The position numbers were made by a program, and so were the translations under genes. Shown here one piece after another: positions 1-64,000 of a stretch of 64,000 nucleotides of DNA (position 1 is the first letter of the stretch; each line of letters opens with the position of its first letter). The stretch is from contig JAFTIE010000113.1 in assembly GCA_017457065.1 (NCBI GenBank), positions 7,120 through 71,119 on the forward strand, read 5' to 3'. The notes beneath the pieces were generated by a model that had not been told where the DNA came from, did no database searches, and saw only the letters and a program-made list of their open reading frames with translations. This stretch comes from Lentisphaeria bacterium. GTDB lineage: Bacteria; Verrucomicrobiota; Lentisphaeria; Victivallales; Victivallaceae.

Positions 1-70
1 TCAGGTGGAAATTCTTTCAGGAGCTTTTCTGGGCGCTCATCAACACCAGTGAATTCAGCTATCATCATTG
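1..70 (+). CDS. 3' end of an upstream CDS (partial); the tail resembles DUF1553/PSD1-type proteins
   Basis: Frame 2 is open from the window edge and reads RWKFFQELFWALINTSEFSYHH, then TGA at 68-70. As I recall, a ...LxNxxEF... tail is how DUF1553-family proteins end. This was not searched. Confidence 0.3.
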
Positions 71-101
71 ATCTTCAATTTGAAGAAAGGGATCTAATAC
101 C

Positions 102-2198
102 ATGCAAAAACTCCGGAAACACCTTTTGATCGGGTCGCTTCTGGCTTTGACTCCGGTGCTCTCCGGAGCCACTGTCGGTTATGTTTATCCTGCCGGCGGA
201 CGTGCCGGAGAGACCATACAGGTCATCGTCGGCGGGCAGGGGATGTGGGGCAACAGACGGATCCATCTGGATCTTCCCGGTGTGAAGCTCCTCAAGTGTC
301 AGGGAGCTCCCGGCACATTCTACGCCGGATGCGGCGAACAGAATCAGTGGGCAAGGGAGTATATGCGCCGGGTCTTTGCCGGGGAACATCTCCAGCCCAT
401 GCGCAAGGGCAGAAATTTCGGCGTCTGGCGGTACAACCACTTTATCGAACAGCTGGATCAGCTGGATCCCCTTATGCTCTCTCTTGCGTGCAAAGGGATC
501 TTTGAGCGTCCCAACAGCCTTCAGGCAAGTCCCGCCATCGGGCAGAAACTTGTCCTGACACTGAAGATCGACAAAAATGCCGCTCCCGGTCCCAGGGAAC
601 TGCGGATCCTCACAGGGGGCGGCGGACAGTGCCGGGGGACCAATCCTCTGCTCTTCTATGTGGGAAAACACCCTGAGTTCCGGGAACAGAACTATCAGAT
701 GCCCCCCTTGAAAAGAAAGCCTGTGGAATTCACACTCCCCGGTGTGGTCAACGGACAGATCGAACCAGGAGAGGTGGATCACTTCAAATTCCGCCTCAAA
801 AAGGGGCAGAGCTGTCACTTTGAACTCCTGGGCAGAAAGCTCAATCCCTTCATCGGTGACGGTGTCCCCGGAAACTTCCAGCCCGTACTGGCGGTGAAGG
901 ATGGGGCAAACAAAGTCCTCGCTTTTGCCGATGACAACTACTTCGACCCCGACCCGGTGCTTTCCTTCACCGCCCCTGCCGACGGTCTTTACACCCTTGA
1001 AATCAGAGATGCCCTCTACCGGGGACGGGAGGATTTCGTCTACCGGATCAATGCAAACATGGGCAAATATGTGCGCAAAGCTCTGCTGCCTCCGGCTTTG
1101 AACATCCCTGAGATCTGCGAACATGCCGCTGCAGATAAAGTTCTTGACAAGCCCATTCTCATTTCGGGAACAGTCTCAAAACCGGGAGAGGAAAAGAGCT
1201 TCAAGTTCAAAGCCGGAGAGGGAGAAAGGGTCGTTGCCGAACTTTTCGGACGCCGTCTGGGTTCTCCTCTTGACGGCGCTTTGAAGATCATCGCTCCCGA
1301 CGGGAAACAGATCGCTTTCAACGATGACTTTGAACGTCCCAATATCGGGCTCAATATGCAGCATGTGGATCCTTACATCAACTTCAAAGCCCCCGCCGCC
1401 GGAGTCTACACTGTGAAGCTTACCGACACTGCCGGAGCGGGAGGCAGGGATCATCAGTTTTTCCTGCGCCTTGACCGCCCCAGACCGGATTTCAGAGTTT
1501 ACATGGTCCCCTCAGGGGTGTGGCTTTCTCCTGATAACGGCGCCGATCCCGTAAAGCTGGTGGTTGAAAAGATGGACGGTTTCAATGGAGAAATTTCCTT
1601 TGAACTCAAAAATGCCGGGACCACATCTCTCTGCGGGATCAGATCCATTCCCAAAGGAGCCTCCGAAAGTCAGATCACGCTCCGTACCGGGTGGCAGAAA
1701 GGGGAGTTTCCACCTGTCTACCCTGAACTGTGGGCGATCCACGGACGTACCCGTCGCAGAGTCATTGGCGCTGATGCCGCCATGCAGGCATTTGCCTACA
1801 CCCATTATGTACCTTCCCGGCAGCTGATCTTCATGCGCACCTGGCTCCACGGCAACGGAGACCGTTTCAGGTGGCAGGAAAAGTTCAACCACAAAGTCAC
1901 CTTGCGCAAGGGAAAAACTCTTTCGGTCCCCGTCAGATACTACGGAGCCAAACATCTGAAGGACCCCAATCCGGAATTCACTCTCCCTGATGCCCCCAAG
2001 GGCGTGACCATGAGTGTAAAAAGGGTAAAAGATATGTATTTTCTTACATTCAAGGCTGATAAAAACGCGCCTGCGTGCAGTGTCAATGTGCCTGTGAAGG
2101 TCAAATTTTCTTACAAAACGTGGCACGGACGCCGCAAAGAGTGGCTGCCTTCAACCACCACCTTCCATCTCCCCATGATCCGTATAACTGTCAGGTGA
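102..2198 (+). CDS. Secreted protein with two pre-peptidase C-terminal (PPC)-like beta-sandwich domains
   Basis: 698-aa ORF with the signal peptide MQKLRKHLLIGSLLALTPVLSGA. Two segments show a PPC-like pattern: GEVDHFKFRLKKGQSCHFEL...FTAPADGLYTLEIRD and GEEKSFKFKAGEGERVVAEL...FKAPAAGVYTVKLTD. The overlapping antisense ORFs carry no motifs. Confidence 0.7.
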   Translation: MQKLRKHLLIGSLLALTPVLSGATVGYVYPAGGRAGETIQVIVGGQGMWGNRRIHLDLPGVKLLKCQGAPGTFYAGCGEQNQWAREYMRRVFAGEHLQPMRKGRNFGVWRYNHFIEQLDQLDPLMLSLACKGIFERPNSLQASPAIGQKLVLTLKIDKNAAPGPRELRILTGGGGQCRGTNPLLFYVGKHPEFREQNYQMPPLKRKPVEFTLPGVVNGQIEPGEVDHFKFRLKKGQSCHFELLGRKLNPFIGDGVPGNFQPVLAVKDGANKVLAFADDNYFDPDPVLSFTAPADGLYTLEIRDALYRGREDFVYRINANMGKYVRKALLPPALNIPEICEHAAADKVLDKPILISGTVSKPGEEKSFKFKAGEGERVVAELFGRRLGSPLDGALKIIAPDGKQIAFNDDFERPNIGLNMQHVDPYINFKAPAAGVYTVKLTDTAGAGGRDHQFFLRLDRPRPDFRVYMVPSGVWLSPDNGADPVKLVVEKMDGFNGEISFELKNAGTTSLCGIRSIPKGASESQITLRTGWQKGEFPPVYPELWAIHGRTRRRVIGADAAMQAFAYTHYVPSRQLIFMRTWLHGNGDRFRWQEKFNHKVTLRKGKTLSVPVRYYGAKHLKDPNPEFTLPDAPKGVTMSVKRVKDMYFLTFKADKNAPACSVNVPVKVKFSYKTWHGRRKEWLPSTTTFHLPMIRITVR

Positions 2199-2202
2199 AC
2201 TC

Positions 2203-3279
2203 ATGAAAAAACACGCATCCTTTACTTCCGTTCCGGGTATTGAAGAACACTTTTTCACCCTCACTGCCCCCGTCAGAGAAAGTTTTGCTGAGGATCTGGA
2301 AGAGCTTCTTGAAAACTATGATGCACTCCTGACACAATACGGCTGTGGCGTTGAAGATGAATTTCTGCTCCGGTTCCACCTGAGCGATCCTGCCAATCAG
2401 GAGTCTGTGCTCCGGGAACGTCTGGGGGAAAGAGTTTCTTTCGTCTCAGTGGTGGGACAGGCACCTGTCAACGCACGGATCGCACTGGAAAGCTGGTGCT
2501 GGAAAGATTGGCGCTCCATGAAAAATTACACCCCTTACTGGTTCCGGAGCGATACCGTAAGGCAGAGCAGCTATGACCAGATGGCAGCTGAGTTTGCAGA
2601 ACTTGACGGATTCATCGCCTCAAAGAAGCTCTCTGTGGAACTCAACACTGTGCGGACATGGATCTACTGCAAAGATGTGGACAATAACTACGCCGGACTC
2701 GTCAAAGCCCGCAACGACTACTTTGCCACCCGGGGCATGACGAAAGATACCCATTTCATCACCAGTACCGGCATTGCCGGAGAATGCGGTGACCCTCACC
2801 GGCTCGTCCGGATGGACTCTTTGAGTTTCAGCAATATCAAAAGAGAACAGATCCAGTTCCTCTACGCCCTTGAAAACTTGAGCCCCACCGCCATTTACGG
2901 CGTCAGCTTTGAAAGAGGGACCCGGATGATCTGGGGCGACCGTTCACACTTTTACATTTCGGGCACCGCCAGTATCGACAAAAAAGGTGAAGTGCTCCAC
3001 GTGGGCAACGTGCGGCTCCAGACCCGCCGGATGCTGGAAAATATCAAGGCGCTCCTTGCAGAAGGAGGTGCTGATCTTTCTCACATCAAATGGGGAACTC
3101 TTTACCTGAGAGACAAGGCAGATGCCTCCATCGCCCTTGAGGAACTCGCCCGTGCCGGTATTCCAGGTACCTTGCCCCTTGTGGTGCTCCAGGCGCCTGT
3201 ATGCCGTCCTGCGTGGCTGGTGGAAATGGAGTGTATCGCCGTCAAAGAAGAAAACAATCCCTTCCCTGTGCTGGGTTGA
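2203..3279 (+). CDS. FkbO/Hyg5-type chorismatase-like protein with a C-terminal RidA/YjgF-fold domain
   Basis: 358 aa. The C-terminal ISGTASIDKKGEVLHVGNVRLQTRRMLENIKALLAEGGADLSHIKWGTLYLRD...LVEMECIA is RidA-like. The preceding VRTWIYCKDVDNNYAGLVKARNDYF matches the chorismatase-family pattern as I remember it. It starts 2 nt after the upstream stop. Confidence 0.55.
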   Translation: MKKHASFTSVPGIEEHFFTLTAPVRESFAEDLEELLENYDALLTQYGCGVEDEFLLRFHLSDPANQESVLRERLGERVSFVSVVGQAPVNARIALESWCWKDWRSMKNYTPYWFRSDTVRQSSYDQMAAEFAELDGFIASKKLSVELNTVRTWIYCKDVDNNYAGLVKARNDYFATRGMTKDTHFITSTGIAGECGDPHRLVRMDSLSFSNIKREQIQFLYALENLSPTAIYGVSFERGTRMIWGDRSHFYISGTASIDKKGEVLHVGNVRLQTRRMLENIKALLAEGGADLSHIKWGTLYLRDKADASIALEELARAGIPGTLPLVVLQAPVCRPAWLVEMECIAVKEENNPFPVLG

Positions 3280-3339
3280 AAAAAGGGTGCTGCTCAAAAA
3301 AATCGTGCAGTACCCTTTTTGTATTCTGCTGAAGAACCT

Positions 3340-4572
3340 TCAGCCTTTGAGAGCATGGTCAAAGGCGTCCATGTAGCAGCGCCAGTCGGAAACCACCATA
3401 TCATGTTTTCCTTCACGCAAATAATAGCTCATATCCGTGCCCACAGGCACTTCGGGCGCAGGGGGCTCCGCAGAGGTCAGAACCTCTTTTCCATAAAGAG
3501 CGTAGACAGGAGGGGCATTGTAAAGTGACATATACTCACCTCTGGGGTCCGCCCACTGATCCTCAGTGGCACTGTGGACCGCCACCGCACGGGGGGCGAT
3601 GAGAGCAATGAGCTGGTGCTGGTCGATGGGGAGCTTTTCAGGGGCTTCGCAATCTTTGTACATGGTATGGGTGAACCAGTAGTGTCCGAAACCATCCTCT
3701 TTCTGGCGGCACATGCAGAAAAGAGTTTCCCCGTAAAGTCTGCGGTTGGGGGCGGCGCCGCCGCATCCGGAGTCATTGACACAGACCAGCTTGAAGCGGG
3801 TATCTTCGGCGCCTGCCCACAATGCGGTCTTCCCCAGACGGGAGTGTCCGAAAACCGCCGCTTTTGAAGCATCGATCTCAGGAACTGTTTCCAGACAGTC
3901 CAGCATACGGGAAAGTCCCCACGCCCAGACGGAAATGGCAGACATATCTTCGGGGCGGGGATCAAACTCATCGTCTGACAGGAAAAGGGGGAGTATGCTC
4001 TTCTTCCACCCGGCGCAGGCATCGGGGAAGAAGTCATGGTAGGAGCAGATGGCAAGAGCAAAGTTCCGTTCCATAAATTCCTTCAGAGGGAACCGCCGGG
4101 TCTGGGCACCGGGAGTACGGTCAAAGGAGCGGAACTCCTCTCCCGTCACGCCGGTGACTATGATATCGGGATCATCACTTATGACATGGTTGCCGTGGAA
4201 GGTCAATCCCGTAAAAACCGGCACAGGCTTTTCCCCATTTGCTCCAGAGGGAATGAAAAGAAGCATCACGGCCTTATGGGAGCGGCCGTTGTTCATGGAA
4301 AATTCAAGCTCGATCTGCCGCATGACGGCAGTTCCGTCAACAGCATTTTTCTTTTCGTGGAGCACTTTGTAAGTGACCTTGTCCGGCAGGGGCAGCCGTC
4401 TGCCGTACATGATCTTGCGGAACTGCTCCAGCAGGGCAGCCCGGTTGGCTTCCCATTCAGCGGTGCTGGTGATCGGAGTTCCGTCAACGGCTTTCAGAGG
4501 ATCCGGCAACACAAAGGGAGGGACCTCATTTTCATCGTAATTGGCGACCCAGGGGATTTGCTGAACGTACAT
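3340..4572 (-). CDS. Carbohydrate esterase family 15 (glucuronoyl esterase)-like serine hydrolase
   Basis: 410 aa. It has a G-x-S-R-x-G-K nucleophile motif (FGHSRLGKTALWAGAED), then VNDSGCGGAAPNRR and a late REGKHDMVVSDW (catalytic His region). These are typical of CE15. Confidence 0.65.
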   Translation of the reverse strand: MYVQQIPWVANYDENEVPPFVLPDPLKAVDGTPITSTAEWEANRAALLEQFRKIMYGRRLPLPDKVTYKVLHEKKNAVDGTAVMRQIELEFSMNNGRSHKAVMLLFIPSGANGEKPVPVFTGLTFHGNHVISDDPDIIVTGVTGEEFRSFDRTPGAQTRRFPLKEFMERNFALAICSYHDFFPDACAGWKKSILPLFLSDDEFDPRPEDMSAISVWAWGLSRMLDCLETVPEIDASKAAVFGHSRLGKTALWAGAEDTRFKLVCVNDSGCGGAAPNRRLYGETLFCMCRQKEDGFGHYWFTHTMYKDCEAPEKLPIDQHQLIALIAPRAVAVHSATEDQWADPRGEYMSLYNAPPVYALYGKEVLTSAEPPAPEVPVGTDMSYYLREGKHDMVVSDWRCYMDAFDHALKG

Positions 4573-4597
4573 TTTTTATGCTCTCCTTAAAATTACC

Positions 4598-5158
4598 TCA
4601 GTAGTTTAAAGCCAGAACAAAGGTCTGGAGTTTGGCATCGATGCCCACCCCCAGTTCCCGCTGGGCGGCGATGAAGTTTGCAAGCTCATTACGGGGAACG
4701 GTAAAGACCTCGATATCCTCATTTTCCTCAGGATGAGCAGCAGGAGCGTGATCTTTGTAATACTCCCCGTCAATTTCCATGGCGACCAGAGTCACTGTTT
4801 CGCCCGACATGCCGGGAGAGCTGTTTCCGGGGGGCAGACAACTGACCACTTTGCCGTTGTAGCCTGTTTCTTCGCTCAATTCCCTGACCGCCGCCGTTGC
4901 GGCATCCTCGCCGGGATCGATGAGACCTGCGGGAAATTCAAGAACCATTTTCCCCGCCGGAGCACGGAACTGGCGCACCAGAATAAAAGCATCATCGGGA
5001 ACGATCCGGGGAATGATCAACGCCGCCCCTGAAGAGTTGGTACGGCTCACAGCCTCCCACTTCCTTTTGATCCCCCGGGCATCGGTAAAGTCGATCAAGT
5101 CCATATTGAGAAATTTTCCGCCTGCCACCCGGGTCACCTTATCTATTACTGCTGCCAT
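4598..5158 (-). CDS. NUDIX hydrolase (ADP-ribose pyrophosphatase-like)
   Basis: The Nudix box GLIDPGEDAATAAVRELSEETGY is present. I chose the start at the ATG of MAAVIDKV because AGGAAA lies 5 nt upstream. The ORF stays open to 5224. Confidence 0.8.
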   Translation of the reverse strand: MAAVIDKVTRVAGGKFLNMDLIDFTDARGIKRKWEAVSRTNSSGAALIIPRIVPDDAFILVRQFRAPAGKMVLEFPAGLIDPGEDAATAAVRELSEETGYNGKVVSCLPPGNSSPGMSGETVTLVAMEIDGEYYKDHAPAAHPEENEDIEVFTVPRNELANFIAAQRELGVGIDAKLQTFVLALNY

Positions 5159-5490
5159 AATATTTCCTTTCTGCATATTTTTACTACAAAAATATAAAAT
5201 GCACTTGAAAAATCGAAAAATCAAGTTATTTTATATAAAAGACCGCAAAAAAGATTCCAAATACCCTGTGAAACACAGTGTCTTCACTATTCCACTGAAT
5301 TTATAAATGGATTCCGGGCACTGCTGTGGTTAAAAATTCTTTTCACCGGCTCTTGAGGCAATTTAATTTTTTTGCCGGGGAGCGTTGTTCTTGTGGACGT
5401 GTGACTCTTGAGTGCATCCTTTTTTGATGCCCATATCGTCATCCTGAAGTACTCTCCGGAAAATTTTCATTTCTGACCGGAGTGTTTTTT

Positions 5491-6081
5491 ATGATACTGG
5501 GGCTCACCGGCGCCATCGGCTGCGGAAAAAGTACCGCGTGCAAATATTTTGTCAGGAGAAACTGGCGTCTTTTTGATGCAGATGCCTGTTGCCATCAGCT
5601 CTACGCCGACCCCGGATCTCCATTGTGCCGGGAGATCCGAAAAGAGTGGGGGATGAGCTGTTTTGCTTCTGACGGGACCATTGACCGCAAAGCTCTTGCC
5701 CGTCAGCTCTTTGCTTCGGAACAGGAAATGGCAAAACTCACCGCCATGCTTTATCCGGCGCTTTTCGGTCAGATGGAACAGGAGATCGCCCGGGCACGGC
5801 ATGAGAAGGTGCATCTGCTGTGTGAAGTGCCTCTGCTCTTTGAGTGCGGCACTGAAAAATATTTTGACCATACCGCAGTGGTTTGGTGTTCCAGAGAAAT
5901 ACGGCATGAAAGACTGTGCCGTTTCAGGGGGTTCACTCCTGAAGAGATCGCCGGCAGAGAAACTCGCCAGTGGTCTGCAGAAAAAAAACTTGAAGCGGCA
6001 GATATCGCTTTCATCAACAACGGCGGAGCAGAGTTTCTTTACCGCCAGATAGAGGATTTTATCAAGGAGTTAGAAATATGA
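5491..6081 (+). CDS. coaE: Dephospho-CoA kinase
   Basis: It begins [15 protein letters not shown] (P-loop at the extreme N-terminus, typical of CoaE). GGAG lies 8 nt upstream of ATG 5491. The stop overlaps the rho start (ATGA). Confidence 0.85.
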
Positions 6082-8099
6082 GCAACGAAAACAGCGAAAA
6101 AACCTCCATTGTTCCGGCAGCTGAACAGACACAGGGCCCTGCCGCAACACCTGCCCCCAGAAAACGGGGGCGTCCCCGCAAGAATCCTCTCCCGGAAGAA
6201 AAAAAGAGTGAAGTCACCCCGGCGGTGACTGAAAATACCCTCCCTGCCGGAAAGAGTGACGCTCCCGAAGAAAAGGTTCCCGCAGAAAAAAAACCGGTAA
6301 CTCCCGGTGCTGTTGAGGCTCCGGAAAAAGAAATTTCTGCCCCGCAGCCTGCACCTCAGAGTGCATTGCCCCCCATGCCGGTTCCCCCTGAGAGTGCTCC
6401 GCAGCCCTCTGATTCTGCTGCTCTTCCCAAAAATGATGCAGCTCCCGTTCCTGAAGATAAGCGCTTTGAGGTGCGCCGGGATGAAAACGGCAGGGACCGT
6501 AAAAAAATGCGAGACCGCAATGACCGCAATGACCGCAATGACCGCAACGATCGCAAAAAAATGCGGGACCGCAACGACCGTTATGACCGGCAGGATCGCA
6601 ACGACCGTTATGACCGGCAGGATCGCAACGACCGTTATGACCGGCAGGAGCGCTATGACCGCCAGGACTACCGGGATTATCGGGAACGGGAATACCGGGA
6701 ACGGGAATACCGGGAACGGGAATACCGGGAACGGGACTACCGGGATTACTGCCGTCCGGAACGGGTACCGCAGGAAAAAGGGGATTACCGTGAATACAAG
6801 GAGATCCCCCCTGAGGCGATCATCCGTGATCCCACTGCTCCCAGCTTGAATATCGCAGAGCTCCAGGGAAAATCCATGGACGAACTCACCGCCATGGGCA
6901 CGGAACTGGGCATTGAAGGTATCGGCGCTCTTGAAAAGTCCGCTTTGATCTTTGAGGTGTTGCGCGCCAACGCTGAGAAAAACGGTTTCCTCTACGGCAG
7001 CGGATATCTGGAAGTGCTCCCGGAAGGTTTCGGTTTTTTGCGCTCCCCCGAGTACAGCTACATGCCCAGTTCTGAAGATATCTATGTCAGTACCTCTCAG
7101 GTCAAACGCTTCTCTCTCAAGACCGGTGACTTCGTGACGGGGCAGATCCGCACCCCCCGGGAAAAAGAACGCTTTTTCGCCATGCTCAAAGTGGAGTCCA
7201 TCAACAACGATGTGCCGGAGCGGAAGAAAAATATCATCCCCTTCACCAGTCTGGAACCCTATTTCCCCACAGAAAGACTGGTGCTGGAAAACAATCCTGC
7301 CGAATACTCCACCCGTGTTGTGGATCTTGTCACCCCCATCGGCAAAGGTCAGCGCGGTCTTATCGTGGCGCCTCCCCGTACCGGTAAGACGGTGCTGCTG
7401 CAAAAGATCGCTCAGAGCATCCGTAAAAATAATCCTGAGGTCCAGCTCATCATACTGCTTATTGATGAACGTCCCGAAGAGGTGACTGATATGAAGCGGG
7501 TCATCGACTGCGAAGTGGTCAGTTCCACCTTTGACGAACCCCCGGAACGTCACGCACAGGTGGCTGAAATGGTCATCGAAAAAGCCAAACGGCAGGTGGA
7601 ATACGGCAAAGATGTGGTGATCCTGCTTGACAGTATCACCCGTCTGGCACGGGCTTACAACACGCTCCAGCCCCACAGCGGCAAGATCCTCACCGGCGGT
7701 GTGGATGCAGCAGCTCTCCACAAGCCCAAACACTTTTTCGGTGCCGCCAGAAATATTCAGGGACACGGCAGTCTGACCATCATTGCCACCGCCCTCATCG
7801 ACACCGGCAGCCGCATGGACGATGTGATCTTTGAAGAGTTCAAGGGGACCGGCAACATGGAACTGCATCTGGACCGCAGTGTTTCCGATCGCAGGATCTA
7901 TCCCGCCATCAACGTTCAGGCTTCAGGGACACGCAAAGAGGAACTTCTGCTCCACCCCGAAGAGCTTCAGAAGGTGTGGATACTGCGGAAATTTTTCAAT
8001 GATGTCATGCCGGCAGAAGCCATGGAAATGCTTCTCAACCGCCTGAAAAAAGTCAAAACCAATGTTGAATTTCTTTACACGCTGAGGGATACATATTGA
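6078..8099 (+). CDS. rho: Transcription termination factor Rho with a long repetitive N-terminal extension
   Basis: The C-terminal ~420 aa are canonical Rho: [21 protein letters not shown], Walker [37 protein letters not shown] and ELHLDR. The N-terminal ~250 aa are low-complexity P/E/K, then R/D/N/Y repeats. Confidence 0.95.
6511..6750 (+). repeat. Three adjacent in-frame tandem repeat families inside rho (9-bp, 27-bp, 15-bp units)
   Basis: The unit gaccgcaat occurs about 4 times ([12 protein letters not shown]). The unit gaccgttatgaccggcaggatcgcaac occurs 3 times (DRYDRQDRN). The unit cgggaataccgggaa occurs about 4 times (REYRE). All were read directly from 6511-6750. Confidence 0.9.
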
Positions 8100-8455
8100 T
8101 GAGTGCCAATTCGGAACGCAACGGCAGAATATTGAACATTATTCTGGGGATCTTTCTTGTCCTCTGGATCATCACCACAGCGGTGCTGATCCTGCCGGCG
8201 TGGCGCAATTACAGAAATGTCCGCGCCGAAGAAGACAGACAGCGCGCATTGCTGGATGCTGCCAAACTGGAACGGCAGCAGCAGCTTGAACGCCGCAAAA
8301 AACTTCTGACTTCCCCGGCGGAGATCGAAAAAGTTGCGCGGCAGAAGTACCATCTGGTGAAAAAAGGTGAAATCGTCATGCGCTATCCTCCGGAAAACAA
8401 AAGCACTTCGGGGAAACCCGAAAAAAAGTTGAAAAAATCCGGAAAAACACTTTGA
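8099..8455 (+). CDS. Septum formation initiator (FtsB/DivIC family) protein
   Basis: It has one N-terminal TM (ILNIILGIFLVLWIITTAVLIL), a coiled coil, and the family-typical EIEKVARQKYHLVKKGEIV. The ATG overlaps the rho stop (TGATG). Confidence 0.7.
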   Translation: MSANSERNGRILNIILGIFLVLWIITTAVLILPAWRNYRNVRAEEDRQRALLDAAKLERQQQLERRKKLLTSPAEIEKVARQKYHLVKKGEIVMRYPPENKSTSGKPEKKLKKSGKTL

Positions 8456-8485
8456 ATTTCATCAAAGAGCTAATATATTATGCAA

Positions 8486-8640
8486 GGTGGCAATTTCAAA
8501 ACTTCTCAAAATTGTCAAAGAGCCCTCTTCTTCGATCTGATAAAGGGAGCGTTTTTCCGCCTTCGCATAAAGCTGCGGCGGGACAAGCGGTTGTTACCTT
8601 TCCCCCTCCGCATAAAGCTACGGAGGGACAAGCCAGGCAG
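8486..8640. repeat. REP-like intergenic element: a conserved head followed by two related GC-rich hairpins
   Basis: The head ggtggcaatttcaaaacttctcaaaattgtcaaagagc recurs at 63962-64000 (about 31 of 37 positions identical by eye). Hairpin 2, ccctccg-cataaagcta-cggaggg (8604-8627), is a perfect 7-bp stem. Hairpin 1 (8567-8581 region), ccgccttcgcataaagctgcggcggg, is a degenerate copy. Both are followed by gacaagc. Confidence 0.7.
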
Positions 8641-8671
8641 CAAGTGCAAACTGCCCTTTACAGCTCTTTGC

Positions 8672-8696
8672 GAATGGCATCGAAAGCCATTTTTTG
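8672..8696 (+). terminator. Rho-independent terminator candidate after the rho-ftsB-like operon
   Basis: The stem is aatggc / gccatt (8673-8678 / 8686-8691), the loop is atcgaaa, and it is followed by a T-run (tttttg). Confidence 0.45.
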
Positions 8697-8811
8697 AATG
8701 ACTTTTGAAATTACCTCCAAGACACAGAAAATTTATTTCTGGAGCTCTTTCAACAAAACATGAACCGCCGGAGCTGCGGCTGCGGCAAATATTTTATAAA
8801 TGGGAGAAAAG

Positions 8812-9918
8812 ATGAACAAAACAACGACGACAATGCTGATGGTGGCCGGACTGATCGTTCTGGCCGGTTGCAAAACCGAAGTGATGCGTGATCGCCATTT
8901 TCAAGGTGATCCGCCCCAGGATGATCCTGTGATGCGTCAGGCGCAGCAACCACCACGTCCTATGGAAAACGGCAGTAAAATCACCGACGTTCCTGCTCCT
9001 GCGCCTGCGCCCGATCGTGGATTCCGTCCCATGGAAGGAGCATACGCCGGGGATGGCATTGAGGATGAAACGCCCCGCCGCCGTGCTCCCCGCCGGAAGG
9101 CTGCCCGGAAATCTGTCGTTCAGACAGCTCCCGGCGGTGTCTATATCGTCAAACCCGGTGATACCCTCGGCCGTATTGCCCGTCGTCATCATGTTTCTGT
9201 CAACGCTCTGCGTCAGGCAAACAACCGCACTCCGGAGCAGGATCGTTTCCTGTTTCCCGGCACCAAGCTGGTGATCCCCGGCGCGAAAAATGCTGTACCC
9301 GCTGATAAGAAAGACCGGGGCGCTGCTCCCCGTCGCCACGGTAAGAATACTCCCAAGCTCAATGCTGATGGCACCTACACCATGGTGCGCGGCGACAATA
9401 TTCCCAAAGTTGCCCGCAAATTCGGTATCCGTGCAAGGGCTCTCCAGCGTGCCAACAACCTGACTGACGAAGAGACCACACGTCTCCAGATCGGTCACAA
9501 GCTGGTGATCCCCACCGGCGATGATGTCAAAGTCGCTCCCCGGAAGAATAAACAGTCCCGTGCAAAGAAGCCTGCGCCCGCTCCTGCGCCCGCACCTGTT
9601 CCCCACCAGGACTCTGTCACTCCTCAGCCCCCTCCGCCGCCGCCGGCACCTGCGCCCGCTCCTGCGGACAATGGTACTGACACCACTCTTCCTCCGCCTC
9701 CGGCTCCCGCTGACAACAGCACAACTGTTCTGCCTCCTCCTGCCCCTGTCAGCGGCGGAACTGATTTTATGCCTGTGGCAGGCAGCAACACTCTTGAAGA
9801 GTTTGCCGCCAAGCACAACACCACTGTGGCTGAGGTCATCCGCCTCAACCCCCAGGTGGATCCCAAGGCCCCCATCAGTTCTTACGGAATGCTTTACGTT
9901 CCCCGTGCCGCAAAATAA
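8812..9918 (+). CDS. Lipoprotein with three LysM domains and a proline-rich linker
   Basis: The lipobox is MLMVAGLIVLAGC. LysM-like segments are YIVKPGDTLGRIARRHHVSVNALRQANN, YTMVRGDNIPKVARKFGIRARALQRANN and a C-terminal TLEEFAAKHNTTVAEVIRLNP. The PAPAPAPAP.../PPPPPPAPAPAP tract lies between the second and third LysM-like segments. GGGAGA lies upstream of ATG 8812. Confidence 0.8.
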   Translation: MNKTTTTMLMVAGLIVLAGCKTEVMRDRHFQGDPPQDDPVMRQAQQPPRPMENGSKITDVPAPAPAPDRGFRPMEGAYAGDGIEDETPRRRAPRRKAARKSVVQTAPGGVYIVKPGDTLGRIARRHHVSVNALRQANNRTPEQDRFLFPGTKLVIPGAKNAVPADKKDRGAAPRRHGKNTPKLNADGTYTMVRGDNIPKVARKFGIRARALQRANNLTDEETTRLQIGHKLVIPTGDDVKVAPRKNKQSRAKKPAPAPAPAPVPHQDSVTPQPPPPPPAPAPAPADNGTDTTLPPPPAPADNSTTVLPPPAPVSGGTDFMPVAGSNTLEEFAAKHNTTVAEVIRLNPQVDPKAPISSYGMLYVPRAAK

Positions 9919-9933
9919 GAGCGTTTTTTCCGG

Positions 9934-9973
9934 CTCCGGCCGCCTCTTCAGGAGGTGTCCGGAGTTTTTTTTT
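9934..9973 (+). terminator. Rho-independent terminator
   Basis: The sequence is ctccggccgcctc-ttca-gaggtgtccggag. The outer stem is ctccgg/ccggag and the inner stem is cctc/gagg. It is followed by T9 (9965-9973). Confidence 0.7.
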
Positions 9974-10006
9974 ACTCTTTTTGCGATATGATACTTGAAT
10001 TTCCGG

Positions 10007-10028
10007 GATAATGGTATTATTTTATAAT
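10007..10028 (+). promoter_or_regulatory. Fur-box-like AT-rich operator overlapping a TATAAT -10 element upstream of fur
   Basis: GATAATGGTATTATTTTAT (10007-10025) matches the classical GATAATGATAATCATTATC box at about 12 of 19 positions. A perfect TATAAT sits at 10023-10028, 45 nt upstream of the fur ATG. I found no convincing -35. Confidence 0.3.
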
Positions 10029-10072
10029 TGTAGTAATTACATTTTTCGATTTACATCAGAAAGGAGCCGCTT

Positions 10073-10501
10073 ATGAAAGAGCTTAAAGAAGATGAACTCA
10101 TCTGTGAATTGCGTGCCTGCGGGATCTCTCCTTCGCCTCAGCGTGTGGGGATCTACGGTTTTCTTAAAACTCATCCCATCCACCCTACGGCGGATCTGAT
10201 CATGAAAGAGCTGAAACCCCATCTGCCCACTTTGTCTTTGACGACGGTTTATAATACGCTCAAGCTCTTTGTATCAAAAAAACTGGTCAGCGAAGTGATC
10301 ATTGAGGATGGTGAACTGCGTTTTGATGCAGATATGAAAGATCATGCCCACTTCAAGTGCCTGAAATGCCAGCAGGTCTTTGACCTCTTCCCTGAGGGGG
10401 GGAAAATGGATACTTCAGGACTCCCCCAAGTTCCTTCAAACTTTACTGTGGAAAGCGTCCACATCTGCCTGAAAGGGCACTGCGGCAGCTGTCAGGAGTA
10501 A
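10073..10501 (+). CDS. fur: Fur-family metalloregulator (Fur/PerR/Zur type)
   Basis: 142 aa. The wHTH is HPTADLIMKELKPHLPTLSLTTVYNTLKLFVSKKLV, followed by HAHFKCLKCQQVFD and a C-terminal CLKGHCGSC (two CxxC pairs). AGGAG lies upstream. Confidence 0.85.
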   Translation: MKELKEDELICELRACGISPSPQRVGIYGFLKTHPIHPTADLIMKELKPHLPTLSLTTVYNTLKLFVSKKLVSEVIIEDGELRFDADMKDHAHFKCLKCQQVFDLFPEGGKMDTSGLPQVPSNFTVESVHICLKGHCGSCQE

Positions 10502-10537
10502 ACACACTCTCTGATCGTGCCGCCCTGCGCTTGAAAT

Positions 10538-10590
10538 GAGGAACCGGTGCTTACCTTTTTCTGAGGTTTGCACCGGTTCCTCTGTTTGTT
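10538..10590. terminator. Bidirectional terminator hairpin between convergent genes
   Basis: There is a perfect 13-bp inverted repeat, gaggaaccggtgc (10538-10550) / gcaccggttcctc (10570-10582), followed by tgtttgtt. It sits between fur (+) and the GH36-like gene (-). Confidence 0.65.
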
Positions 10591-10605
10591 GGCAGCTGCG
10601 GTAAA

Positions 10606-12666
10606 TCAGAACTCCCAGTCAAGGGGAGTTCCTGTGCCTGTCAGCTCAAGGGTCTGTACTTTGCCCTTCTGATCCATGATAAAGATCCTCCCCTTATCCC
10701 CTGCGGGACGGGTGAGGGTGCCTTTGAGATTGCCCTTCTCAATACGCACATCTTTGAGCTCCTGAGCGCCGCAGGTGTAGTGGAAGGAAGTTCCTATGAC
10801 CTGAGGAGCATCTTCCACGGGGGTGAGGGCATAGACCCGTGCCGACACCCGGGGCAGTGTGGGCTTGAAGGAGCCTTTGACCTTGCCTTCATAGCGTTCC
10901 TCAAAGAAGTTCCACACATGGTACTCTCTGTCATCAGGCAGTTTGAGTTCCATTTCCTTTTCTTCTTCAAAGTTGAAGAAGCTGTAAATATCACGGTCCT
11001 GCGTCTTGTTGAGGAATATTTCAGGTGTTCTGCCTGCAAAAAGATCCACCGGGACCGCCACTTTTCCCCAGGGGGGGAGCACACGGCGCACCAGATCCAG
11101 CACCTCAGGGGAACACTCCTGAAACTTGTCCCCGAGGAAGATCTGTCCGCCTGAAATACCCACAAAAAGCGTCCTCAACCGTGCTTCTTCCAGATCGGCA
11201 GGGGGAGCGATGTTGATGGCATCGGCGGTGAGCATGACGATCTTGTTCTGGGCAAAGTAACGGCTCATGGTTGAGGTGAACTGCTCACGGAAGAACTCTG
11301 TTTTTTCCGCATCGTCTCTGATCCCTGTATTGCCGATGTCACAGGCACTCATGGTGGTGGAACAGAGTCCTGCAGAGTGCATGGTCAAATCGGAACAGGC
11401 GTAGAGGAAATCCTCCTGATCCAGCTCTTCCACGATATTTTTCAGACTCTGGCGGTAGGTTCCTGCCCCCTGAACGACGCCCTTATCCCACGGGGTGTAA
11501 AAATCGACTCTGCCGCAGCGGTTGAGGAAGTCGATCTTGAAATATTTGATCCCCAGAGATTTATAATAGCGCATGGTTTTGGCAACATACTCTTTCACCT
11601 TGGGATGGGTGGGATCAAGAATGTTCATATCACAATGAGGTTCCCAGAACCATTTGCTTTTTGTTTCCATGGCAGCGCCGGGGACGGTGCCCTCTTCCAC
11701 TTCGTACAAACTGCACCAGATGCCGGGAACAAAGTTCCGTTTGCGCATCTCTTCGGTGAACTTTTCCAACCCGCCGGGGAACCGGTCATTGGGGATCTGC
11801 CACCTGCCGGGGACATCCTCATGGCAGTATCCCAGATCGATCTGCATGTATTTGAATCCGAATCCCGGATAGGTCTCATTGATGAAATCGGCAATGCGGT
11901 TGATCTCTTCGGCGCTGATGGTGAGGCGGTAGCCGTACCAGGAAAGCCACCCAACCGGGGGCTCGGTGTGGCGCAGCTTGATATTGCTGCGCTCAACAGA
12001 CATATCCGCCCATGCTTCAAGTCCCCTCTGAGCAGACTTGAACTCCCCTGTCGCCATCTCTTCGGACTCGATCCGGGCGCCGGGCTGCAGTTCAAATCCG
12101 CAGAAATTGCACGAAAATGCCAGACGCCGCAAGGAGCCTGTTTCCCCGTCGCAGAGAATGTAGACACAGGTGTGGCACTTAGTCATGGGAGCTGTAAAGG
12201 CATAGACCATGCCGCTGTTCTTATGCTGAACCGCCGCAACGCCCCCAAAGGAGTAGTTGGCTCCTCTGACGCCTTTGGGGAGTTCCTCTTCGGGGACCCG
12301 CATGATCTGTGCTGCCCAAGTGCGCTCTTCGGCGGGCTGGTAGACAGGGAGCCAGTACTCCCAGGCGTACCGGGGGGTGAAGAAGTGTTCATTGGTTTTG
12401 ATGACTCCGGTAGGCCAGCCGCCCCCTGAGTCAAGGAAAACGGAACTTTCAGAAGTGAAATCCGGAATATCATCCTCTTCAAGCAAATGGCAGGAGCCCA
12501 GTTTAACGGCTGTTTTTCCGGTGTTGACCAGAGCCAGTTTCCGCAAAGAAAAAGCTCCTGCCCGGTCATTGAGCCAACTGGCTTCAAGTGTCGTCCCGGG
12601 GATCACGCCCCCCTCTTGAGGGATCTCATACCATTGGTTTCCAATAAAAATCGTTGATTTCTGCAT
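10606..12666 (-). CDS. Glycoside hydrolase, alpha-galactosidase-like (GH36/GH27 clan D TIM barrel)
   Basis: 686 aa. Melibiase-type motifs are present: GFGFKYMQIDLGY, GIKYFKIDFLN and FVPGIWCS. It has no signal peptide. Confidence 0.65.
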   Translation of the reverse strand: MQKSTIFIGNQWYEIPQEGGVIPGTTLEASWLNDRAGAFSLRKLALVNTGKTAVKLGSCHLLEEDDIPDFTSESSVFLDSGGGWPTGVIKTNEHFFTPRYAWEYWLPVYQPAEERTWAAQIMRVPEEELPKGVRGANYSFGGVAAVQHKNSGMVYAFTAPMTKCHTCVYILCDGETGSLRRLAFSCNFCGFELQPGARIESEEMATGEFKSAQRGLEAWADMSVERSNIKLRHTEPPVGWLSWYGYRLTISAEEINRIADFINETYPGFGFKYMQIDLGYCHEDVPGRWQIPNDRFPGGLEKFTEEMRKRNFVPGIWCSLYEVEEGTVPGAAMETKSKWFWEPHCDMNILDPTHPKVKEYVAKTMRYYKSLGIKYFKIDFLNRCGRVDFYTPWDKGVVQGAGTYRQSLKNIVEELDQEDFLYACSDLTMHSAGLCSTTMSACDIGNTGIRDDAEKTEFFREQFTSTMSRYFAQNKIVMLTADAINIAPPADLEEARLRTLFVGISGGQIFLGDKFQECSPEVLDLVRRVLPPWGKVAVPVDLFAGRTPEIFLNKTQDRDIYSFFNFEEEKEMELKLPDDREYHVWNFFEERYEGKVKGSFKPTLPRVSARVYALTPVEDAPQVIGTSFHYTCGAQELKDVRIEKGNLKGTLTRPAGDKGRIFIMDQKGKVQTLELTGTGTPLDWEF

Positions 12667-12681
12667 TGATGTATCCTGTAT

Positions 12682-14691
12682 TTATTTACATTTTGAGATA
12701 ATGAAAAGTTTTCCTCTGAATCCCTCCAACTGGTCGTAGGTGAACTCTGTTACGATGCCCCGGCGGGCAAGTTCCGCTCCTGTAAGGGGGGAGCTCTTTT
12801 TCCCTTCTTCGGGGAACACTTCTGTGACCTGATAGCTCTGTTCCTCTTTCAGACCTTGGGGATGGAAAACCCGTTTCGGGTCTCCGTCGCAGGTGTTATG
12901 GAACACATAGAGAAAATGGGTATCGCTTGCCGGGTCTGAAAGTTCAAAAGCAAGCCATCCTCGTTTCTTTTCAAAATCCTCATGGGGGGTCAGGCAGTGG
13001 AGAACACCTTTGAGGATCTTTTCACGGTTGGCTTTGAAGAACTCACTGTAACGCCGGATGATACGCCGGTTGCCTTCAGAAAATGAAGCCAGATCACAGG
13101 AAAATCCCAGCATCCCTGAAATACATGTCAGCAAGCCGAAATGAAGATCTTCGCACTGGGAACGGTACCAGGTGGCGTGCTGCACCTGCATGACGGTGTT
13201 TTCTCTGAAAGAGCTTTCACTGCCGGGGTGGAGTTCGCACCCCACATACCAGTGATAGATGCGCCCCACAGGGAAACGGCATCCCATCTCCTGTATCATC
13301 CGCAGATTTTCCAGAGGGGAGCCGTTGTCGCTGATAAAGTGAAGGTCAAAGTTCCTGAGCATGGAGCCCGCCGCCATACGCGAACTGCCTGAAGAGCAGT
13401 TTTCAAAGGTGACTTGCGGCAGCATTTTCTGCAGACGTGCCATGACTCTTTCAAGTGCCTTGCAATAGAGAGAAAGCCGTGACGGGTCGTACCCCTGAGA
13501 GTGGTTCATATCGTTTTTGATGTAGACCGCCTTGTAGCGGCGGATGGTATCGGCAAGGGTGTTGACCAGATGATCCTCCACCTCAGGGAGCCAGATTTTC
13601 GGAGAGACGATATTGGGGTGGGCTGAGGGGAAGAACCAGTCGGGATGCTCTTTCACCACATCGGATTCTGTGGAAAAGAATTCAAACTCCACCCAGAACC
13701 CGAATCCCAGTCCGGCTTTGCGGACCTCGTCGGCGAAATCCTTCATTTTCCCGTAAAAGGCACGGTCAAGGTGTTCATCCCAGTTGTTGAGCCGGGTGAA
13801 GGCGCCGTTGTCGTTGTACCAGCCGTAATCCACCACAAACACCTCACACCCGCACTCTTTTGCAGCTTCAAGCTGTTTCCGCAGCCGGGGGAGTTCAAGT
13901 TTGCCCATGCGGTCAAGCCATGTGTTGTAGACCACTGGCTGGTGGTTTTTCCGGGGCGGGAAAAGGGCATTGAGGAACCGGTTCATGGGGGCGGCGCCTG
14001 AAGCGGGATCACGGTCGGGGAGCTGCTGGACCGCCACAGGGGGAGCTTCCCAACTCTCACCCGGGGGGATGACCAGTTCCAGACGGTCGTCTGAAAGCCC
14101 TGCTTCAACGGTCATGTCGCAGATCATTCCGTTTTTGCTTGCCGCAGAGAAACGGAGCATCCAATCCCCTTCGGGGAATACCATGAAGCCGAGGGCATGA
14201 CTGCTGTAGGAATCCCGCAGTACGGCAAAGGGGGTACTGGTTTCGCAGAAACGCCCTTCCCGGGATTTGAGGGTCAGACTCCCTGCCCGCAAGGACTCCC
14301 AGGCGCTCTGATCTTCACAGCACCAGAAGCTCTGGCGGGAGCAGATCTCATATTCTCCCCTTGAAAGGGGGAATCTTGCCAGATAGCGCCGGAGCGTCAG
14401 GGGCTTTTTTCTCAAGTTGGTAACGCTGTCTTTACGCAAAAGGATATGGTTTTCGCTGTCGTACTCCAATTTGACGGTGACTTTGGCGTTTTTTGAGTTA
14501 AAGGTCAACTCCCTGCCGCCTGTTTTACATTTGATTTCAGGAGCTTCAAAAGGGGAATCGGCATCGCTGTAAAAGGAAAAGGGCTGTTTACACTCCTGAT
14601 CGCCCCCCATGTAGTCCCACATCCGCTCAAAGGAGCCTGATGGATCAAGAACAAGAAGTTCCTTATCCCAGATAGAACTCTTTTTTGTCAT
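12682..14691 (-). CDS. Alpha-galactosidase (GH36 family)
   Basis: 669 aa. Motifs are VVYNTWLDRMGKLE...CGCEVFVVDYGWY, GLGFGFWVEFE and YIKNDMN, which fit the GH36 catalytic barrel pattern. Confidence 0.7.
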   Translation of the reverse strand: MTKKSSIWDKELLVLDPSGSFERMWDYMGGDQECKQPFSFYSDADSPFEAPEIKCKTGGRELTFNSKNAKVTVKLEYDSENHILLRKDSVTNLRKKPLTLRRYLARFPLSRGEYEICSRQSFWCCEDQSAWESLRAGSLTLKSREGRFCETSTPFAVLRDSYSSHALGFMVFPEGDWMLRFSAASKNGMICDMTVEAGLSDDRLELVIPPGESWEAPPVAVQQLPDRDPASGAAPMNRFLNALFPPRKNHQPVVYNTWLDRMGKLELPRLRKQLEAAKECGCEVFVVDYGWYNDNGAFTRLNNWDEHLDRAFYGKMKDFADEVRKAGLGFGFWVEFEFFSTESDVVKEHPDWFFPSAHPNIVSPKIWLPEVEDHLVNTLADTIRRYKAVYIKNDMNHSQGYDPSRLSLYCKALERVMARLQKMLPQVTFENCSSGSSRMAAGSMLRNFDLHFISDNGSPLENLRMIQEMGCRFPVGRIYHWYVGCELHPGSESSFRENTVMQVQHATWYRSQCEDLHFGLLTCISGMLGFSCDLASFSEGNRRIIRRYSEFFKANREKILKGVLHCLTPHEDFEKKRGWLAFELSDPASDTHFLYVFHNTCDGDPKRVFHPQGLKEEQSYQVTEVFPEEGKKSSPLTGAELARRGIVTEFTYDQLEGFRGKLFIISKCK

Positions 14692-14717
14692 ATTTCAAAA
14701 ACTCCTATTCAAGATTT

Positions 14718-15515
14718 TCAAAGAAATCCCAGTTCGGCAATGGCTTCACGGAATCCTTCAGGGAAGTCCTTTGACGCCCACTTGCGGATCATGGGGAGCA
14801 GTTCAAACTGCAGCTGTTTGGCTGTTTCCCAATCCCCTTTTTCAAAGGCATCCACCAGCTGCCGCACGGTGTCGGGGACGATCCCGGCGGTGGCGATGGT
14901 GGCGCCGTCGGCACCCATGATGAGAGAAGCCAGAAGCAGCTCTTCGGTGCCGGTGTAGATCTTGAACTCCGGACGCGCCGCCTTGATGGCGGAAATCAGC
15001 AGTTCAAAACGGGCAAAGTCCCGGGAACTGTCTTTAAGTCCGATGATGTTGGGGTGGTTGCTCAAAGCAAGGATGGTCTCAAAGCTCATGCCGTTGGAAA
15101 AGGCGGGAATGTCGTAAATGTACACAGGCAGCACCGATTTCTCTGCCACTTCCATCTGGAAACCTTTGATAAACTCCTGATTGTGTTTAAAGTAGTAAGG
15201 GGGCGCCACAGCAATGGCATCGGCGCCCGCCTCTTTGTACCTTGCGGCAAGGCGGCAGGTGAGTTCAGCGGAGCCGGTAATGGCTCCTGCGATGAGGTAG
15301 AGGCGGTCTCCTGCGCACTCTCTGGCAATGCGGACCGTTTCCACCTTCTGATCGTCGGTAAGGATGGTGAACTCCCCGGTGCTGCCGTTGATAAAGAGTC
15401 CGTCAACGCCGTGGTCTGCCATCCAGTTGAAGTAACGGTCCATCCCCTGTGCATCGGGTTCCCCGTTTTTAAGCACCGCCGGAGGCGGCACGAGGATCTG
15501 TGGTCTCTTCATCAT
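14718..15515 (-). CDS. DapA/NAL-family class I aldolase (probable 2-keto-3-deoxy-sugar-acid aldolase)
   Basis: Motifs are GVDGLFINGSTGEFTILTDDQK and the Schiff-base lysine context IIGLKDSSRD. I chose the start at ATGATG (MMKRPQ) with GGGAGA upstream. It overlaps the stop of the dehydratase gene. Confidence 0.7.
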   Translation of the reverse strand: MMKRPQILVPPPAVLKNGEPDAQGMDRYFNWMADHGVDGLFINGSTGEFTILTDDQKVETVRIARECAGDRLYLIAGAITGSAELTCRLAARYKEAGADAIAVAPPYYFKHNQEFIKGFQMEVAEKSVLPVYIYDIPAFSNGMSFETILALSNHPNIIGLKDSSRDFARFELLISAIKAARPEFKIYTGTEELLLASLIMGADGATIATAGIVPDTVRQLVDAFEKGDWETAKQLQFELLPMIRKWASKDFPEGFREAIAELGFL

Positions 15516-16687
15516 TTCATCTCCCAAATCACATTGTCTTCGTATTCTATTTTTACTTTGCGCCCGTAGCGTTCAAGGGTCTCAAAGTTGATCTCGCAGC
15601 CCAGTCCGGGGGTATCGGGGAGCGTGATCATGCCGTCGGCATCGGGCAGGAGCCTTTCAACGGTCAGTTTCCGTGCCGGGGGCGCCGCCTCAACGGGGAA
15701 CTCGCACCAGCAGGACTCCTTCAGTCCGGCGAAAGGCTGGATGGATGCTGAAAGAGCAAGAGAGGTGGTAAAGGTATGGTTCACATAGGTCACACCTGTT
15801 TCAAGAGCATAGTCGGCGACCTCTTTGGCTGAGGTGATACCGCCGATGCGTCCGGTGTCGATCTGGATAAATCCCACTTTGCCGAAATCCATGAGGTTTT
15901 TTGCCATATCCGGATTGTGTGCCCCTTCGCCCCCTGCCATAAGCCCTTTGCATCCGGGAAACTCCGAAAGAGCGGCGTATGCCTTGAGAGCTCCTGAGGT
16001 GAAGGGTTCTTCAAGCCAGACGGCACGGCACTTGAGAAGTTCAGGCAGTATTTCTGCGGCACGGACGGTATTGCTGCCCCAGACGGTCCCGGCATCGATC
16101 ATGAGAGCCACATCCTCTCCCACCCCTTCCCGGGCGGCACGGAGATGTTCCATATCAACGGCGGCGCTCCCCAGTCCGAAGGGACCCCAGCCGAACTTTG
16201 CGGCACGGAACCCTTCTTTACGGCAGCGTTCCCCCTTTTCAAAGGTCTCCTGAGGGGTGTCGCCGAAAAGCTGTGAAGCGTAAGCGGTCTTGGGGTATGC
16301 CTTTTCATATCCCAGCAGACGCCAGACAGGAAGGTTCTGTTTCCGTCCCAGCATATCCCACAGGGCGATGTCGATGCCGGAGAGGGTGTGGTCGGACTGC
16401 AGCAGATCAAAGCTGTTGCTCCTGACGGCGGCGGTCAGTCTGGCGATGTCGGATGTGTCGTTGATCTCAAAGCCGAGAACTGTGTCTTTGAGAGGTTTAC
16501 ATGCCAGATGGGACATGGGACAGCACCAGGCGGCGATGGAAACAAGGGGAGCGGCTTCACACTCGCCCCATCCTTCGCTGCCGTCATCCATGACCACTCT
16601 GACCAGAAGGGCATCCTGACTGCCGTCACCGATGTTGCGGATCACATCATCAGCCAGATAGTGAAATTCAACATGTTCGATCTTCAT
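15512..16687 (-). CDS. Enolase-superfamily (mandelate racemase/muconate lactonizing) sugar-acid dehydratase
   Basis: 391 aa. The N-terminal capping domain is LLVRVVMDDGSEGWGECEA. The barrel shows LMIDAGTVW, VWLEEP and GFIQIDTGRIGGIT, a metal-ligand D/E/D-like pattern. Confidence 0.75.
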   Translation of the reverse strand: MKIEHVEFHYLADDVIRNIGDGSQDALLVRVVMDDGSEGWGECEAAPLVSIAAWCCPMSHLACKPLKDTVLGFEINDTSDIARLTAAVRSNSFDLLQSDHTLSGIDIALWDMLGRKQNLPVWRLLGYEKAYPKTAYASQLFGDTPQETFEKGERCRKEGFRAAKFGWGPFGLGSAAVDMEHLRAAREGVGEDVALMIDAGTVWGSNTVRAAEILPELLKCRAVWLEEPFTSGALKAYAALSEFPGCKGLMAGGEGAHNPDMAKNLMDFGKVGFIQIDTGRIGGITSAKEVADYALETGVTYVNHTFTTSLALSASIQPFAGLKESCWCEFPVEAAPPARKLTVERLLPDADGMITLPDTPGLGCEINFETLERYGRKVKIEYEDNVIWEMK

Positions 16688-16708
16688 AAGTAAAAAAACC
16701 TTTCGTTG

Positions 16709-17461
16709 TCAGAATGTAATGGTAAGTCCCCCATCGACTGTGATGGTCTGCCCGGTGATATAGGAAGCATCGGGACCGCAGAGGAAATATAAAACCCCTG
16801 CCGCCTCTTCGGGTCTTCCCGGACGTCTCAGGGGTAGATGGTTTCCTGTGACATAGTTGTCTTTGAACCACTGTGTTTCCAGTTCGCTGCTCCCTGAAGC
16901 GCTGCTCATGGGCGTGTCGATGAATCCCGGCGCAACAGCGTTGACGAGAATGCCTCTGTCAGCCAGCTCCAGAGCAGTTCCCCGGCAGAACTGGGTGATC
17001 GCCGCCTTGGCGCAGGCGTAAGCGGATGAGCCCATTTCCGCACGGAAGGCGTGGATACTGGTCACATGGACGATCCGTCCCCCCTCTTTCATAAAAGGCA
17101 CAACGGCACGGGTCATGTTTACCGCGCCGTTGAACATGGTATCAAAGGGGATGCGCCATTTATCAAGTTCTGAATCGACCGCATCTGCGCTGCCGGTGAT
17201 GCCGGCGCAGTTGACCAGAGCGTCGATTTGAGGGTAACTTTTCATAACTTCCGTCAACTGTTCCGCTGTGGAGCGCAGAGAGTAATCTCCCGGGATATAA
17301 CGGTGGAGTGCTCCGGGGGCGGCGGGGAGTTCCGCCACGATCTTTCTGAGAAGCTCTTCACGTCTTGCCAGCAGTATGAGCTGCCACTTTTCCGCCGCAA
17401 AACGCCGGGCGGCGGCAAGACCTATGCCGGAGGAGGCTCCTGTAATGATTACTGTTTTCAT
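16709..17461 (-). CDS. Short-chain dehydrogenase/reductase (SDR)
   Basis: It has TGASSGIG at the N-terminus, the catalytic YACAKAA (YxxxK), and [12 protein letters not shown]. Confidence 0.85.
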
Positions 17462-17496
17462 ATCGGTTCCGCATGTAAAAAGTTGTATATTGCAAG

Positions 17497-17525
17497 AATA
17501 TAGCGCAACAAAGGTATTTTTGCAA
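17497..17525 (-). promoter_or_regulatory. Sigma70-like promoter for the SDR-dehydratase-aldolase-GH36 operon
   Basis: On the minus strand it reads TTGCAA, a 17-nt spacer, then TATATT. It sits about 36 nt upstream of the SDR ATG (17461). The same hexamer pair occurs in the candidate Tad promoter at 38089-38117. Confidence 0.45.
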
Positions 17526-17581
17526 TCTTTTCAGGAAAAGAAAATGAAAATTTCATGCAGAAAGAGACTTTTCTGTGTCTG

Positions 17582-19585
17582 TCACTCAGTGACCCGGCGG
17601 AGCACCAGAGCGGTGCGGCAGGGCAGATAGACGCTGAGTTTGGTTCCGTGAGGATTTTTGATGGTCCAGTAGCGGTGGGGGAACTCCACATTGCCGAAGC
17701 CGTTGAACTCCCTGCAATCGCTGCAGAGTACCGATTCATATTCTCCGGGAAGTGCTTCAAAGGAGTATCCGGCGCAGGAACACGCGTGGTGGAAATTGAA
17801 AAGGAACCAGTATCCTCCCCGTTCAAAGATAAGCACCTTTGCCTCTTTGTCGATGCGGGCGCACTGAGGGGCGGTGTCATAAAACCCCTCTCTGCCCACC
17901 AGTTCCATAACGGCACGGTCAAATTTCAACAATCCGTTGAACCGCAGTGTGGGATCTTCGCTCAAGCTCCACTGGCGCCGGGCGTGTTTGCAGGACCAGT
18001 TGTTGCCTTCACGGGGGAAGTCGATCCACTCGGGGTGTCCGAACTCGTTGCCCATGAAGTTGAGATATCCGAACTGTCCTGTTGCCGCCGTGGCAAGGCG
18101 CATCATCTTGTGGAGTGCCACCGCCCGGTCGATGACCGGATTGTTGGAGTTGAGGTGCATGGAAAAATAGACCTCATGGCCCGCCATGGCGAAGAAGGCA
18201 CTTTTGCCCCCCACCAGTGCCTGATCGTGGCACTCCACATAGCTGACGGTCCGCTCATCACGGCGGTGGTTGGTGAGTTCGTGGTAGAGCTGAAAGAGAT
18301 CCCACTCCTCATCCCGCAGATCCAGCATCTTGAACCATGTATCAGTAACGCCCATTGCCATGCGGTAATCGAATCCGGCGCCGCCTTCTGCAAGGGGAGC
18401 GGCAAGACCGGGCATTCCGCTCACATCCTCGGCGATGGTGACGGCATCGGGCCGGACCGTGTGGATCACCTTGTTGGCAAGGGGCAGATAGGCAAGAGCA
18501 TCTTCATCGACGTTGCTGCCGAAATAATCTTCAAGGGAAACAAAGTTTCTGCCGATACCGTGGTCAAAGTAGAGCATACTGGTGACGCCGTCAAAGCGGA
18601 ATCCGTCCACTTTATACTCATCCAGCCAGAAGCGGCAGTTTGAAAGCAGCAGATGGAGCACCTCAGGCTTTGAGTAGTCAAAGCAGAGAGAATCCCATGT
18701 GGGGTGGATCCCCCGGATCCCCTCGTGGAAATAGGTGCTTCTGCTGCCGTCGATACGCCCCAGACCTTCCGCTTCGTTGCGGACGGCGTGAGAGTGGACC
18801 AGATCGATGATGACCCGCACTCCCATGCCGTGAGCGGCATCGACAAGTTCTTTGAACTCCTCAGGGGTGCCGAAGCGGTCGGCAATGGCGAAAAAGTTCG
18901 CCACATGGTAGCCGAAACTTGCGTAATAGGGATGGTTCACCACCGCCATGAGCTGCAGCGTGTTATACCCCCCGGCAACGACTTTGGGCAGGATCTTTTC
19001 ACGGAACTCTTTGAAAGTGCCGATCTTTTCCTCTTCCTGCGCCATACCGATGTGTGCCTCGTAGATCAGCATACCGCCGGGACGGGGGGGAGAGGGGTTT
19101 TTGAAGGTGTACTTTTCCTCAGGCTCCCAGACCATGGCGGTGAAAAGTTTGCTGTGTTCATCCTGACTGACTTTGCGTGCAAAGGCGGGGATACGCAATC
19201 CGGAGCCGCCGGGCCACTCCACCAGCATGGCATAGTGCATCCCGTGGCAGAGGACCTCTGCCGGAAGTTCGATCTCTTTGATCCCGTGGTCCAGATTTTC
19301 AAGGCGGAACTCCTCTTTGACCTCCCAGTTGGAAAAATCCCCCACCAGGGTGATGGAGTTGGCATTGGGCGCCCACTCTCTGAAGATCCATTTCCCCCGG
19401 GTGCGGTGGAGTCCGAAATATTCATGTCCTGAGGCGAAATCCTCTATGGTGATCTTATTTTCCGTCAGCTTTTGCAGCACTCTTTCCGTGCGTTGGCGCC
19501 GTGCGGCGATTTGCGGTGCAAAAGGTTCAAGGCTCGGGTCGCTCCCAAAGGGGATCGGAACATTCAAACAGAGATTTTTCTTCAT
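17582..19585 (-). CDS. glgB: 1,4-alpha-glucan branching enzyme (GH13, eukaryote-like subfamily)
   Basis: 667 aa. GH13 conserved regions are present: VIIDLVHSHA, GFRFDGVTSMLY, TIAEDVSGMP and YVECHDQ. Confidence 0.85.
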   Translation of the reverse strand: MKKNLCLNVPIPFGSDPSLEPFAPQIAARRQRTERVLQKLTENKITIEDFASGHEYFGLHRTRGKWIFREWAPNANSITLVGDFSNWEVKEEFRLENLDHGIKEIELPAEVLCHGMHYAMLVEWPGGSGLRIPAFARKVSQDEHSKLFTAMVWEPEEKYTFKNPSPPRPGGMLIYEAHIGMAQEEEKIGTFKEFREKILPKVVAGGYNTLQLMAVVNHPYYASFGYHVANFFAIADRFGTPEEFKELVDAAHGMGVRVIIDLVHSHAVRNEAEGLGRIDGSRSTYFHEGIRGIHPTWDSLCFDYSKPEVLHLLLSNCRFWLDEYKVDGFRFDGVTSMLYFDHGIGRNFVSLEDYFGSNVDEDALAYLPLANKVIHTVRPDAVTIAEDVSGMPGLAAPLAEGGAGFDYRMAMGVTDTWFKMLDLRDEEWDLFQLYHELTNHRRDERTVSYVECHDQALVGGKSAFFAMAGHEVYFSMHLNSNNPVIDRAVALHKMMRLATAATGQFGYLNFMGNEFGHPEWIDFPREGNNWSCKHARRQWSLSEDPTLRFNGLLKFDRAVMELVGREGFYDTAPQCARIDKEAKVLIFERGGYWFLFNFHHACSCAGYSFEALPGEYESVLCSDCREFNGFGNVEFPHRYWTIKNPHGTKLSVYLPCRTALVLRRVTE

Positions 19586-19742
19586 AGATCACCTTGAGTT
19601 TTCAAATGTTTCGGGCTTTACGCTCTCTGAAAACTTATTATAACACACGGAAAAGAAAAAGTCAAGTCCACTCATCACCTTTCCGGTTGATTTTCCCTCA
19701 GAACAGGTAAAATAACTCCTCTTTGCCTGCCGCAGGAGGGCA

Positions 19743-20570
19743 CTACTTCAGCAGAGCTGTGAATTCAGGGAAAAGCCTTTCGGCGTTGCCGTGCATAAAC
19801 TCTTTTTCCGTTGCGCCCCAGTGCCAGGTCCTGCCCACTTCACGGTAGAACATGCGGGTAAAGGTGGCGAGTTCAAGGATCCGTTTCCAGTATTCCTCTT
19901 TCCCGTAGAAGCCGTCGCAGGCGAACATCATCCGTGAAGAGAAGGGCTCGCCAAAACTGGTGCGCCGGTCAAGATTGTGGATCAGCCAGTCATAATCGAT
20001 CAGTCCCGTCACGGTACAGCTGACATTTTTGTAGTAGAAGATGGATTCAAAAAGTTCGTTGATCCATGGCACCCCCTGATGCCCGTGGATCAGCTTCAGT
20101 TTGGGGAAGGCATCGGCGATGCCGTCCAGCATGTTGGGGTGCATGTTGCCGGGACCGGTCTTGACCGGCTTGAGAAGCTGTTCACGGGTACGGTGCGAAA
20201 TGATGCCGACGTGAAATAATATGGGCATTCCCAGAGCTTCGGCACGTTCATAAATGGGGAAATAACGCTCATCATCGTAGGGCAGGGGCGGGCGGATCGC
20301 CTTCAGTGCAACGAACCCCTGTTCCTTCATGCGGTCGATTTGCTCAGGTCCCTTGAAGTAGTCGATGAATCCGAAAGGCAGAAAAAGTCCGGGGTAGCGT
20401 TTGCCCACCTCAAGGACCTCATCGTCATGAGCAAAGTTGAACTCCGGCACATAAAGATTCAGAGGCAGGAGCCAGACCTGTTTGACCAGACCGGACTCTG
20501 CCACATCATCCAGATGCTTTGCGTCATAATTGTGCAGCAAATGTGCGTGTGTGTCAATGAAATACTCCAT
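19743..20570 (-). CDS. Metal-dependent TIM-barrel amidohydrolase-family protein
   Basis: 275 aa. It has the N-terminal FIDTHAHL motif and later HVGIISH and HGHQGVPW histidines. Its start codon abuts the stop of the upstream lytic transglycosylase gene. Confidence 0.6.
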   Translation of the reverse strand: MEYFIDTHAHLLHNYDAKHLDDVAESGLVKQVWLLPLNLYVPEFNFAHDDEVLEVGKRYPGLFLPFGFIDYFKGPEQIDRMKEQGFVALKAIRPPLPYDDERYFPIYERAEALGMPILFHVGIISHRTREQLLKPVKTGPGNMHPNMLDGIADAFPKLKLIHGHQGVPWINELFESIFYYKNVSCTVTGLIDYDWLIHNLDRRTSFGEPFSSRMMFACDGFYGKEEYWKRILELATFTRMFYREVGRTWHWGATEKEFMHGNAERLFPEFTALLK

Positions 20571-21302
20571 TTATTCCTCCTTTTGGGGTTCGTTCCTGTA
20601 ACGCTCAGCCAGAGCAAGAACACTGTTGACATAATTGACTACGATATCGGCATTGCAGTATCCGTACCGTGCAGATTTCCAGAATGATTTGAATTTCAGA
20701 AACTGTATGGATTCCTCCACATTTCCCTGCCATTTGTCAGGATCGAGTTTCAGTTTCCGTGCCAGCTGCCTTGCGTCGATCACATGCCCCAGCCCGCCGT
20801 TGTAGGCGGCAAGAGCGAATTTGATCCTTTCTCCGCCGGGAAGTTCCGGAAACTGATCCCGCAATCTGGCGAGATGGGCACAGCCTGTTTCTATGTTGGA
20901 CTCCGGATCAAAGGGATCGGTACAGCGGTACTCCCGGCAGACCGAAGGCATGAGCTGCATAAGACCTTTGCCGCCGTCAGGGGCGGTACAGAGGGGATCA
21001 AAACCGCTTTCCCGTGCGATGATCCCTGCAACAAGCTCCGGAGAAAGTTGGTATTTCTTACTTTTTTTCACGATCAGCGCCCGGAATCGCTCCGGAATGG
21101 CGGCGTGGCTGCTGCTGGATCTCTCAGCAGAAGGCGCGGATTCTCTGCGCAGAGGAGTGAGGGCGAAACGCAGTTCCAGATCATACTCCCGCCGGGGGGC
21201 AAAGGAGACGGGCTGAATGAAAATGTGCATCAGCACAGCGGCGGCACCGGCAAGAGCCAGTACCAGCAGGAGTATCCGTAAAATGGTCGGAGCTGTTCTC
21301 AC
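20571..21302 (-). CDS. Lytic transglycosylase (SLT domain), membrane-anchored
   Basis: The N-terminal TM is ILRILLLVLALAGAAAVL. The SLT catalytic region is VAGIIARESGFDP...GGKGLMQLMPSV and AAYNGG. It has a 4-nt overlap with the upstream gene. Confidence 0.8.
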   Translation of the reverse strand: MRTAPTILRILLLVLALAGAAAVLMHIFIQPVSFAPRREYDLELRFALTPLRRESAPSAERSSSSHAAIPERFRALIVKKSKKYQLSPELVAGIIARESGFDPLCTAPDGGKGLMQLMPSVCREYRCTDPFDPESNIETGCAHLARLRDQFPELPGGERIKFALAAYNGGLGHVIDARQLARKLKLDPDKWQGNVEESIQFLKFKSFWKSARYGYCNADIVVNYVNSVLALAERYRNEPQKEE

Positions 21303-24238
21303 ACCTTTTTCTCCGGATCCAGGGAAGCTGTTTCAGAAAGATAGAGTTTGTATGCGCCCCGGTAAAAATTCACCGCTTGTTGGGCGTGTTCGCCGAAAAT
21401 ACCTGACTCCAGCAGATGTATGATCTCTTTTTCCTTTGTCAACTGCTGCCGGATCGCCATAAAGAGTTTGCGTTCTTCAGAAGAGGCATTGCCCACGGCT
21501 TTCCGGATCACTCCCGGCGCTCTGGGCTGGCGCATCCAGATGTACATCAGATCGAGGGCATTGAGATAGATCCGGTTGATGAGGGGTGTTTCTTTGACTC
21601 CGGTTTGTTCAAAAAGGGTGTTGTCTGCAATGAGCTGATCCAATCCCGTATCGGGGGTCAGGAGCTCCAGTTCGGCGATGAGTTTGAAAAGATCCTGCTG
21701 TTTCCGCTTGAGATCCCCCAGTCTGCTGCGCAAGTACACCGCCCTGTCTGCCAGGGCTTCGACCACACCGCCCACGCAATCCGAAGAAAACTTTGAGATC
21801 ACTGCCGCCCACTGCTGCAGGAGCGCCTCAGCGCCGTTTAATCCGCAAAGGTGGAGCAATCCGCTCAGCAGAGCGTTGATGGTGAAAGCAATGGGGATCG
21901 CCAGCGGCACCCGGAGCCAGTTGCCCAATATCGCCTGCGCCGGGAGTGCCCGCAGCAAATTGTGAGTGGTGATGTAAAGTCCGTTGGCAAGTCCCATGGT
22001 GCTGTACAAAAGCATGGGATTGTTTTCAGTGGTAATGCCGAAGGTCTGGCGCATGATAAGATTTTTGACCACGAAATCCAGCAGGGGCACCGATAATCCG
22101 GTAAAGAAAAGAGAATCCGAGATCCGCTGCCATGAGATGAATTCGTTCCACTTGAGCAAAGGGGATGAGCGGAATGTCCCTGAAGCGATACGGAACTGAA
22201 TCACGTTGCGGGTCAGAGTGATCCCCAGCCAGATGGGGGCTCCGAACCACGCCAGCACCCACCAGGCACCGGAAAGAAAGAAGGTAAGAAAGGCTGCGGT
22301 AAATCCAATGCCGATCTTGAGAGCGATCTTCAAATTGCTGTTGAGGTAATGGAATTTTTCTTCAAGGCTCTGCCAGCGGCGCATCAGGGGATTTCTTTGC
22401 CTTCTTTTTCTGAAAAATCCCAGAGAGACCAGATTTCCGGTTTTTCCCAGAGTTTCCGCCGGGTCGGAACACTGGTACTCCTGCTGCTCACTGCGGAGCG
22501 CAAACCATCGGGTAGAGTGGTAACTGACCTGTTTGAAAACTGTGCTGCGGACCGGGAGAACAGTACAGTTCTGTCTCTTTGATATGGCGTTCCGCACAGG
22601 AGTGTCCAGAGTGTCGATGACCGCAAATCCCATGCCCGCTCCGGCACCGGGCTGTGCCGCTTTGCCTGCAGAGTCACTGCCGATGGCAACTCCCAGAGGG
22701 GCACGGGCGTAGAAGCCGGTGAATTCAGGCAGTTTCCTCAGGATCCGTCTGAGATCCGCCGCCACGATCTCACGGTCCGGTGCATCGGAGCTTTTTATTT
22801 CTTCAATGGCACGGAGCACGATGCTCTTGAGCTGTACCACGTTCCCGGAGTTCAGGGCGTGGCGCAGATCGTTCATGACGGGAGTTTCCGGATCCAGATT
22901 CCGCAGATGGTCTTTGAGGTTGAAGATTTCCAGAGCGCTGATATCGCCCCGGCACTCAAAAAGGATCACGATGACATCGGCAAGGGTGAGTCCGGTGAGA
23001 TTCAGAGTCAGCCGGCAGGCTCTTGACTGTTTGCGCAGCTCTGTTGCAAGTTCTCCGGGCGAAAGACGCATCAGATAGGGAAGTGTTGAAGTATCTTCAG
23101 GCAGTTCATCTCTGAACTGCTGGTCAAGATAATTTCCTCTGATGACCCCGGCGTTGAGAGAGAGAAGAGAACTCCCGATATGCCGCATCCTCTGTCTGGC
23201 ACCGCTGTCAGGTTCAGGGAGCTTTGAAAGAAATTCCAGTTCCTTTTCAAGCATCTGCCGCAGTTTGCTTTCGATAAACTCCGCCAGGTGAGAGGTGGAG
23301 GGGCGTTTCCCCGGCGCCAGAAAGGCGCTGAATTCCCCATCCTGAACAGGGGGGAGCGAGACCTTGTAAAAGGCGTTGAGTTTTCTGATCCCGACGGCGT
23401 TGAAACGGCGGAGCATACCGAAGATCAGCGAGGTGTGATAGAGCGCCGCCTCTTCACAGCGTGCTTTGAACTCTTTTTTCTGTTCCTTGAGGAAGTTGAG
23501 AAAATCATCCGCCCCGCTGAATCCTCTCGGGGTCCAGATCACCTCGGCGAAACTGCGGCGGCGGATCACCCGGAACTCAATGCCGATACGCAGATCGATC
23601 CCCATGATCTCTGCACTGCGCATCAGTTCAAAAGCCCCCTCAGGCGGCACCTGATTGTAAAAAATGACCTGCAGTTTGCGGATCCCTTTGATCCAGGCGT
23701 CCATAATCAGGTGCGAAGGGGATTTGCGCCCTTTGGTATTGGCATCGTGCACATGGTAGTCAAAGGTGACAGGCAAAGCCTTTTCGGGCATCTCCAGCAG
23801 CCGGAAGCGTTTGAGCTGACTGCGGATGAAACGGGGATTGCCCAGAAGTGCCATACGCAGATCGTGAGCGGCACGGAGTGCCTTTTCCGGCTGTTGCCGG
23901 ACACGGCAAAGCTCTTTGGCAAGTTCGGGAAGCACCCGTGCGGTGTTGTATTTCAAAGGCACGTTGAGACCTTCGCAGAGCTCATCTCTGAGCATGGCAA
24001 TGGCCTCAAGACGTTTGTTCATGGCTTCTTCGCCGGGGGTGAAGCTTTCAAGCAGGGTCATAACGCTCCGGACAATACGGAAAGAGCGGGGCTCGATCAA
24101 CTCCAGGATACCTCTGGGGTGAAGCTCCGAAACATACTCTCCGATCTGCCGGTTGCCGGGCGCGCTGTCAACGCTTTGGAGCATTTCCACCAGCGCCCGG
24201 TCACCCGGGTCGAAGAACAATTTTTCCCACTTTATCAC
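21299..24238 (-). CDS. Large uncharacterised protein: ~620-aa soluble N-terminal part, ~6 predicted TM helices, ~190-aa C-terminal part
   Basis: 979-aa ORF translationally coupled on both sides (4-nt overlaps with ybeY and the SLT gene). Hydrophobic helices include IGIGFTAAFLTFFLSGAWWVLAWFGAPIWLGITL, LFFTGLSVPLLDFVV, MLLYSTMGLANGLYI and LRVPLAIPIAFTINALLSGLL. I recognised no family. Confidence 0.7.
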   Translation of the reverse strand: MIKWEKLFFDPGDRALVEMLQSVDSAPGNRQIGEYVSELHPRGILELIEPRSFRIVRSVMTLLESFTPGEEAMNKRLEAIAMLRDELCEGLNVPLKYNTARVLPELAKELCRVRQQPEKALRAAHDLRMALLGNPRFIRSQLKRFRLLEMPEKALPVTFDYHVHDANTKGRKSPSHLIMDAWIKGIRKLQVIFYNQVPPEGAFELMRSAEIMGIDLRIGIEFRVIRRRSFAEVIWTPRGFSGADDFLNFLKEQKKEFKARCEEAALYHTSLIFGMLRRFNAVGIRKLNAFYKVSLPPVQDGEFSAFLAPGKRPSTSHLAEFIESKLRQMLEKELEFLSKLPEPDSGARQRMRHIGSSLLSLNAGVIRGNYLDQQFRDELPEDTSTLPYLMRLSPGELATELRKQSRACRLTLNLTGLTLADVIVILFECRGDISALEIFNLKDHLRNLDPETPVMNDLRHALNSGNVVQLKSIVLRAIEEIKSSDAPDREIVAADLRRILRKLPEFTGFYARAPLGVAIGSDSAGKAAQPGAGAGMGFAVIDTLDTPVRNAISKRQNCTVLPVRSTVFKQVSYHSTRWFALRSEQQEYQCSDPAETLGKTGNLVSLGFFRKRRQRNPLMRRWQSLEEKFHYLNSNLKIALKIGIGFTAAFLTFFLSGAWWVLAWFGAPIWLGITLTRNVIQFRIASGTFRSSPLLKWNEFISWQRISDSLFFTGLSVPLLDFVVKNLIMRQTFGITTENNPMLLYSTMGLANGLYITTHNLLRALPAQAILGNWLRVPLAIPIAFTINALLSGLLHLCGLNGAEALLQQWAAVISKFSSDCVGGVVEALADRAVYLRSRLGDLKRKQQDLFKLIAELELLTPDTGLDQLIADNTLFEQTGVKETPLINRIYLNALDLMYIWMRQPRAPGVIRKAVGNASSEERKLFMAIRQQLTKEKEIIHLLESGIFGEHAQQAVNFYRGAYKLYLSETASLDPEKKV

Positions 24239-24726
24239 GATGTGCGTTTTTCCGGAAACAGCGCCGCAAGATCAAATTCGCATTTCAGCTGATCCATGAC
24301 CCGTTTTTCTGCGGCGCGCATGGAAATGCGGGTCTCTTCTTCAAGGTCGTCCTCGCCTGCGGCGTGGAGCATCCCGTGGACGATGTAAAGCGCCGTCTCA
24401 AAGGCGTAAGAGGAGTCCTCTCTCCCGGCGCCTTCCCGTGCGGCAGCATCAGGATTGACAATGAGTATCAGCTCAGGATCACCCGGGAAAAGCCCTTCGG
24501 GATCATCGAACCATGACAGCGTGATCACATCGGTGGTCCCTTCATGCCCCACGATATCGGCGTTGTATTCCGCCATGGAGCGGTCATTGGTGAAAAGGAG
24601 TTCCAGCTCCCAGTCACCTTCCGGGAGTCCCGCCAGTTCCGCTGCCCGGCGGCAGAATTTGTCAAGCTCCCGGCGTTTTGGGCAGGGATGTTTGCGGTTG
24701 TTCCATTTGCTGTGCAGCTGCTTCAT
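24235..24726 (-). CDS. ybeY: rRNA maturation endoribonuclease YbeY
   Basis: 163 aa. It has TDVITLSW and the metal-binding IVHGMLHAAGEDD (HGxLHxxGxD). It sits in the conserved phoH-(HD protein)-ybeY context. Confidence 0.85.
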   Translation of the reverse strand: MKQLHSKWNNRKHPCPKRRELDKFCRRAAELAGLPEGDWELELLFTNDRSMAEYNADIVGHEGTTDVITLSWFDDPEGLFPGDPELILIVNPDAAAREGAGREDSSYAFETALYIVHGMLHAAGEDDLEEETRISMRAAEKRVMDQLKCEFDLAALFPEKRTS

Positions 24727-26992
24727 TGATACTCTCCGCGGTATAGGCGATACGCCCGTGATGAATACTGATCAAAGTTGCGATAAAGCTTTCTCTGACC
24801 TTGTCAAGTTCTTTCAGTGTCAGGATCGAATGACACATCTGGCGCTCTTTGAAACGCCCCTGAAAAATTTCCCCCACCTTCCTGCGGATCGTGTCAGGAT
24901 CCTGATGCTCCAGAGAGCGCACCGCCGCTTCACAGGCATCTGCAAGGCTGAGGATCGTCAGCTCCTTCTGCCGGGGAGGACGCCCTCCGTAGCGGAAGAG
25001 GTTTTCATCTATGACCGCATCGGGGGCCTCTGCCTTGGCTTTGGCGTAGAAAAAGTAAACGAGTGTATCCCCGTGGTGGCTCCTGATCGCATCCCTGACC
25101 AGACGGCTCAGGCGGTGTGTCCGTGCCAGCCGCAGTCCTTCTATGACGTGACCCAGTATGATCTGGGCGCTCCGTGCAGGACTCAGTTTGCGGTGGAGCT
25201 CATCACTGCGGCTGTTGTTCTCAATAAAATAACGTGCCTTTTCCAGTTTGCCGATGTCATGGAACAGCGCCGCCGCCTTGGCTTTAAGGGGATTGGCTCC
25301 GATGGCATTTGCGGCATCTTCGGCAAGGGTCGCCACGGTCATGGAGTGGAAAAGAGTTCCGGGAGCTTCACGTTTCATCCGTTCCAGCAGAGGGTGGTTG
25401 TAGTCGCAGAGCACCATGAGAGACATATCAGTGGAAATGTTGAAAACCAGCTCAAAGAGGAAGATCATCACCAGAGCCAGGACCGCTGAAGCAAAGGCGT
25501 TTATCCCGGTGACAACGGCAACTTCTGCCAGTTCACGCAAAGAACGGTGTGTCTGAAAGATCAAATCACAATTCAGCACCAGTATGACCATGACGGTCCC
25601 GGCAAAACTGCGGACAAAAAAGGTCCGGTAGTTGGTCACTTTGCGGACCATGAGCCCTGTGATGGCAGCCAGCGTGAGAAAACGCACAGCCAGTATGAAG
25701 GGCTGTGCAGGCGACAGCAGCAGTACCGTCACTGAGACGGTAAGAAAACAAGCGCACATGGCGGCACGGTAACTGACCAGCACCGTCAGCATGATGGCAC
25801 AGAGCGAAACCGGCAGGAAGAGCTGAAGCGAAAGCTGCGTCACGGGATTGCTCAGATGCCCGGCAATGACTGAATTGAAGAACTTCAAAGCAATGTAGTT
25901 TGCAACAAGTGAGATACAGACGATACTGCCTGTGAGCATGATGTTCCGGTTTTCTCTGACCAGTTCGGGGTAGGTGTGATAGAGAAAGAATATGGTCACG
26001 CCGATGAGCAGAAGACTCAGAAGCGCCCTGAAATAGACCTCCCTGGGGGGGGCAGGAGGGATGGAACGCTCGGCAGCTTTGGCAAGCTCCATCAGCTCAG
26101 GTGTGACCACCTGCCCGCTTTGGATCAGTACTTCGCCGCAGCGGATCTGCCGGGGAACAGGACGGTAATTTTTCAAAGCCTGCTCCCGGGCTTCGCTGCG
26201 GTATTCAGGCGCAGGAAGCAGATTGCCGTCACGCAGAAGGGCGATGAGCAGCTGCCGGAACTCCGGGAGAACCGCCGAATGAGAGGGGAATATCACCTCA
26301 GCCAGCTCTTGAGCCGCCCGGGGAGGATCAGGCATATCACCGATCCGCACGGGGGCATTGATCCTGCCGTAGCTGTCGATGGTGCGGATCTGAGTCGAGA
26401 CTTTGCCCACCTCACGCTGTTTGACGGGCAGAAGCCCTTCCCGCAGAAGACGCTGCCATTTATTCTGGAAGTTGTTGTAGGTGCTCTTCTGACGGAACGC
26501 CATATCCAGTTCAGCCAGAAGCGCCCGGGATATCCCCGCCGTCAGTCTGGAAACAAGAGATCCTTTGATCACATCGTAATGTCTTTTTGCCGCCAGAGCC
26601 GCTGAACGGATGCGGATACACTCCGGGAGCTGTACCAGATCACTTTGTATCAGTATGGTTTCCTGAGGAGAGACACGGTAAAAGAAGGGGACTCTTTCCA
26701 GGATCTGTTTCTTTCTTTCCTCATTTTCCCTTTCGTTGGCATACTCAAAATCGGCGGGAGCGGTGAAATCCCGCAGAGCCGTTGAGCCCTGGGTAATGTT
26801 CTTCGCCGAATGGGCATTGCTTGCAGAAAGAGCCAGCAGAACGGAACTTGTGACCCAGACCAGCACAATGGTCAGGATCCAGGGGGCAGGAGAGATGTTG
26901 AGCCGTTCCTCCATGGGGGTGCCCCTGAGCAAATAACGGTCAGAGATCTTTCCGGAACGGAAGGAAAAAAGCAAACTCAGTATCTTTTTCAT
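24662..26992 (-). CDS. 7TM-receptor/HD-domain membrane phosphohydrolase (PgpH/YqfF family)
   Basis: 776 aa. It has an N-terminal extracytoplasmic region, a multi-TM block, then an HD domain (HSMTVATLAEDAA...LFHDIGKLE...HHG). Its 3' end overlaps ybeY by 65 nt. Confidence 0.8.
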   Translation of the reverse strand: MKKILSLLFSFRSGKISDRYLLRGTPMEERLNISPAPWILTIVLVWVTSSVLLALSASNAHSAKNITQGSTALRDFTAPADFEYANERENEERKKQILERVPFFYRVSPQETILIQSDLVQLPECIRIRSAALAAKRHYDVIKGSLVSRLTAGISRALLAELDMAFRQKSTYNNFQNKWQRLLREGLLPVKQREVGKVSTQIRTIDSYGRINAPVRIGDMPDPPRAAQELAEVIFPSHSAVLPEFRQLLIALLRDGNLLPAPEYRSEAREQALKNYRPVPRQIRCGEVLIQSGQVVTPELMELAKAAERSIPPAPPREVYFRALLSLLLIGVTIFFLYHTYPELVRENRNIMLTGSIVCISLVANYIALKFFNSVIAGHLSNPVTQLSLQLFLPVSLCAIMLTVLVSYRAAMCACFLTVSVTVLLLSPAQPFILAVRFLTLAAITGLMVRKVTNYRTFFVRSFAGTVMVILVLNCDLIFQTHRSLRELAEVAVVTGINAFASAVLALVMIFLFELVFNISTDMSLMVLCDYNHPLLERMKREAPGTLFHSMTVATLAEDAANAIGANPLKAKAAALFHDIGKLEKARYFIENNSRSDELHRKLSPARSAQIILGHVIEGLRLARTHRLSRLVRDAIRSHHGDTLVYFFYAKAKAEAPDAVIDENLFRYGGRPPRQKELTILSLADACEAAVRSLEHQDPDTIRRKVGEIFQGRFKERQMCHSILTLKELDKVRESFIATLISIHHGRIAYTAESINEAAAQQMEQPQTSLPKTPGA

Positions 26993-28017
26993 GGTTTTTC
27001 CGTAAATCCTCCTCCGGAGGTATAATGGGTGATAATGGTTTCCAGCAGACGGTGCCGGACCACATCACAGGGTTCAAAAAGAGCAAAGCCGATCCCCTGT
27101 ATGCCCTGAAGAGTTTCCAGAGCATGTTTGAGTCCTGAACGCTCATTTTCACGCAAATCCGACTGCTGGGGGTCCCCGGTGATAACGCAGCGTGAACCGA
27201 ACCCCATACGGGTCAGGAACATAAGCATTTGATCCACAGTGGTGTTCTGCGCCTCGTCAAGAATGATGAAAGCGTTGTTCAAAGTCCGTCCGCGCATGAA
27301 TGCAAGAGGGGCAACTTCAATGATCCCCTTCTGTATCAGATTCTGAGCTTCGTCATAGTTGAGCATATCATAGAGGGCATCGTAAAGGGGTCTGAGATAG
27401 GGACTGACCTTTTCTTCCATGGAGCCCGGCAGAAAGCCCAGCTTTTCTCCTGATTCCCGGGCGGGGCGGGTCAGTACGATCCGGGAAACATCCCCTTTGA
27501 GAAATGATGCCACTGCCATTGCCATGGCAAGATAGGTTTTGCCGGTTCCGGCAGGACCGACACCGAAGACCACTTCGCAGCTCCGCATCAGCTCCACATA
27601 GCTTTGCTGCCGTGCTGAACGGGGCATGACACAGGGCTTCTTAGGGCTGACTTCAAGACGGTTTTTCCACAGCTTCACCGGATCGCTGGGGACATTGTTC
27701 CGGTAGGAACCGCAGAGAAAATCAAAATCCCGCTGGGTGATGGGGGACTTCCGCAACTTGTAAAGGGCGCTCAGGTCGGCAAAAAAACCGTTGACTCTGC
27801 CGGCTTCCTCATCAGAACCTGTGACGGTAATGACATTTTCACGGGCAGCAAGAGCTACGCCGAAGAGCTTGGAAAGGGTACGCAGATTGCGTATCTCATC
27901 CCCGGCGCAAAGTTCGCTGACACTCAGATTGCCTTCCAGAAATATACGGCGGCATCCGCTCTTTTCTGCTGAGCAGATACCGCCTGATTCCGGAGTTTCA
28001 GAGAGAAACTCCCTCAT
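26989..28017 (-). CDS. phoH: PhoH-family ATPase (YbeZ-like)
   Basis: It has Walker A GPAGTGKTYLAMAMA, FIILDEAQNTT and ITGDPQQSDL. It has 4-nt overlaps with both neighbours. Confidence 0.9.
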   Translation of the reverse strand: MREFLSETPESGGICSAEKSGCRRIFLEGNLSVSELCAGDEIRNLRTLSKLFGVALAARENVITVTGSDEEAGRVNGFFADLSALYKLRKSPITQRDFDFLCGSYRNNVPSDPVKLWKNRLEVSPKKPCVMPRSARQQSYVELMRSCEVVFGVGPAGTGKTYLAMAMAVASFLKGDVSRIVLTRPARESGEKLGFLPGSMEEKVSPYLRPLYDALYDMLNYDEAQNLIQKGIIEVAPLAFMRGRTLNNAFIILDEAQNTTVDQMLMFLTRMGFGSRCVITGDPQQSDLRENERSGLKHALETLQGIQGIGFALFEPCDVVRHRLLETIITHYTSGGGFTEKP

Positions 28018-28610
28018 AATTCAGGAATGACCAGACGCATTCCGACACTCAGAGTGTTCCGGTCCTTGAGGACTTTTGAGTTGGCTCTGAAAATCACATC
28101 TTCCAGACTGGCTTTGCCGTAGAACTTTTTGGCGATACCGCCCAGAGTGTCTCCCGATTGGACAACGTAAAATTTGCTCTCTGCCTCAGGGGTTTTCCCT
28201 TCCGCAGTGTCGATTTTTTTCTTACCGGCATCATCGGTCTTGTTGACTTCAGGCTCAGGAGTGACGGCTGCTTCTTTCTTTTCCCCGTCAGCAGCTTTTG
28301 TCTCTTTGGCGGGGGCGGCATCTTCCACGTTGACGACTTTACCGCCGTCGGCGGCACTGTCCACAGCTCTTTCGGGGTCATCGGCAGGGACGCCTGCGCT
28401 GTTCTGGCGGTTATTGTTCCAGTTGGGGGCGTAGGCTGCGGGTGCAGGATGACGGGGAGGGGTGAACGAAGAATAATTGCTCTTCAGCTGTCTGTACCAC
28501 AATTCCTCCTGAGTACCGCTCGGAATCTGCGCCAAATGGGGGTCACATCCGGCGAGCAGGACAACAAGCACCGCTCCGCCGCATACACTTGTCAAAACTT
28601 TTTTCATCAC
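28014..28610 (-). CDS. LysM-domain lipoprotein
   Basis: The lipobox is VLLAGC. An acidic/lysine-rich linker follows. The C-terminal LysM is YVVQSGDTLGGIAKKFYGKASLEDVIFRANSKVLKDRNTLSVGMRLVIP. Confidence 0.8.
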   Translation of the reverse strand: MMKKVLTSVCGGAVLVVLLAGCDPHLAQIPSGTQEELWYRQLKSNYSSFTPPRHPAPAAYAPNWNNNRQNSAGVPADDPERAVDSAADGGKVVNVEDAAPAKETKAADGEKKEAAVTPEPEVNKTDDAGKKKIDTAEGKTPEAESKFYVVQSGDTLGGIAKKFYGKASLEDVIFRANSKVLKDRNTLSVGMRLVIPEL

Positions 28611-28646
28611 ACCTTCTCCCTAAACTGTATTGTTAAACTTGTAGAA

Positions 28647-29903
28647 TCAACCTTCAAATTTGCTGAAAAGCAATGCTCCGTTGTGACCGCCGAATCCCAG
28701 ATTGCTGTTGAGAGCCACCTTGATCTCCATTTCCCGCGCTGTGTTGGGGGTGATGTCAAGATCACAATCAGGATCGGGAGTCTCGTAGTTGATGGTGGGG
28801 GGCACCACACCATTGATGATGGACTGGACACAGACGATGGATTCAAATCCGCCTGCGGCGCCCAGACCGTGACCGGTCACGCCCTTGGTGCTGCTGACAG
28901 CCACACTCTTTGCGGCATCGCCCAGAGCACCTTTGATCGCCAGAGTCTCAAACTTGTCGTTGAGCTCAGTACTGGTTCCGTGAGCGTTGATGTAATCGAT
29001 TTTATCAGGGGTGATACCGGCGTGTTTCATAGCCATTTTCATTGCCCGTGCGCCGCCGTTGCCGTCGGGAGCGGGACTGGTGATATGATAGCCGTCGCCG
29101 GAAAGTCCGTAGCCGATGACCTCTGCGAGGATCGTGGCTCCGCGCTTTTTGGCGTGTTCCAGCTCTTCGAGGATCAGAACACCGGAGCCTTCAGACATGA
29201 CAAAGCCGTCACGGTCCTTATCAAAAGGACGGCTGGCATGAAGAGGATCATCGTTGCGGGTACTCATGGCTTTTTCAGCACAGAATCCGGCAATGCCCAG
29301 CTTGCTGATGGAGGCTTCTGCTCCGCCGCAGATCATCACGTCGGCATCATCACGGGCGACCATCCAGTAGGATTCGCCGATGGAGTGGCAGCCTGTGGCA
29401 CAGGCAGTCACGATAGCCATATTGGGACCCCGGGCACCATAACGGATGGAAATGTTGCCGGAGGAAATGTCTGAGATCATCATGGGGATCATGAGGGGGG
29501 AGATCCGCCCCGGTCCCTTTTCAAAGAGTGTACGGGCCTGTTCGGTAATGGTCTCAAGACCGCCGATACCGCTGGAAACAAGAACACCGACCCGGTCAGG
29601 GTCCACATTGCCCCACTCGCCATTGACAGGAAGTCCTGCCTGTTTCATTGCTTCATCTGCCGCGGCAATGGCATAGTGGCAGAAAAGATCCATGCGTTTG
29701 GATTCTTTGAAGCTGAGGTAATCGCAAACATTGAAGTCCTTGACCTCACCAGCAATACGGGTACGGTAATCGCTGACATCAAAACGGGTCACAGGACCAA
29801 GACCGCAACGGCCATTCACCACGGCATCCCAAAAAGTTTTCACATTATTGCCGACACACGAAATAACACCGCAGCCGGTCACTACAACACGTCTTTTATT
29901 CAT
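28647..29903 (-). CDS. fabF: 3-oxoacyl-ACP synthase II
   Basis: 418 aa. It has RRVVVTG, the active-site ATACATG region (ACATGCHS), HGTSTELND and GFGGHN. Confidence 0.95.
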   Translation of the reverse strand: MNKRRVVVTGCGVISCVGNNVKTFWDAVVNGRCGLGPVTRFDVSDYRTRIAGEVKDFNVCDYLSFKESKRMDLFCHYAIAAADEAMKQAGLPVNGEWGNVDPDRVGVLVSSGIGGLETITEQARTLFEKGPGRISPLMIPMMISDISSGNISIRYGARGPNMAIVTACATGCHSIGESYWMVARDDADVMICGGAEASISKLGIAGFCAEKAMSTRNDDPLHASRPFDKDRDGFVMSEGSGVLILEELEHAKKRGATILAEVIGYGLSGDGYHITSPAPDGNGGARAMKMAMKHAGITPDKIDYINAHGTSTELNDKFETLAIKGALGDAAKSVAVSSTKGVTGHGLGAAGGFESIVCVQSIINGVVPPTINYETPDPDCDLDITPNTAREMEIKVALNSNLGFGGHNGALLFSKFEG

Positions 29904-29945
29904 TCAAGAAACCCCAATGAGCATATCTGCTGATAAAAAATGAAA

Positions 29946-30001
29946 CCCCGCTCCCGCCGGGACAGAAAAAAGATTCCTGCCCTGATCCGGCGACGGCGGG
30001 G
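29946..30001 (-). terminator. Long imperfect hairpin between acpP and fabF (terminator/attenuator candidate)
   Basis: The arms are ccccgctcccgccgg (29946-29960) and ccggcgacggcgggg (29987-30001), giving 6+6 bp around a 3-nt internal mismatch. On the minus strand it is followed by gtttcatttttt. Confidence 0.35.
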
Positions 30002-30031
30002 TCTGCGCTGAAAAAGCTGCAGTAAAAAGGA

Positions 30032-30295
30032 TTACTGAGCCTTGTCAGCAAGACGGCTTTCGATGTAAGCGATGGCATCGCCGACAGTGTTCAACTTGTC
30101 AGCATCTTCATCACGGATCTCAGCGCCGAATTCTTCTTCCAAAGCCATCACCAGTTCGACCTGATCCAGAGAATCAGCACCGAGGTCCTGGGAGAACTGG
30201 GCATCATCAGTAACCTGATCTTCGGAAACTCCGAGACCTTCGGTCACGATACTTTTGATTTTTGCGCGGATTTCGTCCTTGGTCAGTTCAGCCAT
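30032..30295 (-). CDS. acpP: Acyl carrier protein
   Basis: 87 aa with the phosphopantetheine site [20 protein letters not shown]. Confidence 0.95.
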
Positions 30296-30391
30296 TTTTC
30301 AAACTCCTGAATTTTTATTTGTTTCTGTTATTTTTACAAGAAACGTTTAAGGCTCTATTATCTTCAGGACAAAGCTATTGTCCTTTTATAT

Positions 30392-30420
30392 AATATTGCT
30401 CCGTTTCTCCTGTTTGTCAA
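30392..30420 (-). promoter_or_regulatory. Sigma70-like promoter upstream of acpP
   Basis: On the minus strand it reads TTGACA (30415-30420), a 17-nt spacer, then AATATT (30392-30397). A 7-bp hairpin, aggacaa/ttgtcct, follows. Confidence 0.4.
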
Positions 30421-30452
30421 GTATTTTTTGTTTTTTTTTCCGTTTTATTTGC

Positions 30453-31196
30453 TTACATCAGCATTCCGCCGTCGATATTGAGCACCTGACCGGTGACATA
30501 ATCGGCGTCAGAAGAGCAGAGGAAAGCCACCACATTTGCCACATCTTCGGGTTTCCCGGGACGTTTGGCAGGGATCACCGTCAGAAAAGCATCACGGATG
30601 TTCTGGGGAAGTTTGGCGGTCATTTCGGTCTCAATGTAGCCGGGAGCCACAGCATTCACCTGGATGTTCCGGGCGCCGTACTCTTTGGCGGTGCTCTTGG
30701 TCAGGGCGATGACACCTGCTTTTGAAGCAGAGTAGTTGGCTTGTCCGGCGTTGCCCATACGACCCACCACAGATGCCACGTTGACGATCTTGCCGGCGCG
30801 CTGGCGTCCCATGGGGGAGACGACTGCCTTGGTAAAGTTGAAGGTTCCCTTCAGATTGACAGCGATGACGGCATCCCACTCAGCTTCAGACATGCGCATG
30901 ATGAGGTTGTCTTTGGTGATACCGGCGTTGTTGACAAGGATATCCACCTTGCCGAAATCGGCGATGACCTGTTTGACGGTGGCATCGGCTTCCTCCAGCT
31001 TTGCCACGTTGGCGGCGTAAGCCTTGGCTTCGTAACCCAGTTCACCGAATTTTTTGGCGGTGGCTTCGGCGACATCAAGCATGATGTCGACAATGGCGAT
31101 CTTTGCACCTTCGGCGGCGAGTTTCAGAGAGATCGCTTCGCCGATTCCCCGGGCGCCTCCGGTAACGATGGCGACTTTGTTATCAAGTTTTCCCAT
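30453..31196 (-). CDS. fabG: 3-oxoacyl-ACP reductase
   Basis: It has TGGARGIG, NNAGIT and YSASKAG (YxxxK). It sits in the fab cluster. Confidence 0.95.
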   Translation of the reverse strand: MGKLDNKVAIVTGGARGIGEAISLKLAAEGAKIAIVDIMLDVAEATAKKFGELGYEAKAYAANVAKLEEADATVKQVIADFGKVDILVNNAGITKDNLIMRMSEAEWDAVIAVNLKGTFNFTKAVVSPMGRQRAGKIVNVASVVGRMGNAGQANYSASKAGVIALTKSTAKEYGARNIQVNAVAPGYIETEMTAKLPQNIRDAFLTVIPAKRPGKPEDVANVVAFLCSSDADYVTGQVLNIDGGMLM

Positions 31197-31232
31197 TGGT
31201 TATTTCTCCTTTGGTTTGTCATTCACTTTATT

Positions 31233-32147
31233 TCAGAACTGGAATTGCTCCAGGGATTCCACGCTGTTGATATTGGCACTCTTCATCTCAGGGATGGTAC
31301 GTTTGAGCAGTCCTGTAAGCACGTTGCCGGGGCCGAATTCGATCATCATTTCAGCACCGGCGGCAGCGGCGGCGCGGACACCGGACTCCCAGCGGACGGA
31401 GCCTGAGACCTGAGAGGCAAGATTGTTTTTCAGTTCTTCCACACTGCCGGGAACGGCGGCGGTGAAGTTCTGATAGACGGGGATCTCTGGCAATTTGAGG
31501 TCGGTTTCTTTGAGCACCTCTGCCAGAGCGGCACCGGCGGGAGCCATGAGCCGGGAGTGGAAAGCTCCTGCCACTGTCAGTTCGATGACCTTGCGGTAAC
31601 CTTTTCCCTTGAGTTCGGCGACGGCGTTTTTGACCTTCTCTTTTTCCCCTGAGATAACGATCTGCCCGGGGGAGTTGTAGTTTGCCACATCCACATCGGC
31701 GGCACGGCACACCTCTTCGATGACGGCGGCTTCGCATCCCAGAGCGGTCGCCATGCCGCCGGAGGTGCTGCGGCAGCACTCATCCATCAGATCGGCACGT
31801 TTCTGGAGCAGTTTCAGCCCCTCTTCAAAGGTGAAAGCGCCGCTGCAGCACAGTGCGGCATATTCCCCCAGACTCAACCCTGCGGCGGCGCAGGGGACAG
31901 CTTCGGGGTGCAGCTCACGGAACACCCCCAGACAGGCGCAGCTCATGGTGTAGATGGCGCTCTGACAGAAACGGGTCTCTGTCAGCTTTTCTGCGGGGCC
32001 GTTGAAGATCACATCGCTCAAGCTGTATCCCAGCACCTGATCGGCGGTGTCGAAATACTTCGCGGCGGTTGCATATTTCTCATAAAGGTCCCGTCCCATG
32101 CCCACACTCTGGGCACCCTGTCCGGAAAAAACAAAAAAAAGTTTCAT
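31233..32147 (-). CDS. fabD: Malonyl-CoA:ACP transacylase
   Basis: It has FVFSGQGAQ at the N-terminus and the nucleophile motif AAGLSLGEY. The start is taken at MKLFFVF. Confidence 0.9.
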   Translation of the reverse strand: MKLFFVFSGQGAQSVGMGRDLYEKYATAAKYFDTADQVLGYSLSDVIFNGPAEKLTETRFCQSAIYTMSCACLGVFRELHPEAVPCAAAGLSLGEYAALCCSGAFTFEEGLKLLQKRADLMDECCRSTSGGMATALGCEAAVIEEVCRAADVDVANYNSPGQIVISGEKEKVKNAVAELKGKGYRKVIELTVAGAFHSRLMAPAGAALAEVLKETDLKLPEIPVYQNFTAAVPGSVEELKNNLASQVSGSVRWESGVRAAAAAGAEMMIEFGPGNVLTGLLKRTIPEMKSANINSVESLEQFQF

Positions 32148-32238
32148 TGCAATCAACTCTCCATCGGGTGAAGGGACAGGCTTTTTGAAGATATCAACGC
32201 AGAATGAAAAAACACTCCTGTCCCTTGACTTGCTATAT

Positions 32239-32267
32239 AATATATCACTGTGTCATTGAAATTTCAA
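32239..32267 (-). promoter_or_regulatory. Sigma70-like promoter upstream of fabD
   Basis: On the minus strand it reads TTGAAA (32262-32267), a 17-nt spacer, then TATATT (32239-32244). A 19-bp near-perfect palindrome, tatctttcc-g-ggaaagata (32269-32287), lies immediately upstream. Confidence 0.4.
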
Positions 32268-32288
32268 GTATCTTTCCGGGAAAGATAA

Positions 32289-32666
32289 TTATTCTTCAAT
32301 AATGACCACGGCGGCGGCATACTCTCTTTCGTGTGTAATGGAGACCCTGACATTTTTTGCTCCCAGAGCAGCTGCGGTCTGGGCGGCGTTGCCGCTGAAG
32401 ACCAGAGAGGGCACACCGATCTCAGAGTCGATCACTTCGATTTCGCTGAATGAACATTCAGAACCGATGCCGCACCCCAGCGCTTTGGCGGCAGCCTCTT
32501 TTGCCGCCCATCTGCCTGCGTAAAAGTGGTGGGCGCTGGAACGGATCTTGCCGATGGCCTGTTCTGCCGGAGTATACACCCGGTTCAGAAACTGTTCGCC
32601 GTGCCGTTCAATCACCTGCCGGATGCGGCTGGTTTCCACAATGTCGATTCCAAGTCCTTTGATCAT
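32289..32666 (-). CDS. acpS: Holo-ACP synthase
   Basis: 125 aa starting MIKGLGIDIVE, with WAAKEAAAKALG. Confidence 0.9.
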   Translation of the reverse strand: MIKGLGIDIVETSRIRQVIERHGEQFLNRVYTPAEQAIGKIRSSAHHFYAGRWAAKEAAAKALGCGIGSECSFSEIEVIDSEIGVPSLVFSGNAAQTAAALGAKNVRVSITHEREYAAAVVIIEE

Positions 32667-33645
32667 CTTCTTCCTCCTTGTTGCCTTCTTTATTGTATAT
32701 CACGGTCGCCTGAGCAATATCCCGTGTGATTTGTTCTTTAAGCGCCGCAGGAGAGGGGAATTTCTGCTCCTGCCGCAGATATTCAAGAAGCTTTACTTCC
32801 AGTTTTCTGTCATAAAGATCTCCGGAAAAGTTCAGCAAATGCACTTCGATGCGTCTTTCTCCCACCTGATATGTGGGGGCTACACCGATATTGAGGACCG
32901 CCGGGAAATTTTCTCCGCTGATCCGTGCGCTCCCGGCGTAGACACCGTCGGGTACGATCACTCCGTGGTCCAACTGCAGATTGGCAGTGGGGGCGGCAAG
33001 TTCCTTTCCGGCGATCCTGAAACCTCTGACCACGGTTCCTGTGAGGGACAATCTTCTTCCCAGCAGAGCTGCCGCCTTTTTGAGTTCTCCCTGCCCCGCC
33101 AGAAGCCGGATGGCGCTGGAGCTGATATTCTCTCCCTGATATGTGAGGCGCTCCACCGCCCGGAAAAGGAGTCCGTGTTCCCGGCAGTACTGTGCCAGCA
33201 TTACAGCATCTCCCTTGCCCCGGCTGCCGAAACGCCAATCTTCGCCGATGCAGATACCCTTCAGGATGAATCCGGGGTGTTCCCGGAGTTTCTGAAGAAA
33301 CGACTCAGGTTCAAGAGCGGCGAAGGCGGGGGTGAAAGGAATGATCCCTGTGATCCGGGCACCTGCCAGACGGAGCTGTTTCAGCCGTTCTTCCACACTG
33401 ATGATCAGTTCAGGCGCTTCCATGCCCGGCAGCACCGCCCGGGGATGGGGCACAAAGGTCACTGCCGCAGGAACTGCTCCGCAGGATGCCGCCATTTCAC
33501 TGACATTGCTCATAATGAGCCGATGTCCCGGATGAACGCCGTCAAAAACGCCGAATCCTATCACAACACCCTGCTCCGGCACCGCAGGAGTGTCAAATTG
33601 AATTGAAAAATCCATGAAGTTGTCGTATATTATATTACTCAGCAT
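32608..33645 (-). CDS. ribF: Bifunctional riboflavin kinase / FMN adenylyltransferase
   Basis: It has GVFDGVHPGHRLI (nucleotidyltransferase HxGH), and PTANL and EVHLLNF in the kinase half. The start is uncertain (33645 or 33615). The 3' tail overlaps acpS by 59 nt. Confidence 0.85.
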   Translation of the reverse strand: MLSNIIYDNFMDFSIQFDTPAVPEQGVVIGFGVFDGVHPGHRLIMSNVSEMAASCGAVPAAVTFVPHPRAVLPGMEAPELIISVEERLKQLRLAGARITGIIPFTPAFAALEPESFLQKLREHPGFILKGICIGEDWRFGSRGKGDAVMLAQYCREHGLLFRAVERLTYQGENISSSAIRLLAGQGELKKAAALLGRRLSLTGTVVRGFRIAGKELAAPTANLQLDHGVIVPDGVYAGSARISGENFPAVLNIGVAPTYQVGERRIEVHLLNFSGDLYDRKLEVKLLEYLRQEQKFPSPAALKEQITRDIAQATVIYNKEGNKEEEDDQRTWNRHCGNQPHPAGD

Positions 33646-33721
33646 CTGAAAGACCCCTCCTTTTCAGAGGTCTTTTCTATAAGATACACTTGTTTTACAA
33701 TTCAGTCAAGGGGGAAACGCT

Positions 33722-34204
33722 ATGAAAACGGTAATATATCCGGGATCTTTCGATCCTTTCACCAATGGACATCTCGATCTGGTCGAGCGTGCCCGGTGTC
33801 TTTTTGACAAAGTGGTGGTGGCAGTTGCGGTCAACTCCGGCAAAAATCCTCTCTTTACTCTTGAGGAAAGACGGCAGCTCATCGTTGAAAGCTGCACCGA
33901 TATGCCCAATGTGGAGGTCATCGCATTTGAAGGACTGCTGGTCAACGCCGTCAAAGAGCTGAAAGCCGATGCCATTCTCAGGGGATTGCGTGCCTTTTCC
34001 GACTTTGAATATGAACTGCAGATGGCATTGATGAACCGTGAGCTCCTCAAAGGATGCGAAACCATCTTTCTGACACCTCAGCTGGAAAATTCTTATGTTT
34101 CCTCCACTTTGATCAAAGAGGTTGCCCGGCTGGGGGCTGATTTTGCCGCCCATGTGCCGCCCCCCGTGGCACGGGCGCTGAGCAGACGGCGGAACCTTTT
34201 ATGA
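33722..34204 (+). CDS. coaD: Phosphopantetheine adenylyltransferase
   Basis: It begins MKTVIYPGSFDPFTNGHLDLVERA, and SSTLIKEV lies near the C-terminus. Confidence 0.95.
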   Translation: MKTVIYPGSFDPFTNGHLDLVERARCLFDKVVVAVAVNSGKNPLFTLEERRQLIVESCTDMPNVEVIAFEGLLVNAVKELKADAILRGLRAFSDFEYELQMALMNRELLKGCETIFLTPQLENSYVSSTLIKEVARLGADFAAHVPPPVARALSRRRNLL

Positions 34205-34914
34205 ACAGTTCACGGATCAACCGGGTACTTCAGGTACTTTCTCTCGTCGCCTGCAATCCGGAGCCGACGCAGCTCAAGGATATCGGTCTCAAGCTGGGGC
34301 TTCATCCCAGTATGGTCAGCCGCATCGTTGCCGATCTTATTGCCGGAGGGCTCCTTGCCAAAGTCGCCTACCGGAGTGTTGTCGGGACTCCGGAACTGGC
34401 ACTGCTGGGGAAAAAGGCGGGAGAAAACCATCCTCTTTCCAGGATCGGGCGTGAGATCCTTCACAAGCCTATGGAGGAGATGGCTCTTTCCTGTGAATTT
34501 GTCACGGTGGTCCGGGGCGGGCTCTTCCATTTTTACAAAGTGTACCGGGGGACCCCGGCACAGAAATTTCTCTGGCGCTCTGATGCGGCGGCAGTGATCT
34601 TTGCCGCACGGGGGGATGAGTGGGAACAGGTCATGGAAGAGCTCATCCATGCTGCCCCGGAAGAAGAGATCCTCAACGCCTTCGCCTTTTTCAGAGAGCG
34701 TTTTCTGGCGGCGCAGGAAAGCCGTTCTCTTATCAACCATCACTCAGGGAGGTACTGGCAGTTGAGTCTGCCCTTCCAGTGCGGTCCGACACATTGTGCG
34801 CTTTCTGTTGCCGGGACTGCCGGTACTGATATGGATAAGGTCTTTTATACCTGTTCCAGACTGACTGCCGCCATACGCTCGCGCTGCAAGGAGCTTTCAG
34901 ACAGAGATGCTTAA
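34201..34914 (+). CDS. Winged-HTH transcriptional regulator, IclR-like architecture
   Basis: 237 aa. The N-terminal INRVLQVLSLVACNPEPTQLKDIGLKLGLHPSMVSRIVADLIAGGLLAK resembles an IclR-type HTH, and a ~150-aa C-terminal domain follows. It has a 4-nt overlap with coaD. Confidence 0.45.
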   Translation: MNSSRINRVLQVLSLVACNPEPTQLKDIGLKLGLHPSMVSRIVADLIAGGLLAKVAYRSVVGTPELALLGKKAGENHPLSRIGREILHKPMEEMALSCEFVTVVRGGLFHFYKVYRGTPAQKFLWRSDAAAVIFAARGDEWEQVMEELIHAAPEEEILNAFAFFRERFLAAQESRSLINHHSGRYWQLSLPFQCGPTHCALSVAGTAGTDMDKVFYTCSRLTAAIRSRCKELSDRDA

Positions 34915-36163
34915 TACGGACCTTCTCAGATCGACATTCCGCAACGGCAAATTTTTCTGCCGCTTTGCCGATGTTTCCAAAGAGGAAAATCTTGCCCTTG
35001 CCGCTTCTCTTTCTGCCGTTTTCAGGGAGGGGGTGAACAAATGCCGCTGTGATCTGGCGGCTCTTACCAAAAACATCATTGCCGCCGCATCCGACCCGAA
35101 ACTTGCGGCGGGGATGGAAAAACTGCTCTTTGACTCTGCGGAGTTCGACGCCCCTGACCCTGATACGGATTATGTTGCCATGCGCCGGGAACTCTTTGAA
35201 CGCTCCGGCGCCGCCATTGCATCACGGGGAGAATTTTCAGAAGAACATTACCGGCGTTCTTTCCCGCTCCCGGAGCTGGATATCTACGGGGATCTGCCGG
35301 ACTTTGAGGTCTTGCGCTCCTTCAGAGATCTGACTCCTGAAGCCCTGCTCCACCGCTACAATATCGCTCTGGTACAGACCATGCTGCTCTATGCTTCAAA
35401 GCTGACTTTACGTCTCTCTGATCCCCGGCACAGCGAACTGCGTAAACTGGTGCGTTTCATGAAGTTTTTCCGTCTGCTGGCGCAGATCCGCCGCTGCGGG
35501 GAGAACACCCTTGAAGTGGAACTCAGCGGTCCCGGGGCATTGCTGGAAAATGCCCGGAAATACGGTCTTCTTCTGGGAGCCTTTTTCCCCGCCGTGCCGC
35601 TGCTCAAAAAATACAAACTCCGTGCCGAAGTGGAAATACGCTCCAGAAAGGGGATCCTTGAAGTGGATCAGAGTGCGGCTCTGGTTTCCCATTACGGCAA
35701 TATTTCAGCATACGTTCCTGAGGAGATCCGGCTTTTTCACCGTCTTTTCAGGGAAAAGGGGGCGCCTTGGACCGTTGTGGGGGAAACTCCTTTCATCAAC
35801 ATGGGGAAAAAGGGGATCTGTTTCCCCGATCTGAGTTTCCGCAATGAGAGGGGGGAGATCTGTCATTTGGAGCTTTTTCACCGCTGGCACAAAGGAGAGC
35901 TCCGCAGCAGGCTTGAATTTATGGAGCAGAACCCTGAGATCCCTCTGATCGCCGGTATCGACCGGGGGGCTGTCAATGATGAAAGTTTCGCTTTGCTCGT
36001 CTCTGAATTTCCCGGCGCTGCTGCAAGGTGTTTCAGGTTCCGGGATTTTCCGGGCGTGGAAACAGTGGTCAGAAATTTGAACAGATTTATTGAAGATATC
36101 CAAGAAAAAGAAAGGAAGAAGAATGAGCGTGGTAAACGAAAAACTTCCCGTGTGGGATCTTGA
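34907..36163 (+). CDS. DUF790 (Bax1-like) endonuclease-family protein
   Basis: 418 aa. The N-terminal MLNTDLLRSTFRNGKF and the C-terminal GICFPDLSFRNERGEICHLELFHRWHKGELRSRLEF match the DUF790 pattern as I recall it (PDF-type restriction-endonuclease-like core followed by EivGfW...L..K). It has an 8-nt overlap upstream. Confidence 0.55.
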   Translation: MLNTDLLRSTFRNGKFFCRFADVSKEENLALAASLSAVFREGVNKCRCDLAALTKNIIAAASDPKLAAGMEKLLFDSAEFDAPDPDTDYVAMRRELFERSGAAIASRGEFSEEHYRRSFPLPELDIYGDLPDFEVLRSFRDLTPEALLHRYNIALVQTMLLYASKLTLRLSDPRHSELRKLVRFMKFFRLLAQIRRCGENTLEVELSGPGALLENARKYGLLLGAFFPAVPLLKKYKLRAEVEIRSRKGILEVDQSAALVSHYGNISAYVPEEIRLFHRLFREKGAPWTVVGETPFINMGKKGICFPDLSFRNERGEICHLELFHRWHKGELRSRLEFMEQNPEIPLIAGIDRGAVNDESFALLVSEFPGAAARCFRFRDFPGVETVVRNLNRFIEDIQEKERKKNERGKRKTSRVGS

Positions 36164-37916
36164 AGCCATCTACAAAACTCCTGAGGATTGGGAAAAGGAG
36201 TTTGAAAAGATCCGCCCCGTCACAGAAAAATTTGCCGCCTTCAAAGGAAAACTGGGGGAGTCGGCGGAGACTCTCAAAAAAGCGGTGGAAAGCTCCCTTG
36301 AACTCAACCGCCTTACAGAAAAACTCTACATCTACGCCCATCTGACTCTGGATCAGGCAACAGGAGTGGACTCCAGCCGTGCCCGCATGGGGAAACTGCA
36401 GTCCCTTCTGGCGGAACTGGCGCCGCAGGAGGCATATTTCGTTCCGGAGCTGCTCCGGATCCCCGAAGAGAAGATGGATGAGTTCCTCAAAGTCCCCTGT
36501 CTCGCTTTCTGCCGCAGGTTCCTTGAAGAGATACTTTCAGAGCGTACCCATGTGCTTTCTGAAGCGGAAGAAAAACTTCTGGGCAGCTACTCTCAGGTGA
36601 TCGGTCTTTCAAGCACCCTTTTCGATACCCTCAACGACACTGATCTGGAGTTCGGATACATCCGCGACGGCGAAGGTCAACGGGTGAAACTGACCCACGG
36701 CAGCTACCGTGCCCTGATGGAAAATCCCGATCGGGGCACCCGGGAGCGGACTTGCAAAAAGCTCTACAAGGCATACCGCCAGTTCCGGAACACCTTTGCT
36801 TCCGCCCTTGACGGCACGGTCCGCCGCCACGCCGTCAAAGCCAAAGTGCGGAACTATCCCAACGCCCTCTGCGCCGCTTTGAACGGCGACCGGGTGCCGG
36901 AGTCGGTCTACCGCAGTCTCATTGAAGCGGTCCACAGCAAGCTCCCCGCCTTCTACAACTACATGGAACTGCGCAAACAGGTGATGAAGCTGGATAAACT
37001 GGATATGTACGACATGCTCAATCCCCTGCTTCCCGGATGTTCTCAGAACTACTCCTTTGAAGAGGCGGCACAGCTGGTGAAAGATGCCGTCAAACCCATG
37101 GGGGAAGAGTACGGCAAATACCTTGAACTTGCCTTCAAAGAGCGCTGGATCGACGCCCCTGAGCGTCAGGGCAAGCGTTCGGGAGCCTTTTCAAGCGGCT
37201 GTTACGACACCTTCCCCTATGTTCTCATGACCTACAAGGGGACTTTGAATGATGTTTTCACTCTGGCGCATGAATTGGGCCACTCCATGCACAGCTACTA
37301 TTCAAAGATCACCCAGCCCTACATCTATTCGGACTACAAGATCTTTGTTGCCGAGGTGGCGAGCACCACCAACGAGATACTGCTTTTTGAACATCTGCTT
37401 TCACAGAGTTCCGATCCCCGGTTCAGAGCCTATCTTTACGCTCACATCGCCGATGAGATCCGGGGCACCATCTACCGTCAGACCATGTTTGCCGAGTTTG
37501 AACTTTTCATGCACGAAACAGTGGAGCAGGGAACGCCCCTCACCGCCGATCTGCTGAACAAAAAGTATTACGAACTCAACAAACTCTATTACGGTCCCGC
37601 CGTCGATCCCCTGAAGGATATTGAACTGGAGTGGGCAAGGATACCCCATTTTCACTACAACTTCTACGTCTACAAATATGCCACCGGCATGTCTGCGGCG
37701 CTGAAACTTGCCCGGAATCTGCGTTCCGGCAAGCCGGAGCTCAGAGAGGCGTATCTGGGATTTTTGAAAGCAGGCTGTTCAAAGGATGTGCTGGACATCA
37801 TGAAAGACGCCGGTGTCGATCTTTCCACCCCGGAACCGGTTACTGCCGCCCTTGATTACTTCTCTGAAGCTGTTGAGTGCCTTGAAAAAGAGCTCCGCCT
37901 TTGCGGAGAGATCTGA
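36123..37916 (+). CDS. pepF: Oligoendopeptidase F (M3B metallopeptidase)
   Basis: It has the zinc motif TLAHELGHSMHS and a downstream EVAS glutamate region. The size and layout are typical of PepF. The start is taken at MSVVNEKLPVWDL with AAAGGAAG upstream. Confidence 0.85.
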   Translation: MSVVNEKLPVWDLEAIYKTPEDWEKEFEKIRPVTEKFAAFKGKLGESAETLKKAVESSLELNRLTEKLYIYAHLTLDQATGVDSSRARMGKLQSLLAELAPQEAYFVPELLRIPEEKMDEFLKVPCLAFCRRFLEEILSERTHVLSEAEEKLLGSYSQVIGLSSTLFDTLNDTDLEFGYIRDGEGQRVKLTHGSYRALMENPDRGTRERTCKKLYKAYRQFRNTFASALDGTVRRHAVKAKVRNYPNALCAALNGDRVPESVYRSLIEAVHSKLPAFYNYMELRKQVMKLDKLDMYDMLNPLLPGCSQNYSFEEAAQLVKDAVKPMGEEYGKYLELAFKERWIDAPERQGKRSGAFSSGCYDTFPYVLMTYKGTLNDVFTLAHELGHSMHSYYSKITQPYIYSDYKIFVAEVASTTNEILLFEHLLSQSSDPRFRAYLYAHIADEIRGTIYRQTMFAEFELFMHETVEQGTPLTADLLNKKYYELNKLYYGPAVDPLKDIELEWARIPHFHYNFYVYKYATGMSAALKLARNLRSGKPELREAYLGFLKAGCSKDVLDIMKDAGVDLSTPEPVTAALDYFSEAVECLEKELRLCGEI

Positions 37917-38088
37917 CAAATCTCTCTTCCCCGCGGCGTGCTTTTTGCGCAGCAGCTCCCCTTTCCCCGGACTTTGCAGAGAGCGGATTTTTTTAAGCTC
38001 TTTATGCTTTCCGGGGAACCCTTGACTGGAAAATACGGCTCAGCTCTTTGAGTGACAGTATTTTTCAGCTTTTTTTTTATACTTTTAC

Positions 38089-38117
38089 TTGCAAGTATTT
38101 CAATTCAGTGGTATATT
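38089..38117 (+). promoter_or_regulatory. Sigma70-like promoter with an upstream T-tract, candidate promoter of the Tad locus
   Basis: It reads TTGCAA (38089-38094), a 17-nt spacer, then TATATT (38112-38117). A T9 run (38070-38078) in UP-element position precedes it. It lies about 570 nt upstream of cpaB1. Confidence 0.5.
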
Positions 38118-38272
38118 ATTGATGTTGCAGTATTTGAGGAGGTATTGCCTTCCTTATTTTCTGCAGATATCGATCGACAGATGTTGTGTTTCAGCAGATG
38201 TCGCCTGAAAGGGACCAACCGGATTCTTTTTATTGCGGTCCTCAGGTGACAGCAGACAGCCCCCATGTTTGC

Positions 38273-38290
38273 GGGGGGGGGAGAGAGAGG
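38273..38290. repeat. Homopolymeric G9 tract followed by a (GA)4 run
   Basis: The sequence gcGGGGGGGGGAGAGAGAGG was read directly. The G-run spans 38273-38281. It lies inside the non-coding leader of the Tad locus. Confidence 0.9.
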
Positions 38291-38368
38291 ATGCCGGCAT
38301 CGGCTTCCCGGCGGGGTCTGGAATACAATGTTTGAGAACATATTTTTATTTGGACGTTATCAGACAGA

Positions 38369-38400
38369 CCGCATTCAGCAGTTGAAAACTGCAAATGCGG
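38369..38400 (+). other. Strong extended stem-loop in the leader (13 bp in two helices)
   Basis: The sequence is ccgcatt-ca-gcagtt-gaa-aactgc-a-aatgcgg. The outer 7 bp (38369-75 / 38394-400) and inner 6 bp (38378-83 / 38387-92) are fully complementary. No U-run follows. Confidence 0.5.
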
Positions 38401-38598
38401 CTGATCTGTGGATTTCAGGAGTTTTCAGTTGATGGGAACGATGGTTGAAATGACGGCATTAAAGGTGGCGCTTCACGGTATCAGCCAATTACCGGGCGTC
38501 TCCTTTGTGTTTTTCTCTCTTTTCGGAGGGGCGGGAAATTTTTCAGCCGCAGAGAAGGTGTCGTCATTTTCCCGGGAAACTGTATTGCTCCCATGGAA

Positions 38599-38640
38599 CA
38601 GCCGCAGGATCCGGCAATGGATCTCTGCGGCTGCTTTTGT
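38599..38640 (+). terminator. Terminator-like hairpin 46 nt upstream of the cpaB1 start (leader attenuator candidate)
   Basis: cagccgcaggatcc (38599-38612) pairs with ggatctctgcggctg (38619-38633) as 9 bp, a 1-nt bulge, then 5 bp. The loop is ggcaat, and cttttgt follows. An upstream copy of the 5' arm, cagccgcagag (38544-38554), is perfectly complementary (11 nt) to the 3' arm. Confidence 0.5.
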
Positions 38641-38685
38641 ATCTCCGGATGAACTTGAAAGAACTTTTTTCAGAGGACGCAAAAA

Positions 38686-39459
38686 GTGAAAAATATTATT
38701 TCCATTATCCTGACTGTTGTATTGACCCTGACGGTTGTCTGGGCGGCAGGCAAACTGAAAGACACCGGCTGGGTGAGCCGGGGAGGCAATGTGCCGGTGG
38801 TCAGCGCCGCAAGAGATCTGACCGCAGGAGAGGTCGTGAAAAAAGAGGATATCGCAGAGCGTTCCGTTCCCCGGAAAGGAGTGCCCGCACAAGCGATCTT
38901 GTGGAACAAATCAGCTCTTGTTGCAGGGCAGGAGGTGTTGAGATCCGTTGCCAAAGGAGACTATATCATGCTGAACGATGTGGGCATGAACAAAAATTTG
39001 AGCAGGATCGTCGCTCCGGGGGAGTGGGCAGTGCCCGTCACTTTTGCAGACCGCAGCCTGCTTCAGTTTATCCAGCCGGGAGATGAAATCGCTGTCTGGG
39101 CGACCTTTACCGATGAAAAAATTGTCCGGAATCCGTCAGAAAAATCAATTTCTGTGAAAGAAAAGACAACTTCAGTCCTCTTTCCTTGTGTAAGGGTCCT
39201 GGATGTGGGGACAGGAGACGGAAAACCAAGGGAGGAAAAAATGCGCAATAAAACGATCATCGTTTCTCTGCCGCCGCAGCAGGTCGGGTTGCTGATCGCC
39301 GCACAGGGCAGAGCTGAATTGTTTCCCGCTTTGCGCACCCCGAATGATACAGCGGCAAGGAACCGTATGGAACCGGGGATCGTTACAGATGAAACTTTTG
39401 CCGGGTTGCGCCGGGGCTTGAAAACTGTTAAAGTCCACGGAGCATCAGGGAGCAGGTGA
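38686..39459 (+). CDS. cpaB: Flp pilus assembly protein CpaB/RcpC (paralog 1)
   Basis: It has a GTG start with GAGGA upstream and the N-terminal TM IISIILTVVLTLTVVWAA. The SAF-like VPVVSAARDLTAGEVVKKEDI is present. It is colinear with the second CpaB at 48335 (VEVVAAARNLAPGDILTEGSF; both end ...ELFPALR / ELYPALR). Confidence 0.75.
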   Translation: MKNIISIILTVVLTLTVVWAAGKLKDTGWVSRGGNVPVVSAARDLTAGEVVKKEDIAERSVPRKGVPAQAILWNKSALVAGQEVLRSVAKGDYIMLNDVGMNKNLSRIVAPGEWAVPVTFADRSLLQFIQPGDEIAVWATFTDEKIVRNPSEKSISVKEKTTSVLFPCVRVLDVGTGDGKPREEKMRNKTIIVSLPPQQVGLLIAAQGRAELFPALRTPNDTAARNRMEPGIVTDETFAGLRRGLKTVKVHGASGSR

Positions 39460-39599
39460 GATCATGAAAAATCTCCGCAGATGTTTTATGATCCGGCAAT
39501 CGGAAGAATATGGGAAACCGACCGGCGGCAGAATGTGCCGGAGGGCGTGAGGATCGGGACTTTCCGCAAGGAAAATCCGGGAAGAGCAGGGAATCGTAT

Positions 39600-41087
39600 A
39601 TGGAATCCAGAGTTCAGATAAAAATCATAAGAGGTGCTTGCAGCAGACGGGAGTTTGATATCTCTCTTCCCTGTCTGATCGGCAGATCTCATAATGCAGA
39701 CATCCGGTTGACTGACCCGGATGTTTCAGGCCGTCATGCTCTCCTGACGGTTGATGACTCCAAGGTTCTGTACATCCGGAATTTAAGTAAAGGCTCAACA
39801 ATTGTCGGCGGAAAAACTCTTGCCCGGGGCGGGGAGATCCCCGTTACAGCGCAAACTCTTGTGTCTCTGGGGGAAAGCGTTGAGATCCTCATTGCCGGAG
39901 GCGATGTTTTCGGGATCCCGGAGGATGGGGTGATCTTTTTCAATGATCCGGAAGATATGACCGCCGGAGCTGTTTCTCATTGCGGGAAATCCTGTGTCGA
40001 AACAGAGACTTTGAGCTTCTTTGTGGAACACAGAGTCGATAGGGCACACGCCGGTGTGAAAGGTGGGATGGCGCGTTTTCTGAACACTGCCGGAAACACT
40101 CTGCGGAAACAGCTTCCCGGTGTCATGCGGGGAGTTCTGCTGCTCCTGATCGCGGCTGTGTGTTCAGGTGCCGGGTACTTTGCATTTGCAGCCATTCAGG
40201 AGAATGAACTTTCTTATTCCTTCTCACGCCGGGATCTTCAGGCGGATGAGATCATTTCACCCGTCAAAGGTCCGGAATGGGGCATATCGTTCTATTTTCC
40301 CCGGCACGCTGAGATGAAAGTGGTCAGGAAGAGTGACTCCTTTGCGGCAGAAACCAGGATCGGTTCCTTGTGCAGTATTCCCCTGCATCTGGAATATCAC
40401 GGCAGATCTTCTACCGGTATCCTGTTGAGTACAAAGGAAAAGGTCTTTGAAAAGTGGATCAAAGAGACCGCCGGAAAAGAGTGGCAGTTCGACCGGATCT
40501 CCAGAGTCAGGTTTTTCGGGGAAAACAACGGATTTCCCTATCTGACGGCAGAGTACAGACGTAAGGTCTCTTCGGAATACCGGTTCGGTATCGCCACCAG
40601 TCTGAAATTCCGGGATCGGCAGTTCATTTTTTTGAAAGAGATCCCCCTCAAAGAAAGAAAAAGAGGAGAGAAACTCTTGAGAACAGAAACCTTTTTCAAA
40701 GTTGCTCCGGAGATCATAAGCAGATATTGGGATGTGAATGTCCCTCTTCTGGATCTCCCCGCAGAAGACATGCTGGAGCGCTCAAAAAAAATGCTGTCAA
40801 GAGTGACTCCCGGAGTCTGGGGGCAGACCTATCAATTACTGGTGAGTTCCCTGATCAAAGCCCACAGTGAAAAGAACAGTGAAACCGCTGACCGGGCGGA
40901 ACTTCTGCTGGCAGATATGAGAAAGATGCAGCGGCGTTGGCTGAATGCGCAAAGGATCGACTGCCTGAATTCCATTGCCAAAGGGGATCATAAGACCGCT
41001 TACAGGGTCAAAAAAAACTGTGAACGTGTTTTTTCAGATAAAAACGATCAATGGGCACATTTGATCAGAAATAATTTTGGAGAATGA
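39600..41087 (+). CDS. FHA-domain single-pass membrane protein
   Basis: The N-terminal FHA is CLIGRSHNADIRLTDPDVSGRHALLTV...IRNLSKGSTIVGG. The TM is GVLLLLIAAVCSGAGYFAFAAI. A ~300-aa extracytoplasmic domain is paralogous to that of the 54230 protein. The start is taken at MESRVQIKII. Confidence 0.75.
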   Translation: MESRVQIKIIRGACSRREFDISLPCLIGRSHNADIRLTDPDVSGRHALLTVDDSKVLYIRNLSKGSTIVGGKTLARGGEIPVTAQTLVSLGESVEILIAGGDVFGIPEDGVIFFNDPEDMTAGAVSHCGKSCVETETLSFFVEHRVDRAHAGVKGGMARFLNTAGNTLRKQLPGVMRGVLLLLIAAVCSGAGYFAFAAIQENELSYSFSRRDLQADEIISPVKGPEWGISFYFPRHAEMKVVRKSDSFAAETRIGSLCSIPLHLEYHGRSSTGILLSTKEKVFEKWIKETAGKEWQFDRISRVRFFGENNGFPYLTAEYRRKVSSEYRFGIATSLKFRDRQFIFLKEIPLKERKRGEKLLRTETFFKVAPEIISRYWDVNVPLLDLPAEDMLERSKKMLSRVTPGVWGQTYQLLVSSLIKAHSEKNSETADRAELLLADMRKMQRRWLNAQRIDCLNSIAKGDHKTAYRVKKNCERVFSDKNDQWAHLIRNNFGE

Positions 41088-41167
41088 CCGGTGAAAAGTT
41101 TCTTCTTAAACACATCATGGTTGCATGAAGAACCGCTTTCAACGGCTGTTCATGGGGAGTGAGTCAG

Positions 41168-41380
41168 ATGGAGCTGTCTTTCAAAAAATCGGAAAAAGGT
41201 TCCGTGATGTTGGAGTACATCGCTGTTCTTGCGGCGATCTTCGGATTGATGGCAGGGGCGGAATTTATGCTCTTTGGAGAGTTGTTTGATCCATTTGGAG
41301 AAAATGGAGATTCTTTGCAAAAAGCGTTTGCGGTCAACTACCGCATGGTGGTTGAAGTCATAGCGTTGCCGTTTCCGTAA
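41168..41380 (+). CDS. flp: Flp/Fap-type pilin (type IVc prepilin) 1
   Basis: The leader MELSFKKSEKG is followed by SVMLEYIAVLAAIFGLMAG, matching the Flp processing motif G/xxxxEY plus a hydrophobic helix. GGGGAG lies 8 nt upstream of the ATG. Confidence 0.7.
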   Translation: MELSFKKSEKGSVMLEYIAVLAAIFGLMAGAEFMLFGELFDPFGENGDSLQKAFAVNYRMVVEVIALPFP

Positions 41381-41489
41381 CATTTACAAAAGGAGGACTC
41401 AAATCATCTGAATTATGAAATGCTTCCCGTTCCCTTTTAAACAAACGAACATGCAACATTAACCCTTAAAATGAAAGGAACAAAGAAAA

Positions 41490-41828
41490 ATGAAAAAAGC
41501 AATGTTCAAAAAAGTGGCAAATTCCTTTGCCGGCCGTATGCTCCGTCGTCTGATGGGTGAAGAAAAGGGCTCCGTGATGATCGAATACATTCTGGTCGCC
41601 CTGCTGATCGTTGTCGTTGGTGTCGTCGTGTTTACAATGCTCGGTGGCGTGATCGGTGAATCCGGTGAAGCCATTGGTCTTGCCATGGGCGGTGGTTCTG
41701 ATTCAGAGGTGGAAACCGCGGTAAAAAACGCCAGAGACAATGCCAAAGGTGGAGCAGCTTCATCAGCAACAAGAGCCAAACTTGTTCGTGGAACCGCTTA
41801 TAGCGATGCAGCGACAACTGCTCCGTAA
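41490..41828 (+). CDS. flp: Flp/Fap-type pilin 2 with an extended G/A/S-rich C-terminus
   Basis: The leader ...RRLMGEEKG is followed by SVMIEYILVALLIVVVGVVVF. At 112 aa it is longer than typical Flp pilins. Confidence 0.7.
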   Translation: MKKAMFKKVANSFAGRMLRRLMGEEKGSVMIEYILVALLIVVVGVVVFTMLGGVIGESGEAIGLAMGGGSDSEVETAVKNARDNAKGGAASSATRAKLVRGTAYSDAATTAP

Positions 41829-41836
41829 TAAACATT

Positions 41837-42361
41837 ATGAGTTTCCCGGTATTCTTCAGCATAGTCACAGTCTGGCTGGTTGTTTTAGGCTGGTATGACT
41901 GTTATTACCGCAGATTGCCCAATGTTTTGACATTGGGCGGTGCTGCGGTGTTTCTGGCTGTACACATTTTTAATGGCAGTATGACCAGCAGTTTGCTTGG
42001 AGGATTATTGGGATTTGCGTTTTTGCTTCTCCCCTTCCTGATGCGAGGCGCAGGAGCGGGAGATGTCAAAATGTTCGGAGCAGTGGGGATCCTCACCGGA
42101 TTCCCGCTGATCCTTTCTGCAATGTTCTGGTCAACTGTTTTCGGTTTGATCCTCGGCGTCATCATGGTGATCGCCGGAAAAACCGATGCGGCAAGATTGA
42201 AACATTTGTGGAGATGCTGTACTGACCGGAATTATGACCGGAAAGCCGGGAAAGAAGCTTTGCCGGAAAAACAGTCGGAAAAAGTGCGGATCCCATTCGG
42301 CGTGGCGATCGCCGCCGGATGCTGGACAGCGGAGGTGTTGTATGTTTTATCCGCCCGCTGA
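41837..42361 (+). CDS. cpaA: Prepilin peptidase CpaA/TadV (A24 aspartic peptidase)
   Basis: 174-aa polytopic membrane protein with YYRRLPNVLTLGG and the GxGD-type motif GAGAGDVKMFGAVG. Confidence 0.75.
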   Translation: MSFPVFFSIVTVWLVVLGWYDCYYRRLPNVLTLGGAAVFLAVHIFNGSMTSSLLGGLLGFAFLLLPFLMRGAGAGDVKMFGAVGILTGFPLILSAMFWSTVFGLILGVIMVIAGKTDAARLKHLWRCCTDRNYDRKAGKEALPEKQSEKVRIPFGVAIAAGCWTAEVLYVLSAR

Positions 42362-42977
42362 ACTGAAAAAAGATCGGGGTTCTGTTATGCTTGAGGCGAT
42401 CATCTGTCTGCCTTTTTTGTTTTTACTGATCTTTTTGACGGCACAGCTGGCACATATTTCATTTTGCCGTCAGGTGGTCCAGTATGCGGCTGTTGCCGCC
42501 GGAAGGGCAACGATTTCCTGTGCCGACAGTGAAGAAAAAGATGCCGCAGAAGCTGCCGCACGCAGGATCTGTGCACTGGTCTCTTACACAAATGAAGGCG
42601 GTTCTCCATTAAATAGAGAATGGTTGAAAGATAGAGAAAAAAATGTTCTTATCAGCGGTACCGGCGGGGCTGATCCTCAAGGAAAAAATGATAAAATGAA
42701 GGAAGTAACTGTCAGCCAAACCGGAGTTGGCAGCAAAATTGTAACTGTGAAATTCAATGTGCCGATGATGTTCCCCATAGCCAATGATGTGCTTTCGGGA
42801 AGTTCGGCATTTATTAAATATATCTGGCAGAGCGAAAAGTATAGGGAAAGAGAAATAACCTATAAAAGCGAACTCTTTCCCCACTTTCTGATAACCGGAA
42901 CAACGGCAGTTTTCAAACCGGCAAGTGTCGGAACTTCTGCCGTTGATAATGTGAATGATTATAAAAGATGGAACTGA
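42342..42977 (+). CDS. tadE: TadE-like pseudopilin 1
   Basis: The start is at MFYPPAELKKDRG with GGAGG upstream. SVMLEAIICLPFLFLLIFLTAQLAHI follows (TadE N-terminal pattern, same G/SVMLE site as the pilins). Confidence 0.65.
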   Translation: MFYPPAELKKDRGSVMLEAIICLPFLFLLIFLTAQLAHISFCRQVVQYAAVAAGRATISCADSEEKDAAEAAARRICALVSYTNEGGSPLNREWLKDREKNVLISGTGGADPQGKNDKMKEVTVSQTGVGSKIVTVKFNVPMMFPIANDVLSGSSAFIKYIWQSEKYREREITYKSELFPHFLITGTTAVFKPASVGTSAVDNVNDYKRWN

Positions 42978-42978
42978 G

Positions 42979-43605
42979 ATGATCCGTTCAGCACAAAACA
43001 CAACAAAAAGATTACTGGTCGGGGAGTCCGGCATTGCCATGCCGGTTTCCCTCCTTGTCTTTTTGTTTCTGACCTTTGTCTGCATGTCAGTCTTTGCCCT
43101 GGGTGAAGCGATCCGGGTCAGGACCGAACTGCAGTACAAGGTGGACAATGCCGCCTATGCCGCCGCATTGGTGCAGGCGGATTCTCTCAGCCGTATCGCC
43201 GTTTTGAACCGGGCTTTGGCATGGACCTATGCCCAGACCAACAACCGCCAGGTCAATTACATCATGAACCGGTGGCTTTCTGAGACTTACGAAACTTTTA
43301 TCCGGGATGCCGATGCCATGGAAAAAAACATATTGAAGGCAGCAGCGCTGCATGTAACCTTCATAATCTGGCAATACGGCGTTCCGACAGAGATAACCCC
43401 CGGAGACATACAAGCAGCTACATTGACGGAACAGATGATTTTTGTTACGGATTGGCACTTGCACCGGATATCGACACCATCAAAAACGCTCTCAAAAACG
43501 CTTTCGAAAACGCTCTTTCTCTGCAGCTGCACGGACGCCTTTGCAGCTCCGGAGAGCGTGGCATCAAAGTTCTCCAGGAAGAGGTTATCGACACTGTTTC
43601 CTTGA
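42979..43605 (+). CDS. tadG: TadG-like pseudopilin, N-terminal part (ORF interrupted; see 43452-44504)
   Basis: GESGIAMPVSLLVFLFLTFVCMSVFALGEAIRVRTELQYKVDNAAYAAALVQ fits the TadE/G-like N-terminal domain. From about 43440 the ORF reads implausible low-complexity sequence (SKTLSKTLSKTLFLCSC) while the other frame becomes protein-like. Confidence 0.55.
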   Translation: MIRSAQNTTKRLLVGESGIAMPVSLLVFLFLTFVCMSVFALGEAIRVRTELQYKVDNAAYAAALVQADSLSRIAVLNRALAWTYAQTNNRQVNYIMNRWLSETYETFIRDADAMEKNILKAAALHVTFIIWQYGVPTEITPGDIQAATLTEQMIFVTDWHLHRISTPSKTLSKTLSKTLFLCSCTDAFAAPESVASKFSRKRLSTLFP

Positions 43606-44504
43606 ATGAGTACGAGGCCATTTCTGCCCAGTTGTTTGCCGGTCATAAAAACATAATAAACATGAGCAAAGCAGCAGAAGAGATCAAAAAAAGTATGGAT
43701 GGCCGGATCCGGCAGGTCGTTCAAACCATGCTTGAGGGAACGGAGAGCTGTGTTTTTTCCACCGATCTCTCAGAATTCCTTGAAAAGAATATCGATGAAA
43801 GCGACGTACTGAAACGCTATGATATTCAAACAGGGGGCAGTTTGCGATCCGATGCTTACTGGCAAAAAACATGGTGGCAGAAAGATTCAGATACGCTGGC
43901 GCATTCCTACTCCGGCGAAAAGGTTCCCGAATTGCAATGGATCGGCTATGCTGTTTCCTGGGTTTGCAACATTCACGGGCACACCCCCACATTACGTGCT
44001 TTTTCAGAGAAGCGTATAAGCACTCCCGGACAACATCCGGATAAGACTCGCTGGCAAACTGAAAATTGGAACGAATTACCTGAAGCTGAAATCTTCAGAC
44101 TGAAAGAAAATTTTTTCAGCAAAGATGGGGCTGTCGTTGTCGCCGCAAAAACGCCGATCCCGGATCTTTTCGGCAATGTTTTCGGCAAAAACAAATTCCT
44201 GAATTTCCGTGTTGACGGTAATTTATGGGCTGTTTCAGCCGCAAGAGCCGGATACCGTATCCCCGGAGAAACAAGGTATGAAAACAGCAAGTTTTCAAAT
44301 GAAGATAAATGGAACCTTTTTGTGGATGATTGGGAACCCATGTTCCTGCCCGTAAGCAGATGCTGGAAGTCCTGGGATGGTGAAAAATTTACCGGCGATG
44401 GTGCTTATAAAGTTTTAGAGGGAGTCGCAGAGAAACTCGGTATCAATATTTCTGAAAAAGGTCTGAACCTGAACGAAAAAGTTGATCTGGATATGCTCCA
44501 CTGA
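43452..44504 (+). CDS. Probable continuation of the TadG-like protein in the -1 frame
   Basis: 350-aa ORF (TTG at 43452; the frame is open further upstream). It overlaps the previous ORF by more than 150 nt and has no independent RBS or signal sequence. Confidence 0.5.
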   Translation: MALAPDIDTIKNALKNAFENALSLQLHGRLCSSGERGIKVLQEEVIDTVSLNEYEAISAQLFAGHKNIINMSKAAEEIKKSMDGRIRQVVQTMLEGTESCVFSTDLSEFLEKNIDESDVLKRYDIQTGGSLRSDAYWQKTWWQKDSDTLAHSYSGEKVPELQWIGYAVSWVCNIHGHTPTLRAFSEKRISTPGQHPDKTRWQTENWNELPEAEIFRLKENFFSKDGAVVVAAKTPIPDLFGNVFGKNKFLNFRVDGNLWAVSAARAGYRIPGETRYENSKFSNEDKWNLFVDDWEPMFLPVSRCWKSWDGEKFTGDGAYKVLEGVAEKLGINISEKGLNLNEKVDLDMLH

Positions 44505-44511
44505 TTGAGGA

Positions 44512-45177
44512 ATGACAATGCGGATGAGGAATTTATACAAAGATAACAAAGGTTCGGTAATGCTGGAAACGATTCTGGTGTTGCCGATGTACCTTGTGTT
44601 TATTACGGTGATTTTCCTCGCCGGTGAACTCTCTTTGTACCGCAATTTGCTTTTGCAAATGGATCAGCATGATCTGTGGGCTTTGGGGGCAAAGAGTCCG
44701 ACAAAAGTCGATACGGCAGAAAAATTGTTCGGGTCAGTGGGGAAAAGAGATTTTATGGGAGATTTTGAGATAACCGCGAAAGATCAGGATGAAAAAGTTC
44801 TCTCTACCAATGGTTGGTGGAAAAAAAATGCTCTTAAAAACAATGCTGTATTGAAAGTGCCCGGTTGGATAAAATCCATCCGGGTTCTCAGTGGACTTAT
44901 GGGACAGAACTCTCATAAAGCATTCAACTACAGCAACGGATTTGAATTACGGAAAAATGATGAAAAACTGGTGCTGTATTCACGCAACAGCGAAGAAAAT
45001 TGGCGGGGAGCCTGCGAAGGCGCAGACCTGTGTGCGGGCAGTGTTCCCCTGTGGGTGACAGTCGCCAATGAAAATACTGTCGGTTCGGCAGATGGACCGG
45101 AAAAGGTATTGGGAGAGGCGATCTTGCCCTATGCTAATGGGAAATCTGTGGAAAATTACAGGTCATATTGGGATTGA
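44512..45177 (+). CDS. tadE: TadE-like pseudopilin 2
   Basis: MTMRMRNLYKDNKG is followed by SVMLETILVLPMYLVFITVIFLAGE, the same processing-site pattern. Confidence 0.65.
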   Translation: MTMRMRNLYKDNKGSVMLETILVLPMYLVFITVIFLAGELSLYRNLLLQMDQHDLWALGAKSPTKVDTAEKLFGSVGKRDFMGDFEITAKDQDEKVLSTNGWWKKNALKNNAVLKVPGWIKSIRVLSGLMGQNSHKAFNYSNGFELRKNDEKLVLYSRNSEENWRGACEGADLCAGSVPLWVTVANENTVGSADGPEKVLGEAILPYANGKSVENYRSYWD

Positions 45178-45179
45178 AG

Positions 45180-45500
45180 ATGAAGAAAAAATTTTATATA
45201 TTTCTGTTTGTGATACTTGCCGCCTTCCCCCTGAGGGCAGAAGAGCGCAATGGATGGGGGATTTCAGGCGAATTGCCCTACAGTTACCCTTATGCCAGAA
45301 CTTGGGTCGGCGGAAAAATGCGGCAGGCAGGCTGGAAGTGTATCAAAGCATTTACCAGTGGGAAGAAAAATGAAATAGAACACAGCATCTGGGAAAAAGG
45401 TACTTCAAAGCTCCAGATGATGTTGTGGCGGATCGCCAGTGATAAAACCGGGTATTCGCAGCGCAGTTTGACCAAAAGTAAGACAGATAAAATATTATGA
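45180..45500 (+). CDS. Small secreted protein of unknown function
   Basis: The signal peptide is MKKKFYIFLFVILAAFPLRAEE. Its stop overlaps the kinase start (ATGA). Confidence 0.5.
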   Translation: MKKKFYIFLFVILAAFPLRAEERNGWGISGELPYSYPYARTWVGGKMRQAGWKCIKAFTSGKKNEIEHSIWEKGTSKLQMMLWRIASDKTGYSQRSLTKSKTDKIL

Positions 45501-48166
45501 CGACAGATTCACAGAGAAGTTCAGTATCAGCGGGTTCATCCGTATCGGCGGGTTCATCCGTATCGGCGGGTTCATCCGTATCGTCGACCGGTGCCCAGAG
45601 GCGCATGGTCCGGTACATACTGCCTGCCAACGCCATGATCGGTCCCTACAGGATCGAAAAGGCTCTCGGCCGCGGCGGTATGGGGGAGGTGTATCTTGCC
45701 CGGCACGTTAAACTGAATATCTTCAGAGCTATAAAAATATTGCTGCCTTCCATCGCAGAAAAAGATCATATCTACGCAGAGCGCTTTATGAATGAAGCAC
45801 GGCTCGCCATCGACATGCGGCACCAGAATATCATCAACGTCATGGATGCCAATTACGATGAGAGATACGGCGTGTATTATATCGTGATGGAATATGTGGA
45901 TGGCGCTTCGATCCGTAAGATCATCAAGGCAAGAGGGCGTTTTGACGAACAGACGGCTTTGAAGATCGTGCTCAAAGTGGCAGAAGCGCTTCTTGCGGCA
46001 GAGAAAATGAAGATCGTCCACCGGGATATCAAACCTGACAACATTATGATGACCTCGGACGGTGAGGTCAAACTTGCGGATCTCGGTATTGCAAAGTCCG
46101 GTTCGGAAAATGTGGAACTGACCAATCCCCAGACCATGCTGGGGACCATTGCATATATCTCTCCGGAACAGGCGACTGATGCACAGTCCGTTGACAGCCG
46201 TGCAGATATTTATTCTCTCGGCGTGACCTTGTATGAAATGCTGGCTGCCGAAAAACCCTACACGGGAACTCAGGTCGAAATATTGCAGCAGGTCTTCAAT
46301 GCCCCGGTCCCCAATATCCAGGCAAAGGTCCCTGCGGTCAGCGTCCTTACTGCCAAACTGCTCAAAAAGATGATGGCAAAAGATCCGGCGGACCGTCCGC
46401 GGAACTTTGAAACACTTTGCCGGCTGCTCAGCAAACTGATCGTTGATAAAGATCCGGAGAGTCAGGAGTATCTGCAGCAGGTACAGGAGATGTACGATCA
46501 GCAGAAGAAACTCCGGGAAGAGAAAAAACGGATCTTGGAAGAAAGACGCCGGTTGTCGGAAGAACAGAGCCTGATCGAGGCGGCAAAGAAAAAAATATCC
46601 ACCCACGACAGAAAGTTCTCTGAAGAAAGAGTGCGCCTTTCTGAAGAACAGAGTATGATCGAAGAGGAAAAAAAGAAGATTTCCGACCATCAGAAACTTT
46701 TTTCCGCAGAACGCCGCCGGATCGAAGAGGAACGCAAACAAATCGAAGATGAACGCAGACGCATGGTCGAACAGCAGAAAAAGATTTCTGAAAAAGAACA
46801 GAAGATCTCCGCCGAAGGTTTGCGTCTGGCAGAAGAACGCCGCCGGAAGAGAATGGAAAAAATCAAGATCGTGCTGAACAGGGTATATTGCCGGATGTCC
46901 GGAGATGCGGCGAAAAAAGTCTATAAAGTATCTGCCGTTTTCTGTCTGGTACTCAGCATGGTCTTTCTGGGCTTTTATTTCTACCAGACAGGCACCATCA
47001 CCAAATCGACCGTCGATGAAGTCATAGAATGGATAAGAGATACACTGACCCCTGAGGAAATGAGAAAAAAGCCCTCAGATCACTCCGTTTTTGTCCACGA
47101 AAAGGGCGTGGTGACACTGGTTCCCCTGGCAAATCAGAGAACCCTTGACTGGCTGGCGCAGAACAATGAGATAAAGATCAGAGGAAAAAAAATCGGAACT
47201 GTTGTTTCACGTTTACCCGGCAAGATCTCTCTGCCGGCGGGGGATTACAATGTCTCTGTCGATATCCCCGGATGTAAAACTTTCAATACTCGATTCTCTC
47301 TGGACAGTGAAGGGGAAACGAGGATCAGGATCCCGGTCATCCCTTCAAACGGAAAAGTCTCCATCAGCTGCAATGTCAGGAAGTTCGAGATCCTGCACCG
47401 GGGCAGGTGGATCGCCGCAAAGAGCGTTGAGATCCCTGCATTTGTTCCCTATGACCTCATCGTCCGTGCCGAAGGTCACAGAGGGTCCGTTTGTAAAAAC
47501 ATTGTGCTGTCTCCCGGAAAGAGTGAGGATATCTCTGTCATACTGGAGCGGATGAATACCGATTTGAACTCCTGCAGATCCGGCAATATGGCAGAGGCGA
47601 TCACAGCTTTCAATGAGAAATCCAACAAAGGTTACACCAGAGCCTTGAAAATTTTCAAACAGGAGCGGGAAAAAGGCAATCCCGTTGCCGCCTATTACCT
47701 CGGCATGATGTATGAACGGGGACTGGGAATGATGTTCGGATGGTCCAATCCCAAAGAGGCGGCAAAGTGCTACAAGTTTGCCGTGCAGCATGATGTTCCT
47801 GAGGCTTTGCACAGGATGGGGACCAATTATGAAAGAGACGGCGCCTTTGAAGAGGCATTCAAATCCTTTATGAGCGGGGTGGAACTGGGACATCTCCCCT
47901 GTTTCAGAAAGGTTGGTGAATACTATTTCAACGGTACCGGCAGTACCGGTAAAAATCTGACCCTTGCTTCTCATTATCTGCTGCTGCCGGCAAATAATGC
48001 AGATGCTGAAGCTCAACTTATGCTGGGAAAAATTTACGAATCCGATGAGTTGACCCTGCACGATCTGCAGCAGGCAAAACATTGGTATGAAGAGGCGGCG
48101 AAAAACGGCAGCGAAAATGCAAAGATTTTTTTGGAACAGGTACAAAGAACTATGGAGATCTTATAA
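45497..48166 (+). CDS. Hanks-type Ser/Thr protein kinase with coiled-coil, one TM, beta-sandwich region and C-terminal Sel1 repeats
   Basis: Kinase motifs are GRGGMGEVY, RAIK, HRDIKPDNIMM, DLGIAK and ISPEQ. A charged repeat/coiled-coil spans ~46500-46860. The TM is VSAVFCLVLSMVFLGFYFY. Sel1-like units include AAYYLGMMYERGLG, ALHRMGTNYERDG and AQLMLGKIYE. Confidence 0.85.
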   Translation: MTTDSQRSSVSAGSSVSAGSSVSAGSSVSSTGAQRRMVRYILPANAMIGPYRIEKALGRGGMGEVYLARHVKLNIFRAIKILLPSIAEKDHIYAERFMNEARLAIDMRHQNIINVMDANYDERYGVYYIVMEYVDGASIRKIIKARGRFDEQTALKIVLKVAEALLAAEKMKIVHRDIKPDNIMMTSDGEVKLADLGIAKSGSENVELTNPQTMLGTIAYISPEQATDAQSVDSRADIYSLGVTLYEMLAAEKPYTGTQVEILQQVFNAPVPNIQAKVPAVSVLTAKLLKKMMAKDPADRPRNFETLCRLLSKLIVDKDPESQEYLQQVQEMYDQQKKLREEKKRILEERRRLSEEQSLIEAAKKKISTHDRKFSEERVRLSEEQSMIEEEKKKISDHQKLFSAERRRIEEERKQIEDERRRMVEQQKKISEKEQKISAEGLRLAEERRRKRMEKIKIVLNRVYCRMSGDAAKKVYKVSAVFCLVLSMVFLGFYFYQTGTITKSTVDEVIEWIRDTLTPEEMRKKPSDHSVFVHEKGVVTLVPLANQRTLDWLAQNNEIKIRGKKIGTVVSRLPGKISLPAGDYNVSVDIPGCKTFNTRFSLDSEGETRIRIPVIPSNGKVSISCNVRKFEILHRGRWIAAKSVEIPAFVPYDLIVRAEGHRGSVCKNIVLSPGKSEDISVILERMNTDLNSCRSGNMAEAITAFNEKSNKGYTRALKIFKQEREKGNPVAAYYLGMMYERGLGMMFGWSNPKEAAKCYKFAVQHDVPEALHRMGTNYERDGAFEEAFKSFMSGVELGHLPCFRKVGEYYFNGTGSTGKNLTLASHYLLLPANNADAEAQLMLGKIYESDELTLHDLQQAKHWYEEAAKNGSENAKIFLEQVQRTMEIL
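45521..45586 (+). repeat. 18-bp in-frame tandem repeat (about 3.6 copies) at the 5' end of the kinase gene
   Basis: The unit is tccgtatcggcgggttca. The copies run 45521-38 (degenerate), 45539-56, 45557-74 and a partial copy at 45575-86. They encode (S)SVSAG x3. Confidence 0.9.
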
Positions 48167-48334
48167 AAATGAAACCGATACCCGGTATCAACAAAACAAC
48201 AAGGAGGTACGATCTGCAGAAAAGTACGAATACATCAGTGCCCTTTCCGGAAGGGAATATCCGGAAAAGTTGTTGTTTCCCAGGGAAACAGACCGTAAAC
48301 ACAGAAAGAACTCTTTCAGGAGCGATGTGTTGAA

Positions 48335-49108
48335 ATGAATAAAAATATGATTCCTTTGATCCTTGCTGTAATACTCGGACTGGCTGCAGTATACGCTGTC
48401 AACCGTCTGGTCTTGCAGAAAAAAGCTCTGGCGGAAGAAGAAATGGTCGAAGTCGTCGCTGCGGCAAGAAATCTTGCTCCGGGGGATATATTGACAGAAG
48501 GCTCTTTTACCAAAAAGAAAATTCCCCAGACAGCCCGTCCCACCAAGGCGATCTTGTGGTCCCAGACAGCCGTCATCAAGGACCGCAAACTGAACATGCC
48601 TGTTGCCGAAGGTGACTACATTCTTCTTGATGAGGTCAACAGCGGCCGCGGTTTGAGCGATATCATCGGCGAAGGGGAATGGGCGATCTCTGTCAGTTTC
48701 TCTGCGGGAGCTGTGACCAAATCACTCCGTCCCGGCGATGAGATCGCAATTCTGGGGACCTTCAATGCTGAAGCTGTAAAGAAGGCCGCCGTCGCCGGAC
48801 AGAAACCGACAGTGGTGCATCGCAAAGTCACCACAGTGATCCTGCCCAAAGTCCGTATCCTCAGTCTGGCAGATAATAAGCGGCAGGGAGGCGATGAAGT
48901 GGTACTGGCATTGCCGCCGACTCAGGCGAACACACTTCTTGCCGCTCAGGCGCAAGGTGTTGAATTGTACCCTGCACTGCGTAAATCTCATGATGATTCC
49001 AATCTTAACCGCTTGGATACAGGGGTCGTCAGCAGCAAAACCTTCAGCAAACTTGTTGAAGGTGTCAATGATGTTGAGATCCCCCATGTTCCGAGCAAAA
49101 CAAAATAA
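48335..49108 (+). CDS. cpaB: Flp pilus assembly protein CpaB/RcpC (paralog 2)
   Basis: The N-terminal TM is IPLILAVILGLAAVYAV and the SAF-like motif is VEVVAAARNLAPGDILTEGSF. It lies directly upstream of the secretin, as in canonical cpaB-cpaC. Confidence 0.8.
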   Translation: MNKNMIPLILAVILGLAAVYAVNRLVLQKKALAEEEMVEVVAAARNLAPGDILTEGSFTKKKIPQTARPTKAILWSQTAVIKDRKLNMPVAEGDYILLDEVNSGRGLSDIIGEGEWAISVSFSAGAVTKSLRPGDEIAILGTFNAEAVKKAAVAGQKPTVVHRKVTTVILPKVRILSLADNKRQGGDEVVLALPPTQANTLLAAQAQGVELYPALRKSHDDSNLNRLDTGVVSSKTFSKLVEGVNDVEIPHVPSKTK

Positions 49109-49128
49109 CAAAGAAAGAGAAAGAAAAA

Positions 49129-50697
49129 ATGAAAAAAATCTTTTCGTTGCTGGCTGTTCTTGGTACAGTTCTGTCCCTTTCAGCCGCAGAAGCAAAACTG
49201 CTCAGGATCCCTGTAGGATCTTTGAGCGTGGTCGATGTTCCTTTCAAAGTTGAAAATGTCAGTATCAGCAACAAGGAGATCGTCCGGGTCGAAACTCTCA
49301 GTGACCGTCAGGTCCGTATCAACGGATTGAAAATCGGTGTGACCGACGTGCAGCTCCTGGGCAGCAATATGTCACAGGTTTACAGTGTCACTGTGATCAA
49401 TGACATCCGCGAGACCTTCAACGCTTTGAAACGTGACTTGAGCGACGTTTCTGAAATCGACCTCACCATCAACAATGGACGTATCGTTCTGCGCGGCGAG
49501 ATCAACAATATTTCCAACTGGATCCTGAAACGCAAGGTCACTGCTGTCTACGGTTCAGTGATCCTCGACCTGACCACTTATCATCCGACTCCTGAGGTCA
49601 TGCTCAGTTTGCAGAAAAACTTTGAAAAAGCCGGATTCAAGATCGTCCGTAAAGATGCGGCGACCAAACCCGGTGAACTGGCGATCACCCAGATCGGTGA
49701 AATGCTGACCGTTACAGGTTCGGTTTACAATCCTGCGGATCTGAAAACCATTGACAGCATTCTGCGTGCTCAGCCCTGGTTGACTTTGAACACCTCTGCC
49801 ACTTCTACGGATGCGGCATTGGTCAAAGGTTTTGTCAATGTTCAGGTCGTCCCTGAAATGCTCCAGATCGATGTTGTCCATGTGACAGTTGATCGGACTG
49901 ATATGGAAAAAATCGGTATCAACTGGACTGAATTTGTCAACGGCGGATTCGGGCTCAACACGGATTTGCTTTACAAAGTCATCAAAAATTATGGTTCTCC
50001 CACCATTAAAAACAACTCTAAGGCATCTTTCGGAATTGGCAGCAATGGTGAACTCAGTGCCTGGCTGTCATTCTTTGGTAGCAATGGCATCAACCGTACC
50101 CGCCGGGCTGGTTTCTTGACCTTCAAAAGCAATGATACGCCTGAATTCAGAAAATTGCACAGCGGCGGTACTCTTTATCTTTCCCCCGGAGCTAATCCCG
50201 GTGGCAGTGTTGAATTGAAAGATATTGACTACGGTTTGATTCTTCAGGTCAAAGGAGGTTTGAGCGGAGCTGATAATGTTGCTATCGAATTGAAACAGGA
50301 AATCAGTTATCCGGGCCCCAAAGGTTTATATGCACAGGCTGCAGAAATTGATGTCAAGAAATTCACTAATACCACCTCTGTGGTTTGCAAACTTGGTGAA
50401 ACTGTTGCCATTGGTGGCTTGAAAGAGTTTATACAGGAAGGAACTGATTCCGCTGGAATTCCATATTTGCGCAACATTCCTGGCTTGAAATGGCTTTTTG
50501 CAGAAGATTCAGATACATTTACCGAAAGCCAAGTACTGACTTTGATTTGTGTGCGTAAAATGGCAAAATCTTCTGCCATCGATCCCGTTGCTGTTGAACT
50601 GGATAAAATGAAAAAAGCAGAAGACAGACAGATCAAAGAGCGCGAAGCCAATAAGCATAAGAACGATGGCAAATGGTACGAATTCTGGAGATGGTGA
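49129..50697 (+). CDS. cpaC: CpaC/RcpA secretin
   Basis: It has a signal peptide and a pilus-formation N-terminal domain (LRIPVGSLSVVDVPFKVENVSISNKEIVRVE). A BON-like segment follows. The C-terminal secretin motifs are VAIGGL and GIPYLRNIPGLKWLF. Confidence 0.85.
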   Translation: MKKIFSLLAVLGTVLSLSAAEAKLLRIPVGSLSVVDVPFKVENVSISNKEIVRVETLSDRQVRINGLKIGVTDVQLLGSNMSQVYSVTVINDIRETFNALKRDLSDVSEIDLTINNGRIVLRGEINNISNWILKRKVTAVYGSVILDLTTYHPTPEVMLSLQKNFEKAGFKIVRKDAATKPGELAITQIGEMLTVTGSVYNPADLKTIDSILRAQPWLTLNTSATSTDAALVKGFVNVQVVPEMLQIDVVHVTVDRTDMEKIGINWTEFVNGGFGLNTDLLYKVIKNYGSPTIKNNSKASFGIGSNGELSAWLSFFGSNGINRTRRAGFLTFKSNDTPEFRKLHSGGTLYLSPGANPGGSVELKDIDYGLILQVKGGLSGADNVAIELKQEISYPGPKGLYAQAAEIDVKKFTNTTSVVCKLGETVAIGGLKEFIQEGTDSAGIPYLRNIPGLKWLFAEDSDTFTESQVLTLICVRKMAKSSAIDPVAVELDKMKKAEDRQIKEREANKHKNDGKWYEFWRW

Positions 50698-50726
50698 TTT
50701 AACCATTTGCGATCAAGGAGTGTCTT

Positions 50727-52436
50727 ATGTATCTCATCATCAAAGGTAGAAGCGAAAGTTTCAGAAGTGTTTCTCTGGACGGAGAAAAGTCAAATTGGCT
50801 GATCGGCAGAGATCCCGGTTGCGACATCGTGTTGAAAGCCAGTCAGATCTCACGGCGTCATGCTGTGATCTCTCTGGAAGACGGCGAGTTTTTCATCCGG
50901 GACTGTAACAGTTCTCTCGGCGTTTTTGTCAATGAAACCCAAATAAGTGAAAAGACAAAAATTGCTGTCGGCAGTCTTATCCGTCTTTGTTCCTATGAGC
51001 TTTTGCTCTCCTTTGAAGATGTGGAAGATGATGAAGAAGCCCCGGATGAATCTGAACAGACGATAATGATATCAGATGTTCAGAAGTTCCGGGGAGCCTT
51101 CTTCAATCAGGGGAAATTCCAAAGTGAATACAAATCAGTCAACCTGCTCTATACTGACGAGATGATGCGGCTGAAAAAACGTATCCATGAAAAGATTTTA
51201 AGCGAAATGAACCTGCCTGCGATCCATGTCCGGGATCTGGCGAAATCTGAGACCCGGACCCGGTTGGATCGGGTCCTTACCCGGGTCATGCGCGAGTTCT
51301 GGCACGAGATCCCCCGGAACATCTCTCCGGAAATATTCAAGGAAGGGATCGTCGATGAGTTGATAAACTACGGTCCCATCTCCCCCTTGCTGCGGGCTGA
51401 TGACATTACCGAAGTAATGATCAATGGTCCGGATCTGATTTTTGTTGAACACCAGGGGAAACTGTTTGAAACAGGGATCCGTTTCTTCAATGAGCAACAC
51501 CTTTTGTCGGTTATTCAGAGGATCGTTGAACCTCTGGGCAGACACATTGATGAAGCAAGTCCCATGGTGGACGCCCGTCTGCCGGATGGTTCCCGTGTGA
51601 ATGCCATCATTCCGCCATTGGCCATTGACGGAGCTCTGGTCACGATCCGTAAATTTGCCAAAAACAAATTGACAACAGAGGATCTGATCGATTACGGCTC
51701 TTTGACAGAAGAAATGGCGCAATTTCTGTCGCTGGCGGTGAAATATAAGCAGAATATCATCATTTCCGGAGGTACCGGTTCCGGAAAAACCACTTTGCTG
51801 AACGTGCTGAGCCAGTTCATCCCTCTGGATGAACGTCTGGTCACCATTGAAGACTCAGCCGAATTGAAATTGACTCACCGCAACCTTGCACGCCTTGAGG
51901 CGAGAACTGCCAATATTGAAGGAAAAGGCAGGATCTCCATCAGAGATCTTCTGGTCAATGCCCTGCGCATGAGACCTGACCGGATCATCATCGGTGAGTG
52001 CCGTTCCGGGGAGGCTCTGGATATGCTGCAGGCAATGAATACCGGACACGACGGCGCACTGACAACAGTCCACGCAAACAGTCCCCGCGACTCATTGAGC
52101 CGTCTGGAAAATATGGTCCTCATGGCAGGAGTCGATCTGCCTGTATCCTCTATCCGGGAGCAGGTCGCCTCAGCCATCAACTTTGTGGTCCAGCAGAGCC
52201 GCATTGGTGACGGTTCAAGAAAAATCACCCAAATCACCGAAATCACAGGTCGTGAAGGCAACACGATACTGATGCAGGATATTTTTGTCTGGAAACAGGA
52301 AGGAATAGATGAGAACGGGAAGTTTTACGGACACTTTGAAGCTACCGGACATATTCCCAAATTTGTTTCTCTTCTGCGGGAGCGGGGAGTCCTGGATCTG
52401 GATATGAGCCTCTTTGCCAAGGGAACAGAAATATGA
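50727..52436 (+). CDS. cpaF: CpaF/TadA secretion ATPase with an N-terminal FHA domain (fusion)
   Basis: The FHA is WLIGRDPGCDIVLKASQISRRHAVISLEDGEFFIRDCNSSLGVFVNE. An acidic linker (EDVEDDEEAPDESE) follows. Then comes the T2SSE core: GGTGSGKTTLLN (Walker A), RPDRIIIGECR (Walker B) and NTGHDGALTTVHANS. Confidence 0.9.
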   Translation: MYLIIKGRSESFRSVSLDGEKSNWLIGRDPGCDIVLKASQISRRHAVISLEDGEFFIRDCNSSLGVFVNETQISEKTKIAVGSLIRLCSYELLLSFEDVEDDEEAPDESEQTIMISDVQKFRGAFFNQGKFQSEYKSVNLLYTDEMMRLKKRIHEKILSEMNLPAIHVRDLAKSETRTRLDRVLTRVMREFWHEIPRNISPEIFKEGIVDELINYGPISPLLRADDITEVMINGPDLIFVEHQGKLFETGIRFFNEQHLLSVIQRIVEPLGRHIDEASPMVDARLPDGSRVNAIIPPLAIDGALVTIRKFAKNKLTTEDLIDYGSLTEEMAQFLSLAVKYKQNIIISGGTGSGKTTLLNVLSQFIPLDERLVTIEDSAELKLTHRNLARLEARTANIEGKGRISIRDLLVNALRMRPDRIIIGECRSGEALDMLQAMNTGHDGALTTVHANSPRDSLSRLENMVLMAGVDLPVSSIREQVASAINFVVQQSRIGDGSRKITQITEITGREGNTILMQDIFVWKQEGIDENGKFYGHFEATGHIPKFVSLLRERGVLDLDMSLFAKGTEI

Positions 52437-53296
52437 CAAGCCAATATTTAGCTTTAGGAACCGTTTTCTTTGCCGTATTTATCGGCACACTGGTTTTGAC
52501 ACCGTTGTTCTCTGCTCACTCATCATATCTGGCAACTCTGAACAACTCTTCTTCCTATGATGACAAGCAGATCCTGGTGAAAAAACGTAATGTTCAAGTG
52601 GGACTTTCACTGGGCATCTGTATCTGTGCACTGGTGGTCGCCGCCGGGTGGTGCATGAAGTTTGCCTGGTATATATATTTGCCCATCGCATTGCTGCTCG
52701 GCGCTGTGATGTGCTGGCTCCCCTTTGTGATAAGCCGGAAGGTCGCCCTCAGAAGATTGCGGGCGTTTGACGACGGGATGCTCGATTTTACCGTTATGAT
52801 CCTGAACAGCTTGAAAGCAGGTCTTTCCCTTACAGGAGCCATTGAAGCCGCACTTGAAAATGCCTCAGGAGCTGTTTATGATGAATTTGCACTCATGCTG
52901 AAAGAACATCATCTCGGTCTGGAATTGCCCCGTGCACTCAGTAATATGTCTCAGCGCAATGACAGTGAAAATTTACAACTGTTTGTTCTTACCGTTTCAG
53001 TATGTATGAAAACCGGCGGCAGTATGGTGGAGGTCCTGGACCATGTCGTTTCCACCATCCGGCAGAGAGGAGAATTTCAGGATAAGGTCAAAACCATGGT
53101 CGCCCAGTCAAAATTTGAGGCTCTGGCAATATCCATGTCTCCCTTTGCCGCACTGATCATTCTCTGTATTTTCAAACCTTCTTTTGTCAAACCTCTGCTC
53201 GTTCACCCCATCGGATGGTGTGCCATGGCATTTGTCTGCATCTGGGAAATCATCGGTTTTATCATAATCAAACGGGTCGTGACCGTCAAATTCTAA
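52433..53296 (+). CDS. tadB: TadB-like inner-membrane platform protein (T2SS F domain)
   Basis: 287 aa. It has N-terminal TMs, a cytoplasmic helical domain (MILNSLKAGLSLTGAIEAA...LPRAL) and C-terminal TMs. It has a 4-nt overlap with cpaF. Confidence 0.75.
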   Translation: MTSQYLALGTVFFAVFIGTLVLTPLFSAHSSYLATLNNSSSYDDKQILVKKRNVQVGLSLGICICALVVAAGWCMKFAWYIYLPIALLLGAVMCWLPFVISRKVALRRLRAFDDGMLDFTVMILNSLKAGLSLTGAIEAALENASGAVYDEFALMLKEHHLGLELPRALSNMSQRNDSENLQLFVLTVSVCMKTGGSMVEVLDHVVSTIRQRGEFQDKVKTMVAQSKFEALAISMSPFAALIILCIFKPSFVKPLLVHPIGWCAMAFVCIWEIIGFIIIKRVVTVKF

Positions 53297-53308
53297 CGGA
53301 GAAAAAGT

Positions 53309-54205
53309 ATGACAACAGCATATTTGATGACATACGCTCTGATATTCGGAGCTGTATTCAGTCTGATTATTTTTGTCAGCACATTGAGAAAAAACAGAAA
53401 CCTGTCACAGTACAGGAATTTGCCGGTCTACTTCTATATGTTTCAGGGCGCCATTGCCTTTTTTTCCCTGGAAATCGGATCGTTGCTGGTAAAAGGCAAA
53501 AACAAGTCGAAAATGGAAAGTTTACTCAGGCAGTCTGCCCTTGCGCTTCAGGTCCAGGATGTTTACGGCGCTGCGATCGTTATGGCTTTGGTCGGCGGTA
53601 TTGTCGGCGGCGTATTTGTATCCCTGCTGAAGATGCCTTTGCCGCTGAAACTTCTTCTGGTGATCATATTCGCTGTTATCGGCGGGTTCATGCCCTTCGT
53701 CAGTCTCCGGCAGATCTGCCAGAGACGCACCGAAGAAATTTTAAGGGATCTGCCCTTTTTCATAGATATCATTTCCTCCTCCATGAACGCCGGTTTGGAC
53801 TTCAATGCTTCAGTTGCCCATCTTGCTGATATAAAAAGCAAGGAAAACTCCGTATTGAAAGATGAGTTCATGTACTACCTCAAAGAGGTCCAGTTGGGGA
53901 AATCCAGGGCAGAGGCTTTGCGTGCTATGGAAAGAAGGATCTCTGTGAAAGAGTTCAGCCGGTTCATTTATGCCATTCTCCACGGCATAGAAACCGGCGT
54001 TTCGATCGTCGAAGTAATGAAGGTACAATCTGTGGAGCTCCGCCGGTCCCGTGCTTCTTCCGCCGAACAGAAGGCGGCAGAGGCTCCTGCCAAGATGATC
54101 CTTCCCATGGTCGTTTTCATTTTTCCTTCCATGTTCATCATTATTTTTACCCCTATCCTGATAAGGATGAAAGATTCTCCTCTCTTTTCATTTCTTAAAT
54201 GGTAA
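53309..54205 (+). CDS. tadC: TadC-like inner-membrane platform protein (T2SS F domain)
   Basis: 298 aa with DLPFFIDIISSSMNAGLDFNASVAHL, RAEALRAMERR and C-terminal TMs. Confidence 0.75.
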   Translation: MTTAYLMTYALIFGAVFSLIIFVSTLRKNRNLSQYRNLPVYFYMFQGAIAFFSLEIGSLLVKGKNKSKMESLLRQSALALQVQDVYGAAIVMALVGGIVGGVFVSLLKMPLPLKLLLVIIFAVIGGFMPFVSLRQICQRRTEEILRDLPFFIDIISSSMNAGLDFNASVAHLADIKSKENSVLKDEFMYYLKEVQLGKSRAEALRAMERRISVKEFSRFIYAILHGIETGVSIVEVMKVQSVELRRSRASSAEQKAAEAPAKMILPMVVFIFPSMFIIIFTPILIRMKDSPLFSFLKW

Positions 54206-54229
54206 ATCCACCCCGGGAGTCACATCAGT

Positions 54230-56800
54230 ATGAATTATCAGCTTAAAAATATTTCGGAGAAAGATCACGGTACGGTTTATGAACTGCAAACAGGCAAAAA
54301 TCTGCTTGGCAGATCACGCTCAGCAACCATCAGGATCCTGTTGGATGATATCTCCGGAAAACAGTGTATTCTTCACTCAAACGGTCTGCAGGTCAAACTT
54401 GAAAATCTCAGCCGTTTCGGAACAAGAGTGAATAACAGCAAAGTTATCGAATCGGTCGATCTGGTTGAAGGAGATATCATCACCCTCGGTGCGAAATGTC
54501 AGTTGCTCCTGGAAAAATGCCCCGAAGAGCCTCAGGCGGTCGAGAGAGAGATGCTCCTTGTGGGAGAAAAAGATCCTTTGCACGATACTGTCGTTGATCT
54601 TTTGCCGGGGGAACGACCGGATATCCCTGTTGCGGCGTTTTTCCCGGGGCATACCGGTGCAGACGAAGGCATCAAAAAAGAGCCTTTGCAGGAGAATACA
54701 AAGACCTTGACCGGTACTGTCGGCGAAGAGGCGACAGCCGCGACCCGTTTCGTAGAGGAACTGCTTCAGAAAGAAACACCTCCTGATGCTGTCGGCGAAG
54801 AGGCGACAGCTGCGACCCGTTTCGTAGAGGAGCTGCTTCAGAAAGAGACTCTCCCTGATGCTGCCGGGGAAGAGGCGACAGCTGCGACCCGTTTCGTAGA
54901 GGATCTGCTTCAGAAAGAGACATCCCCTGATACTGCCGGGGAAGAGGCGACAGCTGCGACCCGTTTCGTAGAGGATCTGCTTCAGAAAGAGACTCTCCCT
55001 GATGCTGCCGGGGAAGAGGCGACAGCTGCGACCCGCTTCGCAGGAGATCTGCCTGTGGAAGAGGTGGTCTGCCCTGACAAAGCAGAAGAGTTGACGGCGG
55101 AAACCAAATTTGCCGGGGATCTTTCCCCTGCAGATCAACAAGCTTCCGGAAATGAAACTGCTCTGCCCCGGAAGGCAGAAGATGAGACACCGGAAGCGGA
55201 AAAAAATGCAGATATGGATGGAAGCTGGACACAGTTTTCATCAGATGCCGGTCACAAGCCGGCAAAGGGCTTTCTTCACCGGGTCATTTCCAGACTGTTT
55301 TTCAAAAAAACTTTTGTCGAAGACACCCGGTATATCTCTGACGATAAGGAACCGTTTCCCGGTGAGACAGCCGCAGAAACTTTCTCAAAATCAGCTGATG
55401 ATGTAAAGGAACGATTCCCCTCCTCTGCGGGGGATCTCTCCGGCTCTGACAGAGATCCGGGAGAAAAAAGCGTAAAAGAGTCTCCGGCGGTCGTCCCCGC
55501 TGCGTCTGAAGATGTGACTGTGAAAAACGATGGGGCACATATCATGCCGGAAGATCCTGAAAGCATGGAGGCGCTTGAAGAAGAGATCCGGCAGCAGAGA
55601 AGCGCAGAGGAGTTTTTTGAAGATGAAGATCCCGGGGATAAAACCGATCCCGATCCTGAGGATATAACCACCTTTTTTGAAGATGAGGAAAGTGAGAGTT
55701 CCGAAAAGACCAATGTCAACGAAACTCAAATGCTCCAGACCCGCATCGCCAGTATCGATGAGATCAATTACATCAAGGATCAGGTGAAACGGAGACAACA
55801 GAAGCGGTTCCTGATGCGCGCTGCGATATTTGCATCGATCGCTTTTGCTTTGTATTTTATCTGGCACCTCAGAGCACCTCAACAGGAAGATGTTCTGTCA
55901 TGGCCCAAGAATGGGGATAAGCAGGCCACAGGTTTCGCCGTCCCCTTTGAAAAGGGATGGGATAATGGCGGTTTTGATGTGTTTTATCCCGATTGCGGCA
56001 AGAGAACTGTCAAGTATAAGCCGCAGGCAGATACCTTTACAGTAGACTCCTTCATAGGAATAAAGCGGAATGTTCCTGTGAAGATCACTATCAGCCGTCA
56101 GAGATCCTCTCTGTTCCTTGAAGAATCCAGAAAGCAGTCTTTCACACGGCTGCTGACGGAAAAGATGAAAAACAAAAAAGAGTTATATACATTTGATAAA
56201 AATTCTTCTGTCACCTTTCTGGGATCCCACAACGGTATCAGGTGCAATGTCATAACCTACCAGAAAGATCATAACAACCGCTCTTTCTGGGGAAAAATGT
56301 ACTACTTCAGGTATGGTGACATGGCATATCACCTGACTGCCGAAGTTCCGTTTGACGACAGGATCAGGGCAAAAAAACTCCTTGAAGATAACAGTTTTAT
56401 AGACATAAGCCAGAAGTTTGAATATCTCTACTGGGAAGGCAGCGACGATTTCCGCCGGGGAGATCTTCAGGCAAGGATCGATGAGATCGAAGACGATGTC
56501 AGGCGGAAGTCTCCCTTCCAAATTTCCAACCTGGAACGGGGGATCCGGAGCATTCTGATCCAAACTACCCTTGAGAATAATACAAAATTGCGGGAAAAGG
56601 GACTGGAATTACTTGAAAAACTTCGCCGGAACGAGGATGAACTGTATCGCGAATATGTGGGGAAATGGCTGTTGGCAGAAGCTACAGGCGATACACAGCT
56701 GAAACAAAAGATCAGAAATGTGAGCGAAGGAGTGTTTTCTCTGGAAACCGATCGCCGCAGAGAGCTGATCTTGCAAGATAAGTGGAGTATTGAGAAATGA
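54230..56800 (+). CDS. FHA-domain single-pass membrane protein with a 24-aa tandem-repeat array
   Basis: The N-terminal FHA-like segment is NLLGRSRSATIRILLDDISGKQCILHS...LSRFGTRVNN (GR and S kept, His replaced by Gln). Five repeats GEEATAATRFVE[ED]LLQKET.PD follow, then an acidic region. The TM is AAIFASIAFALYFIWHL. The C-terminal domain is paralogous to that of the 39600 protein. Confidence 0.75.
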   Translation: MNYQLKNISEKDHGTVYELQTGKNLLGRSRSATIRILLDDISGKQCILHSNGLQVKLENLSRFGTRVNNSKVIESVDLVEGDIITLGAKCQLLLEKCPEEPQAVEREMLLVGEKDPLHDTVVDLLPGERPDIPVAAFFPGHTGADEGIKKEPLQENTKTLTGTVGEEATAATRFVEELLQKETPPDAVGEEATAATRFVEELLQKETLPDAAGEEATAATRFVEDLLQKETSPDTAGEEATAATRFVEDLLQKETLPDAAGEEATAATRFAGDLPVEEVVCPDKAEELTAETKFAGDLSPADQQASGNETALPRKAEDETPEAEKNADMDGSWTQFSSDAGHKPAKGFLHRVISRLFFKKTFVEDTRYISDDKEPFPGETAAETFSKSADDVKERFPSSAGDLSGSDRDPGEKSVKESPAVVPAASEDVTVKNDGAHIMPEDPESMEALEEEIRQQRSAEEFFEDEDPGDKTDPDPEDITTFFEDEESESSEKTNVNETQMLQTRIASIDEINYIKDQVKRRQQKRFLMRAAIFASIAFALYFIWHLRAPQQEDVLSWPKNGDKQATGFAVPFEKGWDNGGFDVFYPDCGKRTVKYKPQADTFTVDSFIGIKRNVPVKITISRQRSSLFLEESRKQSFTRLLTEKMKNKKELYTFDKNSSVTFLGSHNGIRCNVITYQKDHNNRSFWGKMYYFRYGDMAYHLTAEVPFDDRIRAKKLLEDNSFIDISQKFEYLYWEGSDDFRRGDLQARIDEIEDDVRRKSPFQISNLERGIRSILIQTTLENNTKLREKGLELLEKLRRNEDELYREYVGKWLLAEATGDTQLKQKIRNVSEGVFSLETDRRRELILQDKWSIEK
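54719..55130 (+). repeat. 72-bp in-frame tandem repeat array (4 full copies, 1 partial, 1 degenerate)
   Basis: Copies start at 54719, 54791, 54863, 54935 and 55007, an exact 72-nt period. A degenerate copy lies near 55082. Confidence 0.95.
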
Positions 56801-59127
56801 GTATTCTTAACAGCCTGAGCAGCGCCGTTGAAAACAGAAGAAAAGAACTGCACATCGGGATCGAACATAACGGGATCCTGCTGTATGAAGTATATACAGA
56901 AGAATTTACAAAAGAGATCTCCATCGGCAGAAGTTCCCAATGTGATTGGAGTTTGAGCCAGGTCGATGAATCTGTCAGCAGCAAACACGCTTTGATCTCA
57001 TTGCGCAAAGACAGCTTCTACCTTACAGATCTCGGGAGCCGCAACGGCATGTATTTTCAGGCAAAGCGCATCGCGGAAAAGAAACTTGTTCCCGGGGACA
57101 GGATCAGTTTGGGGGAGTGTGTCGTTTTTGTTGATGATGAATCAAAAAAGTTGAAAAAACTCTCTCAGATGAATCAGATCGAATATGTGAACGGCAGTGG
57201 ACGCAAGGTCCTGTATGATATTTCCAAGCCTGAAACGATCATCGGTTCGGCATCCGATGCAGACATCCGGATAGAGGATCAGCTGATCTCCTCCCGCCAC
57301 GCCGTCATATCTTTGCGGAACGACGGGAGCTGCTGGCTTAAAGATAACGGCAGCCGCAACGGAACAAGTGTCAACGGCAAAGAATTGCCCGTAGGGTCTG
57401 AACGGATGCTTCAGGAAGGGGATATCATTACCATAGCCTATCTTGAAATGAAATTTCTTGATGCCGCTGTTCTGCATGAAAGTTCCAAACTGTTGACTTC
57501 GATCGTGATCGCCGGCATAACGATCCTTGTCGTTCTGGGCGGATATATCGGTTACATGCAGCTGACACCTTCGGCAGATGCGATCATCGCTGCGGCAAGG
57601 CGGGAGGCGGCTCAACTGGATTTCTCTGCCGCAGAAAAACTGTTGAACGATTCAAAACTGGCACGCAATGCAGACGATGCTGCTTCTGAACGGGAAACTT
57701 TGTTCAGGCAGATCGCAATATGGAAAAAAACCATACACATCTGGGAAATGGTGAAGAAAGATCTTGTCAGAAAACAATTCAATACGGCAAACAGCAATCT
57801 GTCAAGCATCAATCACTCCGATTTGAACACCTGGAACTGGAACAATGATGCCGCATTTGTTGAAAAAAGCAAAGCTCAGGCAGTAAAACAGATCCTTGAC
57901 TGCTGCTCCGGTGCAGATTCTCTTCTGAAACAGGAAAATGAGTTGATTGCCCGCATTGAAAAACAGAAAATGGAGCTCTCTTTTGCCATGCGCAGCGGAG
58001 AACAGTATAAGAATGAAAAATATATGCAGTCACTGCTTCAGGAAGGTTCCCGGCAGCTGCAGCGTCTTGACCGTGTCATGCAGGAACACAGATATCTCAA
58101 CAATATCATCAGTTTGCTCAGTCATGAAAAGCCCGATTATCAGCGGGTGATGACAGATTTGACGAAACTTGCAGAAACCGGGCAGGAGGCTGTTCAAATA
58201 AAAGCCAAGCGTATACTGATCCCTGTACGGAATCTTGCCAGAGAAACCAACCGGATGCTTGAAGCGGTCAGCAAGGTCTGTGAACTTGATTTTGCTGCTG
58301 TTGAGTCATTTTCTTTGAACTTACCCGATTCCGTTGATTATTCGTCAGAAAAAAATATCGCTTCATTGAAACAGGCTCTGATCAACCGTGTCAAGCGGCT
58401 CAAAGATTCCTCTATTCAAATTTCGATCCTGTACCGCAATTTGAAGGCGCAGGGCGTTGCAACCGGGAAAAAGGTTGCCGCAGTGGAGCATTTTCTTTCA
58501 GACGAAACGATGAAACAGGTTTATTCCTTTGATATATTCAATTACACCATTCCGCGCATTTCCCGGAGAGAACCTTCCGGTGTGTATGATCAGATGGTGG
58601 GCTATGAGTTCATGTACGACTATTTGAAAAATATCCATGCGGATATGATGACATTGAATATTGAAGATCTGCCATTCAAACCTCAGCTCTATCTTGTCCG
58701 GACGATTTTTACAGATATCAACCGTTTTCTGACCTATGTTGACCGGGATGAAAATTTGTGGTTCCAGAATGGAAAGCTGAATACCTTTATTGAGCACTGC
58801 AGGACCATCCCTGCTTTGAGAGAAAAAATCATTTCCCGTTGCAGGAAGCAATTTTCTGTGAAAGATAAAAGAACACAGCTTCTGGCAAAAGGGATCGTTT
58901 TGTACCTCAGCAGCATCAACGGTTCTTCCAAAGAGGAGAATGAAAAATTTGCAAATGAGTTCCAGACTCTTACCAGAGCGATCCAGAAAAAGGACCGTGA
59001 GTTCTCACGCTCCATGCCCGAAGAGCAAATCAAACTGCGGGATGAAATAATTGCAGCAGGATTCCCCGGTGATCCTATCGTAAGAAAAATGTGGCGTATG
59101 CGCCCCACTGAAAAGCGGAGAAAGTAA
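56797..59127 (+). CDS. Double-FHA single-pass membrane protein
   Basis: FHA-a is ISIGRSSQCDWSLSQVDESVSSKHALISLRKDSFYLTDLGSRNGMYF. FHA-b is TIIGSASDADIRIEDQLISSRHAVISLRNDGSCWLKDNGSRNGTSVNG. The TM is LLTSIVIAGITILVVLGGYIGYM. A ~520-aa largely helical C-terminal region follows. It has a 4-nt overlap upstream. Confidence 0.8.
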   Translation: MSILNSLSSAVENRRKELHIGIEHNGILLYEVYTEEFTKEISIGRSSQCDWSLSQVDESVSSKHALISLRKDSFYLTDLGSRNGMYFQAKRIAEKKLVPGDRISLGECVVFVDDESKKLKKLSQMNQIEYVNGSGRKVLYDISKPETIIGSASDADIRIEDQLISSRHAVISLRNDGSCWLKDNGSRNGTSVNGKELPVGSERMLQEGDIITIAYLEMKFLDAAVLHESSKLLTSIVIAGITILVVLGGYIGYMQLTPSADAIIAAARREAAQLDFSAAEKLLNDSKLARNADDAASERETLFRQIAIWKKTIHIWEMVKKDLVRKQFNTANSNLSSINHSDLNTWNWNNDAAFVEKSKAQAVKQILDCCSGADSLLKQENELIARIEKQKMELSFAMRSGEQYKNEKYMQSLLQEGSRQLQRLDRVMQEHRYLNNIISLLSHEKPDYQRVMTDLTKLAETGQEAVQIKAKRILIPVRNLARETNRMLEAVSKVCELDFAAVESFSLNLPDSVDYSSEKNIASLKQALINRVKRLKDSSIQISILYRNLKAQGVATGKKVAAVEHFLSDETMKQVYSFDIFNYTIPRISRREPSGVYDQMVGYEFMYDYLKNIHADMMTLNIEDLPFKPQLYLVRTIFTDINRFLTYVDRDENLWFQNGKLNTFIEHCRTIPALREKIISRCRKQFSVKDKRTQLLAKGIVLYLSSINGSSKEENEKFANEFQTLTRAIQKKDREFSRSMPEEQIKLRDEIIAAGFPGDPIVRKMWRMRPTEKRRK

Positions 59128-59129
59128 CA

Positions 59130-59999
59130 ATGCTTGTTGAATGGCAAAATTATATAGACGTGTTCTCCTTTACCCATGTGGGAAAGGTCAGAAAGAACAA
59201 TGAAGACTCTGTCCTTGAAATGAAAGAGTGCGGTTTTTTCGCAGTTTCAGACGGAATGGGCGGCGGAAACGCCGGTGAGATCGCCAGTCAGATGATCGTT
59301 TCAAATCTGAAAAGTGCACTTGAAAACTCCTCCGGAGTTCCCGGGGAACGGGAGGGGTGTATTATCAGAGCCGCCAATCAGGCAAATTATCAGATCAATG
59401 ATTTTGCGGCAGAGCACCATTACTCCTCCATGGGGGCAACTCTTGTTTGCTGCCTGTTGAATCCCTGGTATCCTTCTATTGCAACGGTCCTCCATGCCGG
59501 GGACAGCCGTCTCTACCGTCTGCGGGATGATGCACTGGAGTGTCTCACCGAAGATCATACCGTTGCGACCGCATCAAAGGTGGCAGAAAGCAAACTGGCA
59601 CCCATGTTTCGCGGAGTTCTTACCAATGCACTCGGTACCGGAGTGGATTTTTTTCTGGAAAGGACAAGCATCAATGTGCAGCGTGACGATTTGTACATAT
59701 TCTGCTCCGATGGTTTATCCCGCATGGTCAGTGATCCTGAGATCCAGCAGATATGTGTGCCTCTGGTCAACTCCCCCAGCAGGGAGATATGTCAGTCATT
59801 GATCGAGACCGCATTGGATAACGGCGGACGTGATAACGTTTCTGTTATCGTCCTGAAAATCAAAAAACTCTGGAAAGAGTACCAGCCCTCAAGAAAAGAG
59901 GCCGAAGCCGAAGCCAATGCCCAAACACAAAATTTGATGGATCTTTCAGAAACGCCCCAAACTGAGATTGAAGATGCAGCTTTGGCAAGGAACAACTGA
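59130..59999 (+). CDS. PP2C-family Ser/Thr protein phosphatase
   Basis: Motifs are NEDS, FAVSDGMGGGNAGEIAS, GDSRLYR, IFCSDGLS and DNGGRDNVSVIVLK. Confidence 0.9.
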   Translation: MLVEWQNYIDVFSFTHVGKVRKNNEDSVLEMKECGFFAVSDGMGGGNAGEIASQMIVSNLKSALENSSGVPGEREGCIIRAANQANYQINDFAAEHHYSSMGATLVCCLLNPWYPSIATVLHAGDSRLYRLRDDALECLTEDHTVATASKVAESKLAPMFRGVLTNALGTGVDFFLERTSINVQRDDLYIFCSDGLSRMVSDPEIQQICVPLVNSPSREICQSLIETALDNGGRDNVSVIVLKIKKLWKEYQPSRKEAEAEANAQTQNLMDLSETPQTEIEDAALARNN

Positions 60000-60735
60000 G
60001 CATATCGCTGTCGGAAATTTGTGGCAGAAAACTCAGGATGATATAAAGCAGATTTTTCATCCTGAGTTTTTGCGTCCCCGGCGTTTTCTGCCCCGTCAGT
60101 ACCTGGCGCTCTTTCAGGATGGCACGCTGCTGACGGCGGTCGGTTCCGGGAACTGGGATCTTGTGGCTGAAAAAATGTTCTGGCACAGATTGAGCGGAGG
60201 ACACCCCGGTGTGCAGCATCTGTTTCAGAGTTTCGGCGCTGCCGCCGGTAACGGAAAGTTTGTGCTCTGGGGGCACGAAATATCGGAACTCTTGGGCCGC
60301 GGGAGCTCAGCAGCGGTTTACCGGACAACTGACGGGTATGCACTGAAGGTCGTCGATTTCTCCGCCAGGGAGAAACTGCGCCGGGAATATTCCTGCCTTG
60401 CCGGAATAAAATGCCGCAATATCGTCAGGGCTTTTGATTTTTATGAATCACCGGAGGGGGGCGGGATGCTGCTTGAAACACTTGCTCCGCCTTCCTGCGA
60501 CAGAGCGGGATATCTCAGCGGGGTGAAGCATCTGCACCGGGCAGGGATATGTCACGGTGATATACGTTATACAAATCTCGGGTCTGATAAAAATGGAACG
60601 GCAAAACTTTTTGATTTAGGCAGCAGTTTTTATGGGACATCCGGAAAAATGCAGAAAGAAGAAGCAGAATTGAAGTTGCTGCTTGAGAAATTTAATTGTT
60701 CAGAGCGGAAAAATGACAAACAATACGGGAAATGA
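59968..60735 (+). CDS. Minimal protein-kinase-like protein (about 170-aa kinase core, no recognisable activation segment/APE)
   Basis: It has GRGSSAAVY (G-loop), ALKV (Lys), LHRAGICHGDIRYTNL (HxD...N) and KLFDLGSSF (DxG). The N-terminal ~85 aa have no recognisable family. The start is uncertain and overlaps the PP2C 3' end. Confidence 0.6.
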   Translation: MKMQLWQGTTEHIAVGNLWQKTQDDIKQIFHPEFLRPRRFLPRQYLALFQDGTLLTAVGSGNWDLVAEKMFWHRLSGGHPGVQHLFQSFGAAAGNGKFVLWGHEISELLGRGSSAAVYRTTDGYALKVVDFSAREKLRREYSCLAGIKCRNIVRAFDFYESPEGGGMLLETLAPPSCDRAGYLSGVKHLHRAGICHGDIRYTNLGSDKNGTAKLFDLGSSFYGTSGKMQKEEAELKLLLEKFNCSERKNDKQYGK

Positions 60736-63700
60736 AACAGATACAGCCATAACTGTTTTTGCTGATGACAGCATAAAGGAGTTGCTGAAATCAGGAAAAA
60801 TTGAAGATATACAGAAAATTGTGCAGGAGGAAGAACCTTCACTTTCTGTCAATGCTTCCTGCTTTTCCTGGCAGGCAGGGCAGATCGTTGGTAAATATGA
60901 GATCATCAGAAGGATCGGCAAGGGAGGAATGGGGGTTATTTACCTTGCCCGCCATACTCAGCTTGATACCCTGCGTGCATTGAAGGTTTTGCCTGCAGAA
61001 AGTGCAGAAGAAAATCCTGCATTTGCAGAAAGGTTCATCCGTGAAGCAAGGATCGCCTCCAAGATCCGGCATCCCAATGTCGTTGAAGTTATGGACGTGG
61101 AAACTGATCCCCTTCTCAAGGTTACCTGCATCGTGATGGAATATGTGGATGGAGGCAGTTTGCGTCAGATCCTGAAGGGGCAGGGCAAACTCAATATGGA
61201 GCAGGCCATTGTTACGGTCCAGGGCGTTGCCGCCGCATTGTGTACCGCAGCTGAACACGGGATCGTTCACCGGGATATCAAACCTGACAATATCATGTAT
61301 ACCAAACGGGGCGGGGTCAAACTCGCAGACCTTGGTATTGCCAAAAAAGATGATGAAGAGGATAACCTTACAAAGACCAATGTGATGATGGGGACACCTG
61401 CTTATCTTTCCCCTGAGCAGGTGGAAAATCCCAAAGCTGTGGATATCCGCAGCGACATTTACAGTCTGGGGGCGACCTTCTACGAAATGCTGACCGGTCA
61501 GGTGCCGTATCCGGGGAAAAGCTCCTTGGATATTTTGCGGAAGATCTTCTCGGAACCGGTCCCGGATCCCCGTTCCGTGGATCCGCAGATCCCGGGGGAG
61601 ATCGCTTCTGTCGTAATGAAAATGATAGCCAAAGACCCCCGGAAACGTTATCAGACCCCTTCCCAGGTGCTTGAGGCACTGGGAAAAATCATTCCGGAGT
61701 TGTCTGATACCGATATCCAGCAGGTCGTAAAGAGCATCATAAGCACCGGAAATGATGGCACAGGAACTGAAAATGCAAACAGCAGTTCCGTTCTGACCGG
61801 AACAGTATGCCGTTTGCGGAGATGGGAACGGCTGAAAAAAACAGTTCTTCCGGCAATGGGGGGCTGTCTGTTTCTGGGGATATGTGTGACAGCAGCGGTA
61901 TTGTTGAGCAACGGGAAAGTGCCGCTGAAAAATGAAGTTGCTCAAGAGAGCACAATAAGGAGCTCTGCTCCCCCGGCGGTACTGCATTCACTCCATGTGA
62001 AAACGGCTCCTGCCGCAACTTTGCGCCTGATTGCCGGGGATGGGCAGGTCCTGACCTATGCCGGGAGCAGAAGCGGCGAGTTCAACGTTTCCGGATTGAC
62101 TGCCGGGATCTATGAGCTGGAGATCTCATGCCAGGATCACTTTACTTATAAGCATAAACACCGGATACCTGCTGACGGCACACTGGTGCTGCCGCTGAAA
62201 CCGGATGTCCGAACCGTTACGATCGTGGGAATTGCCGGCACAAAACTTGAACTGCAGTATCCGGACGGCAGGGGAAAGATCTTTTCCATCCCTGCAAGCG
62301 GGGTCATAAAAATCAAAAACTTGAAAAAGGGGAGTTATTATCTGAAAAGCTCACACCCTGAATACCTTTTGAATGAGAAACGTTTTGTTCTCGCAAATGA
62401 TTTGAAGCTTTCCATACAGATGGAAAAAATCTTCAAGAGCTTTTCGGTGGTGACTTTGCCGGGAAGTCAGGTCACACTGCTGCAGAACGCACAAGTGAAA
62501 TTCAGCCGTAAAACAAACAGCAAGGGGGAGAATACCTTTTCAAAAATCAAAAGCGGCGTTTATGAGCTGATGATTTCCGCACCGCATTACAAAACTCATA
62601 CCTCCATCCTTCACATTGAAAAAGATACCTCTATGACGGTTCCCTTGGAAAAAGCCCTTTATTCCATCACTGTTTACGGAAGAACCGGGACGGATGGAAA
62701 GCTTTTTTCCGGGACGCAGCTGATGAAAAAGTTTACCGTGCCTTTATCCGGCTATATCGTGATAAACAATGTTGAACAGGGGAAATACAGACTTGATTTT
62801 TCCTGTGAGGGGCATATTGCACAAAGTCGCGGCATAGAACTGAATGAAAATACATCTTTACAGATCGATCTGGCGAAACGTTCCGATGCCAAAGCTGCCG
62901 CAGCTGATGCACTCTTCTCAAATACCGGAACAGTGAATTTTTATTTGTCTGCTTCAGATGAATTGCTCAAATTCATTCAGAAACATGGAGTGGAAATAAA
63001 AATCGGTGACGGCGCATGGAGCAGAGAAAAGGCATTTCCCATCACAAAAAGAATTGAAGCCGGAGAGTTCCCGGTCTCTCTTCGGGGCAAGGGCATATTG
63101 CCCTATTCCGGACAGAGTGTCCGGATCGCTCCTGAGAGGAACACGGATTTTCTTATGGAGGTCAAACCCAAACCTTCAAAGGTCCTCTTTTCTTCCAACC
63201 GCTCTGATGCGCTCTTTACACTTGGCGGCAGCATTTACCGGGCAGATGAAGAAGTGCTCATAGAACCCTTCAGGGAATATACTGTTTCTTCAAGCGCCCG
63301 GGGGAAAACTGTTGTAAAGAAATTCCGCAGCTCCTGCCCCGGAGAAAGGTTGAAACTTGAACTGTTCTTTGCAGAAAATATCCATCCGATGCAGGGCAGG
63401 TACGAAAAAGGAATGGCGCTTTTCAAAGCAAAAAGATACAAAGAAGCGCTGCCTGTTCTGCTGAGTGCCGCAGAGGCGAAGCATCTTGAGGCGGTGCTGC
63501 AAGTTGCCCTCATTTACGAAAAAGGATTGGGAATGTGGTTTTCCGACAGGAAAAAAGCACTGTTCTGGTATCACAAAGCCGCAGAACAGAAGAATGTTGC
63601 CGCTGCGGTCAAAGTCGCTGATGCGATTTTCGCAGACGATTATGAAGCTCCGGCATCCAGGATGGTTGATTTCTATTTGCAGGCAGTGGAAGCAAAAGAT

Positions 63701-63958
63701 CCCGGAATCACCTATAAAGTTTCCCTGATATATAAAAACGGATTCAGAGAGATCAAACCGGACGAAAACAAAGCTCTTTATTATCTGCAAAAGGCCGCCG
63801 ATTCCGGGTTCCCCGGAGCCATGTATGATTTGGGTATCAGATATGAAAAGGGGCAGGGAGTGCCTTTCAACAGTCAGACAGCTTTGTTCTGGATCAAAAA
63901 GGCTGCAGATAAAGGATATGAACAGGCTGTAGAATATTGGAACCAGTTAAAGCATTGA
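60713..63958 (+). CDS. Hanks-type Ser/Thr protein kinase with one TM, tandem beta-sandwich repeats and C-terminal Sel1 repeats
   Basis: Kinase motifs are GKGGMGVIY, RALK, HRDIKPDNIMY, DLGIAK and LSPEQ. The TM is GGCLFLGICVTAAVLL. Repeated G.Y.L.[IS]S modules occur (GIYELEISCQDHF, GSYYLKSSHPEY, GVYELMISAPHY, GKYRLDFSCEGH). Sel1-like units include LQVALIYEKGLG and AMYDLGIRYEKGQG. The start may be 60683 or 60713. Confidence 0.85.
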   Translation: MTNNTGNETDTAITVFADDSIKELLKSGKIEDIQKIVQEEEPSLSVNASCFSWQAGQIVGKYEIIRRIGKGGMGVIYLARHTQLDTLRALKVLPAESAEENPAFAERFIREARIASKIRHPNVVEVMDVETDPLLKVTCIVMEYVDGGSLRQILKGQGKLNMEQAIVTVQGVAAALCTAAEHGIVHRDIKPDNIMYTKRGGVKLADLGIAKKDDEEDNLTKTNVMMGTPAYLSPEQVENPKAVDIRSDIYSLGATFYEMLTGQVPYPGKSSLDILRKIFSEPVPDPRSVDPQIPGEIASVVMKMIAKDPRKRYQTPSQVLEALGKIIPELSDTDIQQVVKSIISTGNDGTGTENANSSSVLTGTVCRLRRWERLKKTVLPAMGGCLFLGICVTAAVLLSNGKVPLKNEVAQESTIRSSAPPAVLHSLHVKTAPAATLRLIAGDGQVLTYAGSRSGEFNVSGLTAGIYELEISCQDHFTYKHKHRIPADGTLVLPLKPDVRTVTIVGIAGTKLELQYPDGRGKIFSIPASGVIKIKNLKKGSYYLKSSHPEYLLNEKRFVLANDLKLSIQMEKIFKSFSVVTLPGSQVTLLQNAQVKFSRKTNSKGENTFSKIKSGVYELMISAPHYKTHTSILHIEKDTSMTVPLEKALYSITVYGRTGTDGKLFSGTQLMKKFTVPLSGYIVINNVEQGKYRLDFSCEGHIAQSRGIELNENTSLQIDLAKRSDAKAAAADALFSNTGTVNFYLSASDELLKFIQKHGVEIKIGDGAWSREKAFPITKRIEAGEFPVSLRGKGILPYSGQSVRIAPERNTDFLMEVKPKPSKVLFSSNRSDALFTLGGSIYRADEEVLIEPFREYTVSSSARGKTVVKKFRSSCPGERLKLELFFAENIHPMQGRYEKGMALFKAKRYKEALPVLLSAAEAKHLEAVLQVALIYEKGLGMWFSDRKKALFWYHKAAEQKNVAAAVKVADAIFADDYEAPASRMVDFYLQAVEAKDPGITYKVSLIYKNGFREIKPDENKALYYLQKAADSGFPGAMYDLGIRYEKGQGVPFNSQTALFWIKKAADKGYEQAVEYWNQLKH

Positions 63959-63961
63959 TGA

Positions 63962-64000
63962 AAGGGGCTGTTTCAAAACTTCACGAAATCGCCAAAGAGC
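63962..64000. repeat. Second copy (truncated by the window edge) of the REP-like element head
   Basis: The sequence ggggctgtttcaaaacttcacgaaatcgccaaagagc is compared with 8486-8522. It starts 3 nt after the kinase stop, just as the first copy starts shortly after the ftsB-like stop. Confidence 0.6.

Follow-up and report, generated by a model that had tools for sequence, protein, structure and literature searches.

A chromosomal tad operon of at least 25 genes, carried by an uncultured member of the Lentisphaeria (PVC) known from gut metagenomes, encodes a Kil-like Tad/Flp (type IVc) pilus machine with an FHA-fused motor, together with what is, on balance, probably a phospho-switch of kinases, PP2C phosphatase and FHA domains. 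In the window, by which we mean the whole 64-kb stretch of DNA analysed, positions 38686-63958 form one gene train on the + strand only, with intergenic distances of -154 to +109 nt and 4-nt overlaps at three junctions (Table 1). It combines a Tad set (two CpaB, two Flp-like prepilins, CpaA, two TadE, a frameshifted TadG-like protein, CpaC, CpaF, TadB and TadC) with five FHA domains, two receptor Hanks kinases, one truncated kinase and one PP2C. In L004 the operon goes on downstream of STK2, and it runs about 2.1 kb beyond the window end, where a lipoprotein and a soluble FHA-kinase fusion are added. The earlier note on this DNA had begun the locus at 38089, which coincides with a sigma-70-like promoter match at the head of the 770 nt of non-coding DNA (37917-38685) that precede cpaB1, while the first gene opens at 38686.

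Table 1. Features of the gene train and its upstream region (residue numbers in brackets refer to the protein).
Feature	Position	Strand	Basis
Candidate promoter	38089..38117	+	sigma-70-like, TTGCAA-17-TATATT with TG; consensus match only
cpaB1 (RcpC/CpaB with SAF domain)	38686..39459	+	Pfam RcpC 6.5e-11, SAF 3.4e-7
FHA_TM1 (cytoplasmic FHA, single TM (209-227), periplasmic domain)	39510..41087	+	FHA 1.3e-10
flp1 (Flp-like prepilin, 70 aa)	41168..41380	+	KGSVMLEY motif, then hydrophobic helix
flp2 (Flp-like prepilin, 112 aa)	41490..41828	+	KGSVMIEY motif, TM segment
cpaA/tadV (prepilin peptidase)	41837..42361	+	Peptidase_A24 1.5e-15; 5 hydrophobic segments
tadE1 (pseudopilin)	42387..42977 (ORF opens 42234)	+	Pfam TadE 8.3e-7; GSVMLEA motif
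TadG-like large minor pilin	42955..44504	+	Pfam Tad 1.9e-5 on N-terminal part (42955-43605)
tadE2 (TadE-like pseudopilin)	44512..45177	+	GSVMLET motif, TM segment; Pfam TadE only E 0.37
Small protein, ~106 aa	45180..45500	+	signal-peptide-like N-terminus; no Pfam match
STK1 (receptor Hanks Ser/Thr kinase)	45497..48166	+	Pkinase 6.9e-50, Sel1 7.7e-14
cpaB2	48335..49108	+	RcpC 7.2e-11, SAF
cpaC (secretin)	49129..50697	+	Secretin 7e-15, T2SS-T3SS_pil_N 8.1e-12; signal-peptide-like N-terminus
FHA-CpaF (motor ATPase; N-terminal FHA, acidic linker)	50727..52436	+	FHA 6.5e-19 (24-87), T2SSE 2e-63
tadB (platform protein)	52433..53296	+	T2SSF 1.3e-10; 4-nt overlap with cpaF
tadC (platform protein)	53309..54205	+	T2SSF 9e-17
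FHA_rep (FHA, ~430-aa acidic linker, TM (527-545), periplasmic domain)	54230..56800	+	FHA 5.7e-9
FHA2x (two FHA domains, TM (233-251), 525-aa all-helical periplasmic domain)	56797..59127	+	FHA 9.7e-38, two stretches
PP2C-type Ser/Thr phosphatase, soluble	59130..59999	+	PP2C_2 1.4e-10, PP2C 3.1e-10, SpoIIE 9.5e-8
Mini-kinase	59974..60735 (alternative start 59968)	+	Pkinase 1.8e-12, 47.7 bits (cut-off 31.7)
STK2 (receptor Hanks kinase)	60713..63958 (alternative start 60683)	+	Pkinase 7.2e-51, CarboxypepD_reg 2.1e-15, Sel1 2.3e-21

The gene inventory, domain calls and topologies that had been read from the letters alone agree with the Pfam profiles and TM segments, with a single TM segment following the cytoplasmic domain in every FHA accessory protein and receptor kinase. 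The profiles recovered the FHA, kinase, PP2C and most Tad assignments, but gave no significant match for flp1, flp2 and tadE2, for whose predicted identities size, the presence of a hydrophobic segment and the common prepilin motif KGSVM[LI]E(Y) speak. The absence of TadZ noted earlier was borne out, as no TadZ/ParA-like match was found anywhere in the 64-kb window; no Rfam family matched anywhere in it either. The domains show how labour within the core is divided: CpaA matures both Flp pilins as well as the minor pilins of TadE/TadG-like type, the inner-membrane platform consists of TadB and TadC with CpaF as the sole motor, and CpaB and the CpaC secretin cross the periplasm and outer membrane.

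Several of the smaller core genes can be followed in related loci. A gene is also called at the place of flp1 in L001, L006 and L089; Flp2 matches the ORF at the Flp position of L010 (3e-13) and can be aligned, though weakly, to the Pfam-Flp_Fap protein found in L008; the tadE1 counterpart in L001 is 196 aa long by the gene caller, and tadE2 has an orthologue in L009 (3e-11). The position of the small protein, the stop of which shares a 4-nt overlap with the start of STK1, is conserved in L006, L009 and L089. The two CpaB proteins are paralogues (34% identity, E 2e-50), CpaB1 having a TM segment at its N-terminus; in L006 and L089 the 10 kb preceding cpaF showed neither cpaB1 nor the FHA_TM1 gene. 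The TadG-like gene is broken by a frameshift in the window strain (42955-43605 and 43452-44504), with a 12-nt tandem repeat (43480-43516) close to the junction. It is unbroken in L089 and L006 (494-498 aa), and both halves match a single 497-aa ORF of L009. The machine may therefore be impaired in the window strain.

The case for phospho-gating begins with the motor, where the phosphothreonine-site residues GR and SRxH of the FHA domain are invariant in 19 of 19 aligned Lentisphaeria orthologues while the adjoining linker varies freely. The FHA domain of FHA_TM1 likewise has canonical GR and SGRH residues. This protein is a paralogue of FHA_rep, and their periplasmic domains are homologous (E 9e-14); that of FHA_rep is modelled as a PsbP/DcrB-like beta-sandwich plus a helical bundle (AF2 pLDDT 90.5; Foldseek top match PsbP 2xb3, E 4.4e-6). 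The FHA_rep linker contains six 24-aa repeats, GEEATAATRFVEELLQKETxPDAx (DNA 54717-55122; a 72-nt tandem repeat), of conserved motif and with a copy number that differs among strains. The preservation of its Thr motif in L006 despite divergence of the surrounding repeats, and the presence of the juxtamembrane motif ET..[LMV]QTR[IML]AS in all orthologues, also argue for phospho-gating. An FHA_rep orthologue comes after tadC in every inspected Lentisphaeria locus having that flank, and is truncated in L007. FHA2x is one of a large family of PVC proteins, with 164 clusters found at E<=1e-30, and its AF2 model (pLDDT 93.5) has no fold match in the PDB. Positioning in canonical Tad systems is based on TadZ, the place of which is taken here by two bitopic FHA accessory families that in this phylum consistently come after tadC, the one-FHA family with its PsbP-like periplasmic domain and the two-FHA family with its large helical one.

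Other features speak against phospho-gating. FHA-like domains of the T3SS proteins YscD/PrgH operate without phosphopeptides, and three of the six FHA domains of the operon depart at a key phosphate-contact residue (FHA2 of FHA2x, Arg->Ser; the FHA-kinase, Arg->Tyr; FHA_rep, His->Gln). In FHA2 of FHA2x, Gly-Ser stands for Gly-Arg in five of the six aligned Lentisphaeria sequences and Gly-Leu in L010.

The two receptor kinases with Sel1 ectodomains, the minimal kinase and the PP2C recognised at first reading all have Pfam matches and retain catalytic residues, which are intact in three full kinases. STK1 consists of an N-terminal (SSVSAG)x3 tail, a kinase domain with all of the motifs K, HRD, N, DLG and SPE, a long charged coiled-coil-like segment, a TM segment (478-496) and a Sel1-repeat ectodomain; an 18-nt tandem repeat lies in its gene (45524-45583). 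STK2, in which the catalytic motifs were also found, has a kinase domain, a Thr/Ser-rich juxtamembrane segment, a TM segment (381-399), beta-sandwich repeats (CarboxypepD_reg/PEGA-like) and three Sel1 repeats. The metal-site motifs DGMGG, DG and DN are legible in the PP2C, which matches NCBIfam Stp1/IreP at 4e-51, under the curated cut-off. The mini-kinase, aligned to STK1/2, comprises a ~100-aa N-terminal extension, the kinase N-lobe, the catalytic loop and DLG; it stops ~35 aa past DLG and therefore lacks an activation segment and C-lobe. In four orthologues, with identity as low as 22%, its G-loop Gly, Lys, Glu, HGDIR..N and DLG Asp are invariant. It was found in this Tad context only and matches Bud32 weakly.

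A gene-neighbourhood survey of the kind proposed in the earlier note covered 80 species-representative CpaF loci (23 FHA-fused motors, 57 plain) and argues for phospho-gating, as 9 of the 23 fused motors have additional FHA ORFs nearby, against 2 of the 57 plain ones (Fisher p = 1.3e-4), and 5 and 1, respectively, have Hanks kinases nearby (p = 6.7e-3). The module of FHA-CpaF, TadB, TadC, one-FHA protein and two-FHA protein is conserved across Lentisphaeria, with analogous layouts in Myxococcota and Oligoflexia, and the FHA theme reaches the operon head too in a distant relative, whose tad operon is headed by an FHA-sigma54 activator. The layout with PP2C, mini-kinase and STK beside tad genes recurs in separate lineages (CpaF identity 94%, 68% and 56% in L089, L006 and L009, plus L093). 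The in-operon set of kinase, mini-kinase and phosphatase is limited, among the sampled loci, to the window's sub-clade (five loci) and was not found in the literature consulted. Against phospho-gating, no kinase or PP2C lies within 10 kb at five more distant Lentisphaeria loci with the FHA-rich core (L007, L008/L011, L010, L090, L091). Hard-wiring of the tad locus to phospho-signalling, as claimed at the outset, thus holds for the sub-clade but does not characterise the system type as such.

Since the signalling genes overlap or tightly adjoin tad genes in four species-level lineages, it is reasonable to infer that threonine phosphorylation may control the Tad machine and gate its assembly. 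Under the proposed mechanism a cue from the envelope or from contact would act on the Sel1/beta-sandwich ectodomains of STK1 and STK2, and the two kinases would autophosphorylate and phosphorylate threonines. Two putative acceptors are proposed, from conservation only: the juxtamembrane segment of STK2, which is rich in Thr, and the E-x-T-x-x-T-[RK]-[FY] motifs conserved in the one-FHA protein linker. The phosphothreonines would then be docking sites for those FHA domains that are canonical, namely the ones of CpaF and FHA_TM1 and FHA1 of the two-FHA protein, and docking would recruit or activate the motor at the platform. The soluble FHA-kinase just beyond the window end might amplify the signal, like FHA-kinases of the Chk2/Rad53 type, and the PP2C would reset the system; the mini-kinase, probably ATP-binding, would be a conserved fourth component.

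The comparison with Myxococcus Kil, made with hesitation in the earlier note, proved correct. In this killing machine the ATPase, KilF, is fused to FHA, the proteins MXAN_3104, KilD, 4648 and 4649 also contain FHA domains, and TadZ is absent (PMC8460266); an FHA-fused motor, several FHA accessory proteins and the lack of TadZ are thus common to both systems. Much of the strangeness attributed to the locus was already known, because FHA-fused CpaF is a recognised class III architecture (PMC12019362) and an FHA-rich Tad system has been described. The authors of the Kil study put forward a phosphorylation cascade from the FHA proteins alone (PMC8460266). The Lentisphaeria operon, unusually, itself encodes kinases and a phosphatase that could switch the machine. 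The proposed switch would follow the logic of PpkA-PppA-Fha1 in the Pseudomonas H1-T6SS, moved onto a Kil-like Tad machine. What is known here is the FHA-motor type of Tad system; what appears to be new is the set of kinase, mini-kinase and phosphatase within its operon.

A complete Tad core, with FHA domains on its motor and on three bitopic membrane proteins, is encoded here in an unbroken train of 21 plus-strand genes, one of them split by a frameshift, with intergenic gaps ranging from −154 to +109 nt. Neighbouring genes overlap by 4 nt at the junctions p106/STK1 (a small protein and the first receptor kinase), cpaF/tadB and FHA_rep/FHA2x (the 54230 protein and the two-FHA protein), and by 23–26 nt along the series PP2C/mini-kinase/STK2. 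The gene inventory of the earlier note was an accurate description of a real arrangement, and almost all of its domain assignments were supported by Pfam: FHA, Pkinase and PP2C domains, Sel1 repeats on both Hanks kinases of the window, a TadA/CpaF-type ATPase (T2SSE, 2e-63), the two platform proteins TadB and TadC (T2SSF, 1.3e-10 and 9e-17), RcpC/CpaB found twice, the prepilin peptidase CpaA (Peptidase_A24, 1.5e-15), a CpaC of 522 aa with pil_N and Secretin domains, one TadE and the N-terminus of a TadG-like protein. The exceptions were the two Flp genes and the second TadE, which gave no significant Pfam match (the Flp genes none to Flp_Fap). All three have the prepilin motif KGSVM[LI]E(Y) with a hydrophobic helix after it; Flp2 matches an ORF at the Flp position in the more distant Lentisphaeria locus L010 (3e-13), and the genes at the equivalent position in two other such loci, L007 and L008, match Flp_Fap. 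The claimed absence of TadZ held as well, no ParA/MinD/TadZ-like protein being matched by Pfam in any ORF of at least 150 aa within the 64-kb window. In CpaF the FHA domain occupies residues 24–87 and is followed by an acidic, variable linker and then the ATPase. A hydropathy scan placed one transmembrane segment after the cytoplasmic domain of each FHA accessory protein and each receptor kinase, and none in CpaF, PP2C or the mini-kinase.

Coordinates of the features discussed (window positions, or positions on the contig named)
Feature	Position	Strand	Size	Remarks
Stretch without convincing gene	37917-38685		770 nt	between pepF and cpaB1
Sigma-70-like promoter match	38089-38117			head of the 770-nt stretch
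Hairpin with T-run	38135-38156			inside 37917-38685
Operon, part in window	38686-63958	+		
FHA_TM1	39510-41087	+		one-FHA membrane protein
TadG-like gene	42955-44504	+		split by frameshift
12-nt tandem repeat	43480-43516		3.1 copies	at the TadG frameshift junction
p106	45180-45500	+	~106 aa	small protein
STK1	45497-48166	+		receptor Hanks kinase
18-nt tandem repeat	45524-45583		3.3 copies, 97% matches	encodes (SSVSAG)x3 in STK1
Antisense ORF opposite STK1	45572-46741	-	389 aa	stop-free
Possible ORF	48169-48333		54 aa	
54230 protein (FHA_rep)	54230-56800	+	856 aa	one-FHA membrane protein
Linker repeats of 54230 protein	54717-55122		72-nt period	six 24-aa repeats
Two-FHA protein (FHA2x)	56797-59127	+		
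Mini-kinase	59974-60735	+	253 aa	
STK2	60713-63958	+		receptor Hanks kinase
Antisense ORF opposite STK2	60839-61987	-	382 aa	stop-free
Operon continuation past base 63958	L004:13246-16092			three more genes after STK2
First gene after STK2	L004		50 aa	ORF
Second gene after STK2	L004		302 aa	lipobox-like N-terminus (FFQGGC), one internal hydrophobic stretch
Third gene after STK2	L004		586 aa	soluble FHA-kinase fusion: FHA 1.2e-15, Pkinase 8.2e-51
54230 protein, strain L005	L005:3662-6088		808 aa	two repeat copies fewer
54230 protein, sister species L089	L089:13503-16457		984 aa	
FHA-sigma54-activator-HTH protein	L091:2778-4199			directly upstream of cpaB, head of tad operon
Second CpaF-like ATPase, no FHA	L089:1-485			upstream of flp
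Second CpaF-like ATPase, no FHA	L009:19120-20178			downstream of mini-kinase
Second CpaF-like ATPase, no FHA	L093:10458-11489			downstream of mini-kinase
Second CpaF-like ATPase, no FHA	L032:14559-17873			
KilD-position two-FHA protein (Archangium)	L055:2088-4367			TM-like segment after second FHA
KilD-position two-FHA protein (Myxococcota MAG)	L032:14545-16728			TM-like segment after second FHA
KilD-position two-FHA protein (Oligoflexia MAG)	L088:1045-3429			TM-like segment after second FHA
Large ORF outside locus	8794-10050	-	418 aa	no Pfam match at E<=1e-4
Large ORF outside locus	10606-12681	-	691 aa	no Pfam match at E<=1e-4
Large ORF outside locus	21299-24271	-	990 aa	no Pfam match at E<=1e-4
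Large ORF outside locus	28080-29474	+	464 aa	no Pfam match at E<=1e-4

The locus had been taken to start at 38089, a position that coincides with the promoter match; the first gene, cpaB1, begins at 38686. No Rfam family reached its gathering threshold anywhere in the window, and the leader is thus one without a known riboswitch. At its other end the operon continues past the window on the near-identical metagenome contig L004, where the FHA-kinase is the last gene before convergent glycoside-hydrolase genes. With these downstream genes the full unit comprises six FHA domains, one PP2C, the mini-kinase and three complete Hanks kinases. Elsewhere in the window lie housekeeping and carbohydrate-use genes, among them Rho, CoaE, GH36 and an amylase, along with the large ORFs listed in the table. 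The G+C content passes from ~0.53–0.55 in window positions 1–38000 to ~0.46–0.50 from ~38000, the start of the locus, and the GC skew is clearly positive across the whole 26 kb of the locus; this shift could come from the strand or codon bias that goes with so long an operon in one direction, or from a foreign origin. The antisense ORFs opposite STK1 and STK2 most probably arise from the codon composition of these genes.

The catalytic residues of the candidate writers and eraser are intact. STK1, STK2 and the FHA-kinase all possess the Lys, HRD, Asn, DLG and SPE motifs, and the metal motifs DGMGG, DG and DN can be read in the PP2C, which resembles Stp1/IreP (4e-51, below the NCBI cut-off). 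The 18-nt tandem repeat in STK1 lies at the N-terminus, ahead of the kinase domain. The mini-kinase scores 47.7 bits against Pkinase (cut-off 31.7), keeps the G-loop, Lys, Glu, HGDIRxxN and the DLG Asp, and ends ~35 aa past DLG. Four orthologues, with identity as low as 22%, have these residues without exception, and the truncation is common to all orthologues; the mini-kinase is therefore to be regarded as an old, selected, minimal kinase-like protein and not as a fragment; a weak Bud32 match is consistent with the minimal-kinase layout. A first metagenome scan for it found nothing, and a profile scan of metagenomes gave one true orthologue (L093) and ordinary full-length kinases. Among the sequences searched it occurs only in Tad context, namely in the window and in the Lentisphaeria relatives L089, L006, L009 and L093.

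Homology of their periplasmic domains (E 9e-14) marks the two one-FHA membrane proteins, FHA_TM1 and the 54230 protein, as paralogues, and CpaB1 and CpaB2 are 34% identical. The leading cpaB1-FHA_TM1 pair therefore looks like a lineage-specific duplication; in L006 and L089 the 10 kb ahead of cpaF showed no such pair. The periplasmic domain of the one-FHA family is modelled (pLDDT 90.5) as a PsbP/DcrB/EagT6-type beta-sandwich followed by a helical bundle, with a best Foldseek match of E 4.4e-6, and that of the two-FHA family (525 aa, pLDDT 93.5) as an all-helical domain for which Foldseek gave no PDB fold match (best E 0.31). PDB sequence searches with both domains gave no match either. A PrgH/YscD-like or PilN/PilO-like periplasmic domain on these proteins had been considered and was rejected on the Foldseek results. 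As a sole query the periplasmic domain of the 54230 protein had 3 matches in a word-indexed search; an orthologue profile had 29. The two-FHA protein belongs to a large family in Lentisphaerota and Kiritimatiellia named only 'FHA domain-containing protein', and the proteins bearing the two domains are annotated only in this way or as 'hypothetical protein'.

The cytoplasmic linker of the 54230 protein carries repeats of the form GEEATAATRFVEELLQKETxPDAx, the copy number of which varies between strain L005, the sister species L089 (94%) and the window. In the 68% relative L006 the core E-x-T-x-x-T-[RK]-[FY] survives as four degenerate copies within otherwise unrelated linker sequence, and a motif ET..[LMV]QTR[IML]AS..E[IM]N just before the transmembrane segment is kept in all orthologues. 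The Thr motifs of the linker and the pre-transmembrane region behave like short linear motifs, and may be candidate phospho-acceptor or FHA-docking sites.

Sequence 99.98% identical to the window is carried by gut-type metagenome contigs and was recovered from several metagenomes; the source gut samples include ERZ28653984 and ERZ27256821. Among the matches listed in a genome scan there was no relative above 59% identity, and the closest named relatives of the motor were MAGs labelled Lentisphaeria or Victivallales; relatives at 94% exist in metagenomes. Together with the family of the two-FHA protein, these motor relatives place the bacterium in the PVC superphylum. Each of the four loci L089 (94% motor identity), L006 (68%), L009 and L093 (56%) has the PP2C and the mini-kinase alongside its tad genes; a receptor kinase was seen in the first three of these and an FHA-kinase in L089 and L006. 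The putative writers and eraser, as judged from their motifs, share the operon with the tad genes and are co-inherited in one sub-clade. The core of cpaB, cpaC, FHA-cpaF, tadB, tadC, one-FHA, two-FHA, flp, cpaA, tadE and tadG genes is kept in L007, L008/L011 and L010 (54–59% motor identity) and in the still more distant L090 and L091, and no kinase or PP2C was found within 10 kb in any of these. The loci of several relatives (see table) have a second, FHA-less CpaF-like ATPase; none was found in the window, where cpaB1 and FHA_TM1 lie upstream of flp.

A neighbourhood survey covered 80 species-representative CpaF loci from a genome scan, a sample and not a census. An extra FHA ORF was found near nine of 23 FHA-fused motors and near two of 57 plain ones (Fisher p = 1.3e-4), a Hanks kinase near five and one, respectively (p = 6.7e-3). 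FHA ORFs and kinases are thus enriched around FHA-fused motors; a PP2C was nearby in 1/23 FHA-fused and 0/57 plain loci. The loci rich in FHA accessory proteins were mainly those of Lentisphaeria, Myxococcota MAGs (L032 and the Archangium L055), the deltaproteobacterial MAG L065 and the Oligoflexia MAG L088. The beta- and gammaproteobacterial class III loci sampled had the motor's own FHA domain only, and no extra FHA proteins.

The closest parallel is the Kil system of Myxococcus xanthus, a Tad-like machine for contact-dependent prey killing (Seef et al. 2021, PMC8460266; Nat Commun 2025, PMC12075869). The earlier note had made this comparison with some hesitation, and it proved apt: Kil comprises the FHA-ATPase KilF, the FHA proteins MXAN_3104, KilD, 4648 and 4649, and no TadZ (PMC8460266). 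Both systems have a single ATPase with an N-terminal FHA fusion, several FHA accessory proteins beside the ATPase and platform genes (three FHA membrane proteins in the window), and TadE/TadG-like minor pilins beside a Flp pilin (in the window, two putative Flp-like prepilins), and both lack TadZ (in our case, within 64 kb). The product of the gene that follows kilF in Archangium has the same layout as the two-FHA protein of the window: a pair of FHA domains, then a hydrophobic segment and a helical C-terminus. In the KilD-position proteins of Archangium and of two MAGs (see table) the second FHA domain is followed by a TM-like hydrophobic segment; a published table describes KilD as a cytoplasmic multidomain protein. 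Orthology of the two-FHA protein with KilD is not claimed: BLASTP similarity was found in the FHA domains only, and hhalign of the PVC two-FHA C-terminal family against three KilD-like C-termini gave a probability of 22%.

There are differences from Kil as well. The kil genes form two clusters without a listed kinase or phosphatase (PMC8460266), whereas the lineage of the window has one operon with three Hanks kinases, the mini-kinase and the PP2C. With the T6SS as their model, the Kil authors explicitly put forward a phosphorylation cascade acting upstream (PMC8460266); in the later paper on the Kil pilus FHA domains and kinases go unmentioned (PMC12075869). Kil-like systems were confined to Myxococcales, Bdellovibrionales and Bradymonadales in the original paper (PMC8460266), and the tip complexes are reported as Myxococcota-restricted, while the host of the window locus is a gut anaerobe of the PVC group and not a known predator. 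Further criteria of the Kil type are assembly at sites of prey contact, a need for the machine in contact-dependent killing, and a short secretin lacking the N0 domain; the host here is uncultured and represented by metagenome contigs, and its CpaC has the pil_N and Secretin domains given above. In a neighbour-joining tree of the ATPase part, FHA-fused motors fell together near Bdellovibrionota and the Lentisphaeria clade (100/100) was the only supported one; the deep nodes had bootstrap values below 10, so that this tree of the ATPase part gives no supported placement of the Lentisphaeria motor relative to KilF. We accordingly class the locus as a Tad system that is Kil-like in its presumed working and of the same architectural kind, and as a possible member of the Kil clade.

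The motor also has exactly the order of FHA domain, acidic variable linker and ATPase of class III CpaF proteins (FHA-IDR-3HB-NTD-CAD), which are mostly betaproteobacterial (PMC12019362). Much of the strangeness attributed to the locus in the earlier note is therefore familiar: motors fused to FHA domains, and Tad systems rich in FHA proteins and devoid of TadZ, had been described before, in Kil and for class III CpaF. The novelty lies in the phylum, the single operon with embedded kinases, a dedicated mini-kinase and a PP2C, and two uncharacterised periplasmic domain families. The literature searched yielded no paper that deals with Tad systems in Lentisphaerae or with the control of a Tad machine by kinases. 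With the canonical Tad loci (Aggregatibacter tad, Caulobacter cpa) the window shares TadV/CpaA, putative Flp prepilins, RcpC/CpaB, RcpA/CpaC, TadA/CpaF, TadB, TadC, TadE and a TadG-like protein; it differs from them in the absence of TadZ/CpaE and of a recognisable TadD or RcpB in the window, in the duplicated cpaB, in the FHA-fused motor and in at least nine extra signalling or accessory genes.

The H1-T6SS of Pseudomonas aeruginosa is controlled by a threonine phosphorylation pathway consisting of the PpkA kinase, the PppA PP2C phosphatase and the Fha1 scaffold, an established system to which the Kil authors also refer (PMC8460266). In both cases the gene cluster of an envelope-spanning machine includes a Hanks kinase that is anchored in the membrane and has a periplasmic sensor domain, together with a PP2C as eraser and an FHA protein as reader, and the proposed logic runs from signal through phosphothreonine and FHA docking to assembly. 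The machine, in contrast, is a Tad apparatus: the T6SS core (TssA-M, Hcp, VgrG) was not found in the locus, and because its components are only those of Tad it works like the PpkA/PppA/Fha1 pathway at most and is not a member of it. The reader domain forms part of the motor and of three membrane proteins, compared with one soluble Fha1, there are several kinases plus a mini-kinase, and the phospho-switch is a predicted one. An operon of the actinobacterial cell-division type, fhaA-fhaB-pstP-pknAB, simply lying beside the tad locus was ruled out, the genes being interleaved with tad and rodA/pbpA-type genes being absent.

Phospho-gating of the machine is a sensible hypothesis. The receptor kinases would turn an envelope or contact cue into threonine phosphorylation of the juxtamembrane and linker motifs; the canonical FHA domains would dock on the phosphorylated motifs and so bring the motor to the TadBC platform; the FHA-kinase may amplify the signal and the PP2C reset it. 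The FHA domains themselves are divided. By residue conservation, the phosphothreonine site is canonical in three of the six, those of CpaF, FHA_TM1 and FHA1 of the two-FHA protein, each of which keeps the full GR/SxxH/N set (in CpaF GR and SRxH are invariant in 19/19 orthologues). In the other three the phosphate-site Arg or His is substituted, and two of these substitutions are conserved in orthologues: FHA2 of the two-FHA protein has Gly-Ser in 5/6 aligned Lentisphaeria and Gly-Leu in L010, with Gly-Arg kept in Archangium and Oligoflexia, the FHA-kinase has a conserved Gly-Tyr in place of Gly-Arg, and the 54230 protein has His->Gln in this species only.

These substitutions favour the main rival of phospho-gating, according to which the FHA domains are phospho-independent structural modules that form a cytoplasmic ring or scaffold round the platform, like the FHA-like domain of T3SS YscD/PrgH, and the kinases and PP2C regulate something other than assembly, for example envelope homeostasis or growth, and were simply taken up into the operon in a single sub-clade. 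Each of the five FHA domains in the window also matches Pfam Yop-YscD_cpl, those of CpaF and the two-FHA protein above the family cut-off, and the FHA-rich core persists without nearby kinases in the more distant Lentisphaeria, as in the Kil clusters, for which no kinase is listed. We nevertheless consider this reading unlikely, given the three canonical domains, the kinase, PP2C and mini-kinase genes that overlap or abut the tad genes, presumably in translational coupling, and travel with them across 56–94% identity, the exclusively Tad context of the mini-kinase and, unlike in the actinobacterial fhaA-pstP-pknAB operon, the lack of cell-wall or division genes.

The phospho-module might instead act mainly on expression or on substrates (pilins, the secretin pathway, a transcription factor) and not on motor recruitment, the FHA accessory proteins making up an alignment complex irrespective of phosphorylation. 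The FHA-sigma54 enhancer-binding protein of L091 indicates that FHA-mediated control works at least in part through transcription in that lineage, and the 770-nt leader ahead of the window operon points the same way; yet no transcription factor is encoded inside this operon and the motor itself bears an FHA domain, which makes this alternative somewhat less probable again. That the locus is decaying or non-functional in this strain, its dense signalling content having no current role, is very improbable: the split TadG-like gene (also split in the 99.98%-identical L001, intact at 494–498 aa in L089 and L006), the duplicated cpaB-FHA pair and the His->Gln change peculiar to this species could be signs of decay, but every other gene is an intact ORF with conserved motifs, the same sequence recurs in several metagenomes, and the frameshift, which could be an assembly error, a pseudogene or a switch, adjoins the 12-nt repeat, so that an assembly error or a switch is possible.

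For the Kil field, which deals with FHA-rich Tad machines that form only seconds after prey is touched, without an identified kinase, phosphatase or phospho-target, the locus supplies candidates for the missing players in one transcription unit and in several related species: the two receptor kinases and the FHA-kinase as writers, the PP2C as eraser, the conserved Thr-containing linear motifs as sites, and a dedicated mini-kinase besides. It thereby names particular proteins and residues that can be put to the test, and can serve as a model in the search for unlinked kinases in Myxococcus. FHA-rich Tad systems are extended to the PVC superphylum, and two conserved periplasmic domains are added, one PsbP-like (in the one-FHA protein) and one large, helical and without PDB match (in the two-FHA protein). 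As a speculation, of which our expectations are rather low, Kil-type Tad machines may not be confined to predatory Myxococcota and Bdellovibrionota: gut Lentisphaeria, and Kiritimatiellia to judge by the distribution of the two-FHA protein, might use a phosphothreonine-triggered Tad apparatus assembled on demand at contacts with cells or particles, with the receptor kinases as contact sensors and the PP2C as reset. If true, Tad machines would have their own equivalent of the threonine-phosphorylation switch of the T6SS, and the upstream kinases that the Kil paradigm lacks would come to light.

Follow-up and report, generated by a model that had tools for sequence, protein, structure and literature searches.

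Genomic context and start of the motor gene

The window (the whole 64-kb stretch of DNA that was analysed) contains a full Tad set, in which TadB and TadC, RcpA/CpaC, RcpC/CpaB, a prepilin peptidase and Flp pilins surround an ORF for CpaF/TadA, the one motor ATPase of this Tad/Flp-type pilus system (Table 1). No tRNA was found at the GC boundary that marks the beginning of the cluster, and no integrase either, the ten large flanking ORFs (26989-39459) being housekeeping genes and the first RcpC gene of the cluster itself. At the position syntenic to that of the two pilin candidates, a faint Flp_Fap match was obtained in the locus of a relative (L083); the TadG-like gene is split into two frames in the window. 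The same stretch encodes two full-length Hanks kinases and five FHA domains distributed over four proteins, three of which are membrane proteins. The kinases and the repeat array to which the preliminary description had drawn attention are real, as is the PP2C gene.

Table 1. Features of the Tad cluster and of its motor gene, with positions in the window.
Feature	Position	Strand	Basis or remark
RcpC/CpaB paralogue, first gene of low-GC Tad cluster	38686..39459	+	Pfam RcpC, SAF; GC drop here
FHA-TM protein A: FHA on the cytoplasmic side, single TM helix, extracytoplasmic domain that is a paralogue of the one in protein B	39510..41087	+	
Two Flp-type pilin candidates	41159-41380, 41490-41828	+	G/SVM[LI]EY motif
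Prepilin peptidase (A24), TadE-like, TadG-like, two conserved genes of unknown function	41837..45500	+	Homology, synteny
Hanks-type Ser/Thr kinase STK1: kinase, coiled-coil, one TM, extracytoplasmic Sel1 repeats	45497..48166	+	
RcpC/CpaB	48335-49108	+	Homology
Secretin CpaC/RcpA	49129-50697	+	Directly 5' of motor, usual cpaE/tadZ site
Shine-Dalgarno (SD) AAGGAG, 6-nt spacer to ATG 50727	50716..50721	+	Read from sequence
FHA-CpaF/TadA motor gene, class III architecture, 569 aa	50727..52436	+	Pfam, CpaF structure match, AF2, Foldseek
FHA domain, aa 1-97	50727..51017	+	Pfam PF00498, PDB FHA alignments, AF2, dN/dS
FHA residues R28, S42, H45, Leu64	50808-50810, 50850-50852, 50859-50861, 50916-50918	+	Leu64 in canonical Asn position
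Acidic disordered linker, aa 98-137	51018..51137	+	AF2, alignment
Thr112 (E-Q-T-I-M-I)	51060-51062	+	
Helical bundle, aa about 138-200, equivalent to CpaF three-helix bundle	51138..51326	+	AF2; scheme of PMC12019362
CpaF N-terminal domain and C-terminal ATPase domain	51327..52433	+	Pfam, structure matches, Foldseek, motifs
Walker A GGTGSGKTT, aa 348-356	51768-51794	+	
Asp box, aa 373-380	51843-51866	+	
Walker B DRIIIGE, aa 418-424	51978-51998	+	
His box, aa 439-451	52041-52079	+	
Platform TadB	52433-53296	+	T2SSF match
Platform TadC	53309-54205	+	T2SSF match
FHA-TM protein B: FHA, repeat array, one TM, PsbP/DcrB-like extracytoplasmic domain, helical domain	54230..56800	+	
Protein B Thr-rich acidic repeat array, EEATAATRFVE x5	54717-55122	+	TRF, 72-nt unit
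Two-FHA protein: two FHA domains, single TM helix, long helical C-terminal part	56797..59127	+	
PP2C-family Ser/Thr phosphatase	59130..59999	+	
Short kinase-like ORF, no C-lobe	59968-60735	+	
Receptor-type Hanks kinase STK3: kinase, one TM, CarboxypepD_reg-like and Sel1 domains	60683-63958	+	

The secretin gene ends at 50697, before the SD of the motor gene. Compared with a relative of 94% identity, the FHA codons display 28 synonymous and 10 non-synonymous differences (dN/dS 0.065, about 0.07), and this purifying selection indicates that ATG 50727 is the right start codon. In-frame ATGs are present at residues 114, 146 and 147, and a reading in which translation starts there (residues ~114-147), leaving the FHA as an annotation artefact, untranslated or a decaying remnant, is extremely improbable and already effectively refuted by that selection, by the strong SD at 50727 as opposed to none before any internal ATG, and by conservation of the full-length FHA form in at least five phyla; a start downstream of the FHA, near residue 110, which the preliminary description had allowed for, falls on the same grounds. 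Full-length homologues of the motor were found in Lentisphaeria/Victivallales at identities from 94% down to 56%, and it is nearly certain that the protein is a class III FHA-CpaF Tad motor of a Lentisphaeria (Victivallales-like) bacterium.

Domain architecture of the motor

That the N-terminal ~95 residues form an FHA domain was confirmed by an HMM search, in which the Pfam FHA model (PF00498) matched aa 24-87 (E=6.5e-19; 68.6 bits, the cutoff being 20.7). Solved FHA domains were matched as well (ArnA and GarA [both with E about 5e-7] and EmbR; range 4e-7 to 1e-5), GarA and OdhI being among the closest, and the AF2 model of this part is all-beta, with 8 strands and a pLDDT of 80-93 (aa 1-99). 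The Yop-YscD_cpl model also scored above threshold on the same domain (47.9 vs 33.2 bits). In FHA domains, Arg and Ser are the phosphate ligands, His is structural, and Asn anchors the peptide backbone. In the motor, G27, R28, S42, R43 and H45 align with the corresponding residues of ArnA and GarA and are invariant in 15 relatives (to 56% identity), while the neighbouring FHA positions around R28, S42 and R43 vary among them. The earlier statement that all hallmark FHA residues are present therefore holds for G27-R28 and S42-R43-x-H45 and fails for the canonical Asn (S-x-N-G-T in ArnA, GarA and Rad53), which is absent from the motor: the loop NSSLGVFVNE has Leu64 in its place, and the aligned relatives of the clade carry L, A, I, T or G there, never Asn. 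We infer from these residues that the motor FHA may read phosphothreonine, with a pocket that lacks the canonical Asn.

The FHA is followed by the acidic linker that had been described between it and the core; the acidic stretch DVEDDEEAPDESE occupies aa 98-110, and the AF2 pLDDT of the linker is 22-49 (below 50 across aa 100-137). Its length and sequence differ between relatives. The helices modelled after it span aa 129-141, 144-161 and 168-190. The remainder is the complete CpaF/TadA core that had been claimed, with all four catalytic motifs invariant in the 15 relatives. Pfam T2SSE (PF00437) covers aa 215-491 (E=2e-63), and aa 202-552 match the Caulobacter crescentus CpaF structures 8rkd and 9e24 with E=2.4e-115. 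Among structure-bearing relatives, CpaF ranks first (8rkd, 8rjf and 9e24, E about 1e-115), followed at a distance by archaeal GspE/FlaI (1e-47 to 1e-39), VirB11 (1e-36) and PilT/PilB (1e-9); the best Foldseek matches were the same CpaF entries, with the same ranking of families.

Relation to known FHA-fused motors and other machines

The preliminary description implied that the fusion is novel; in fact, an FHA-CpaF fusion is neither new nor rare, and the motor of the window joins a published class. 'Class III' CpaF, with the architecture FHA-IDR-3HB-NTD-CAD, is exemplified by Achromobacter xylosoxidans E3HIW0 (Nat Commun 2025, PMC12019362) and is described there as mostly betaproteobacterial; word searches of the supplementary files of that survey gave no mention of Lentisphaerae or Verrucomicrobia, so that the clade of the window cannot be placed from it. 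A further case is KilF, the FHA-fused motor of the Kil system of Myxococcus xanthus (eLife 2021, PMC8460266). In all comparisons with KilF and E3HIW0, Myxococcota and betaproteobacterial loci of the genome scan stood in for both. Class III CpaF has a domain order identical to that of the window motor and is likewise a single bifunctional Tad motor; its sampled beta- and gammaproteobacterial members mostly carry G-K and (A/G)-x-x-H, whereas the window motor keeps Arg28, Ser42 and Arg43. The phyletic survey of FHA-T2SSE fusions that had been proposed recovered them in Lentisphaeria, Verrucomicrobia, Kiritimatiellia, Myxococcota and Proteobacteria.

In a neighbour-joining tree of the core (100 bootstraps), the clade of the window obtained a support of 99, its union with the other FHA- or ParA-fused CpaFs a support of 2, and it grouped neither with the sampled proteobacterial class III members nor with the Myxococcota FHA-CpaFs (2/100 in each case); fusions of the TadZ-TadA type fall among the FHA-fused CpaFs. 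The motor FHA is closer to the FHAs of Myxococcota and PVC CpaFs than to those of its own operon. As to whether the fusion had a single or multiple origin, the core tree and the FHA similarity point in opposite ways.

The Kil system and the window share an FHA-fused Tad motor, several additional FHA proteins, an FHA gene that adjoins the prepilin peptidase gene, FHA genes that adjoin platform genes, and the absence of a second ATPase (TadZ). KilF clusters at prey contact sites, and a signalling cascade has been proposed for the system (PMC8460266). The two systems differ in that Kil consists of two clusters, while the window has one operon-like cluster with two full-length Hanks kinases, a short kinase-like ORF and a PP2C; the published Kil domain table has no Hanks kinase or PP2C domain, but only a single FHA/TPR protein, MXAN_4648, with 'Protein kinase G 1.6E-18' in its function column (PMC8460266). 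The sampled Myxococcota FHAs, probable relatives of that of KilF, possess the full canonical pocket including the Asn that the window FHA lacks, and in the genome-scan loci no Myxococcota counterparts of the accessory FHA-TM proteins were detectable. Kil is predatory, with contact-dependent assembly and killing of prey, and Lentisphaeria are not known to be predators.

The motor of Bdellovibrio bacteriovorus, TadZA, resembles that of the window in having an N-terminal targeting domain on a flexible linker and no separate TadZ, the tethered module being a ParA/MinD-like TadZ in the former and an FHA in the latter; the TadZ part of this TadZ-TadA protein binds the polarity hub RomR (bioRxiv 10.64898/2026.07.08.737194). 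The EssC-type ATPases of the T7SS are also assembly/secretion ATPases with an N-terminal FHA, and across T7SS subtypes the conservation of the FHA pocket is graded, those with an intact pocket co-occurring with a PP2C/PPM phosphatase and a kinase in the membrane (PMC11217815). EssC is, however, an unrelated, FtsK-like and membrane-bound ATPase of a different machine, and the likeness is one of design, by analogy and without homology.

In the T6SS of Pseudomonas aeruginosa, the kinase PpkA, the phosphatase PppA and the scaffold Fha1 are thought to trigger assembly. This threonine phosphorylation pathway is cited in the Kil paper (PMC8460266). The T6SS and the window both place a receptor-type Hanks kinase, a PP2C and one or more FHA proteins inside the cluster of an envelope-spanning machine, but in the former the FHA sits on a scaffold protein of its own and not on the ATPase ClpV, whereas in the latter an FHA is part of the motor. 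Caulobacter CpaF has a highly similar core with all catalytic motifs, a secretin gene upstream and TadB/TadC genes downstream; it belongs to class II, has a disordered N-terminus only and needs a separate CpaE ring, whereas in the window an FHA caps the linker and there is no CpaE.

Apparent mutual exclusion of FHA and TadZ/CpaE at the loci scanned

TadZ/CpaE is usually described as ubiquitous in the recruitment of Tad motors, its ParA-like ring normally positioning and surrounding CpaF. In Caulobacter the CpaE ring encloses CpaF. The earlier remark that no TadZ/CpaE is encoded here was verified: neither a scan for the deviant Walker A nor 12 ParA/CpaE queries (E<=1) revealed a TadZ/CpaE-like ParA/MinD ORF in the 64 kb. 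Among the scanned loci, with flanks of up to 10 kb and loci treated without regard to shared ancestry, a ParA/CpaE-like gene was present within 10 kb of cpaF in 0 of 34 FHA-fused loci vs 33 of 40 plain ones, and when only loci with 3 kb or more of sequence upstream were considered, in 0/28 vs 27/32 (Fisher p=2.4e-12). In the plain loci the ParA gene lies mostly less than 200 nt 5' of cpaF. ParA/CpaE matches in three gammaproteobacterial FHA loci were rejected: Pfam and NCBIfam identified them as NtrC/NarL-type response regulators and a hybrid histidine kinase, which were matched because the TadZ-type queries carry a receiver domain. A search of representative proteins came without taxonomy and was thus used only for counting N-terminal architectures: among the best 150 representatives at 50% identity, 50 had an FHA, 50 a fused ParA/TadZ-like domain, and none had both.

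Taken together, the locus counts and the 50 fused TadZ-like representatives suggest that the FHA is an alternative motor-docking module, and in our view the balance tips slightly towards its being a replacement for TadZ. The RomR-binding TadZ part of the Bdellovibrio fusion and the CpaE ring around CpaF also speak for this. In the FHA-CpaFs of beta- and gammaproteobacteria and of Acidithiobacillus, the Arg and Ser ligands are gone (G-K, A/G-x-x-H) and TadZ is absent as well, which suggests that docking need not depend on phosphorylation. The proposal that the FHA replaces TadZ in motor localisation is favoured by the counts, and such a role may not require phosphothreonine.

Kinases, phosphatase and candidate phospho-acceptor

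STK1 has intact HRD, DLG and SPE motifs (Pkinase E=6.9e-50; TM 478-496), and kinase and PP2C genes retain synteny in the 94%, 68% and 58% relatives; an operon with a Hanks kinase, a PP2C and FHA-bearing membrane proteins is conserved in a sub-clade of Lentisphaeria, together with the short kinase-like ORF beside the PP2C gene. In the clade members L001, L003 and L004 neither kinase nor PP2C was found within 10 kb. Over all loci, PP2C was confined to those whose FHA keeps Arg and Ser (3/16, vs 0/20 with a degenerate pocket and 0/46 without FHA), and an in-cluster kinase was present in 5/16 loci with an intact pocket vs 2/20 with a degenerate one; since these counts are small and non-independent, the trend is weak and is taken as supporting evidence only. 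Protein B is a candidate phospho-acceptor and FHA ligand on account of its repeated motif, E-x-T-x-x-T-[RK]-[FY]. The T-[RK]-[FY] part recurs in the 68% orthologue despite diverged surroundings; T-R-F is not present in the 58% orthologue.

A proposed model for docking of the motor

The hexameric core of CpaF-family motors turns the TadB/TadC platform, adding or removing Flp pilins. The explanation that we prefer, and hold to be marginally probable as a whole, combines a class III motor, FHA docking and probable phospho-gating. According to it, the FHA on its flexible tether would recruit and dock the motor in place of TadZ/CpaE, as the comparative data suggest, and in the Lentisphaeria sub-clade this docking would be gated by reversible threonine phosphorylation. 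The two receptor-type Hanks kinases, with their extracytoplasmic Sel1 domains, would phosphorylate a membrane-anchored partner, for which the repeats of protein B are the best candidate, the PP2C would oppose them, and the motor FHA would bind the phosphorylated partner via R28, S42 and R43. Phosphorylation-gated docking is plausible on sequence grounds, and is supported by the invariance of R28, S42, R43 and H45, the kinase-PP2C synteny, the restriction of PP2C to FHAs with Arg and Ser and the recurrence of T-[RK]-[FY] in the 68% orthologue; gating by the operon's own kinases and phosphatase nevertheless falls somewhat short of an even chance. The ATPases of the T7SS provide a published parallel for such gating (PMC11217815). 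Counted against the explanation are the missing Asn, the degenerate pockets that also lack TadZ, the three clade members without kinase or PP2C, and the loss of T-R-F in the 58% orthologue.

One possible alternative is that the FHA is a phosphorylation-independent structural adaptor for an unphosphorylated partner, with the operon's kinases and phosphatase acting on other FHA proteins. Such a partner could be the platform, one of the other FHA proteins or the product of the short kinase-like ORF, and models for it are the binding of the EssC FHA to the EssB pseudokinase in the T7SSb and the FHA-like domains of YscD/PrgH in the T3SS. The missing Asn, the Yop-YscD_cpl score, the equally TadZ-less proteobacterial FHA-CpaFs with degenerate pockets, the conserved C-lobe-less ORF beside the PP2C gene and the EssC precedent (PMC11217815) all speak for this; yet, unless a phosphate is bound, the strict invariance of R28, S42 and R43 amid variable positions is difficult to account for, and the co-localisation of PP2C with Arg- and Ser-retaining FHAs only is also against it, so that we consider it rather unlikely.

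An additional scenario, which we regard as very unlikely, is that a cluster kinase phosphorylates Thr112 of the linker and that the FHA then engages this residue, either within one chain (in cis), for an autoinhibitory switch of the GarA/OdhI kind, or on another subunit (in trans), for oligomerisation of the Rad53/Chk2 type. Either mode would adjust how the hexamer assembles or how extension is balanced against retraction. Thr112 is part of the disordered linker and is followed at +3 by a hydrophobic Ile, a Thr is aligned with it in most relatives of at least 63% identity, the closest solved FHAs include GarA and OdhI, and the disordered N-terminal region of Caulobacter CpaF influences pilus dynamics (PMC12019362). 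Against this, the linker is poorly conserved past close relatives, one close relative has a Lys at this position, and the exclusivity of FHA and TadZ is left unexplained.

Extended beyond this operon, the docking model leads to a broader reading that is distinctly speculative: FHA and TadZ/CpaE would be interchangeable targeting modules across bacteria, the FHA perhaps as an ancestral, or a repeatedly recruited, alternative, and, in the Lentisphaeria system, docking would be phospho-switched, with envelope-sensing Hanks kinases phosphorylating the repeat-bearing FHA-TM adaptor, the motor FHA binding it and the PP2C resetting the switch. If true, this would present the first case of a type IV filament motor under the direct action of a phospho-switch, and would explain the placement and triggering of TadZ-less Tad and Kil machines. 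The data bear on how a single bifunctional Tad motor gets recruited to its platform and switched, in that a large group of Tad systems from several phyla lacks a nearby TadZ and has an FHA on the motor instead, and in a gut-associated Lentisphaeria lineage the kinases, the phosphatase and the candidate phospho-acceptors share the motor's operon. This compact, self-contained gene set is suited to a reconstitution test of phosphorylation-dependent motor docking, and also offers a lead on the signalling step of the Myxococcus Kil killing machine.

With respect to the accessory proteins, FHA1 of the two-FHA protein has every canonical residue (GR, SSKH, SRNG). A homologue search with the C-terminal domain of protein B returned three sequences only, and among the genome-scan loci the C-terminal domains of the FHA-TM proteins and of the two-FHA protein were seen in Lentisphaeria alone. 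A role of the FHA-TM proteins as PrgH/YscD-like ring builders was considered and rejected, their modelled extracytoplasmic domain resembling the PsbP/DcrB/Eag fold.

Domain architecture of the FHA-CpaF motor

The preliminary description of a Tad pilus motor ATPase (FHA-CpaF) joined to an N-terminal FHA domain by an acidic linker was borne out by domain searches and structure prediction. In an AlphaFold2 model, computed with an alignment of 15 relatives as input, residues 1-99 formed an all-beta domain (pLDDT 80-93), residues 100-137, containing the acidic DVEDDEEAPDESE segment, were disordered (pLDDT 22-49), and a helical bundle followed by a two-domain ATPase came after the linker. The CpaF/TadA core proved complete, with Walker A, Asp box, Walker B and His box all found. 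The top NCBIfam models were of the TadA, VirB11, TrbB and FlaI types; residues 202-552 matched solved Caulobacter crescentus CpaF structures (8rkd, 8rjf, 9e24) at E ~1e-115, far more strongly than PilB, PilT or GspE, and CpaF was the first Foldseek match of the model. The core is established as a CpaF-type rotary motor. That the start codon is mis-called, with the FHA domain not part of the product, is exceedingly improbable: a Shine-Dalgarno sequence (AAGGAG) lies 6 nt ahead of the ATG at 50727, ribosome-binding sites of similar quality were seen at none of the internal ATG, GTG or TTG codons, codons 1-97 differ from those of a 94%-identical relative by 28 synonymous and 10 non-synonymous changes (dN/dS 0.065), and full-length homologues with FHA reach down to 56% identity, so the start at 50727 stands and the downstream start raised in the earlier description is contradicted.

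The claim that all hallmark FHA residues are present was overstated. G27-R28 and S42-R43-x-H45 do not vary among the 15 aligned sequences, but residue-level alignments to solved ArnA and GarA put Leu64 where the S-x-N-G-T loop has its conserved Asn, a position occupied by L, A, I, T or G throughout the window's clade. The motor FHA thus has intact phosphate-contacting residues and lacks the canonical peptide-backbone anchor. Three grades of pocket were seen among the FHA-CpaFs compared: full canonical pockets in Myxococcota, Kiritimatiellia and Verrucomicrobia; Arg, Ser and His kept and Asn gone in the window's clade; and mostly G-K and (A/G)-x-x-H in Proteobacteria and Acidithiobacillus, in which the phosphate ligands are therefore lost. 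In the window's 2xFHA protein, FHA1 has a complete canonical pocket (GR, SSKH, SRNG) and FHA2 reads Gly-Ser in place of Gly-Arg, so the cluster combines FHA domains of differing pocket states.

The Tad cluster and its relatives

The cluster is a single co-directional run from 38686 to the end of the window, with five FHA domains spread over four proteins. As described earlier, TadZ/CpaE is missing: no ParA/MinD-type gene was found in the whole 64 kb.

Features of the Tad cluster in gene order (window coordinates; aa, residues of FHA-CpaF)
Feature	Position	Strand	Remarks
RcpC paralogue	from 38686
FHA-TM protein A	39510-41087
Two Flp-type pilins
Prepilin peptidase
TadE-like gene
TadG-like gene	42955-44504
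Two conserved genes			unknown function
STK1	45497-48166		receptor-type Hanks kinase, Sel1 repeats
RcpC
Secretin	ends at 50697
FHA-CpaF	50727-52436	+	569 aa
FHA domain	aa 24-87		Pfam E=6.5e-19, 68.6 bits (cutoff 20.7)
T2SSE domain	aa 215-491		Pfam E=2e-63
Walker A	aa 348-356
Asp box	aa 373-380
Walker B	aa 418-424
His box	aa 439-451
TadB
TadC
FHA-TM protein B	54230-56800		Thr-rich repeat array
2xFHA protein	56797-59127		two FHA domains, one TM helix
PP2C phosphatase
Short kinase-like ORF	59968-60735
STK3	60683-63958		second receptor-type Hanks kinase

Lentisphaeria and Victivallales metagenome-assembled genomes encode the nearest proteins (94% identity); synonymous divergence is high (dS 0.7-1.5), and the window therefore represents a distinct species. 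Gene order from the pilins to the 2xFHA protein and PP2C is conserved in relatives whose motors are 94%, 68% and 58% identical, and each of these relatives has at least one kinase. Three more distant clade members (L001, L003, L004) have neither kinase nor PP2C within 10 kb. The 94% relatives (L084, L085; 1-487 and 20004-21707) encode a second T2SSE ATPase of 355 aa without FHA directly 5' of the pilin genes, a place taken in the window by the RcpC paralogue and FHA-TM protein A. An FHA-Pkinase fusion gene lies downstream in L084 and in the 68% relatives L081 and L082, and is absent from the window.

FHA-TM protein A is paralogous to FHA-TM protein B, and the two share an extracytoplasmic domain (E=5e-15; 39510-41087 and 55697-56797). 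In protein B this part (AlphaFold2 pLDDT 83) comprises a PsbP/DcrB/Eag-like (SciW-EagT6) alpha/beta domain and, after it, a helical domain; as modelled, it is closer in appearance to a sensor or adaptor than to a protein that builds rings. This family is a narrow one: a word search of a 5.8-billion-protein database gave just three homologues. A 72-nt tandem repeat (54717-55122; 4.7 copies, 92% match) encodes GEEATAATRFVE[ED]LLQKET.PDA, giving five to six copies of E-x-T-x-x-T-[RK]-[FY] in the window; the 68% orthologue has four copies of T-[RK]-[FY] in divergent context. Protein B has 856 aa here against 984-1008 aa in the 94% relatives, and repeat copy number is therefore variable.

FHA fusion and TadZ are mutually exclusive in the loci compared

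A ParA/CpaE-like gene was present in the flanks of 33 of 40 plain-CpaF loci, typically <200 nt upstream of cpaF, and in none of 34 FHA-fused loci; when 3 kb or more of upstream sequence was required, the counts were 27/32 and 0/28 (Fisher p=2.4e-12, uncorrected for phylogeny). The control genes show the TadZ architecture, REC plus ParA. Seeming TadZ exceptions in FHA loci were response regulators. In a third N-terminal state, a ParA/TadZ-like domain is itself fused to CpaF (6 of 80 loci; 50 of the 150 best representatives), and in neither set was it ever found with FHA on one CpaF. This is the design of Bdellovibrio 'TadZA', whose tethered TadZ part binds the polarity hub RomR (bioRxiv 10.64898/2026.07.08.737194). 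These proteins (L021, L026, L045, L031, L069, L040; a subset of P0154-P0270) have ~700-760 aa, are as frequent as FHA fusions in the 150 closest representatives and fall among FHA-fused CpaFs in the core tree. In about 10 of the 150 best representatives, two or three CpaF cores stand in tandem (up to 1605 aa).

Six dimers of Caulobacter CpaE make up a ring around CpaF, and CpaE has been termed ubiquitous; it is nowhere mentioned in the paper on CpaF classes (PMC12019362). No statement of FHA/TadZ exclusivity was found in the literature searched.

Distribution and origin of the fusion

The fusion is not new and would not surprise a specialist. A 2025 structural paper recognized three CpaF architectures, of which class III (FHA, disordered region, CpaF) was called mostly betaproteobacterial (PMC12019362), and KilF, the central hexameric ATPase of the Myxococcus xanthus Kil killing machine, has a fused N-terminal FHA in gene clusters rich in FHA proteins (PMC8460266). 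The window protein shares this design and is a further member of the class. The phyletic survey proposed earlier showed a multi-phylum distribution: FHA-CpaFs came from Lentisphaeria, Verrucomicrobia, Kiritimatiellia, Myxococcota, Beta- and Gammaproteobacteria and Acidithiobacillus in a scan of one genome per species, and FHA was present in 50 of the 150 best 50%-identity representatives out of 1.8 billion proteins. The locus belongs with the FHA-rich Tad systems that lack TadZ, as a Lentisphaeria variant whose operon also includes the kinases and phosphatase.

The window's clade was supported in 99 of 100 bootstraps of a neighbour-joining core tree, and was joined with other FHA- or ParA-fused CpaFs in only 2. 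The motor FHA matched CpaF-attached FHAs of Verrucomicrobia, Kiritimatiellia and Myxococcota at 44-52 bits and FHA domains of its own operon at 30-37 bits; from these scores, recent local capture seems unlikely.

A possible role in motor docking

We infer from the comparison of loci that the tethered FHA would be a docking module standing in for TadZ and that, in the window's clade only, docking would be gated by phosphorylation. Several observations are consistent with the gating: R28, S42 and R43 are invariant in the clade alignment; the receptor-type kinases have one TM helix and extracytoplasmic Sel1 repeats (intact catalytic motifs being read directly in STK1 only); PP2C is syntenic in the 94%, 68% and 58% relatives and, in the loci compared, occurs only next to FHA domains retaining Arg and Ser; and protein B repeats E-x-T-x-x-T-[RK]-[FY]. 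Against it, the canonical Asn is missing, T-[RK]-[FY] is absent from the 58% orthologue of protein B, and some clade members have no kinases nearby. A scaffold independent of phosphorylation is a less probable alternative, and the TadZ-less proteobacterial loci with degenerate pockets suggest that docking itself may not need phosphothreonine. A published parallel is T7SS EssC, whose FHA domains bind a pseudokinase where the pocket is lacking, and co-occur with a membrane kinase and PPM phosphatase in subtypes with an intact pocket (PMC11217815). Self-regulation of the motor through linker Thr112, which is semi-conserved and lies in E-Q-T-I-M-I with Ile at +3, is improbable. The preliminary observation is confirmed with one correction, the FHA Asn, and its interpretation finds partial support. 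Together, the clean exclusivity of FHA and TadZ and a phospho-module complete in itself provide a testable hypothesis on how the motor is recruited.

Surroundings and minor features

GC content falls from ~0.54 to ~0.47 at ~38.5 kb, where the cluster starts, and GC skew becomes steadily positive there (38686-63958 against 1-38500). Upstream lie housekeeping genes (PhoH, FabF, FabG, FabD, RibF, CoaD and oligopeptidase F, PepF). No tRNA was found in the window and no integrase in a Pfam scan of ten large flanking ORFs (26989-39459); horizontal acquisition of the cluster is possible.

The TadG-like gene, one ORF of ~500 aa in relatives, occupies two reading frames here (tblastn residues 1-115 in one, 174-505 in another), a frameshift that marks a pseudogene or else an error in sequencing. 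The N-terminus of STK1 (45497-45610) is a Ser-rich triple repeat (SAGSSV x3), and the kinase has a long charged, coiled-coil-like region with repeated 'EE.RR..EEQ' at aa ~330-450, between kinase domain and TM helix. The short kinase-like ORF has the Gly-loop, Lys, HGD and DLG, and lacks the C-lobe and APE motif; it may be a pseudokinase or an adaptor, and recalls EssB, the pseudokinase partner of the EssC FHA domains. It follows the PP2C gene in the 94% and 68% relatives (232-249 aa) and is absent at 58%.
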